Below are positions 1-35,128 of a stretch of DNA of 35,128 nucleotides, in pieces. Position 1 is the stretch's first letter, and each line of letters opens with the position of its first letter. The stretch covers positions 1-35,128 of the IMG/VR virus record IMGVR_UViG_3300044266_000112; one strand, given 5' to 3'. The DNA is from a virus. Lineage: Duplodnaviria; Caudoviricetes. Under the pieces are notes generated by a model, which was not told the DNA's origin, did no database searches, and saw nothing but the letters and a program-made list of their open reading frames with translations. A program made the translations under genes and the position numbers.

Positions 1-89
1 TCATCGCTACCAACATAGTATGTGCTACCTAGGTAAGCACCTTGAGTTGCACCAGTACCACCACCAACAACGATACCTGATTGTGTTGT
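1..89. repeat. Imperfect terminal direct repeat, left copy (circularisation overlap)
   Basis: 1-89 aligns ungapped to 35040-35128; mismatches at 45, 56, 78, 79, 80; first 44 nt identical. Confidence 0.95.
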
Positions 90-643
90 AGCCACATCAG
101 TTGTTTCACCGTTTGTGTATGTGATGAATGTGCTTGTGCTGTTACCAGTTGCGTTGAAACTGTGTGTTGCAGCGAAACTGTTTAGGGAACCAAAGCGACG
201 ACCTGTTTGGCTTGCACCAGATACGCCACCTGCTGTACCGCTTTGTCCGCCGTACTTGGTACCAATTTGGTCAGCACGAACGATCTGTGCTTCAACATCA
301 AACATTAGCTCAATTAGCTGTTTTACTTCTTGGTATGCTTGAGGATCACCACCAGATTGTTCAACAGCACGAGCAGTACCAGTTGCACTGATAACTGTGC
401 TGAAAATCTGTGTGTAGTTACCTAGGTTAGCACGCTGGTTGCTTTCAGCCATGCTGCTTGCAACTGCCATACCTTCTTGGTTAGCTTGAGTAGCTGGTAA
501 ACGATAGACATCGTTTGTCCATAGTGGTAGTGTAGAAACTACCTTGCGCTTCTTGGCCATAGCCATGTTTAGCACAGGGGTGTCGTCCTTGACACGGTTG
601 GACACATCTAGGTCCAAGTCCTTGACAACGATATCTGAAGCGT
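1..643 (-). CDS. Major capsid protein, exon 2, 5' portion (continues across the contig join into 35039-34517)
   Basis: Stop-free minus frame (Y)ASDIVVKDLDLDVSNRVKDDTPVLNMAMAKKRKVVSTLPLWTNDVYRLPATQANQEG...RANLGNYTQIFSTVISATGTARAVE...; resembles HK97-fold capsids of the SU10/DUF5309 type; lies directly after the scaffold gene. Confidence 0.88.
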
Positions 644-906
644 CATTTGTATTCGCAATAGGATCGTTACTCCTATTACCGCCTTTTCAGGCTGCTATAT
701 GTTTCCATATAGATTAGACTATCTCACGATCCCCATGGGACCCCAGGCACTTCGCATCACTTGATGCTACGAGATTACTCTCTAGTCGTTACACCTTCCC
801 TTGCGGGCTTGGCACGGTATTGTCTTCAACTTTACTTGCTAAGAGTTTCACCGTTTTCACCTGGTTATTCAATGTGGGTTACCCCACAAGGGCACTTACT
901 TCGTTA
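644..906 (-). ncRNA. Group I self-splicing intron, ORF-less, 263 nt, IA2-like
   Basis: 5' exon ends in U (GCAT) pairing with IGS GTGC (U.G wobble); terminal omega-G at 644; P3 CCAGGT/GCCTGG; P4 ACGGT/ACCGT; P7 GACTA (787-783)/TAGTC (721-717); P7.1, P7.2, P8, P9 (CTATATG-GAAA-CATATAG), P9.1, P9.2; P10 GAAGT/GCTTC; removal restores the frame. Confidence 0.95.
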
Positions 907-952
907 ATGCTGTAGTACCGTTACCAATAGCGGATGTTGTAATTTGTGACAT
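907..952 (-). CDS. Major capsid protein, exon 1 (MSQITTSAIGNGTTA + first base of Tyr16)
   Basis: ATG at 952 preceded by AAAGGAAAATAAC; spliced gene 46+643+523 = 1212 nt = 403 aa. Confidence 0.9.
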
Positions 953-982
953 GTTATTTTCCTTTTAAAAATGTCTAATTTG

Positions 983-2155
983 TTATCTGCGACCTCGCAT
1001 CGCATTCAACTTTGCTAATAGCAGATTATCCTGGGCTTTCTTATCACCCTTATTGGCCTGTTCCTGAAGACGCTGAAAATTTTGTTGTTCTTGTGTCTTA
1101 GCATTTGCCACTGCATTGGTCTTCTTAGAAGTTAATGCGGCTATGCTACTACCAGCAGATTTTGTTGTTGGTCTTTCTCTGTATTTTAATCCATCTCTGA
1201 TCAAGCCTAGGATGTGTTCATCCGCACTGATCAGGTCTAGATTGTTAACACCTGGCACTAGTTGGTTATTAGCAGCCGTCCAATTCTTACTGACCTTTTC
1301 ACGAAGTTCATTGTAGACATATTCATTACGCAATTCCTTATCTTGAAAGTTCTTGCGATTCTGTTCAAGGACCTGTTGAACCTGTTGCTGACGAATTTGA
1401 TAAAACTGTTGAAGATTTGGCTTCAACTGCTGTATCTGAGCAACCTGTTGCTTGATCCAGGCTTCATTCTGTTGCATGTTTGCCTGTATGCGTAGTGCTG
1501 TGGCTTCATCACCTCTGCTCTGCGCTTGAGCCAACTGCTGTTGGAATGTGGTCTGATATCCCTGTGTCTTTAGAATCTCATCATAGGCTTTTTGAATCTG
1601 CGGACGAACTGTAAATTCCAGTGCTAGAGTTAGACCTTCTGCCTCAGCCCTTTTGGTATTGAGGTATTCTTCAAACTCTGCCTTTTGAATTTTTAATTCT
1701 CTGGCTTCTTCATGTATTGCTCCACCTTGTCCTAGGATGGCTGCGGCCCGTTTAGCATCAATGACCATTTCCTTACCGTTTCGCATGAACTTAAACTTAG
1801 CGTTTGGGTTCTCATCTGCAAACTCAATAAAGTCAATGATCTCTTGCTGTGTAGAATCTGGAGCACTTACCTCTTGAGGGGTGACACCTTCTTCTATGGC
1901 TGCTGATCCTTCTTCAGATTCGTGTGAATCAACTTCTGGTTCTACGCTTGAGGAATCGTTTTCCGTTCCCTCTGGCACCACAGGGGCTTCAGCTTTTGCC
2001 GTCTCTGAAGAACCTGTCTCAGTTTCCATGGATTGCTTTAATTGGTTACGCATAGCGGCCATTTTAACAGCAATTGGGTCCATAGATGAAACTGCGTTTT
2101 GAGCAGGGGCCGCGCTGTCTGCGTTAGGCGTGCTCACTACTTGTTCTGTAGTCAT
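983..2155 (-). CDS. Capsid scaffolding protein (putative)
   Basis: Acidic disordered N-terminus, long Gln-rich coiled coil, located between portal and capsid. Confidence 0.75.
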   Translation of the reverse strand: MTTEQVVSTPNADSAAPAQNAVSSMDPIAVKMAAMRNQLKQSMETETGSSETAKAEAPVVPEGTENDSSSVEPEVDSHESEEGSAAIEEGVTPQEVSAPDSTQQEIIDFIEFADENPNAKFKFMRNGKEMVIDAKRAAAILGQGGAIHEEARELKIQKAEFEEYLNTKRAEAEGLTLALEFTVRPQIQKAYDEILKTQGYQTTFQQQLAQAQSRGDEATALRIQANMQQNEAWIKQQVAQIQQLKPNLQQFYQIRQQQVQQVLEQNRKNFQDKELRNEYVYNELREKVSKNWTAANNQLVPGVNNLDLISADEHILGLIRDGLKYRERPTTKSAGSSIAALTSKKTNAVANAKTQEQQNFQRLQEQANKGDKKAQDNLLLAKLNAMRGRR

Positions 2156-2166
2156 CTAAATTTTCC

Positions 2167-2514
2167 TTAATTTTCTGTGGGGGCAGTTTGAATGCTTACC
2201 GCACGATTTTTATAATAGACTGCTCTTTGCAGGCTACTTACAAACTTGTCAATACCAGCGATGTTATGGGCGAGAGCAACTCGCTTACAATTATCATCTG
2301 CGGTATGTCCACTAATGGCGCTGAGTTCGTCTGCCAGGTCAAACTTGAAGTGGTGAACAAACAAGGCAAAGTCCTTGTTCTTGAGCAGGTTCTCTGCCGC
2401 ACTTCCATAGACCTTAATGGCATCCAGTTGACTGGGCGACATTGTCTTAATTCTATTTATATCTATTTTAGGTTTGGCGTTAAAAGCCGCCGTCAATTCT
2501 TCATCTATAACCAT
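2167..2514 (-). CDS. Hypothetical protein (portal-adjacent small helical protein)
   Basis: 115 aa, AAAGG RBS, tightly packed between portal and scaffold. Confidence 0.7.
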   Translation of the reverse strand: MVIDEELTAAFNAKPKIDINRIKTMSPSQLDAIKVYGSAAENLLKNKDFALFVHHFKFDLADELSAISGHTADDNCKRVALAHNIAGIDKFVSSLQRAVYYKNRAVSIQTAPTEN

Positions 2515-2535
2515 ACTATACCTTTAAAAAATAAA

Positions 2536-4881
2536 TTAGTAATTTGTGGCTTTGTGTTGCTTGATTAGAGCAATGGCATCCAACTGTTTGCCTGCACTTG
2601 TGCCAGCTGTGTCTGCATTTTCTTTATTAGCACGGGCCAACTGCATGGCAGCATCTGGAGTCTTACCAGCAACTTTGGCCAGGATTTCCTGTGTGCGAGC
2701 ATTGTCCAGGTCAGCCTGTGCTTTGGCCTTAACTTCATCTGGGCTAGGCTGTTTCTGTGCGGCTGCTTGTTGTGCCTGTTGAACCATCTTCATAACTTCT
2801 TCTTCAGTTAAGAGATAGGTATTGGCATCCTTAACACCAAGAACATACATCATGTCTTCATAGGGGCGGCGCATCTTAGCAAAACTTTCTGGAGTAATGG
2901 CATTGGCCTGTACACCCTGCATGACTTCACCAATTAACTGTGTCTGTGCAGCCTTTATGGCCTGGATACGCTGGATGCTGTTTTCCTGACTGGCCATACC
3001 AACGGCTAGATCAATGTGTATGATCTTACGCTCACAGAAATCCATGTTGTCAAACTTTTCAGCGTCTAGGAACACTGGTTGCTTGTCTGGATTATATTGT
3101 TGTGCTAGTTTCTTAACACCGTAATCATCACCATATTGCACTAGAGTGCGCCAGACTAACCAAAGCGCATCTTCTAATCCTTGAGCACAGTTCTTAACAA
3201 TGTTGTCCTGTATAAGTTGGTTTGGTCCCATGGCCAAACTTAGTTTAGCACCACTGTTGCCTGGGCTCATAACTTCTGGTGTGAATGTGTCTGTTGGAGT
3301 TGTCATACCAACCATGGCCATGACATCCTGCTGTATACGGCTCATAGCAGTTTCAACAAAGGCCAAATTGCCACTTGGGGCTGGCATTGGGTATACATCC
3401 GTTGCTGGGTCAAACTTGCTGTCCAAAATAAAGATAGCGGCTTCACCGTCTTGTAACATTTCAAAGTCAACGCGATCAGGTTTAACACCTAGGCGTGGAG
3501 TGGCTGTGAGCAAACCTAATTGAATCTCTGCTCTATGAGCGGATGTCATATATTCCTGCATAGGAACTAGCGATTCAGCCAAACTCATTCCATAGAAGTT
3601 TTGTGGCAATGGGCGTGGGCACATGTTGGCCACTGGAATAAACTCTACTTCGCGGGCACTGATAATGTATTGCCCTGAATAGATAATTTCAACTAGTTCC
3701 AACTCTCCGTCATTGTCAATATCATAACGGTTCCAGGTAGTTAGAACTGTGACCTGTCGTGCTGTAGGATCTTGTGCGGCATAACCTGTGCTAGGTAAGC
3801 CATTGATAGGCACTGAGTCACGAGCGTGAATTGCTAGGTTGTTTAATAATGAACCTGCTTGATACGCACCAACATTAGAGTATTCTGCAAACTCCATAAA
3901 CTTCTCAAGATCCATGTCAGGAAAACGCTCAAATGCTTCTTGTATGCTCATTGGATCATAGAAGCCACAGAAGTCCTGTTCTTGAATGTTGATGATTGTG
4001 GGATTACACATCCAATAGTGTTGTGCAATTGGACGGAAGCGAATGTTTAGGTTGTAACCAGTTAATTTGTATTCTGCTTCGTAGACTGTGTTGCGAGCAA
4101 TTGAATCATTTAGAGCCTGCTCGCCTTCTGCTAGAGGAGTGTTTTCTTCAGGTGTAAGAATAGCTGTGTTCAATGCTTCTTCATCACCATCAGCAAATTC
4201 ACGGAACTTGCTTTCAACACTGTCAATGAAATTTTGTTTCTTTTCAGCGTGTGCCATTTCATTAAACTGAGCAGTTTCTCGCATGACCTGCTCAATGTTG
4301 ACACGAGTTTTACGCTTCTTTGTGCGTAGTGCAGTCAGTCCTGCGTCTGCTGCCTGTGCTTCAAATGCAGTTAATTGATCATTGGTACCAGTTGTGGTAA
4401 CATAGCGTGTGATTAATTCACGATCTGGGCTGATCAGCATTTCGCCATTTTTGTGTAGAAGTGCGTCAGCGATCCAGTGCTGTAGAATAAAGTGTGGATC
4501 ATTGTTTTGGTTCACTAGTTTATGAACCATTTCAGTGGCCTGGCGGGCGGCTGCTGTATCATCTTCGTTATCAGGCACAAATTCAAAGTTGATCTCACCG
4601 TTCTGCATTAGACCTTTAGAGATAACTGCTGTAGAATAGTCTACACTGGGTTTTACCACAGGGTGAATATAGTCAATGCCGTTAACGGGTTCAGTTGATT
4701 GTGTAACAGCCAAGCCCAAATAGTGATAGTCACTTGCTCTGTTAATATTGTTCTTGGTGGCCAGTAAGCGGAGGTTTGCCGCGCATTTCTGATCCATGAT
4801 GCGCTTTAGGTGTAGGAAGCGTTCCATGCGTCCAGTTGGGTTATAGACTTCTGAAACTACGAAATGGCGTTTATCAAACAT
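2536..4881 (-). CDS. Portal protein (podovirus type)
   Basis: 781 aa after terL; portal-like segments (FEFVPDNEDDTAAARQATEMV, YDIDNDGELEL, FYGMSLAESLVPMQ) and a Gln/Ala-rich helical C-terminus as in P22-like portals. Confidence 0.85.
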   Translation of the reverse strand: MFDKRHFVVSEVYNPTGRMERFLHLKRIMDQKCAANLRLLATKNNINRASDYHYLGLAVTQSTEPVNGIDYIHPVVKPSVDYSTAVISKGLMQNGEINFEFVPDNEDDTAAARQATEMVHKLVNQNNDPHFILQHWIADALLHKNGEMLISPDRELITRYVTTTGTNDQLTAFEAQAADAGLTALRTKKRKTRVNIEQVMRETAQFNEMAHAEKKQNFIDSVESKFREFADGDEEALNTAILTPEENTPLAEGEQALNDSIARNTVYEAEYKLTGYNLNIRFRPIAQHYWMCNPTIINIQEQDFCGFYDPMSIQEAFERFPDMDLEKFMEFAEYSNVGAYQAGSLLNNLAIHARDSVPINGLPSTGYAAQDPTARQVTVLTTWNRYDIDNDGELELVEIIYSGQYIISAREVEFIPVANMCPRPLPQNFYGMSLAESLVPMQEYMTSAHRAEIQLGLLTATPRLGVKPDRVDFEMLQDGEAAIFILDSKFDPATDVYPMPAPSGNLAFVETAMSRIQQDVMAMVGMTTPTDTFTPEVMSPGNSGAKLSLAMGPNQLIQDNIVKNCAQGLEDALWLVWRTLVQYGDDYGVKKLAQQYNPDKQPVFLDAEKFDNMDFCERKIIHIDLAVGMASQENSIQRIQAIKAAQTQLIGEVMQGVQANAITPESFAKMRRPYEDMMYVLGVKDANTYLLTEEEVMKMVQQAQQAAAQKQPSPDEVKAKAQADLDNARTQEILAKVAGKTPDAAMQLARANKENADTAGTSAGKQLDAIALIKQHKATNY

Positions 4882-4899
4882 TGTGGAATCCTAATAATG

Positions 4900-4920
4900 T
4901 TTATTTATATATTTTACAGT
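4900..4920 (-). promoter_or_regulatory. T4-late-like TATAAATA box before portal-scaffold-capsid operon
   Basis: Minus strand ACTGTAAAATATATAAATAAA; core at 4909-4902, about 20 nt upstream of the portal ATG; near-identical context at 34439-34419. Confidence 0.65.
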
Positions 4921-4936
4921 TTAGCCTAGGATAACA

Positions 4937-6559
4937 TCATGTTACAGGGTTGAATGTTCGTTTCCATTCAACTTTATTAGCATCCTTGTTGGCTTTTATG
5001 GCATAGATTCGTTCTCTGGCTTCTGCCATTCGCTGTTGTGGACTGCGGTCATCATAGGGTTCTGACCATCCATTAAGGGCCCCAAGTAGAGCATAACGAG
5101 CACTATCAATACAATCATCAGGATCTGAGAAACGACCCTTTTCATCCACGAAATAATTCTTTGCTTCACGAAGAAACTCCACGCAGTTTTCATTTACATG
5201 TAGTGTGCCCAACTCTAACATTTGACGCATTACATTGACGCCAAATGATTTATTGTTTGTGACTTTGCCTTCACTGTCAGGTGGATTCATCGCAGGCTGA
5301 GGATGCACATTTAGATTGTAGTCTTCAAATAGTTGTCTAAGGCTTAGGGCACTCATTGTATAGCGACCTGCTGTGTTGGCATCACTGGGCAGAACAATAG
5401 GACAGCCATAGACTTCAGGACGCATTAGGTGATTGATCCAATTTACAGGGGCAGCTTCTTCAGTGCCCTTTACAACTATTTGGCTGTGCAGCCAAGCTTC
5501 TTGTTCCCTAGGGTTCCAATACAACAAACTGATAACGGTCTTATCTCTAACTAGGCCTAAGTCAAGTGCTATGATACGCTCAATGTTCATCATGCTACGG
5601 AAATCATATTCACCAGTCTTGTAAGTAGGCCAGTTTCTAATTTGGAATACTGCGCCCTGTCCCATAACTGGAATACCTGCAATACGGGCTTCACGCTCAT
5701 GTGGTAGGTAGTCGCGCTCTAATTGTCTCCTGGTTTCCGCTAATAGAAAAGGTTCTCCCCAAGGATCATATTCTGGAACATCCTCCCAACTTACGCGGAT
5801 GTGTTCATAACCATCTTCTTCATACCAGAACTTGCTTACTAGACCGTTTAGACCTTTCAAAGGCGTAAACGAACAAAGTACCTGTCCTTGTGTGGTGGCA
5901 GTTCTGGTTACCAGTTCTGAGAATACATCGTCTGGTGGCTGCTCATCAAAGACCACAAAGTCTAACTTGAAACCCTGTAGGTTACGAACTTCCTGCGTGT
6001 AGTTACCAAATAGCAAATAACTATTGGCACCGCTGGCATGACGGATTTCAACTCCTAGAACATTGGCACCATCACAGCGCATGGTATCCTGCACAATACA
6101 TTCGCGTGGAATAGCACCTGTTCCTACCTGTTCTCTAATTTTGATATCTTTGGTACCTATAAGTTCATCTTGTAGAACGCGAGCACATTGTTCCCAACCT
6201 TCACCTGCTACAAAGGCAGTCACAGGTTTATTGAAACGACGGCCCTCCCACCATTCTGGATAGCGTCCAGTTAGATGCATGGCAGTTTCAAAGCAGGTTG
6301 AAACAGTTTTACCAATACGGTTAGCGGCTAGGATACCGCGGCGTGGGTGATCACCAGTCTTAAAGAATGCTAGTTGATGCTCAAATGGACGAAAGTATTT
6401 GAGGTGGTTGAATTCCATATCGTCCCTAACTGATATAGCCCAGTCCTGAAATGCCAATTTGGCTTCAGTGGGCATCATCCACAGTGCATCAACGGTTTGG
6501 CCACTTTGATCACAGCACCAACGCACAGCACGGCGCATGAGAACATTTGAGTCAATCAT
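4937..6559 (-). CDS. terL: Terminase large subunit (P22-like)
   Basis: Walker A AANRIGKT, Walker B FVVFDEQP, coupling motif SFTP, RNase H-like nuclease ALDLG...DD.IDSARYA. Confidence 0.95.
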   Translation of the reverse strand: MIDSNVLMRRAVRWCCDQSGQTVDALWMMPTEAKLAFQDWAISVRDDMEFNHLKYFRPFEHQLAFFKTGDHPRRGILAANRIGKTVSTCFETAMHLTGRYPEWWEGRRFNKPVTAFVAGEGWEQCARVLQDELIGTKDIKIREQVGTGAIPRECIVQDTMRCDGANVLGVEIRHASGANSYLLFGNYTQEVRNLQGFKLDFVVFDEQPPDDVFSELVTRTATTQGQVLCSFTPLKGLNGLVSKFWYEEDGYEHIRVSWEDVPEYDPWGEPFLLAETRRQLERDYLPHEREARIAGIPVMGQGAVFQIRNWPTYKTGEYDFRSMMNIERIIALDLGLVRDKTVISLLYWNPREQEAWLHSQIVVKGTEEAAPVNWINHLMRPEVYGCPIVLPSDANTAGRYTMSALSLRQLFEDYNLNVHPQPAMNPPDSEGKVTNNKSFGVNVMRQMLELGTLHVNENCVEFLREAKNYFVDEKGRFSDPDDCIDSARYALLGALNGWSEPYDDRSPQQRMAEARERIYAIKANKDANKVEWKRTFNPVT

Positions 6560-6782
6560 TGACCTGCTCCAGGCGTTCTATGCGTGTGTGTAGGATTTTG
6601 TTTTGATTCTGTAGGCCTATGATGGCCGTGGTTAGATGTTTGGTCTGTGTGGCTACCATTTCTACAAGGTGGCTTAACTGCTTTAGGCGTTCCTGCAGTT
6701 CATCAATGCTGGCATCATGGCTCATGGTCTGAACCTGAAGTTGCTCCAGAATCTCCATAGGATCAAAGTTAGGGTTGAACAT
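6552..6782 (-). CDS. Hypothetical coiled-coil protein
   Basis: 76 aa with heptad pattern; overlaps both neighbours (translational coupling). Confidence 0.7.
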   Translation of the reverse strand: MFNPNFDPMEILEQLQVQTMSHDASIDELQERLKQLSHLVEMVATQTKHLTTAIIGLQNQNKILHTRIERLEQVND

Positions 6783-7056
6783 CGTTTTTTAATGAATGCC
6801 TAATTCGTTGAATATTAATCATTGCAGTGCTTAGATCAAGGATTTCATCAATGCTTAGTATCCAGGTATCAGGATTGGTTAAATCAACGCCTGGTTTTTT
6901 TTCTAACCCTAGATGTAATCTTTCAGTGATTAGGCGTTGAATGTGTTCTAGCTGTCCAGGAAACCTCTCCGCAAAGGCCTCGCGGTGTGCGCCGTTGACC
7001 TTTTGGAGAATGCGTGTATCCAAGACCTGGCGTTCAAAGTCTTTGGAAGAGCTCAT
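6769..7056 (-). CDS. Hypothetical protein
   Basis: 95 aa, starts 1 nt after the upstream stop. Confidence 0.7.
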   Translation of the reverse strand: MSSSKDFERQVLDTRILQKVNGAHREAFAERFPGQLEHIQRLITERLHLGLEKKPGVDLTNPDTWILSIDEILDLSTAMINIQRIRHSLKNDVQP

Positions 7057-7057
7057 A

Positions 7058-7879
7058 TTAGCTTAACCAAGGATTGTCAATGGCGCCCTGATTGAACTGT
7101 GTAAAGCTGCGATCAATCCAGACTGACCAGAAACTTTGTGTACGGTTGACACGACGCTGTGGATGATTTTCCATTAAGGTGCGTAGACGCTGTCCCATCT
7201 TGGTGTAGGTGCCATCTGCATAGCGAACAGCCTGTTCACCAGTGCGTGGATCAATCCATACATACTTTTCTGGGCGTGGGCGACCATACTTGTCTACCTT
7301 TTCACCAAAGGATTGCTTTTCTAGTGGGCCCATAATTTCATAACTGATTGAGCCATCAGCATAGGTCTTGAACTGGCAGACCACCTTGCCATCCAAAGCT
7401 CGCATGTTGCTGTCTGGGTGTGGAACTGCAAAGTCATGGAACACTGACATTACTTCTGAATCTTTGGGTAAGCGTGGATCACGCTTGGGAATGGGCTTGA
7501 TAGGATCTTCTGGAATTAGATCATTGTTGTCCACATAGGGATTGCTGCCTGTTAGATATCTAGGATCAATGTCTTTATTGTTAAGGACTGCTAGGGCAAT
7601 TTCATATTTCTTTTCAGGTGCGATACCTTTGAGTTTTAAGGCTACGCGAGTTTCATCAAATACAAACTTTTCTAGTTCAGTGGCAGTGGGAAAGTCAGCC
7701 TTTAGGCCTTCTAGGCTGTATTCAATGGGTGCGGGTTTGAGATCAAAGACTGAAGTGACTTCTTCAGGAGCGTCAAAGAGCTCTTCAGGAGCAATTGGTT
7801 GCTCTGTGTTAGTGGTGGTTTCTTCTGTGGGAACTTCGTCGTTCCAAACATCAGCAGCTTTGCCTGTGGGCTTTTTCAT
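7058..7879 (-). CDS. Hypothetical protein
   Basis: 273 aa, GAAAGGAA RBS, codon usage like neighbours. Confidence 0.8.
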   Translation of the reverse strand: MKKPTGKAADVWNDEVPTEETTTNTEQPIAPEELFDAPEEVTSVFDLKPAPIEYSLEGLKADFPTATELEKFVFDETRVALKLKGIAPEKKYEIALAVLNNKDIDPRYLTGSNPYVDNNDLIPEDPIKPIPKRDPRLPKDSEVMSVFHDFAVPHPDSNMRALDGKVVCQFKTYADGSISYEIMGPLEKQSFGEKVDKYGRPRPEKYVWIDPRTGEQAVRYADGTYTKMGQRLRTLMENHPQRRVNRTQSFWSVWIDRSFTQFNQGAIDNPWLS

Positions 7880-7967
7880 AATACATTTCCTTTCAATATG
7901 AAAAGGGTTTTGGACACACTACCCTTGAAGTGCTATGCAGGCCAAGTACAGCCCTGTCCTAATTAGA

Positions 7968-8240
7968 TTAACGCTTGAACTTTTTAACTGGCTTGACTTC
8001 ATCATGCACAGGTTCCAACATTGGATCATGCTTGGTGTTAAGTTCTTCCCAGTTACGGTGATCATAGGCTCGTTTGATTTCATCAGCTAGTCCAGCACGC
8101 TCTGCTTTGCTTTCTGCAAAGGTGGCACGCTTGCCAGGACGAGCACTGGCATTGCCCACACGGGGACCACTGCCAAAGTTTGTTTTCATTTTTGGGATAT
8201 CCATTTTATTTTCCTTATTTCTTTGGATGGCGTCCGCCAC
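7968..8240 (-). CDS. Hypothetical basic protein (start may be ATG near 8204)
   Basis: ORF in packed operon; AAGGAA lies before the internal MDIPK start. Confidence 0.6.
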   Translation of the reverse strand: MADAIQRNKENKMDIPKMKTNFGSGPRVGNASARPGKRATFAESKAERAGLADEIKRAYDHRNWEELNTKHDPMLEPVHDEVKPVKKFKR

Positions 8241-8260
8241 ATATTGGGCACGAATCCATT

Positions 8261-8449
8261 TTATTTCTTAGCCTTCTTTGCTATGGCAACGATCATGGGC
8301 TCTTTGTGTTTCAAGGCTGTCTTAACTTCATTTAAGACATGTTGACTAGAAACCTTCTTACCTTTGACCCTGCGAGCCTTAATGTCCTTAGAGACAATAT
8401 CGCTTTTGTAGGGTCCAGTGCCCGTTCCAATTGATCCAGTGCCAATCAC
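8261..8449 (-). CDS. Small Lys-rich hypothetical protein
   Basis: 62 aa, GTGA overlap with upstream gene. Confidence 0.55.
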   Translation of the reverse strand: MIGTGSIGTGTGPYKSDIVSKDIKARRVKGKKVSSQHVLNEVKTALKHKEPMIVAIAKKAKK

Positions 8450-8640
8450 TTCTTTAGTCCTCTCAGTGTTTCAGCAAGACGAGCACGCTGTCCTAACTTG
8501 CCAGGTGCCTTAGCAGCCTTGGCCAGTTTCTTAGCGGGAATCCGTTCTCCTGCTGGTACACCTAACTCGCGGTGTAGTGCGCCAGGATGTTGAATAGCAG
8601 CCTGAATCCACTTACCATGTTTCTTCACGGCGTCTTTCAT
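8446..8640 (-). CDS. Small basic phage protein (WIQ.AI.HPGAL type)
   Basis: KWIQAAIQHPGALHRELGVPAGERIPAKKL...RARLAETL resembles a small protein type I recognise from uncultured tailed phages; function unknown. Confidence 0.75.
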   Translation of the reverse strand: MKDAVKKHGKWIQAAIQHPGALHRELGVPAGERIPAKKLAKAAKAPGKLGQRARLAETLRGLKK

Positions 8641-8641
8641 A

Positions 8642-9016
8642 TTAGGTTCCCATCATTGGTGTAATGTAAACAGGATTGGTACCTGTTGAACTTATGACAG
8701 CTATGACTGCTGTGGTTGTGAAACCATTGTCTAATTGGCTTTGTAGCTGTGCTGGAATTGAGAATGTAGCATCCCATCCACCATTGATAACGGGACCTAG
8801 ACTAGGTGTGCCCACTGTGGGGAATGTGGCAGTGCCAGTTGAGGTGTTTACATAGAAACGGCATTGAACTGGATTGGTACCAGCGTTGACAATGCGATAG
8901 CGTTGCACTGGAAACAGGCTTGTAACTGCGGCATATGAACTCACTGATGTAGCACTAAGCGCCACTGTGTTACCAGCTGGGCTATAGTAGTCTGTAGAAT
9001 TATACTGTACGGGCAT
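8642..9016 (-). CDS. Beta-rich Ser/Thr-rich protein, possible capsid decoration or minor virion protein
   Basis: 124 aa, AAGGA RBS, composition typical of structural beta-sandwich proteins. Confidence 0.55.
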   Translation of the reverse strand: MPVQYNSTDYYSPAGNTVALSATSVSSYAAVTSLFPVQRYRIVNAGTNPVQCRFYVNTSTGTATFPTVGTPSLGPVINGGWDATFSIPAQLQSQLDNGFTTTAVIAVISSTGTNPVYITPMMGT

Positions 9017-9018
9017 GA

Positions 9019-9453
9019 TTAGTCCTTGTTACCAACGCGATTGTATAGTTGGCGGTCTTGAATCTTGTCTGGGTTACCTTTGAAGTTTTGACCTGCACTT
9101 GGTGTCCAACTACGACGGCCGCTTTCAACTGGGTTAGCACTTGCGCCTGCTGTGGCTGGAGCACGACGAGGACGAGCGCCTACATCACTGATGTTGCCCT
9201 TACGGTTAGGCATCTGGCGGAACTGAACATCACGGCCATCATTCATGTGACCAGTGTGTTGATTAACCTGAATGCTGCTAGCACGAGCACGCTGACTGGA
9301 ACCGTTGTCTTGACCGTTAAAGCCAAGGCCTGTGTCACGCTGGTTGCTTGCGGGTGTGTTACCCATCTTTGGTAGGCCAGCATTCTTTTTCATGTCGTTG
9401 CCAGGCTTACGGTGAACTGTATCATTAGGGATACGATATTTTACATCACTCAT
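9019..9453 (-). CDS. Hypothetical basic, likely disordered protein
   Basis: 144 aa rich in R/N/G/P; AAAGGAA RBS. Confidence 0.7.
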
Positions 9454-9611
9454 TTCTTTTTTCCTTTAGTGGTGGTTGCTTTTTTGCCTTGAGCGGCACG
9501 CTTAGTGGCATATGCGATGGCCACCGCTTGAGCAGGTTTCTTCCCTGCTTTGATCTCAGTGGAAACATTCTTTTTGAATGCTTCTGGTGATTTGCTTTTA
9601 ATTAGAGGCAC
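9450..9611 (-). CDS. Small basic phage protein, 53 aa (not in ORF track)
   Basis: GTG start with AAGGA RBS; [53 protein letters not shown]; stop overlaps next ATG (ATGA). Confidence 0.85.
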
Positions 9612-9951
9612 TGTCTTCGTCCTTTTGTTTATTTATATTATTCAGTGATTTGAGTGCTTCTAAGAACGCTGTTTGCTTGGTGTCTGCTAGTGCGGAATTG
9701 TCCTCAACTTCAACATCCAACATTGTGGTGGCCACTTTGTCTAAAATGATCTTTTCGTAGGTATTGCGTAGTTTAGTGTCGCCAGCGTAGATGCTGTCGC
9801 GGTAACCTTCCATTAGGCTGATGGCAAAAGGCTTGCCCACAATGGCAGCACATTGGTCTAATAGATCTTTGGCCGTGAGTTTATTGCCAGTGCCTTTGGG
9901 ACGCCCAGCACCTGCTCTTGCTCCACCATGTTCTTTCTTTTCTTGTTCCAT
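9598..9951 (-). CDS. terS: Terminase small subunit-like protein
   Basis: N-terminal [13 protein letters not shown] motif typical of many small terminases; first gene of the late block. Confidence 0.6.
9630..9637 (-). promoter_or_regulatory. T4-late-like TATAAATA box
   Basis: Exact TATAAATA 18 nt upstream of the GTG at 9611, inside the 3' end of terS. Confidence 0.55.
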
Positions 9952-9977
9952 ACCTAAACTTGATTCCTATTCATGTT

Positions 9978-9985
9978 TATTTAGC
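9978..9985 (-). promoter_or_regulatory. GCTAAATA late-like box before terS
   Basis: CCGCTAAATA in the intergenic gap after a terminator; same 10-mer at 25265-25256. Confidence 0.55.
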
Positions 9986-10005
9986 GGTTTGGACAAAAGA
10001 GCCGT

Positions 10006-10027
10006 AAGAAAGCCCCAATGAAGGGGC
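10006..10027 (-). terminator. Rho-independent terminator
   Basis: GCCCC-TTCATT-GGGGC followed by TTTCTT. Confidence 0.6.
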
Positions 10028-10050
10028 ATAGTGTTTCTGCGTGGGGTCTA

Positions 10051-10290
10051 TTATGCTGTTACAATTTTAGATAGTTTATCTACAACTGCTTGGACCTGTT
10101 TATTATCTACCGTATCAGGAATCAAATATTCTTGTAATTGATCACCATCGTTCCAAATGCGTCCTGCAATTTTTAACTCATCCCAGAACGGAGTTTGTTC
10201 CCAAATCTTGTCAATCTCTTTAAATCGTTTTTGGTAAGTGTCGTCATCAATTAACACCTGAATCCAACCAATCTTCTTAACTGCTAACAT
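10051..10290 (-). CDS. Hypothetical protein (start revised to ATG 10290)
   Basis: TAAGGAG RBS before MLAVKK; flanked by its own promoter and terminator. Confidence 0.75.
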   Translation of the reverse strand: MLAVKKIGWIQVLIDDDTYQKRFKEIDKIWEQTPFWDELKIAGRIWNDGDQLQEYLIPDTVDNKQVQAVVDKLSKIVTA

Positions 10291-10323
10291 AGGCTTCTCC
10301 TTAATGTTTGTTGCCATATGTTA

Positions 10324-10352
10324 ATTGTATATGGTATTTAGCATTTTGTCAA
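10324..10352 (-). promoter_or_regulatory. Sigma70 promoter with embedded GCTAAATA
   Basis: TTGACA-AAATGCTAAATACCATA (17 nt)-TACAAT. Confidence 0.85.
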
Positions 10353-10361
10353 CCTGTTTGG

Positions 10362-10565
10362 TTAGACATCCACAGGATCCTGCCATTCACCTTCTATGAG
10401 CCTAATACCTAGTAAGCCAGCCAGTACATGTGCATGACTTCTGGGTTCTATGATAATACCCGCACGGTTGAAATCATATTCTGCGCCCTGTTGTTTGAGT
10501 AAGCAGTTCATCTGCTCTGTGGTCAAGTCAATGAGGTCCGTGCAGTGCGAGTACAAGAATTTCAT
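10362..10565 (-). CDS. Hypothetical protein
   Basis: 67 aa, ATGA overlap with upstream gene. Confidence 0.65.
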   Translation of the reverse strand: MKFLYSHCTDLIDLTTEQMNCLLKQQGAEYDFNRAGIIIEPRSHAHVLAGLLGIRLIEGEWQDPVDV

Positions 10566-10969
10566 TTTTGTGGTTTCCGTGGGCGACCTACTGGCCGTTT
10601 GACCTGAACCTGTTCTGGCTGCTTGCGTGGGCGTCCTATACGATTACCATAGATGCTGTGCGTGTCTCCTGATAATCTATCTTTAACTGTGATATAATTG
10701 TTTACGGGTTTGCGTAGTGCATAAGGATTTGACTGTGAGCTGGCATCAAAGACAAAGAATTTACAGTTTCTGCACTTGTGTTTTACATGCTCATAGTCTG
10801 TACCTATTCTATGAACTGCACATTCTATCACTTGGTTGACCACTGGTTCTGAGCAGTAGCCACAGATCTTTGCCTCAGTGTTCTTTACCAAGACATCACG
10901 ATCCAGTTTGGCACTGAAGCGTAGCAGTCCTGAAGTACGCCGTTTGAATTCTTCTTTGTTCATAGGCAT
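10562..10969 (-). CDS. Zn-ribbon protein with two AT-hook-like motifs (start uncertain: 10969 or 10963)
   Basis: CGYC...CRNC pairs; C-terminal RIGRPRK and KRPVGRPRK. Confidence 0.7.
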   Translation of the reverse strand: MPMNKEEFKRRTSGLLRFSAKLDRDVLVKNTEAKICGYCSEPVVNQVIECAVHRIGTDYEHVKHKCRNCKFFVFDASSQSNPYALRKPVNNYITVKDRLSGDTHSIYGNRIGRPRKQPEQVQVKRPVGRPRKPQK

Positions 10970-11077
10970 ATTTAAGTGCTGGGGGAATTTGGCTTTATGG
11001 TTGTGAGACGAAACGGACAAAAGTCATTCACTGGCATCCTTCCCTGGACCGTTGACTCCAGCACAGGGTATTTACCC

Positions 11078-11108
11078 AAAAAAAAGCACCCTGTTCTGGG
11101 GTGCTTTG
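11078..11108 (-). terminator. Rho-independent terminator of the ATPase operon
   Basis: AAAGCACCC-CAGAACA-GGGTGCTTT running into a T8 tract. Confidence 0.85.
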
Positions 11109-11151
11109 AGGTTAGCCAGGGTCTCTTATAATTGCCTCTGCCTGGACAGGG

Positions 11152-11742
11152 TTATTCTATTGCCTTTCCTGTGAGCATAATGTATTCTTCTTGTGTAATG
11201 TAATAAAAGCCTGAATCAGGTTTTTTTACAAGGCTCATTAGGTGCCTACGAGCATTAGTGCCTCTAATAGGAATATAGTGATCGCTGGCTTGATTAAGAC
11301 TTTCAAATACACCTTCTGGAGTTATGATAGGTTTACAACTACGCAGACGGTTAGCCTTAGCAGTATTTGCCTGCCAATTAGGATCTTGTGACAAATCCTT
11401 CATTGCTTTTGCTTTATTAGCACGCCAGGTATCACCTCTATTTTTTATCATCGTTTGATGCTTTTTTTGCCAATCAGGATTTTGTGTCAATAATTCCATA
11501 GCAGCCTTATGGCTATCTTGCCATTTCTGTGTGGCAGTGGTTTGTCTAACTGAGCGAGCATTTTTCTCACGCCATGCTGGATCTGCTGTTCTTTTAGCAA
11601 TACTTAATTTAAAGGTATTGCTAGAATTGCGTTCCTTTATACCAGCAACATGGTTCCAATTTGTTCCAAATAATTTCTCATCGCTTAGACCAGGCAACTC
11701 AATGTTACCCCATTGTTCTGTATTTGTATTAGTATTAGACAT
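11152..11742 (-). CDS. Homing-endonuclease-derived DNA-binding protein (helical repeats + NUMOD1-like HTH), paralogue A
   Basis: Repeated DP.W(R/Q) basic helices; C-terminal KPIITPEGVFESLNQASDHY...GFYYI; no GIY-YIG or HNH motif seen. Confidence 0.6.
   Translation of the reverse strand: MSNTNTNTEQWGNIELPGLSDEKLFGTNWNHVAGIKERNSSNTFKLSIAKRTADPAWREKNARSVRQTTATQKWQDSHKAAMELLTQNPDWQKKHQTMIKNRGDTWRANKAKAMKDLSQDPNWQANTAKANRLRSCKPIITPEGVFESLNQASDHYIPIRGTNARRHLMSLVKKPDSGFYYITQEEYIMLTGKAIE
11656..11742 (-). repeat. ~85-nt direct repeat, copy 1 (shared gene 5' end)
   Basis: Encodes MSNTNTNTEQWGNIELPGLSDEKLFGTNW; matches 12104-12184. Confidence 0.9.
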
Positions 11743-12184
11743 AATAAAATTTGTCCTTCTTACTAGTTTTGAGCCAATATTGAACGGTACCTACAGCGAC
11801 ATCATAATATCTCGCCACTGCTGTCAAACTTTCATGCGTGATATTCTTTTCAACATCAAAAATTGGAGTTGCTCGCGACATAATGTTTTTAAGATTTTTT
11901 TCTTTAACATCAGGACGCTGTGCCACTTCCTTATTAATGCGAGTTTTTTTGGCTAATGTTTCTTCATTGGCCCAGGCTCGTTTCATACCTTCCACTCTGT
12001 TATTCCGTGATTGGGGATTAGCCCAGGTCTTAAGATTACTTTCTGTTGAATGCCGCCTGAATGAATCTCGCTGGCCAACTTCTCTCATTATCGCTAATTT
12101 TTCCCAATTGGTATTGAATAACTTCTCATCGCTTAGACCAGGTAACTCAATATTGCCCCATTGTTCTGTATTTGTATTAGACAT
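11735..12184 (-). CDS. Homing-endonuclease-derived DNA-binding protein (NUMOD1-like HTH), paralogue B (start revised)
   Basis: GGAG RBS; C-terminal HESLTAVARYYDVAVGTVQYWLK...KFYYV HTH pattern. Confidence 0.6.
   Translation of the reverse strand: MSNTNTEQWGNIELPGLSDEKLFNTNWEKLAIMREVGQRDSFRRHSTESNLKTWANPQSRNNRVEGMKRAWANEETLAKKTRINKEVAQRPDVKEKNLKNIMSRATPIFDVEKNITHESLTAVARYYDVAVGTVQYWLKTSKKDKFYYV
12104..12184 (-). repeat. ~85-nt direct repeat, copy 2
   Basis: Encodes MSNTNTEQWGNIELPGLSDEKLFNTNW; differences are mostly synonymous. Confidence 0.9.
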
Positions 12185-12305
12185 CATAATCTCCAATGTA
12201 GACTCTGCGTTTAATTGCTTCAACATAATAAAAAGCCATTTTTATATTATTTCTTTTAATCGCGTATTTCAATGAATCAAATAATTGTTGTTCTACGATA
12301 TTCAT
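12177..12305 (-). CDS. Small hypothetical protein, 42 aa (not in ORF track)
   Basis: MNIVEQQLFDSLKYAIKRNNIKMAFYYVEAIKRRVYIGDYDV; fills the gap, starting 3 nt after the ATPase stop and overlapping the next start. Confidence 0.5.
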   Translation of the reverse strand: MNIVEQQLFDSLKYAIKRNNIKMAFYYVEAIKRRVYIGDYDV

Positions 12306-12308
12306 AGA

Positions 12309-13121
12309 TTATTTCCAAAGTTGTTGAAGCATGGTTTGACGCAGTTTAGGATCTGCATTGTGATGAAGTGTATCTGCGATTTTGATAGCAATACGCGGAG
12401 TGACTTCAACCAAACTACGATAGTTTCTGCCCATATAATCAGCGGCTAGTTCAATGATATCTTCTGGATAGCCGCCTTCAAACTCTTGACAGTTTGTGCC
12501 CAACATATCCATGTTATCAACTAAATGCATGGTATAACTGAATTTCTGTTCATCTGAAAAGTTACATTCAGCAAAGTTGAAACGACTGAAGATAGCATTC
12601 TTCCATTGCTTAATTGCTTTGGCAATGTCATCTTTACGATCGTTAGTAATCCAAATCAGTGCGCCTTCAAACTTAAAATTATGAGGAACATTATATTCTT
12701 CCATAAGCGGATTTTTGCGAGCAGTTTCCCAACTGACTTCACGATTTTGGCCTAGTTCAGCCGCACCCAATAGCATTGGAACAATCTGTCGCTTTTCATT
12801 GTGGTGAATGATATCACAGTCATCCAAAATAACGATACGATGTTTGGCACGGTTAAGATAAAGTTTGACATACAAACTGGCCGCAGTAATTTTGCCGCCT
12901 TTGATGTATTCAACATTTTTTGTGTGCCCTGTATCTCGTAGGGCCTTTTTAACAGTATAGGTCTTGCCTGTACCAGCATCGCCTGAAATGATTAGGCCAT
13001 TAATGGCTGAATTTGGATTTTGAACAAACGAAACAGTTTGTGCGTAGATGCCGTCAAAAGTATCTTGGACTTCTTGGGCAATTGGATTGATGCGAATTTT
13101 TTTCGCGATTGCGAGTGACAT
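12309..13121 (-). CDS. AAA+/P-loop ATPase (start revised to ATG 13121)
   Basis: Walker A GDAGTGKT, Walker B IVILDDCD, sensor-1 IWITN, Arg-finger-like AIFSRF; AAGGAG RBS. Confidence 0.88.
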   Translation of the reverse strand: MSLAIAKKIRINPIAQEVQDTFDGIYAQTVSFVQNPNSAINGLIISGDAGTGKTYTVKKALRDTGHTKNVEYIKGGKITAASLYVKLYLNRAKHRIVILDDCDIIHHNEKRQIVPMLLGAAELGQNREVSWETARKNPLMEEYNVPHNFKFEGALIWITNDRKDDIAKAIKQWKNAIFSRFNFAECNFSDEQKFSYTMHLVDNMDMLGTNCQEFEGGYPEDIIELAADYMGRNYRSLVEVTPRIAIKIADTLHHNADPKLRQTMLQQLWK

Positions 13122-13210
13122 AAAATCTCCTTGGAGTTGATGAATAAAATTATTGACGCATATCTTGATATACATCTCAATGAACAGCACTATTGCTAGT
13201 TCATGTTATT

Positions 13211-13239
13211 ATTATATAGTGTATTTAGCAGGTTGTCAA
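13211..13239 (-). promoter_or_regulatory. Perfect-consensus sigma70 promoter with embedded GCTAAATA
   Basis: TTGACA-ACCTGCTAAATACACTA (17 nt)-TATAAT. Confidence 0.92.
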
Positions 13240-13276
13240 CAGTCAGTTTTACCAAAATTCTCGTTAACCTTAGCAT

Positions 13277-13308
13277 TTGACAGGCCTCTTTGATCTATGT
13301 TATAAATA
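13277..13308 (+). promoter_or_regulatory. Sigma70 promoter overlapping a TATAAATA box; drives the candidate ncRNA
   Basis: TTGACA-18 nt-TATAAA with extended -10 TG; TATAAATA at 13301-13308. Confidence 0.75.
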
Positions 13309-13312
13309 ATAC

Positions 13313-13508
13313 TGTAGCGGGAACACTCCTTAATGGAATTCGCTTTGTAGTTGTTGTCATATAACACCGTTCCCGCTACACTTGTTATTGCGTGTCTAAC
13401 ACTAGGTAGCGGCAATTACCAAATCCAATAACGAGTCATGTTAATGTAATTCTCAAAAAGCAGGAGTGCAATGCTCCGTGGAAAAGCCCAGTTAAACTGG
13501 GCTTTTTC
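13313..13508 (+). ncRNA. Candidate structured non-coding RNA (~195 nt)
   Basis: 12-bp perfect stem 13313-24/13369-80; 10-bp stem 13381-90/13426-35; internal hairpins; bounded by promoter and terminator. Confidence 0.6.
13481..13508 (+). terminator. Rho-independent terminator (bidirectional geometry)
   Basis: AAAAGCCCAGT-TAA-ACTGGGCTTTTT. Confidence 0.85.
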
Positions 13509-13513
13509 ATCTC

Positions 13514-13552
13514 TTGACATTTTACAGGGTTTTCTGTTATTATCGCTAAATA
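13514..13552 (+). promoter_or_regulatory. Sigma70-like promoter followed by GCTAAATA, upstream of the polymerase-like gene
   Basis: TTGACA-18 nt-TATTAT (TG extended), then GCTAAATA at 13545-13552. Confidence 0.7.
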
Positions 13553-13598
13553 AAAGGTGAGACAATGTTTGCCGCGTGTCTTAAGAGAATTATGTTAA

Positions 13599-14597
13599 AT
13601 GAAAAATTACGAACCAAACTTTAAAGATCCAAGAGTCCTAAAAAGAATTACCAATGCCATTCAATTTGTTGAACGGTATGTATTTTCTACGCCTGTACCT
13701 GTAGCACAAAGTAAAATACACGAACATATGGCCAGAACAGATACTGCCATTGGCCGTTATCTAAAAAGCCAACTGCTAATCTGTGTAGATGAATATTACA
13801 ACATTGAAACGCATCAATGTAAAAAATATATTCGCAACCAAGAAGGGCTAGATGCGCTTAAAGCAGCCATTAAAGCACCCACAACTATTAGTCCTGAACT
13901 ACAGGCACAACTGGACACAGGTCTGTTTGAATATGTAGAAAAAGGCAATAGGTTCTTCAATCCTATCCAATACGCACCACGCAAGGTCAAACGCCCTTTA
14001 TTGGCAGCAAATGGCTATACCAATGTCTATGACATTCAATGTGCGGCTCCTACGCTGTTTTACCAATATGCACAGAGAATTAATAGAGATCTACAATTAC
14101 CTGCCATTGAGCAATACCTAGACAACAGAAATGACATTCGCACAGACCTATCAGTAAAATACAACATACCTCTAGATGATGTAAAGCAAATCCTCACGGG
14201 ATTGTTTCAAGGTGCTCTATTAAGTTTGGATTACAGAACACGCATATTCCACATCTTAAACGGCAACTATACCCTAATACGCAGACTACAATCTGATCAA
14301 TACCTCACAGACCTGAGAGGTGATATCAGCAGTATGTGGAAGACAATCAATGTGAAACTTAAACAAGAACTCAATAAAAAGAGAATTACTGCGAGAGATA
14401 AAGCAGGATTGTATAGGGAACTTGAGAGAGAAGTTATGTCTGAAATAAAGAAGGTATTGAAAAGAACTGGGAATAAGTTCTTATTAGAACATGATGGTTG
14501 GACTTCAAGAGATGCAGTAGATGTGGGATATTTGATTGGATGTGTGAGATCAAATACGGGATATGTGATTAACATTGATTGGGAACAATACATCTAA
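13599..14597 (+). CDS. Minimal family-A / T7-RNAP-superfamily polymerase-like protein (TV-Pol-like)
   Basis: GNRF...IQ pre-motif, motif A VYDIQCAAP, motif B-like VKQILTGLFQG, LERE helix, motif C LLEHDGW; only 332 aa, no exonuclease domain. Confidence 0.7.
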   Translation: MKNYEPNFKDPRVLKRITNAIQFVERYVFSTPVPVAQSKIHEHMARTDTAIGRYLKSQLLICVDEYYNIETHQCKKYIRNQEGLDALKAAIKAPTTISPELQAQLDTGLFEYVEKGNRFFNPIQYAPRKVKRPLLAANGYTNVYDIQCAAPTLFYQYAQRINRDLQLPAIEQYLDNRNDIRTDLSVKYNIPLDDVKQILTGLFQGALLSLDYRTRIFHILNGNYTLIRRLQSDQYLTDLRGDISSMWKTINVKLKQELNKKRITARDKAGLYRELEREVMSEIKKVLKRTGNKFLLEHDGWTSRDAVDVGYLIGCVRSNTGYVINIDWEQYI

Positions 14598-14664
14598 ACA
14601 TATAAGTTCATTATTGCATAGTGCATTATATTATACATGATCTCCAGAAAAGAAAGGAAAAGCA

Positions 14665-14943
14665 ATGAGTTTTGAAGATGTTTTGAATAGACACAATGAT
14701 CATAAGATGGTAATTTTACCTAGGTATCACAAAGGTAAGACATGGCCCGTTCCAGGACTATATTGTGAATCTTGTGCCAAATTAATCAAATGGTTGAATT
14801 GGCCCACTGCCAATGATCTAATTGAATATGGAGTAGAACAATTAGATATGACCCCAGAAGACGAAAGAGCGTTGGCACAAGAAATTATTAGGCAAAAATC
14901 TAAGGCGCCTAAAATAATCAAAGCGGGCGATTTGTTAGGATAA
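14665..14943 (+). CDS. Hypothetical protein with H...CxxC metal-binding motif
   Basis: GAAAGGAA RBS; LYCESCAKLIKWL. Confidence 0.75.
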   Translation: MSFEDVLNRHNDHKMVILPRYHKGKTWPVPGLYCESCAKLIKWLNWPTANDLIEYGVEQLDMTPEDERALAQEIIRQKSKAPKIIKAGDLLG

Positions 14944-14957
14944 TTTCTAAATAGATA

Positions 14958-14986
14958 TTGACAATTTCGCTAAATACTTATATATT
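14958..14986 (+). promoter_or_regulatory. Sigma70 promoter with embedded GCTAAATA
   Basis: TTGACA-ATTTCGCTAAATACTTA (17 nt)-TATATT; extra CTAAATA at 14947-14953. Confidence 0.8.
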
Positions 14987-15005
14987 TGTATTGAAAGGAA
15001 TTGAT

Positions 15006-15440
15006 ATGACACAGCAATATACTCTCCAAGAGAAAGTTCAATTTACCCAACACATCGTCACAGATCTCAATAGGTTCTGGATCAAGTACAAGGGCGATCT
15101 GTTTAATCACAAAGACTTCTGGGATGAAACCCTACACAGCTTTACCAATGAAGATTGGTCTATCATGCTGGATGTAATGGAACTAATACGCCTAGAAGAC
15201 CCCAGTTGCTATCTTCCATTCAGCCATCAAACATTTGAAGATGCCCGCAAAGTTTTAGAATTTGAAGGGCATTCAGGTAATCCCAAAGCCCTAGACGCTC
15301 GTAAAAATAAAAAGAAGAGTTTTAAAGCGCTCATGCACATTAAAGATGTAATGAACAACTTTGGCGGTTACGAGCCACCCACTAGATTCAAACCTGACCC
15401 AGAACCCCCAACCCCCTTTGAACAATTGTTTGATTATTAA
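15006..15440 (+). CDS. Hypothetical protein (start revised to ATG 15006)
   Basis: GAAAGGAA RBS; the TTG start in the track is the promoter -35 box. Confidence 0.75.
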   Translation: MTQQYTLQEKVQFTQHIVTDLNRFWIKYKGDLFNHKDFWDETLHSFTNEDWSIMLDVMELIRLEDPSCYLPFSHQTFEDARKVLEFEGHSGNPKALDARKNKKKSFKALMHIKDVMNNFGGYEPPTRFKPDPEPPTPFEQLFDY

Positions 15441-15448
15441 GGACTAAC

Positions 15449-15817
15449 ATGAACCCAGATAAGAAATGGAAACGCTATACACGAGTAGGTGACATCTATG
15501 TCAATCTTACCAAATACAGAGAAAATCTAGAACCAGACAAGAATGGATGTCTTCTTTGGCGAGGACCCCTGCATCGTCAGGGCTATTCATTTATTGGCAT
15601 TCTAAACCAAGCAGGTGAGCGTAAGATGACCGTAGGACATCGTGTGGCCATGCGCCTAAAACTAAATCGTGAAATTGCATCAGATGAAGAAGTCAAACAT
15701 GCCTGCTCAAATCCAGCATGTCTAAATCCAGCACACCTATATTTGAAACCAAAAGATTCAGAAAATGGACCAATTGAAATCACCACTCTTCCAAAGATAC
15801 CAACATTCTCCAAGTGA
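15449..15817 (+). CDS. HNH endonuclease (His-Cys / Zn-binding loop type), free-standing
   Basis: GCLLWRG...GY...HRVAM...HACSNPACLNPAHL. Confidence 0.8.
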   Translation: MNPDKKWKRYTRVGDIYVNLTKYRENLEPDKNGCLLWRGPLHRQGYSFIGILNQAGERKMTVGHRVAMRLKLNREIASDEEVKHACSNPACLNPAHLYLKPKDSENGPIEITTLPKIPTFSK

Positions 15818-16310
15818 TGCCTGGGCCTGGAACTGGGCACAATGGTCAGATGTTGAAGATATCTTTAACATGGCTCGTGAACATTTTGAAACGGAGATGA
15901 GCGAAATATTCACCATCAACTATGAAGCATACAAATATGCTATTGATATTTCAACTAGCCATCAACGACATAATCTAGCACATGAACAATTATTAGTTTG
16001 CCGTGATAAGGCCACAAATAAACTCCTTGCTTATAGTTGGATTGGCCGTGGACATCGTACGCCCTACAGCAATGATGAAATGTGCGAAGCCCGTATGGCG
16101 CACTTAGACTTGTCATTAAGCGGACGCCAGCGTATGCATCTATTGATCCAAATGATCAGTTACTGGATCACATGGTGTGAAGCCTGTGCGATACCTGTGT
16201 TAGTATCTACCAGTATTCGCGAAGATCAGGAGACATTTCTTAAACTGCATGAGCGGTTAGGTTTTACAATCCGTGGTGGTATTGCATATCTTAGGACCAT
16301 TCCAAAATGA
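15765..16310 (+). CDS. GNAT-fold acyltransferase-like protein
   Basis: A..DVEDI N-terminal helix, LLAYSW strand, C-terminal FLKLHERLGF motif. Confidence 0.6.
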   Translation: MDQLKSPLFQRYQHSPSDAWAWNWAQWSDVEDIFNMAREHFETEMSEIFTINYEAYKYAIDISTSHQRHNLAHEQLLVCRDKATNKLLAYSWIGRGHRTPYSNDEMCEARMAHLDLSLSGRQRMHLLIQMISYWITWCEACAIPVLVSTSIREDQETFLKLHERLGFTIRGGIAYLRTIPK

Positions 16311-16603
16311 GCCACACAGGATTATCAGGACTATTTGGTCAACAAATGAGTTCAGGACTAGGTAACAGTATGTCAGGTGCCCTAGGTGGATTGGCACAAC
16401 AGGCAGGCTCAAATCCCTATATGAATCAGGGTCTGGCTGCACAACAACATGCTGCCTATATGGCGCAACAGAGATACACAGAACCACCACGGTGGGTAAT
16501 AGATGGTAAGCCAATGACCATAACAGACTTCGCTACAGAGCTATTTGGAGATACTCCAGCTCGTACCATGTTCTTGTTAAAATACAGCGATAAAGGAAAA
16601 TAA
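16307..16603 (+). CDS. Hypothetical protein with G/Q/M-rich low-complexity N-terminus
   Basis: ATGA overlap with upstream gene; AGGA RBS. Confidence 0.7.
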   Translation: MSHTGLSGLFGQQMSSGLGNSMSGALGGLAQQAGSNPYMNQGLAAQQHAAYMAQQRYTEPPRWVIDGKPMTITDFATELFGDTPARTMFLLKYSDKGK

Positions 16604-16604
16604 C

Positions 16605-16871
16605 ATGCTTAAAGCGGTAGGAACCAAACTCGTAGTTGAACGAGTAGAAAGAGATCAACAAACAGCCAGTGGTATCTTTATCACTAACCAAGCAGATCCA
16701 AATCCTCTAGCCACAGTCATAAGTGTTGGCCAGCAGGTCAAGATTGATGTCTGTGCAGGTGATCGTGTTTCAATCAGTTGGAACAACACAGCACCACAAC
16801 CCTACAATGGCAAGACCTACTATGTGGTGGATGAGTCAGGCGTATTTGCCGTGGAGCGCAATGATGAATAA
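16605..16871 (+). CDS. groES: Co-chaperonin GroES (Cpn10)
   Basis: LKAVGTKLVVE...TASGIFI...VISVG...GDRV...YYVVDESGVFAV matches the GroES pattern. Confidence 0.88.
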   Translation: MLKAVGTKLVVERVERDQQTASGIFITNQADPNPLATVISVGQQVKIDVCAGDRVSISWNNTAPQPYNGKTYYVVDESGVFAVERNDE

Positions 16872-17169
16872 TAAAGTCAAACAACCTACACCAGATGAAG
16901 TTCTAACAGCTTCATTGAAATTGATCGTTGAAGAATTCAAAGCCATGGGCTATGAAGATCGTATGATTTTTGGCAAGGTAAACCTAGTCCTACAAGGGTT
17001 TATTACCAATGAAGGCGGCTTTACAGATGAATACATCAAGCTGGCTCGTGAAGCATTGGCTCGCAAAGAATCAGAAGCCATTAGAAGTCAACTGCTCAAT
17101 CCAGAAGGACGAGCACAGAACGATGGATCAGGCATCAGTATTATTGTGCCTGGAGGAGGTATCAAATGA
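16861..17169 (+). CDS. Hypothetical protein (start revised to ATG 16861)
   Basis: GGAG RBS, start overlaps the groES stop. Confidence 0.7.
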   Translation: MMNNKVKQPTPDEVLTASLKLIVEEFKAMGYEDRMIFGKVNLVLQGFITNEGGFTDEYIKLAREALARKESEAIRSQLLNPEGRAQNDGSGISIIVPGGGIK

Positions 17170-17660
17170 ACATACTTGGAGTTCCCTTAAAAGGTCCTAT
17201 TCTGTCAAAAAAGCATGAGCTTTATCGTCGCTGGACCTGGATGCGTCAGGTCTGCAATAATTCAAATTGTCCTGACTATGATAAGTATGGCGGTAGAGGC
17301 ATCAGCATTGGCTCTGAATTTGAAGAATTTTGGGATTTTGTTGGTTTGGTTGAAAGTCGTCTTGGACCCCCACCTAATGGAAGACTTAGTAAATTGGCTC
17401 GTATAGATCAGGATGGTGATTGGACCATCCGTAATCTAAAATGGGCAGATGCTAAGATAGTAGGACGCCAGCAAAAAAGAACCATTAAGTTAACCTATAA
17501 AGGTAAAACTTTGCCCTTGCGTACTTGGTCAGAAATCACAGGTATAAATTTTTATACTCTATTGCAACGAACTGAACTAGGATGGACTGCATCTCAAGCC
17601 CTGGGCTATCGTCCTAGACCACGAGTATTATCACAGGTAAAGAAAACAAATAAAAAATGA
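17166..17660 (+). CDS. HNH-family (YGGRGI type) endonuclease-like protein with C-terminal HTH, possibly inactive
   Basis: W..MRQ.C.N.N...Y..YGGRGI; ARIDQDGDW...NLKW in place of the usual DRIDN.G.Y...NCRW; YKGKTLPLRTWSEITGI...GW HTH. Confidence 0.75.
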   Translation: MNILGVPLKGPILSKKHELYRRWTWMRQVCNNSNCPDYDKYGGRGISIGSEFEEFWDFVGLVESRLGPPPNGRLSKLARIDQDGDWTIRNLKWADAKIVGRQQKRTIKLTYKGKTLPLRTWSEITGINFYTLLQRTELGWTASQALGYRPRPRVLSQVKKTNKK

Positions 17661-18103
17661 ACTCAATACCAACCTACGAAGAAATTGAACAATTAACCTA
17701 TAAAGAATCCAAGGCAGCATTAAAATCTTTGACAATGACATATTCTCTAGACACAGAGATTTCAAAGTTGACCAAAGAGGAATGGGCAAGGTGCGATGAT
17801 ATTGCAAACGCTCTATTATGGCTTGAGGATCGTATTAATCGTTTTGATGATCCGCGCATTAACAGTATGAATCCTGCGGCACAGGTAATTGTAACTAAAA
17901 AGCCAGAAGAGAAAAAGCCTAATCAAGCAGGCAAATTTTGTAATATAAATGGTACAATCTATGAAAGTGTGCGTGAAGCATCAAGAAAATCTGGCATTAA
18001 AGAAAGCACGCTAAGAAGCTGGATTAAAAGAAAACCAGATCTATATTTTTATGTGGATATGTTACCTGAGGTGACTGATGATAACACCAGCACAACCAAT
18101 TAG
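17657..18103 (+). CDS. Hypothetical protein with C-terminal NUMOD1-like HTH
   Basis: INGTIYESVREASRKSGIKESTLRSWIK...YFYV. Confidence 0.65.
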   Translation: MNSIPTYEEIEQLTYKESKAALKSLTMTYSLDTEISKLTKEEWARCDDIANALLWLEDRINRFDDPRINSMNPAAQVIVTKKPEEKKPNQAGKFCNINGTIYESVREASRKSGIKESTLRSWIKRKPDLYFYVDMLPEVTDDNTSTTN

Positions 18104-18304
18104 GGCAACAATTATGGTTCCTGCTGTGGCGATTAGAGTTTTAGTTAGATCAACTTTAAGTGTTTGAACTGTGGCTTTAACTTCGTCCAGTTTTCTCTCT
18201 ACAGCGGTCAGGCGTTCATCTAGCCCTTTGTAGCGTTCAGCGCAGATGTCCACATGAATGCCTAGGTCTTCCTTTTCTTTGCTCAATAAAGGAAACACAT
18301 TCAT
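18062..18304 (-). CDS. XhlA/holin-like membrane protein (start revised to ATG 18304)
   Basis: HVDICAERYK coiled coil plus one C-terminal hydrophobic helix; TAATG overlap with dps; GGAG RBS. Confidence 0.6.
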   Translation of the reverse strand: MNVFPLLSKEKEDLGIHVDICAERYKGLDERLTAVERKLDEVKATVQTLKVDLTKTLIATAGTIIVALIGCAGVIISHLR

Positions 18305-18756
18305 TAGTATTCTCCACGCCCTTTTAAGGTAGCACCTAGCATCCAACAATGTTTCTTCAATGCACGAACGCGATCCTGTGCGTAGTTGGCTAGGTGATTA
18401 TATCCACGCTCATTCTGTGTAACATCTTCTAGTTCTAAATGTATTTCAATCAACTCTTCCAATGTCGCATAGATCTGTTCTATGTAGTCTAGACCATCAC
18501 CAAAGTCTGGAGTGAGATCATCCTTAATATCACTGCCATTGATAATATCCGTTAATGACAACGGAAAATAACTGTCAATTGTGCGTAGCAATTCACCAAT
18601 GGTGTCAATCTCGCCCTGTAGATCTTCGTAGACCTTTTGTAAGAGTTTGTGATCACTGCCAAAGTTACGGCCCACAATGTTAACATGCGCGGCATGACTC
18701 TTTTGATATGCTACATAATTGGAGCAAAATACTCGTTGTAGGGCTTGTTCTACCAT
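18304..18756 (-). CDS. dps: Dps / ferritin-like DNA-binding protein
   Basis: SHAAHVNIVGRNFGSDHKLL..Y......DTIGE ferroxidase motif; KHCWML. Confidence 0.88.
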   Translation of the reverse strand: MVEQALQRVFCSNYVAYQKSHAAHVNIVGRNFGSDHKLLQKVYEDLQGEIDTIGELLRTIDSYFPLSLTDIINGSDIKDDLTPDFGDGLDYIEQIYATLEELIEIHLELEDVTQNERGYNHLANYAQDRVRALKKHCWMLGATLKGRGEY

Positions 18757-18757
18757 T

Positions 18758-19813
18758 TTACTTTCCTGCGTTTATAATTTGTTGTAGGCGTTGACGACCA
18801 CCATAGATCTTAATTGTACGCTCATCTCCACTGTCTAGCAAATTGCGAGCTTCAGTGGCACTTAATGGTGCGGCTGTGGGCATGTTAAGAGCCATACGAT
18901 TGGCGGCATTGACCATTTGTTTAACTTCACCACTCTGTGTTCTAGGACCAATCTGTGCCTGTTGTAGATATGGATATGCTTCATAGGCACTTGCAGCCAT
19001 ACCCACTGGTCCTGCCACACGAGCCACTGGGGCTGCTATGCGACCTGCTGCCTCTAGATAAGGACTGATGCGACCTAAAATGTTTGCGCCACCACGACTT
19101 AGATTTTGTAGTTGCTGTGAGAAGCCACTGCTTATAGCATTGGTTGGGGCTGCGGCAGTTCTTGCTGCCTGTGCGGCTGCTTCTGCTTCTGGTGCTATTG
19201 CGCCTGCCGCCTGTGCTGGTGCAGTTGGAGCAGGTGCTGTGCCTGGAGCAGTTGCTGGATTGACTGGCCCACCTTGTGTTGGAATTCTTGCCTGTGCGGC
19301 TTCAATTTGCTGTCCTAATTTTGTTTGTGCATCTAATAGACTTTGAGGAACAGGTTTTCCATCTTTTACATATTGACGAATATCGTGATTCATTTTGGTG
19401 TAGTTGTTCATTAGTGTATTAAACTCTTGAACAGCAGTTCTTTCACCATAACGACCTGTAAATTCTTGTGCGGCACCTACTGCACTTTTTGCCACATCAT
19501 ATCCAGGAATAACTTTACTGGCAAGTTTATCAGCAGGACCACCTAGTCCTAATGCTTTGCCAGCAGCCAAAGCAGCAGCACCTGTTAAGTATGGATGTTC
19601 AGCCACAAAATTACCTGCGCCCATTCCAACAGTTGCTAGAGTTGATGCAGTATGATCAACATCAGATATTTTGGTGCTAGGTGCTGGTGGTTCATCTTTG
19701 CCAGCAGGAGCAGGTGGAGTATCTTTGGCTACTTCAGGGTTGGCCTGAAGATATGCATTAATTTCTTCGTCTGTATAACCTGCTTCTTTTGCGGCTGCTC
19801 TATCAAATGCCAT
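18758..19813 (-). CDS. Putative internal virion / DNA ejection protein
   Basis: N-terminal AKEAGYTDEEINAYL motif; Ala/Gly-rich hydrophobic segments; synteny. Confidence 0.55.
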   Translation of the reverse strand: MAFDRAAAKEAGYTDEEINAYLQANPEVAKDTPPAPAGKDEPPAPSTKISDVDHTASTLATVGMGAGNFVAEHPYLTGAAALAAGKALGLGGPADKLASKVIPGYDVAKSAVGAAQEFTGRYGERTAVQEFNTLMNNYTKMNHDIRQYVKDGKPVPQSLLDAQTKLGQQIEAAQARIPTQGGPVNPATAPGTAPAPTAPAQAAGAIAPEAEAAAQAARTAAAPTNAISSGFSQQLQNLSRGGANILGRISPYLEAAGRIAAPVARVAGPVGMAASAYEAYPYLQQAQIGPRTQSGEVKQMVNAANRMALNMPTAAPLSATEARNLLDSGDERTIKIYGGRQRLQQIINAGK

Positions 19814-19822
19814 GTTCTTTCC

Positions 19823-22399
19823 TTATCTTACAAATGAGTCCAACTTAGGACGCTTGGCCTTGTCGCTGTACGCACCATAGGTCCATTGACCTGTTTGACT
19901 ATCAAATTCAGGAACTGGATAATGTTTGAACGCATCAACCACAGCACCTGGGTTCTTACCATCCTTGTTGTATTGTGCAATATATTTGGCACGCTCGCCG
20001 TAGATTGCTTCATACTCTTTTTCAAGGCGTGATTTTTCTTTGTTCCATGCACTATTGAATTGGCTGGTTGTAGCTAATTCTGGATGCTGATTCTTAAATT
20101 CAGCACGGGCAACACTTAGGTCATTAATGAACTGACTGCGTGACATTAAGGTCAATCCACTATACAATGGTTGACGAGTCATGTCCACATTGGCCTGTGC
20201 GTTGAGTTTGTGTTCTGCTTCGCTGACAGCACCTGGACCTGCGTTGGCTTTTAATGTTAACGGATTAAGTTGAGTATTCAAACCAATTTGAGTATTCAAT
20301 ACATCCTTTTGACGCTGTGTTAGATCCAATGCGGCAACACGAGTGCTTAGATCACTGCCACCTTCTTTGTAGTTGCCTGTGACCAAATCACGGAAGATGT
20401 TGCGAATTTCATCATACTTGGTGCCTTGACCTTGTAATAGGCCAGCCAATTCTGGATTAGCAAGGATACCGTCTGGGCCATTGATCTGTTGCTTACGGAT
20501 ACGAGCAACCTGACTGCCAGCGTCTGCTTTAGGTGTAATATCTTCGCTTGCATACTTAACAAACGCTTCGCCTTCTTTCTTAGCAAGGCCTTGTTGTCTT
20601 GCAACATCAGCAGGACTAATTGCCGCTGTAGGTGCAGCTGGTGCTGGAGGTTGAACAGCTGCTGGTGCAGGACCTGCTGGAGGTGTTACAGGTTGGGCTC
20701 CTGCGGCAGCACCTGTGGTTGGACGCTCAATGACTTGAGGTTTACCACCAGGGCCTGTCATTAGACCAAAGTTAGTTCCATTTTCAGCATTAAACTTACT
20801 GATAAACTTGTTATGCTCTTGTGCAGGAATGTATTCCAATCTGGTTTGTAGTTCTTTGTTAAGAAGATCTAGTCTGCCTCTATTTTTCATTTCAATTTGC
20901 TGTTGCTGATATTCTAATGTGCCAGCAACACCAGTCTTCTTAAGACTTGCCGCTTCTGCTGCTGTAGCATCTGGACCACCACCAACACGCTTGAACACAG
21001 GTGCTTGACCTGGGCGTGTTTCAAGAATAAAGTTGCCTTTGACCTGTCCAGTTGGATCGCTGAATACATCACCGCCCATTTGATGAACATTCTTAGGATT
21101 CATTGCATTGGCAGCAATCTTACTTAAAGTGGATTGATCAACCAATTTACCTGCTTCATCGCGAGCACTTAGTAATTCACCATCTTTACTGAACACAGCA
21201 CTATAACGATTTTCACCAACCATAACAGGCATGTGCTGTTTTGTTGGACTGATCTTTTCTTGTTCTTGTTGTGCTAGATCTGTTAGACCTAGACGAGCAA
21301 ACAAATAGGCCTTGATATAACTGCCTTCTTCACCCTTTAGGCGTTTAGTATCTGGGATTTCACCTCTAGCCAACATAGGATCAACAGTACTCTGAGCGTA
21401 TTCACGCATACGCTTGTTCTTAAACATTTCTTCCATATTGGCAGCAGCCTGTGTAGCAATAGCCTTATCTGGGCTTTCTAACAGAGCCATTGTGCGTTTC
21501 CAGTCATTGCCATTTAGGGCTTCATAATCCTTTTGACGATTTAGTTCTGCCTGCATGGCAGCATCTAGTTCAGGTTGTGTATAACTAGGTTGTGGTTGAG
21601 CAGCCTGTGTGGCAATGGCCTGATCCAAACCAGCAAACTCACCTTGATCAAATGGAGCAACTGCACCAGCTTGCGGAGCAGGAGGTTGACCTGGTTGTGC
21701 TTGTGGTTGTGTTTGTTGAACAGCACCACTAGCAGGAGCATATTGTCCACCTAAACGACCCTGAACAATCTTACGAACGGCTTCTTCACCACCATTGGCT
21801 CTAGCAGCCGCTGGACTGATTGTTCCATCTCGTAGATAGTCAGCTAATCCTTTGGCACCTAAAAAGTGTGCGGCACTTAATGTTTGTTCATTAACAGGCA
21901 CACCATAATTTTGTAGATAACCTGCGTTTTGTTTTGTGAATAAATTTTGTGCATGAGTCATCTGTGCCTGACTGGCTTGGGTAATGTCTTCAGGCAAATT
22001 TGGATCAAGTTTGCGAGCATCTGCCCAAGCACCAGAAGTAATTCCATATGGACCATAGGCTGAACTTTTTTCTTTGTTATGATAACCAATGTTAGGATTG
22101 TTACCACTTTCTTGTTGAGCAATTCTTGTATTGTAATCTTGTGGAGCCGCTGGTCCTTGAATCTGTGGCATAACACCAGGGCTTGGTAATGGAGAGATAG
22201 CAGGCGCTTCTGGAACAACTACTGGAGGATTTACAAAGCCGCGTCCAGCACCAGCACCATAGTTTGTGGCTGTGGTTGCATTTTCTACTCTATTTTGAAT
22301 GTAATCTGTGGGATTGTTCAATACATTAAGAACATCCTGACTTCTGTTGGAAATACGATTACTTAATGCAGTGCCCAATGCGTCTAAAAAATCAGCCAT
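19823..22399 (-). CDS. Internal virion / ejection protein with lysozyme-like transglycosylase domain
   Basis: IAQQESG (catalytic Glu)...SSAYGPYGIT..W...AAHFLGAKG; long helical C-terminus. Confidence 0.75.
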   Translation of the reverse strand: MADFLDALGTALSNRISNRSQDVLNVLNNPTDYIQNRVENATTATNYGAGAGRGFVNPPVVVPEAPAISPLPSPGVMPQIQGPAAPQDYNTRIAQQESGNNPNIGYHNKEKSSAYGPYGITSGAWADARKLDPNLPEDITQASQAQMTHAQNLFTKQNAGYLQNYGVPVNEQTLSAAHFLGAKGLADYLRDGTISPAAARANGGEEAVRKIVQGRLGGQYAPASGAVQQTQPQAQPGQPPAPQAGAVAPFDQGEFAGLDQAIATQAAQPQPSYTQPELDAAMQAELNRQKDYEALNGNDWKRTMALLESPDKAIATQAAANMEEMFKNKRMREYAQSTVDPMLARGEIPDTKRLKGEEGSYIKAYLFARLGLTDLAQQEQEKISPTKQHMPVMVGENRYSAVFSKDGELLSARDEAGKLVDQSTLSKIAANAMNPKNVHQMGGDVFSDPTGQVKGNFILETRPGQAPVFKRVGGGPDATAAEAASLKKTGVAGTLEYQQQQIEMKNRGRLDLLNKELQTRLEYIPAQEHNKFISKFNAENGTNFGLMTGPGGKPQVIERPTTGAAAGAQPVTPPAGPAPAAVQPPAPAAPTAAISPADVARQQGLAKKEGEAFVKYASEDITPKADAGSQVARIRKQQINGPDGILANPELAGLLQGQGTKYDEIRNIFRDLVTGNYKEGGSDLSTRVAALDLTQRQKDVLNTQIGLNTQLNPLTLKANAGPGAVSEAEHKLNAQANVDMTRQPLYSGLTLMSRSQFINDLSVARAEFKNQHPELATTSQFNSAWNKEKSRLEKEYEAIYGERAKYIAQYNKDGKNPGAVVDAFKHYPVPEFDSQTGQWTYGAYSDKAKRPKLDSFVR

Positions 22400-22408
22400 T
22401 ATATTTCC

Positions 22409-23131
22409 TTAAATTCTAATACCAAAATTGCTTTGGTTCGTGTTTTGTGTATAACCTTGTGTGCCAGCGAAGTTAGGTGTATAAGTGCCTCCAGGAGTTA
22501 GACCTAGGATCTGACCATATTGACTATATAGATTCATTGGCAACATGCTGGCAGTAACACCTTGACCAGCCATACCTACAGCCTGTCCTAATCCACCCTG
22601 ACCAAACTGTGCTAGACTTGTGTTTGCAGCCTGACGCTGTGCAGCCAATTGTGCGGCTAGATTTGCACCTGCCTGCATTTGTGCGGCCTGTGTTCCACCT
22701 GCTGTTTGTGCTTCTGCTAATGCTTCACGAGCGGATCCTAATTGACCCATACCACCAAATTGTGCTCTTTGATTAGCAATGTTTTGTGCGTATTGTGCTT
22801 GAGCTGGCATCATTGCTGCCTGGTATTGCTGTGCTACATAAGCAGGATCATTGACATTCATTAATCCACCTATGCCACTGCGTAGGGCAGCTTCGCCTGT
22901 GCTACCCAATGCACCTTGTGCCTGTGCGGCTGTGCCTGATAGGTTTTGTGCGGCAGCGTTTACACCACCAGTGGTTTGATTATATAAATTGCTGGCTCCT
23001 TTAACAAACTGTTCATATTGTGGGCCAACCACACCAGTGAATAATTTTGTTCTTGCCGCAATGTCCGCATTCTGCTCAGGGCTCAATGATGGAAGATATT
23101 GAGTTGATCCGCCGCCTTTTCCAAATGACAT
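22409..23131 (-). CDS. Putative DNA ejection / pilot protein
   Basis: MSFGKGGGS start, A/Q/G-rich, GQLGSAR motif, typical of podovirus ejection proteins. Confidence 0.6.
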   Translation of the reverse strand: MSFGKGGGSTQYLPSLSPEQNADIAARTKLFTGVVGPQYEQFVKGASNLYNQTTGGVNAAAQNLSGTAAQAQGALGSTGEAALRSGIGGLMNVNDPAYVAQQYQAAMMPAQAQYAQNIANQRAQFGGMGQLGSAREALAEAQTAGGTQAAQMQAGANLAAQLAAQRQAANTSLAQFGQGGLGQAVGMAGQGVTASMLPMNLYSQYGQILGLTPGGTYTPNFAGTQGYTQNTNQSNFGIRI

Positions 23132-23148
23132 ATTCGTTTCCTTTTATC

Positions 23149-23156
23149 TATTTATA
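23149..23156 (-). promoter_or_regulatory. T4-late-like TATAAATA box
   Basis: Exact match in a 47-nt intergenic gap, 17 nt upstream of the ATG at 23131. Confidence 0.6.
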
Positions 23157-23178
23157 GGTTTTTTAACTTTAGCGTGGA

Positions 23179-23712
23179 TTACCTTATGATCCCGCCGCGT
23201 CCTGCACCACGGATTGTGCCAATGCCTTGATTAGGTTTAGCCATGGTTCCTACAACAGGTTGTTTGTTGAATGGAGTTGGACTTGGTTGTCTAACACCGC
23301 CATCTATAAGTCTACTTGGTTGGAAATTACCTGTTAAAGGTTTATCCTGTGGACTCTGTGGAACAACGCCTGGAGCACCTGGATTGGCAAAGCCTGGACC
23401 ACGAGGAACCATTGGAGCTGCTGCCACTGGACGACCTGGTGTGCCGCCTTGTTGAACACCAACAAAATCAGGTGTTGGAAGTTGCTGTTGATTTATAGTT
23501 GGATTAATTCCGCCCTTACCACCAAGACCCATCGCACCCATTGAAGAAAAATCAGTGGGTAGATTAGATCCAACCATAGGCGTAGCGCCCTTACCACCTA
23601 ACCCTGGAGCAGATTGTCCAGGCAATGTTTGATCCATTAGGCCAGGTTGAATATTTGCCTGCGGTTGAGCAGCTTGAATTCCTGCTCCTAGTACATCTGA
23701 TGTAAATCCCAT
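23179..23712 (-). CDS. Gly/Pro/Gln-rich hypothetical (likely virion-associated) protein
   Basis: AAGGA RBS; repeated GLGGKG. Confidence 0.65.
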   Translation of the reverse strand: MGFTSDVLGAGIQAAQPQANIQPGLMDQTLPGQSAPGLGGKGATPMVGSNLPTDFSSMGAMGLGGKGGINPTINQQQLPTPDFVGVQQGGTPGRPVAAAPMVPRGPGFANPGAPGVVPQSPQDKPLTGNFQPSRLIDGGVRQPSPTPFNKQPVVGTMAKPNQGIGTIRGAGRGGIIR

Positions 23713-23724
23713 TCTATTATTCCT

Positions 23725-24768
23725 TTATGGTTGTTGAGGCACTGCTGGCCCAGTATATCCAGGACTGGTTGCATTCATAACGCCTGACCATTGTGGATTT
23801 AAGATATATTGATTAACAAAATCTACTGGATTAAATCCAGGAGTTGCGCCAACCTGCCCATGTCCTGCACCCCATGGTGTTGCTGGAGCGCCTGGTTGTT
23901 GATTATAATTGGCCAAATCAGCCATAGTGTTTACTGGAGCATGAACACCCCAATAGTATTGTGCATCTGTTGGAGAACCTGTATGGTAATAGGGCTGACT
24001 TGCAGCTTGACTAATATATCCTGGATTTAGGCCTGGACTGACCAATGGTATTCCTTGACCCCATTCATATTTTACATCGCCTGACCCAACATTACCAGTT
24101 AGATTAGAGTTAGGTGTTAATGCACCTGTTAGGGCAGCACCACCTAATGCACCAGCACCTAATAGACCTGGTGTGCCTAGGGTGTCAGCCACTGCACCTG
24201 CATAATCCTTTAGGCCCTGCATTAGTGTTGGATCTGGTGTGCCTGCTCCTGCGCCTGGTACAGCAGTTGGAGTAGCATCATAGACAGGAGCTTGTCCTGG
24301 ACCACCTGGACTAATCAAAGTTGATGTTGCTTTGCCAGCTGTATCTGTAGCACTTACAGTACCATCTGCATGTGTGGTCAGTGTGCTACCATCATCAAAT
24401 ACCTGTGTGGTTGCACCTGAAGCATCTGTGGCTACTGGGCCAGCACCACCAGCACCTGTGGCTGCGGTTGTTGTTTCAGTAGCAGGAGCAACTGCACCAC
24501 TGGCAGCATCTACACCTGCGGCAGCGGCATCTGTAGCAGTAGCACCACTGGCTACAGCGTCTGCGGCTCCTGTGGCGGCTGCATCTGTGGCTGCGGCTAC
24601 ACCAGCATCTGTGGCACCAGCAGCCAGGGCATCACCAGCGGCAGTGGCCACTGCGTCTGTTATTGCAGTATCTGCAACTGCACCAGCTACAGCATCGCCA
24701 ACGACTGCGGCTCCTACATCTGCTGCCGCTGTATCAGCTATTGCGGCGATAATTGCATCTATTGCCAT
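23725..24768 (-). CDS. Ala/Thr/Asp-rich low-complexity protein, putative internal virion protein
   Basis: AAAGGA RBS; Ala-rich N-half, hydrophobic Gly-zipper GLLGAGALGGAALTG. Confidence 0.65.
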   Translation of the reverse strand: MAIDAIIAAIADTAAADVGAAVVGDAVAGAVADTAITDAVATAAGDALAAGATDAGVAAATDAAATGAADAVASGATATDAAAAGVDAASGAVAPATETTTAATGAGGAGPVATDASGATTQVFDDGSTLTTHADGTVSATDTAGKATSTLISPGGPGQAPVYDATPTAVPGAGAGTPDPTLMQGLKDYAGAVADTLGTPGLLGAGALGGAALTGALTPNSNLTGNVGSGDVKYEWGQGIPLVSPGLNPGYISQAASQPYYHTGSPTDAQYYWGVHAPVNTMADLANYNQQPGAPATPWGAGHGQVGATPGFNPVDFVNQYILNPQWSGVMNATSPGYTGPAVPQQP

Positions 24769-24771
24769 AAT

Positions 24772-25236
24772 TTAATCCTTTATTATCTTTCCTACTACTG
24801 CATCTTCATCGCAATATCCCATGCGATATAAAATTTTTCTAAAGTCTTTGGCAAACTTAACATGCCAAATCACTTTGGTTACTCCCCTAGCCTTGAGTGC
24901 TGTTTCTGATGCTTTAATCAACTTAACTCCTGCGAATCCTGTGCGATACTCAGGTGCCAAATATACTACATCATTACTAGCACTCAGCGTTGTCATATAA
25001 TGCATCATTTCACTAATATAAAATACACTATAGCCAACTAACTTATCTTTATCTCTAGCACCAACAACTAACAGTGACCCTAATTCAGCTATTTTGGTAT
25101 ACCTAGTCCAATCAGGAGCTAATGGTATATGCTGTTTGTCTAGGGCTACCTCTTGGTAGTGCCTTTCTGTAAGTGGTTTCAATTCTTCAATTAGATCTTG
25201 ATTCCACTTTTCTATTCTATACTCCAACATTTCCAC
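24772..25236 (-). CDS. GNAT acetyltransferase in the tail module
   Basis: LVGY, YLAPEYRTGFAGVKL (motif A), ILYRMGY. Confidence 0.85.
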   Translation of the reverse strand: MEMLEYRIEKWNQDLIEELKPLTERHYQEVALDKQHIPLAPDWTRYTKIAELGSLLVVGARDKDKLVGYSVFYISEMMHYMTTLSASNDVVYLAPEYRTGFAGVKLIKASETALKARGVTKVIWHVKFAKDFRKILYRMGYCDEDAVVGKIIKD

Positions 25237-25255
25237 CTCAATACAATCTTATGCA

Positions 25256-25265
25256 TATTTAGCGG
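25256..25265 (-). promoter_or_regulatory. GCTAAATA late-like box
   Basis: CCGCTAAATA in a 41-nt intergenic gap before the GNAT gene. Confidence 0.55.
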
Positions 25266-25277
25266 AAATACAAGAAC

Positions 25278-26189
25278 TTACTGTTTAATCACCTGTGCCG
25301 TCAAACTTCTTAGTCCTACAGTCTGAACATCAGGCACAACATCGCCCGTAATAGATGACCAAACAACTTCAGCGATATACCAATAGTAGCCAAAGTTAGG
25401 TTGATCAATTACAGTGGTAAAAATATTTTGTCCACAATTTACTGTACCCGTTCCAGGACTAACTGTAAATGAATTTGTCTGTTGACTCAGCGTTTTATCA
25501 AAACCAAACAGGTAATCATTTGCACCTGGTCTAGTGGTATCTAAAAATGCACTGTATCTATTAATTTGTACAGTTACTGAGAATGAACTAGCTGTAGTAC
25601 AACTATATCCACTGGTTAATGCCAGTTGACTTGAAATAAAGACCTGTTCAGTTGGACCTGTAACAGTCACGCGAGCATTAGCATCAGTAGATACTGGAGA
25701 TCCAGTCACTGTATAATCATTATTGATGTATAATGATCCATATGTAGTAACAGGAGCTAGAGAAGTTATAGGATTATTAAGAGCTAATTGTGTAACAACA
25801 CTGGTAGTAGAACAAGATATTACATATCCATCTTTGCCCTGATAAAAATCAGGAACCCAAGTGTCATCACCAATTGGTCTTTGTCCAACAGCAAATGGTG
25901 GTGAAGCCTGTGGTGAAGTAAAATTCCATTGAATAGTCACCGTTGATGTTGCTGTATTATTATCTAATAGACTAACTGAACTAACAGGAACAGGCGCCAC
26001 ATACCAAAGAGGAGCCTGTGTTGTAGTTGATACAGCGGTTGTAAATGGTTGACGGAATGTTCCACTTAGCCAAGCAGGTTCGTAGGCACTAAATCCACTA
26101 AAATTTTGGCCAAGGCCGCTAGGACCTGATGCCAAATAGTTAACTGCTTCAAATAATCCTTCTTGGCTGACTATTGGAAACTGACTCAT
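25278..26189 (-). CDS. Beta-rich tail structural protein
   Basis: S/T/V-rich; TAATG coupling to the nozzle gene. Confidence 0.6.
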   Translation of the reverse strand: MSQFPIVSQEGLFEAVNYLASGPSGLGQNFSGFSAYEPAWLSGTFRQPFTTAVSTTTQAPLWYVAPVPVSSVSLLDNNTATSTVTIQWNFTSPQASPPFAVGQRPIGDDTWVPDFYQGKDGYVISCSTTSVVTQLALNNPITSLAPVTTYGSLYINNDYTVTGSPVSTDANARVTVTGPTEQVFISSQLALTSGYSCTTASSFSVTVQINRYSAFLDTTRPGANDYLFGFDKTLSQQTNSFTVSPGTGTVNCGQNIFTTVIDQPNFGYYWYIAEVVWSSITGDVVPDVQTVGLRSLTAQVIKQ

Positions 26190-28159
26190 TATCTATCTTC
26201 CTCAACTGGAGCAATCTGCCATGTCATAGATGAACAATGCCAAATGTTTGTGGTAGTTGAGTTACTCAATGCCACTGTGTTTACACGAAATGCATTTTGA
26301 TCAATCTGAACCCAAGGATCATGTTTAGGATTGCCATTGGCATCTACAAAGGTGGTTACAGCAGTTGATACACTGGCTGGACTGCCCACACTATTGGCAC
26401 CTTCTATGGTTACACTAATTGTGGCTGTGCTATCATATACTTGAATATTGGCGCCTTTGTTTAGTTCAGCACCTAGGTTAACCACTTCAGGTAGCACACG
26501 ATGCACCATAACTTTGGCTGTGTATTTGTCTAAAATCTTAATATTATCTCTACGGAATTCACTGCTGATAGCCACAGGCGTGCTAGTTCCAGGACTGCCA
26601 TCAACACAATTCAAGAATTGGAATCCTTGATCTTTTTGTAGTAGAGTTTGATTCAAACATCCACGAGCATAGACCACTGTTCTTGTGCCAGTGTTAAAAT
26701 AACCAGTTTGAGGATTATATATTGGTGCTTCTGTTGAGAATGTAGCACTATCAACATCGCGAGGTGCATTCCAGCAGTCAATATCGTAACGGTATGACAA
26801 CATTTTGTTGGGCACACCATCATCTACTGCCTTGTCCTTGCTGGTATAATAAATTTCAATTTGGCTTTTTTGTGTGTTTGTTTCTAAAAACACACGATCA
26901 TGATAGCGTGGATCTAGATTATCATAGAACCAATTCTTAACACGCTGGTTACCAATGGCACTGAAATCATTACCATCAAATACCCAAATGTCACGAGCAT
27001 CTACTCCATAGACTAATCTATCTGTGTTAGCCCAACAGTTTGAACTTAATAATCCACGACCTTGGTTAAACTGACGCACGCCAAGAATAGGTGCTTGTGT
27101 GGTAGCATAGTTCATTGGGGTGAATACCACTGTGTCCCAATATGAACACAAGAAGAATAAGCCGTTACAAGGAAAGGCATCAATGGCTCCTCCTCGTAGG
27201 GGAACTTCTAATTGGTTGGCCACATTTATTACAGTTGGTGTCCATGTTTGTGGTGCTTGGTTAAGACCAAAGGCCTGCGACCATTGCACCGTTACAGGAT
27301 AGACCTGTGTGCTAGTTGATCCAACAGGACTGGCTGTTAGGTTACCAGCAACTAATATTGATCCCACATTCTGTGTATTGAACTGGCGCATAAATTTGGC
27401 ATAGACACTGGTCCAATTGGGATTATAATTCCAGGTATATTGTGGAGCTACTGTTCCGCCACTTTGATATGGACCTACAGTGGTATCATAATAGGTAACA
27501 GTTGTGGTATCACAGGCAGCAACTCTAAATGCACTACTACTGCTATAGGTTGCTGGAGTAGTACCACTTATTAAAATGTATCCACCAACTTGAAATGGTG
27601 CAGTAGTAAATGTTGTGTCTGTGCTGAATGTAATAACTCGTTGTGTGGCTACATTAATAGGATCAGGTTGAATATCACTAATCTTGATAGGCTGTTGATT
27701 ACTATACATAACCAATGGCTGAACAACACCCAGCTGATCATCTGGCCAGAACATTGGAGGATTGTGTTCATCATTTAAGAATAACACTGTGCCGTTCCAA
27801 CTTTCAGTGATATTGGTAGCTTGATTATAGCCTGTGAAATCACCTACACTGGGAGTAATGTCATAGGGTGGATTACCATCATCTGTCATTGCATACCATT
27901 TACCAGGACTTCCATCTATGGCATCAGTGGCCACAACAAACCAAAAGCGTCCATCAGCACGAAACCCACCTGTGACAAATGTTGGTTTGCCTGGAATGTA
28001 GTAGAGTAATTCTTGATCACCAGCTACTGAGCGTATACCGCGAACATCTGTTTCCACATTCTGTCCAGCATTGTATTCATTGGCCCCCAGCGCCGCGCTG
28101 GGCACATCAGGGCTGAATGTCATCTTGGCTAAGGGTAGTTTAACTACTGATATGGTCAT
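26189..28159 (-). CDS. Tail nozzle / hub protein (P22 gp10 or T7 gp12 analogue)
   Basis: 656 aa, beta-propeller-like pattern (VQWS..., IWVFDGNDF..IGNQRVK.WF, LSYRYDIDCW); synteny. Confidence 0.7.
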   Translation of the reverse strand: MTISVVKLPLAKMTFSPDVPSAALGANEYNAGQNVETDVRGIRSVAGDQELLYYIPGKPTFVTGGFRADGRFWFVVATDAIDGSPGKWYAMTDDGNPPYDITPSVGDFTGYNQATNITESWNGTVLFLNDEHNPPMFWPDDQLGVVQPLVMYSNQQPIKISDIQPDPINVATQRVITFSTDTTFTTAPFQVGGYILISGTTPATYSSSSAFRVAACDTTTVTYYDTTVGPYQSGGTVAPQYTWNYNPNWTSVYAKFMRQFNTQNVGSILVAGNLTASPVGSTSTQVYPVTVQWSQAFGLNQAPQTWTPTVINVANQLEVPLRGGAIDAFPCNGLFFLCSYWDTVVFTPMNYATTQAPILGVRQFNQGRGLLSSNCWANTDRLVYGVDARDIWVFDGNDFSAIGNQRVKNWFYDNLDPRYHDRVFLETNTQKSQIEIYYTSKDKAVDDGVPNKMLSYRYDIDCWNAPRDVDSATFSTEAPIYNPQTGYFNTGTRTVVYARGCLNQTLLQKDQGFQFLNCVDGSPGTSTPVAISSEFRRDNIKILDKYTAKVMVHRVLPEVVNLGAELNKGANIQVYDSTATISVTIEGANSVGSPASVSTAVTTFVDANGNPKHDPWVQIDQNAFRVNTVALSNSTTTNIWHCSSMTWQIAPVEEDR

Positions 28160-28168
28160 CGTGTTTCC

Positions 28169-31100
28169 TTATACGGCAGTATTGTCATGGACATAACTCC
28201 AACGACTGTTTGTAGTATCCCAGAATGCTATCATACCATTTGGATTACCACCACCAGCACTATCACTGATAGCAATTTGTGCTCCAATCTGTCCAGTCTT
28301 TGTTCTGGCCACTGCGGCTGTATAACTTGGCACCACAGGAATAGCAGTAAAGACCGCTGTGGCAGTGGTAATAGAAACAGCATTGAATGTACCTGACTTA
28401 TCATTAAACTGGTGAGCATCACTGTTATAGCTATTAGTACGATCATTTAAGATAGCACGGGTGGCCAGTGTGGTTGTGCCAGTGTTCACAGTTTGGAATA
28501 TCATTTGTGTACCACGAGCACTGGCGCCTGCGTTTTCTACCATGCTCAAGTTAATGGCGCCAACTGTTTGCCCGTTACCAGAGCCGTTAGCCGCTATTTG
28601 TGCGTTACCTGAAACAGAAAATACTGTGTCGCCACTGACCAGCGCATCTCTGCGTCCTGAATAGGCATTGCGACGACCAGTTACAAAGTTTAAGATGTTG
28701 GTGCCAGTAATTGTGGCATTGTCTGGCGCTGTGTCCTGTTGTGTAACACCAAATACCTGTATTTGGTTATTGTTGAAGGCAAAGTTTGTGCGTCCACTTC
28801 CTGTGCCAAAACTGCCAACACCGCCCGCAGGAACCAGAGTTGGAATTGAGGCATCTAGTACGCCCTGTCCAACTGCCAAGGTTAGAATAGGAGGACTGTT
28901 GGTAGTGGTATTACCTGTTGTCCAACTGGTCTGCACAAATATTCTACGGCTGGTGCTGTTTAATTGAACAGCAGGAGGTTGAATACGCAGACCAATGTTA
29001 GTACCAGCGTTGGTAGTTGTTGAACCGTTGTTAGAAAATGTTTCTGCGGCTGTGACAAATATGCTGGCTGGTGGTAAAGTTGCAATACCTGAGGTGCTTT
29101 GGTTGAACAACCAGTTAGTGCCATCATAACCACTGAATTGTAGGGCACCAATGGTATCACCACTGCCTGTTGCAGTGGGTGCGGCTGAAGTTCCACGACT
29201 ACCTTCTAGCACCAATTGTCCGCTTCCAGCAGTGGCAGCGGTTCCACCTGGTATGTTTTGACCATAACCTCTGATGTTGACCTGTGGGCGAATACCTGAA
29301 GTATAGTTGCTGACGATCATGGCCACTGACTGTGTGCTACTCTGTGTGATTAGAGCTTGACCGTTTACATCTAAAGGATATCCACCAGCACTGATGACCT
29401 GTGTGACCTTGGTACCAGTTGTTATGGCCAAGCCACTGAATGTGACTGTGCTTGTGGTAAACAAGGCCTGGTTGGTTACTGTGCTTAGATTAAATGCGCC
29501 AGGAATGGTAGGCAGATTGTTTAGATCATTGTAGTTGTTGGTAAAGCCAACTAGACTTAGACCTGTGACCTGACTGGTTGAAATACTGCCAGTGGCATCA
29601 CTTAACTTGCCAGTGAATCCAATTGTTGAAAGACCAGTAACGCTGGCAGTTGTAATAGATCCAGTGCCATCACTTAATTTGCCTGTCCAGGCAATGGTCT
29701 TCAATCCAACAACACTGCTGGTTGAAATGCTGGCCACAGTTCCAGTCCAGGCTGTATACTGTGTGGTGCCATCAGCAAAGTTGATCTGTGTAGAATTTAC
29801 AGCACTGATGTAGGCATTTAGATAGCTGTTGCCAGAAGCACCAATAGTGCTGCTAGCACCATTTGTGCTTACAATGTTGCCAATGTGTGTTAGACCAGTG
29901 GTATCTAAGGTCAATGGTGTTGAATATGTGGTTGTGGAACCTATGTTCAATACCTGGAATGCAATCTTACCACCTGCTGCCGTATCAGTGAAGTTTTCAG
30001 CAGCCAAGAAGCTGATGTTAGCACTACCGCTGGTAACAAACTGTGTTGCTCCATAACCATGTCCTTGAACACGCAATAGTGTTTCGCCTGATAGCACAGC
30101 AGTTGGACTTGCGGCTGTCCCACGAGCACGACGACCACTCCAAATGTTTAGTGTGGCGCTACCAAAATTATCTGTGACCAGGCGTGTGTTGACATTGTTT
30201 TGTCCAATGGCCCAATAGGCATAGCCTGCGGCATGTGGTAAAGGATAACTTGCACTACCGCTTTCATTTACCAATACACTACTGTGTGTGGCGTTTGGTG
30301 ATGTGGTAATGGTTAGGCTGTTTCCATCTAGTGTGGCCAAACTACCTGCATAGGTCCATGTGCTGGCTGCGAGTGCGCCATTTAAGGTCAGACCTGCAAA
30401 GGTTGGCGAATCTGTGGTGTTTAGACTTTGATCAAATGGGTTTACTGCGGGTGCTGGGCTATAGGTAATGGCACCAGTGCCTGCATTGTAGTATAACACA
30501 TTGGTTGTGGTAGCAGAACTTAGCGCAGTGGCTACTAGATTTGCACCTTGAACTGTGGCACCTGCTGTGACATTGCCCGTAGCACTTAGACTAGCACCCG
30601 TGACAGCACCCGCGGCTGTAACTGTGCCCGTAGCTGTAAAATTGGCACCAGTTACATTTCCAACTGCTGTTAGATTTGCACCAGCACGAACATCTAGTCC
30701 TGCATAGATGTTGTTTGTGGCAGTAATGTAGGTATCAGCTTTTAAGAATGTGCCAGCATGAATGCTAGCCGCACTGTAGATGAAGCCAGTTGATTGAATT
30801 GTACCACTGGCAGTAAAATCATTGCCTGTGATGTCACCAGTGGCTGTGATGTTTCCACCAGCTGTGATGTTGGTGTTGGCAGCAACTGTGCTGTTACTGA
30901 CCACGCTGCCTGCGGTTAGTGCTCCGCCAACTAGGCCTGTGCCAGTTACATATAGGTTGCGTTCTGCAACAAGATCTTTACCAGCTGTGACATTATTAAA
31001 TGCGTATAGATTGTTTTGACTGTTGATATCGCCCTGTGCATCAATGTCAACGCTGGCATTAATACTGCGTGTTTGAATACCAGTTTGATCAATTATGGTG

Positions 31101-32257
31101 GTTCTAATTGTGGCTGTTGTGCCTGTATTGATTACACCAAACTCAATATAACCGCCATTGGCAGAAGTATTGAAATCTTCAGCAGCTCTAAATGCAATAT
31201 AACCACTGGCACTGCTGGTAAATGCTGTGCCATTGTAACCAAATGCATTAAGACGATTTAGAACATCATCGCGCTTGACTGCGCCTGGAGCATTTAGACT
31301 TCCACGAGCACGACGGCCTGTGAATATTGTGCTCATTTGATCAATGCTGTCTGTGCCAGTGTTACTGTATGTTTCAACAACCACACGACCCTTGCTGTTA
31401 GGCTTGTTTAGACCAACTAGAACAGCATCACCAGTGCCCACAATGGAAGGAATATTTGTGGAACTGGTTGGATTAATGAATAATGCACCTCTTGAACCGC
31501 TTTGTGGTGCTTGGATAGCCAGCCCTTGACTGGTAATGCTAACGCTGGTGTTTAAGGTTGTGGTTACAGTATTAACAGTGCTGATGTTAACACCACCACC
31601 TTTCCAGGCATCATTGAATCGTTCTTGTGCAATAAGATCAATCTGTGCAGAATTAACGCTGCCAAATTGTGTAGCTCCGTAACCTTGTGCGCCAATGCGT
31701 AATAACACATTGCCAGTGGTAACAAAGGTAGGTGCAGTGGCTGTGCCATTGGCTGCACGGGCTTGAATACGAGCAACACCTGTGCCATAATTGTCAATTA
31801 GGTTTACAGTATCTTGATTATTGGCGCTCAATGACCAAACAGCAACGCCATTAACTCCAGGTGTGGCAAAACTGGTGGCTGTGTTTTGATTAACAAATAA
31901 AGTGGCATGACCGCTGTCAGTGGCAGTATTTTTTACCACAACACCATTATTGGTAAACTGAGCAGTTGTGCCCAAGGCGCTAATGGTAAATGTTTGAGTT
32001 GATACCAGTGTGTTGCTCAGTGGAAATACTAGACTACCATCAGTGTTAATCTGTAGTTTGTAACTGCCTGCACTAATACTGCTGGTGGACAAATAACCGC
32101 CACTGGTTCCAGTGCCTCCAGTGATTAAAATACCACCTGGAGTAGCACCATCACCAACCCAAAGTTGATGTAGGTCTGTGGTCCATACTGGTTCGCCTTG
32201 AGCAAATGTTACTACTGCTCGTTGGCCGTCTGTTCCTTTTCTAAACTGTAATGGCAT
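28169..32257 (-). CDS. Long tail fibre / receptor-binding protein
   Basis: N-terminal LQFRKGT...FAQGEP...TD...LWVGDGATPGG anchor motif; T/G/S/A/N-rich with internal repeats. Confidence 0.85.
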   Translation of the reverse strand: MPLQFRKGTDGQRAVVTFAQGEPVWTTDLHQLWVGDGATPGGILITGGTGTSGGYLSTSSISAGSYKLQINTDGSLVFPLSNTLVSTQTFTISALGTTAQFTNNGVVVKNTATDSGHATLFVNQNTATSFATPGVNGVAVWSLSANNQDTVNLIDNYGTGVARIQARAANGTATAPTFVTTGNVLLRIGAQGYGATQFGSVNSAQIDLIAQERFNDAWKGGGVNISTVNTVTTTLNTSVSITSQGLAIQAPQSGSRGALFINPTSSTNIPSIVGTGDAVLVGLNKPNSKGRVVVETYSNTGTDSIDQMSTIFTGRRARGSLNAPGAVKRDDVLNRLNAFGYNGTAFTSSASGYIAFRAAEDFNTSANGGYIEFGVINTGTTATIRTTIIDQTGIQTRSINASVDIDAQGDINSQNNLYAFNNVTAGKDLVAERNLYVTGTGLVGGALTAGSVVSNSTVAANTNITAGGNITATGDITGNDFTASGTIQSTGFIYSAASIHAGTFLKADTYITATNNIYAGLDVRAGANLTAVGNVTGANFTATGTVTAAGAVTGASLSATGNVTAGATVQGANLVATALSSATTTNVLYYNAGTGAITYSPAPAVNPFDQSLNTTDSPTFAGLTLNGALAASTWTYAGSLATLDGNSLTITTSPNATHSSVLVNESGSASYPLPHAAGYAYWAIGQNNVNTRLVTDNFGSATLNIWSGRRARGTAASPTAVLSGETLLRVQGHGYGATQFVTSGSANISFLAAENFTDTAAGGKIAFQVLNIGSTTTYSTPLTLDTTGLTHIGNIVSTNGASSTIGASGNSYLNAYISAVNSTQINFADGTTQYTAWTGTVASISTSSVVGLKTIAWTGKLSDGTGSITTASVTGLSTIGFTGKLSDATGSISTSQVTGLSLVGFTNNYNDLNNLPTIPGAFNLSTVTNQALFTTSTVTFSGLAITTGTKVTQVISAGGYPLDVNGQALITQSSTQSVAMIVSNYTSGIRPQVNIRGYGQNIPGGTAATAGSGQLVLEGSRGTSAAPTATGSGDTIGALQFSGYDGTNWLFNQSTSGIATLPPASIFVTAAETFSNNGSTTTNAGTNIGLRIQPPAVQLNSTSRRIFVQTSWTTGNTTTNSPPILTLAVGQGVLDASIPTLVPAGGVGSFGTGSGRTNFAFNNNQIQVFGVTQQDTAPDNATITGTNILNFVTGRRNAYSGRRDALVSGDTVFSVSGNAQIAANGSGNGQTVGAINLSMVENAGASARGTQMIFQTVNTGTTTLATRAILNDRTNSYNSDAHQFNDKSGTFNAVSITTATAVFTAIPVVPSYTAAVARTKTGQIGAQIAISDSAGGGNPNGMIAFWDTTNSRWSYVHDNTAV

Positions 32258-32267
32258 TATATTGTCC

Positions 32268-33044
32268 TTATATTACGATTGGGCCCATATCTAGGGTGAA
32301 GCTTACAGGTACTACGATTGTGCCAAAATCAAATACCTGGTTAGCGGCTGTGCCTGTGGCTGTAGTCCAATACAGCGTACCAGTGCCATCATCTACCAGT
32401 GTCTCACCTGCTGTTCCATGCTGTGCAGGAAACTTATAATTTGGAAATTGTGTTGTTCCGTCTGTGTTGAATGACCATGCGCTACTGGTTGTAGCATATC
32501 TGCTGGTATTAACATGAACACCAGTGTCATCAACTATTAATTCATTATTGCCTGTATTGTTAACTAGGGTGACTGCGCCATTAGGAGGTGCTAGCCAATA
32601 CTGATCACTAAATTGTGCTGTAGTTGTGCCAGTGTTTAGACTGCCAGTGGGTAGGCGCATGACGCCATCGCTGCCCATTGTCCACTCATGTCCATTGGCA
32701 ATGAAGTTAAACTCTTGATTGACAGCATTAGTTGTGGTGTTGCCTGAAAATATCCAATTGCCTAACTGTGCAGAAGTTGCTGTTGAGAATTGAAATACGC
32801 TGGCAGCAATAGTTGAACTGTTGGTGGCTGGATCTAAGAAGAACTGAACATTACCATTGTTGTCAAATAATTGTATCAACTGTTCAGCATTGGTAGGCAA
32901 TGGACTATAGTAACCACCATACAGACCCTGTAGGTTAGTTGAGTAGGTGGTTGCACTGAAGGTGCTGGTGCTACCAACATAGAGTGTGACTACATTAGTT
33001 GAGGTTACTGTATAGGTTGATGTATTACCATAGAGGCTGGGCAT
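32268..33044 (-). CDS. Short tail fibre / collar-like structural protein
   Basis: T/S/G-rich; FPAQHGTAGETLVDDGTGTLYW and FDFGTI fibre-type motifs. Confidence 0.6.
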   Translation of the reverse strand: MPSLYGNTSTYTVTSTNVVTLYVGSTSTFSATTYSTNLQGLYGGYYSPLPTNAEQLIQLFDNNGNVQFFLDPATNSSTIAASVFQFSTATSAQLGNWIFSGNTTTNAVNQEFNFIANGHEWTMGSDGVMRLPTGSLNTGTTTAQFSDQYWLAPPNGAVTLVNNTGNNELIVDDTGVHVNTSRYATTSSAWSFNTDGTTQFPNYKFPAQHGTAGETLVDDGTGTLYWTTATGTAANQVFDFGTIVVPVSFTLDMGPIVI

Positions 33045-33053
33045 TACGATTCC

Positions 33054-33791
33054 TTAGCGAGCAGTATATCTGCGATCCTTGCGTGGCTGGAAGATTGAAG
33101 TTATTCTTGTGTGTCCACCTGACCACTTGCCTTTGGCATTTTGGTCCTCAATGATGTTCATTGATTCTTCAAACTTGGCCTTGTATATTTGTGCGTCTTC
33201 TGGACTCTTACGCTTAACATAGTAGCAGTGAAGAGTACTATAAACATAGCCTTCTGGAAAACTCTGTAGCACACCATTGGTTTGAACTACATTGCCATTG
33301 CTATCTACTGAGAATAGATAGGGCCACGCACGATAGTAATACAAGTTGATTATGTCACCTTGGCTTAGACCAGGTAGGAACTTATATTTTTGTCCTACTT
33401 CTGAGAACTTACCGCGATATACTGAAGGTATATTGATAGGCTTAAGATATAGTGCTTCTACCAAACTTTCTGTTATGATATCACGATCACCAATGCGATC
33501 ATAAACAATCCAGGGACCTAATTGACTATAGTTACTGGAGCCTTGAACGCCACCCATCTTGAAAAACAAGATAGGTTTAAGCATGTCACCTGGAATAGGT
33601 ATCATGCCAAATTCATCAGCAGTGGCCTGGAACTGTGGATTGAATGGATCACTACGCTGAATAGGTAGTTCCAGGTTACGCATCATCATTTCGCCCATAA
33701 AGATACATTCTTTGATCTCTTGGTCGTTGCTGCTGCCTGTAAATTGTTTGACAAATGCAACTAGTTCATCTGCATTGGCTATTTGGCTCAT
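33054..33791 (-). CDS. Head-tail adaptor protein (putative)
   Basis: Helical N-terminus, IPGDMLK, LYYYR, FPEGYVYSTL pattern of podovirus adaptors; second gene after the capsid. Confidence 0.65.
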   Translation of the reverse strand: MSQIANADELVAFVKQFTGSSNDQEIKECIFMGEMMMRNLELPIQRSDPFNPQFQATADEFGMIPIPGDMLKPILFFKMGGVQGSSNYSQLGPWIVYDRIGDRDIITESLVEALYLKPINIPSVYRGKFSEVGQKYKFLPGLSQGDIINLYYYRAWPYLFSVDSNGNVVQTNGVLQSFPEGYVYSTLHCYYVKRKSPEDAQIYKAKFEESMNIIEDQNAKGKWSGGHTRITSIFQPRKDRRYTAR

Positions 33792-34399
33792 AGATTATGT
33801 CCTTGGAAGAATTTCTTTTCACCTGTCTTGGCAGGATAGGGCACATCAATGGGAATTGGTAACTTACCACCTGGATAGCAGACAAACTGTGGATATTCTT
33901 GTTGTACCACACGATAAAACTGTGCCTTAAGTGTTCTATCACGCTTGATTGTGCTCCAACGCATACCACCAAAGTATTCATCACTGATACGCTGTTCAAC
34001 TACTGAGGGTAAATCCATCCAACGATGTGCTAGTTTACCATCTTCTGTTAATGGTGCTAATGGATCTGGAACTCCTGCTTCAGCAGCCTCACGATAACGC
34101 TTACAACGCTCAACGACTGCTTGGTAATTTAATTGTTCACGACGAATATAGAACTTACCATCTTCACGACCTGTGGTGGTAATGATGTTACCACTCTTAT
34201 TTGTGGCTGTGCGTGTCCAATCACCCTTCATTGAGCGATATAGATCATTGTTGCGTAGTAATGCATCAGCAAGACCGTTGTGCCCATCAATCATTCCACC
34301 ATGATCTCTGCGTGTAAAATCCAGGTTTGTTTCTGGATCTGTGTCATCTAACATTGATGCATTGGGATTCTTAAGGCTGTATTCTTCTTCTGGCGTCAT
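33788..34399 (-). CDS. Hypothetical protein (post-capsid)
   Basis: 203 aa, AAAGGAA RBS, ATGA overlap with the adaptor gene. Confidence 0.75.
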   Translation of the reverse strand: MTPEEEYSLKNPNASMLDDTDPETNLDFTRRDHGGMIDGHNGLADALLRNNDLYRSMKGDWTRTATNKSGNIITTTGREDGKFYIRREQLNYQAVVERCKRYREAAEAGVPDPLAPLTEDGKLAHRWMDLPSVVEQRISDEYFGGMRWSTIKRDRTLKAQFYRVVQQEYPQFVCYPGGKLPIPIDVPYPAKTGEKKFFQGHNL

Positions 34400-34418
34400 T
34401 CGCGTTGATTCCTTTGCT

Positions 34419-34439
34419 TTTATTTATATAATTTACAGT
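34419..34439 (-). promoter_or_regulatory. T4-late-like TATAAATA box heading the tail operon
   Basis: ACTGTAAATTATATAAATAAA, 20/21 identical to the box at 4920-4900; follows the capsid terminator. Confidence 0.68.
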
Positions 34440-34466
34440 ATAGGCTGCGGTAATGCCCACATAAGA

Positions 34467-34490
34467 CAAAAGGCCCCTGAGGGCCTTTTG
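34467..34490 (-). terminator. Rho-independent terminator after the capsid gene
   Basis: CAAAAGGCCC-TCAG-GGGCCTTTTG. Confidence 0.85.
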
Positions 34491-34516
34491 ATTTAGTCTA
34501 CAACTAATCGCGAAGA

Positions 34517-35128
34517 TTAGAAGCTCTGACCACCCCATGCGTTCAAACGAACGACTAGAGCAGCTGGGCGTAGTGGACCTGCGCCATATGCGTTTAGGCT
34601 TGGTGCGCTTGCACTTGCAGAAATGTCGTGTAGAACAGCAACACCTGCTGGGTTACGAACAATTAGAGTACCTTCCATGATGAACTGGTCTAAACTTGCA
34701 TCTGCATTGCTGAAGATTTCGTTGTTAGGACCTAGGTCGCGTAAAGAACCCCACTGTAGAACTTCCTCGTTTAGGAAGTAAACTTGGTTAGGAACATACT
34801 GGTCCATGATCCAAGAATCATAGATTTCGTATGTGTAGTTGAAGTCACCTTCGTAGGTCTGAATTGTGTCACCACGCTCAGAATTTACACGGTTGATACC
34901 ACGACTTGTTGGGAAGTTGTCGCTTAGGTGTGTGCGTAGGCTTGTTGGGCAAACTACTGTGCGGATCTTAGCGTTGAAACGCTTTTCTGCGGCTGTTACC
35001 AACTGCTTGTAGATCGCTGGGTAGAATTGTGTGTTAGCCTCATCGCTACCAACATAGTATGTGCTACCTAGGTAAGCACCTTGTGTTGCACCAGAACCAC
35101 CACCAACAACGATACCACTTTGTGTTGT
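34517..35128 (-). CDS. Major capsid protein, C-terminal portion
   Basis: Frame is open to the window end and in phase with 643-1; YEGDFN...MEGTLIVRNPAGVAVL is an HK97-type C-terminal pattern. Confidence 0.88.
   Translation of the reverse strand, partial: TTQSGIVVGGGSGATQGAYLGSTYYVGSDEANTQFYPAIYKQLVTAAEKRFNAKIRTVVCPTSLRTHLSDNFPTSRGINRVNSERGDTIQTYEGDFNYTYEIYDSWIMDQYVPNQVYFLNEEVLQWGSLRDLGPNNEIFSNADASLDQFIMEGTLIVRNPAGVAVLHDISASASAPSLNAYGAGPLRPAALVVRLNAWGGQSF
35040..35128. repeat. Imperfect terminal direct repeat, right copy
   Basis: 84/89 identical to 1-89. Confidence 0.95.

Follow-up and report, generated by a model that had tools for sequence, protein, structure and literature searches.

Late genes of the satellite P4 are activated by Ogr of its helper P2. 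In the T4 family, late promoters are read by gp55 together with gp33 and gp45, the word being CTAAATA in Aeh1 and ATAAATA in CBB and GAP32 (PMC1524935, PMC5259590), and the T4 box lies at positions -13 to -6 (PMC1524935). Such a motif in a genome without gp55 does not prove dependence on another phage, because the cultured lytic phage rV5 carries a T4-late-like motif and is described as having no homologue of gp55, gp33 or gp45 (PMC3606486). Whether large phages carry more satellites is called unclear in a 2026 review, which names MiniFlayer as a capsid-encoding case (PMC13359090). The phage discussed here is, with a probability that we put at roughly 0.6 from its promoters and gene content, a virion-complete, non-integrating parasite that would be activated by the gp55-like late sigma factor of a co-infecting large phage. 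We found no published description of such a phage type in the literature covered, which was largely non-subscription and without supplements.

The window, i.e. the whole stretch of 35,128 nt that was analysed, is a 35-kb freshwater phage with a podovirus-type gene set. Its ends overlap by 89 nt (84 identical) inside the capsid gene, so that the genome closes as a circle. The 5′ part of the SU10-type major capsid gene lies at 1..952 on the minus strand (exons 952-907 and 643-1; PF17236) and continues across the join into the 3′ part at 34517..35128 (minus strand), the end of which overlaps the window start by those 89 nt. The spliced circular frame encodes 403 amino acids, 386 of which are identical to the intron-less capsid of a relative (G001). 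Between the exons is an ORF-free group I intron of 263 nt (644..906, minus strand; 59 bits to RF00028, the general group I model), which bears out, at the level of that model, the intron claimed in a sequence-only reading of this DNA. It has a U at the 5′ splice site and a terminal G, its removal restores the reading frame, and the intron-free joint 643-907 is present in a contig of run X1. A search for its source gave only generic matches (67-77%) in cultured phages.

Also on the minus strand are a putative scaffold, a 115-aa protein, an SU10-type portal and TerL (983..6559), where portal and TerL were recognised by profile match and the scaffold by its position; capsid and portal belong to SU10-type families (PF17236, PF23899). 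A further minus-strand block, 18758..34399, encodes putative ejection proteins, a GNAT, tail nozzle and other structural proteins, tail fibres and an adaptor, with profile matches for 26189-28159, 33054-33791, 28169-32257 and the GNAT, and assignment of the others from position and conservation. The podovirus tail and ejection module appears complete; capsid, portal, terminase and tail-fibre and tail structural genes are all there.

Genomes of the clade formed by the window and its relatives measure 32-39 kb, and none of the best 80 metagenome contigs exceeds 38,992 bp; two longer records of 54 kb (G018) and 50 kb (G023), each with two terminase-portal blocks, were excluded from genome counts as over-long assemblies. 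Terminase relatives are encoded in 568 IMG/VR stretches. No integrase was detected in the window with PHROG, Pfam or NCBIfam, and genome contigs searched with portal or TerL patterns yielded no integrated copy, prophage or host. A chimeric assembly was rejected because contig depth in run X1 is even (about 20) and complete relatives are collinear. Gene calls made by script come from a simple custom ORF caller, and part of the starts are wrong.

Two forms of a T4-late-like box recur in the window. The first, TATAAATA, occurs six times against 1.59 expected, a count reached in none of 100 shuffles. On the minus strand it precedes the portal-115aa-scaffold-capsid operon (4902..4909), the small-protein/TerL operon (9630..9637, in the 3′ end of the putative TerS gene), the putative ejection-protein operon (23149..23156) and the neck/tail operon (34421..34428). 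The plus-strand copy (13301..13308) belongs to the divergent control region and is 291 nt upstream of the polymerase gene. The sixth site, at 2454 inside ORF 2167-2514, was overlooked by the sequence-only reading, which had listed all the others correctly. The second form, GCTAAATA, is likewise found six times (1.37 expected; 0/100 shuffles). It stands on the minus strand before the putative terminase small subunit 9598-9951 (9978..9985), at 10335..10342, before the AAA ATPase operon (13222..13229) and before GNAT 24772-25230 (25256..25263), and on the plus strand before the polymerase gene (13545..13552) and before the operon of a 144-aa ORF, GNAT and GroES (14969..14976), near which there is a second TAAATA at 14948. 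One more TAAATA box (11067..11074, minus strand; core 11069-11074) follows directly behind a terminator-like hairpin and precedes ORF 10562-11020.

The core is best written [A/C]TAAATA, which corrects the motif first proposed. At the four structural sites, 20, 18, 17 and 21 nt separate the box from the start codon that follows it, in keeping with the 17-21 nt reported earlier; the boxes at 4902 and 34421 do share 20 of 21 nt, and the coding-strand bias extends to all 15 TAAATA sites, each on the strand of the local gene block. Boxes are present in 9 of 52 upstream windows, whereas dinucleotide shuffles of those same windows, the control for AT-rich background, average 3.3 (p=0.006). Boxes head virion operons and replication or accessory operons alike, but only 8 of the 15 unit starts called in the window, roughly half, have one.

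Across relatives the box is retained at orthologous starts while its flanks drift. It is kept upstream of the portal gene in 55 of 59 distinct orthologous regions, upstream of the gene after the capsid in 17/19, the small gene in 27/29, TerS in 8/8, the ejection gene in 6/6 and GNAT 24772-25230 in 3/3. Genes inside operons rarely have an upstream box (TerL 0/70, scaffold 1/29, 245-aa gene 0/31, 273-aa gene 0/20). The 115-aa gene, picked as a further internal control, is unusable as a negative control because 27 of 45 relatives do have a box upstream of it. Enrichment over shuffled upstream DNA was found in ten of ten podovirus genomes (p 0.001-0.016). The base directly before the TAAATA core is A (62% of orthologous sites) or C (36%), which spans the T4, Aeh1 and CBB variants, and the base before that is free. 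Box-to-start distances fall into two classes, with 15 boxes at 4-8 nt (leaderless), 105 at 17-31 nt and none at 9-16 nt; judged by sequence, these classes would fit the T4 geometry, in which transcription is expected to start some 5-6 nt past the box. A reading of the box as an archaeal TATA element was rejected, because the ribosome site would then fall upstream of the start site and because sigma-70 promoters are present.

The box-free control is a single genome, MW202484, the nearest box-free relative, with a box in none of 77 upstream windows; in the TerL tree it is sister to 13 clade rows (SH-like 99). Its annotations include an SSB, an ERF protein, a Cro and a chitinase-type lysin of its own. 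The box, missing from this sister, is common to unrelated small siphoviruses and to large phages that encode gp55. The siphoviruses, whose virion genes are unrelated, share accessory genes (the AAA cassette) with the clade as well as the box; their boxes are strand-biased (19 vs 4 and 16 vs 1), with enrichment non-significant in two of four (p 0.18 and 0.11).

The sigma-70 -10 element has a conserved final T, which the box consensus does not have. This bears on the idea that the host itself reads TAAATA, through a sigma factor that it encodes or through its promoter preference, and that no second phage is needed. One host group would explain why the word and the leaderless spacing recur in unrelated small phages and in jumbo phages. 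However, the early promoters are canonical sigma-70 promoters, in phages where TAAATA has been studied, a phage sigma factor reads it or is credited with doing so (PMC1524935, PMC5259590), and a host reader would not account for the lack of a lysin and an SSB. We regard a host reader as quite unlikely.

The early module has promoters of both kinds. The boxes at 10335, 13222, 13545 and 14969 overlap or adjoin promoters of the form TTGACA-17/18-TATAAT, with agreement at 11-12 of 12 positions: inside the spacer of TTGACA-17-TACAAT (10352-10324), inside a 12/12 promoter (13239-13211), directly behind 13514-13543 and inside 14958-14986, respectively. These four had escaped the sequence-only reading, whose statement that -35 elements are absent stands for the virion-gene boxes: TTGAC occurs within 60 nt upstream in 3/59 portal, 2/19 gene-after-capsid, 0/6 ejection, 0/29 small-gene and 0/8 TerS regions. 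Dual promoters recur in the early modules of G001, G003, G004 and G016 and in those of siphoviruses. The exact nested pattern was found at 12 viral loci, two of the clade and ten of T4-like phages, and gp55 is encoded in four of five tested contigs that carry it. With such strong host promoters, the early module can probably start some expression without a helper.

Dual promoters, together with the polymerase that some members encode, would also suit facultative use, where the phage completes its cycle alone by means of sigma-70 read-through and the replication proteins of its host, and the boxes serve only to sustain expression in a cell whose sigma-70 transcription has been shut off by a large phage. 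Against this, the box of the virion operons is hardly ever joined by a -35 element (3/59 portal and 0/29 small-gene regions, as above), the tail/ejection block in the window faces the rightward early operon, terminator-like hairpins separate the leftward early promoters from the head genes, and no lysin was found. We regard facultative use, too, as quite unlikely.

Profile searches of the window detected neither sigma factor nor clamp, as the sequence-only reading had it. The gp55 family matched 0/5 clade records and 0/4 siphoviruses, with the positive control (G008) at E 6e-64; the jumbo-type late-sigma family matched 0/26 small-phage records and sigma70_r2 (PF04542) 0/5 clade records. Comparison of 47 window ORFs with profiles of gp55, the CBB sigma factor and gp33 gave a best probability of 7.5%, against 94.9% for the control. 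The candidate regulator was a helical 144-aa protein (15006..15440, plus strand) with a Pro-rich tether and a C-terminal FxxLF tail. Its structure model is confident (pLDDT 89.5) and resembles generic helical bundles best (Z 5.8), with a sigma-28 chain at Z 4.3 and rank 35, although the lack of a fold match is not by itself decisive against a sigma factor; BFVD gave uncharacterised phage matches only. The gene is missing from the complete members G016, G021 and G027 and from five of five siphovirus records. The protein is dispensable and not sigma-like, and its reading as a sigma factor is not supported. As for the FxxLF tail as a helper-clamp motif, none of 247 jumbo-fragment ORFs carries it and the CBB polymerase ends differently. 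The 332-aa polymerase ORF, considered as a hidden RNA polymerase, has a PolA/TV-Pol fold; the 50 PDB matches listed for it do not include T7 RNA polymerase, and it is not the clade's box reader because it occurs in only two of ten genomes.

A rival reading is an autonomous phage, in which host RNA polymerase recognises the box with the help of a small protein of the phage, an activator or something sigma-like, that has escaped recognition. The SU10/phiEco32 type, to which capsid and portal belong, has cultured members that make their own late sigma factor (PMC8948821), and rV5 lacks gp55 yet carries a similar motif (PMC3606486). The early module has its strong sigma-70 promoters, and many small ORFs have no assigned fold, several of them clade-wide, such as a 102-aa ORF in 9/10 podovirus genomes; ESM Atlas returned nothing for it or for the 144-aa ORF. 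Yet no ORF resembles gp55, the CBB sigma factor, gp33 or sigma70_r2, the clade can do without the best candidate, the podoviruses and siphoviruses that bear boxes have no gene family in common throughout, replication-slot and accessory genes are preceded by boxes as well, and the scanned genome proteins include no lysin. Autonomy of this kind is unlikely in our view. Since no box-reading factor is detectable, expression of the late genes likely requires that a large T4-like or jumbo phage infects the same cell.

The remaining genes modify the picture of a phage bare of replication and lysis functions. Helicase, SSB, integrase and endolysin were indeed not found, but a PolA-fold polymerase and a holin-like ORF had been missed. 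The former (13599..14597, plus strand) is a stand-alone PolA-superfamily, TV-Pol-like polymerase, predicted to be a primase-polymerase, and is found in 2/10 podovirus genomes and 1/4 siphoviruses. TV-Pol family members have two aspartates in a PolA palm and an arginine on a beta-hairpin (PMC2579912), and the window protein has these: R118 (in a predicted hairpin), D145 and H298-D299-G300 are invariant in 66 homologues. Its fold matches T7/PolI polymerases and virophage primpols, the best including proteins of Zamilon and the Qinghai Lake virophage. Of the RxxxK fingers motif only K196 is invariant, residue 192 being a non-conserved Leu in the window, and in place of the fused or adjacent D5-like helicase of viral TV-Pols there is a NrdC.10-like ATPase. 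We therefore file it as TV-Pol-like and not as a family member.

That ATPase (12309..13121, minus strand) is, as claimed, an AAA ATPase, of the T4 NrdC.10 family, with 72-87% identity in small siphoviruses. Two genes called NUMOD-like (11152-12226) have no Pfam NUMOD match. A plus-strand group, 15765..17169, encodes a GNAT-like 181-aa protein, a 98-aa ORF, GroES, whose presence was likewise predicted correctly, and the 102-aa ORF; the GNAT-like protein and GroES are in all ten podovirus genomes, and a search for a GroES donor gave one weak match. The holin-like 80-aa ORF (18062..18304, minus strand) has weak XhlA/hemolysin matches and homologues in jumbo fragments, and beside it is a Dps/ferritin-like protein (18304..18756, minus strand) found in 10/10 podovirus genomes. 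No lysin was found in the scanned proteins of clade genomes; the N-terminal part of an 858-aa ejection protein looks lysozyme-like by eye, and a PDB sequence search gave no match for it.

The helper had been proposed to be T4-like; a CBB/Rak2-like jumbo phage is at least as likely as T4 proper, and on weak evidence such freshwater jumbos are the leading candidate. Freshwater CBB-like fragments, a type found through a clade gene, have the same box in the same two spacing classes (23/60 and 27/60) and have two genes in common with clade members, one of 318 aa (46-49%) and the holin-like one. This sharing is not specific, because these jumbos also match the lysin of MW202484, which has no box, at 40-50%. 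Clade contigs occur in 6/15 jumbo sample numbers against 0/45 for other phages, a co-occurrence confounded by habitat and study. A late-sigma gene was seen in 0/6 and 0/11 jumbo-fragment records; these fragments do not cover that gene, so that their late sigma factor is inferred from CBB.

Borrowed late transcription thus remains the best reading, given boxes conserved in position and no own reader found, whereas the polymerase and the holin-like ORF argue against a phage that lacks replication and lysis genes altogether. After entry, host sigma-70 RNA polymerase would transcribe only the early module, giving the AAA ATPase, the TV-Pol-like polymerase, the 144-aa protein, GNAT and GroES, which perhaps maintain the DNA for a while. 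A large phage in the same cell would then make its late sigma factor, which would read the boxes and turn on the genes for copying and for particles together. The small phage's own terminase would package its DNA into its own particle, and release would come from the helper's cell-wall enzyme, perhaps with the holin-like protein. At slightly less than even odds, we extend this to a large, polyphyletic guild of 26-39 kb podoviruses and siphoviruses that would be obligate, non-integrating parasites of T4-like and jumbo phages, with whole virions and with replication and morphogenesis rewired to the late sigma factor of the helper. They would be true virophages of bacteria and a common sight in fresh water. 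If the reading of borrowed late transcription holds, a common family resembling ordinary complete phages would be parasites of jumbo phages, and genomes so far counted as ordinary phages would be counted differently in viromes. A six-base word in a sequence that encodes no sigma factor would give them away, which would supply a search rule for hidden hyperparasites.

As in P4, late genes would be switched on by a transcription factor of the helper; unlike P4 and the PICIs, which integrate and borrow a capsid or tail, the phage has no integrase and seemingly no borrowed structural part. Own head and packaging genes are also a feature of cf-PICIs and of the Streptomyces satellites MiniFlayer and MulchRoom; MiniFlayer, too, has no integrase, and it needs a virulent helper (PMC10690885). 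The main text of that paper, in which neither "promoter" nor "sigma" occurs, describes no shared promoter for the two satellites, which lack primases, whereas some clade members have a polymerase and the window genome an apparently full podovirus tail and ejection module. The capsid and portal families are those of the Kuravirus-type phages SU10, phiEco32 and 7-11 (PMC8948821, PMC4281155), whose genomes, with 77 kb in SU10, are roughly double the 32-39 kb of the clade; phiEco32 and 7-11 have their own late sigma factor and other promoter words, and no such sigma factor was detected in the clade. With T4-type late promoters (PMC1524935, PMC5259590) the boxes share the invariant TAAATA core, the lack of a -35 at virion genes, the place before late genes and a spacing that would suit transcription from some 5-6 nt past the box, but here they also head replication and accessory operons, in a genome with no detectable gp55, gp33 or gp45. 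Compared with the virophages Sputnik, Mavirus and Guarani (PMC6723459), this is a tailed bacterial phage with an HK97-type SU10 capsid and no integrase found, and the borrowed item would be a sigma factor and not a viral factory. Like them it has genes for its own particle, a small genome, a TV-Pol-like polymerase and the late-promoter motif of a putative helper upstream of many genes, replication genes included, and it would be their bacterial counterpart.

All motif positions named in the sequence-only reading are correct, either 8-mer occurring six times where about 1.5 occurrences are expected, and each of the 15 TAAATA sites in the window runs in the coding direction of its own block. Enrichment of the T4-type late-promoter word (the box, with its TAAATA core) over shuffled AT-rich upstream DNA, a check which that reading proposed, was confirmed for the window, where a box occurs in 9 of 52 upstream stretches against a mean of 3.3 in the shuffles (p=0.006). 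The same shuffle test gave p values of 0.001-0.016 in nine relatives.

Our strongest test is positional: orthologous genes were gathered from IMG/VR loci, and each distinct upstream region was checked for the box. A box precedes the portal gene in 55 of 59 regions and TerS in all eight; for the gene that follows the capsid the count is 17 of 19, and for one small gene it is 27 of 29. Among these loci, operon-internal genes gave 0/70 (TerL), 1/29 (scaffold), 0/31 and 0/20 (two others). A 115-aa gene meant as a control has a box in 27 of 45 regions and is a further box site. Metagenome loci, on contigs which are partly those of the IMG/VR set, agree (portal 54/56; TerL 0/73). The consensus is a free position, A or C, TAAATA and A. 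In the orthologous upstream regions the spacing from box to start codon is either 4-8 nt (n=15) or 17-31 nt (n=105), with nothing between. These two classes are expected if transcription starts approximately 5-6 nt behind the box; by the geometry of T4 (PMC1524935), the messages would be leaderless or possess a ribosome site, respectively.

The lack of a -35 element, noted in that reading for the structural-gene sites, does not extend to the boxes at 10335, 13222, 13545 and 14969: each lies inside or beside a sigma-70 promoter that agrees with the consensus at 11-12 of 12 positions. No other sigma-70 match of that grade was found in 9400-18400, and all four head non-virion operons. The exact nested pattern of a box within a sigma-70 promoter is found in 12 IMG/VR loci: two of this clade (the window and its small podovirus-type relatives), five in which it precedes gp32 of a T4-like gp33-gp59-gp32 region, and another five from a T4-like phage in which gp55 was present on all four contigs tested. 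Freshwater T4-like phages (L085-L096) place a late box in the spacer of a sigma-70 promoter, for example before gp32.

No sigma factor was recognised in the sequence-only reading, and our searches bear this out. The gp55 family was absent from five clade records and four siphoviruses (positive control, E 6e-64), the jumbo late-sigma family from 26 small-phage records, and sigma70_r2 from five records. A hidden sigma among the hypotheticals was likewise sought by setting profiles of gp55, the CBB sigma and gp33 against 47 ORFs of the window, none longer than 420 aa; the best match, with thin profiles, reached 7.5% probability, while gp55 against the CBB sigma, the control, gave 94.9%. A 144-aa protein (15006-15440), encoded downstream of a dual promoter, is the best-placed candidate. 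Its family is wide, with 213 clusters, and it is present in 6 of 22 records. A role as the phage's own reader is not supported: its model is a generic helical bundle, and it is missing from the complete, box-bearing clade members G016, G021 and G027. A C-terminal F-x-x-L-F tail, carried by 61 of 153 homologues of this protein and by several unrelated accessory proteins (L076:6292-7122, L079:13628-14905, L083:1250-1615 and L123:4045-4455), looks like a candidate docking peptide. Leaving aside genes recognisably for virion or packaging, every one of the 10 podovirus genomes has a GNAT-like protein, GroES (16605-16871), Dps (18304-18756), a 273-aa protein and four small proteins. Nine of the ten also have a 102-aa ORF without a known fold.

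GroES and Dps are absent from MW202484, the nearest annotated relative (TerL 50%), which a FastTree TerL tree with 13 clade rows places as the clade's sister (SH-like 99). This sole box-free control genome has no box upstream of its 77 ORFs, and its annotated genes include SSB, ERF, Cro, RusA and a chitinase-type lysin. Small phages with unrelated virion genes, siphovirus-type wherever the tail region was seen, carry homologues of the window's NrdC.10-like ATPase at 72-87% identity. This AAA ATPase is part of a cassette (window 11152-13121; L109-L119), together with a gene opening with a conserved W-G-N-I-E-L-P-G-like stretch, that moves between podoviruses and siphoviruses at that ATPase identity. 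Boxes are strand-biased in the small siphoviruses G011 (complete; 19 versus 4) and G014 (16 versus 1), upstream enrichment being significant in only two of four siphoviruses. G014, of 34 kb, also encodes a polyphosphate kinase 2 (PF03976; L126:17326-18075). No gene family common to all podoviruses and siphoviruses was found, a result that favours a reader encoded elsewhere.

The window is the genome of a phage and carries SU10-type capsid and portal genes, a terminase, tail genes and putative ejection genes. The 858-aa putative ejection protein (19823-22399) resembles lysozyme by eye in its N-terminal part; Pfam, NCBIfam and PDB sequence searches gave no lysozyme match. The record is listed as linear, at 98% completeness. 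Its two ends share an 89-nt overlap, with 84 identical positions, that falls within the major capsid gene. This gene is interrupted by a group I intron without an ORF (RF00028; 644-906, 263 nt, minus strand); the joint 643-907 in sequencing run X1 is an intron-less allele, which relatives also carry. With the intron removed and the ends joined, the frame encodes a capsid protein of 403 aa, with 386 positions identical to the uninterrupted capsid of clade member G001. Seven relatives of 32.8-38.8 kb have direct terminal repeats, and a gene-by-gene comparison of five relatives, four being complete, found gene order largely preserved. The window is listed in two runs only, both freshwater metagenomes.

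For replication the genome has a stand-alone PolA-fold polymerase (13599-14597, plus strand; 66 homologues including itself), whose confident model (pLDDT 94.5) matches T7 and PolI DNA polymerases and virophage primase-polymerases. It is TV-Pol-like, yet without the R of RxxxK and without a D5 helicase partner (PMC2579912). Its family has an additional domain at the N-terminus and matches nothing in Pfam or PHROG. Elsewhere in the clade this slot holds unrelated, uncharacterised genes, possibly new replication initiators (G001 23237-24489, G016 1647-2420, G021 15837-17185, G027 26556-27248). For lysis there is an 80-aa ORF with weak holin-like matches. Superoxide dismutase is present in some clade members.

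As to the helper, fragments of phages of about 350 kb, collinear with CBB, were reached through a 318-aa gene in clade member G002. These have boxes in both spacing classes (23 and 27 of 60), short spacing being found in 0/25 in CBB stretches and 2/13 in G008, the gp55-encoding control. Many late boxes of freshwater CBB-like jumbos (L300-L307, on G032 and G033, and L298) lie 4-5 nt before the start codon, and their late messages are predicted to be leaderless. An ATAAATA late motif is described for CBB and GAP32, and CBB has a gp55-like sigma, gp33 and gp45 not being detected (PMC5259590). The CBB-like fragments examined did not include the sigma gene. Sample numbers with the jumbo type also held clade contigs in 6 of 15 cases, versus 0 of 45 for other phages, a comparison confounded by habitat and study. 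The lysin of MW202484 matches the same jumbos at 40-50%. The co-occurrence, the shared 318-aa gene and the same boxes hint weakly at a CBB-like jumbo as helper.

Conserved boxes, dual promoters and gene content are what the analysis observed; we infer, with a probability of roughly 0.6, that the phage is switched on by a borrowed late sigma. A small early module would be driven by host sigma-70; the late sigma of a co-infecting large phage would read the boxes ahead of replication and virion operons alike; and the small phage would package its own DNA and exit through the helper's lysis. No integrated copy was found in bacterial genomes, and the best 80 of 490 metagenome matches are on contigs of at most 39 kb. 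Against this reading stand the small ORFs without a fold and the cultured lytic phage rV5, which has a T4-late-like motif without gp55 (PMC3606486).

In P4, late genes are activated by the helper. Virophages are particle-forming parasites already known to carry late promoters of their helper (PMC6723459), and MiniFlayer exemplifies particle-forming satellites of lytic phages (PMC10690885). The literature searched contained no description of a head-and-tail-complete phage borrowing a late sigma.
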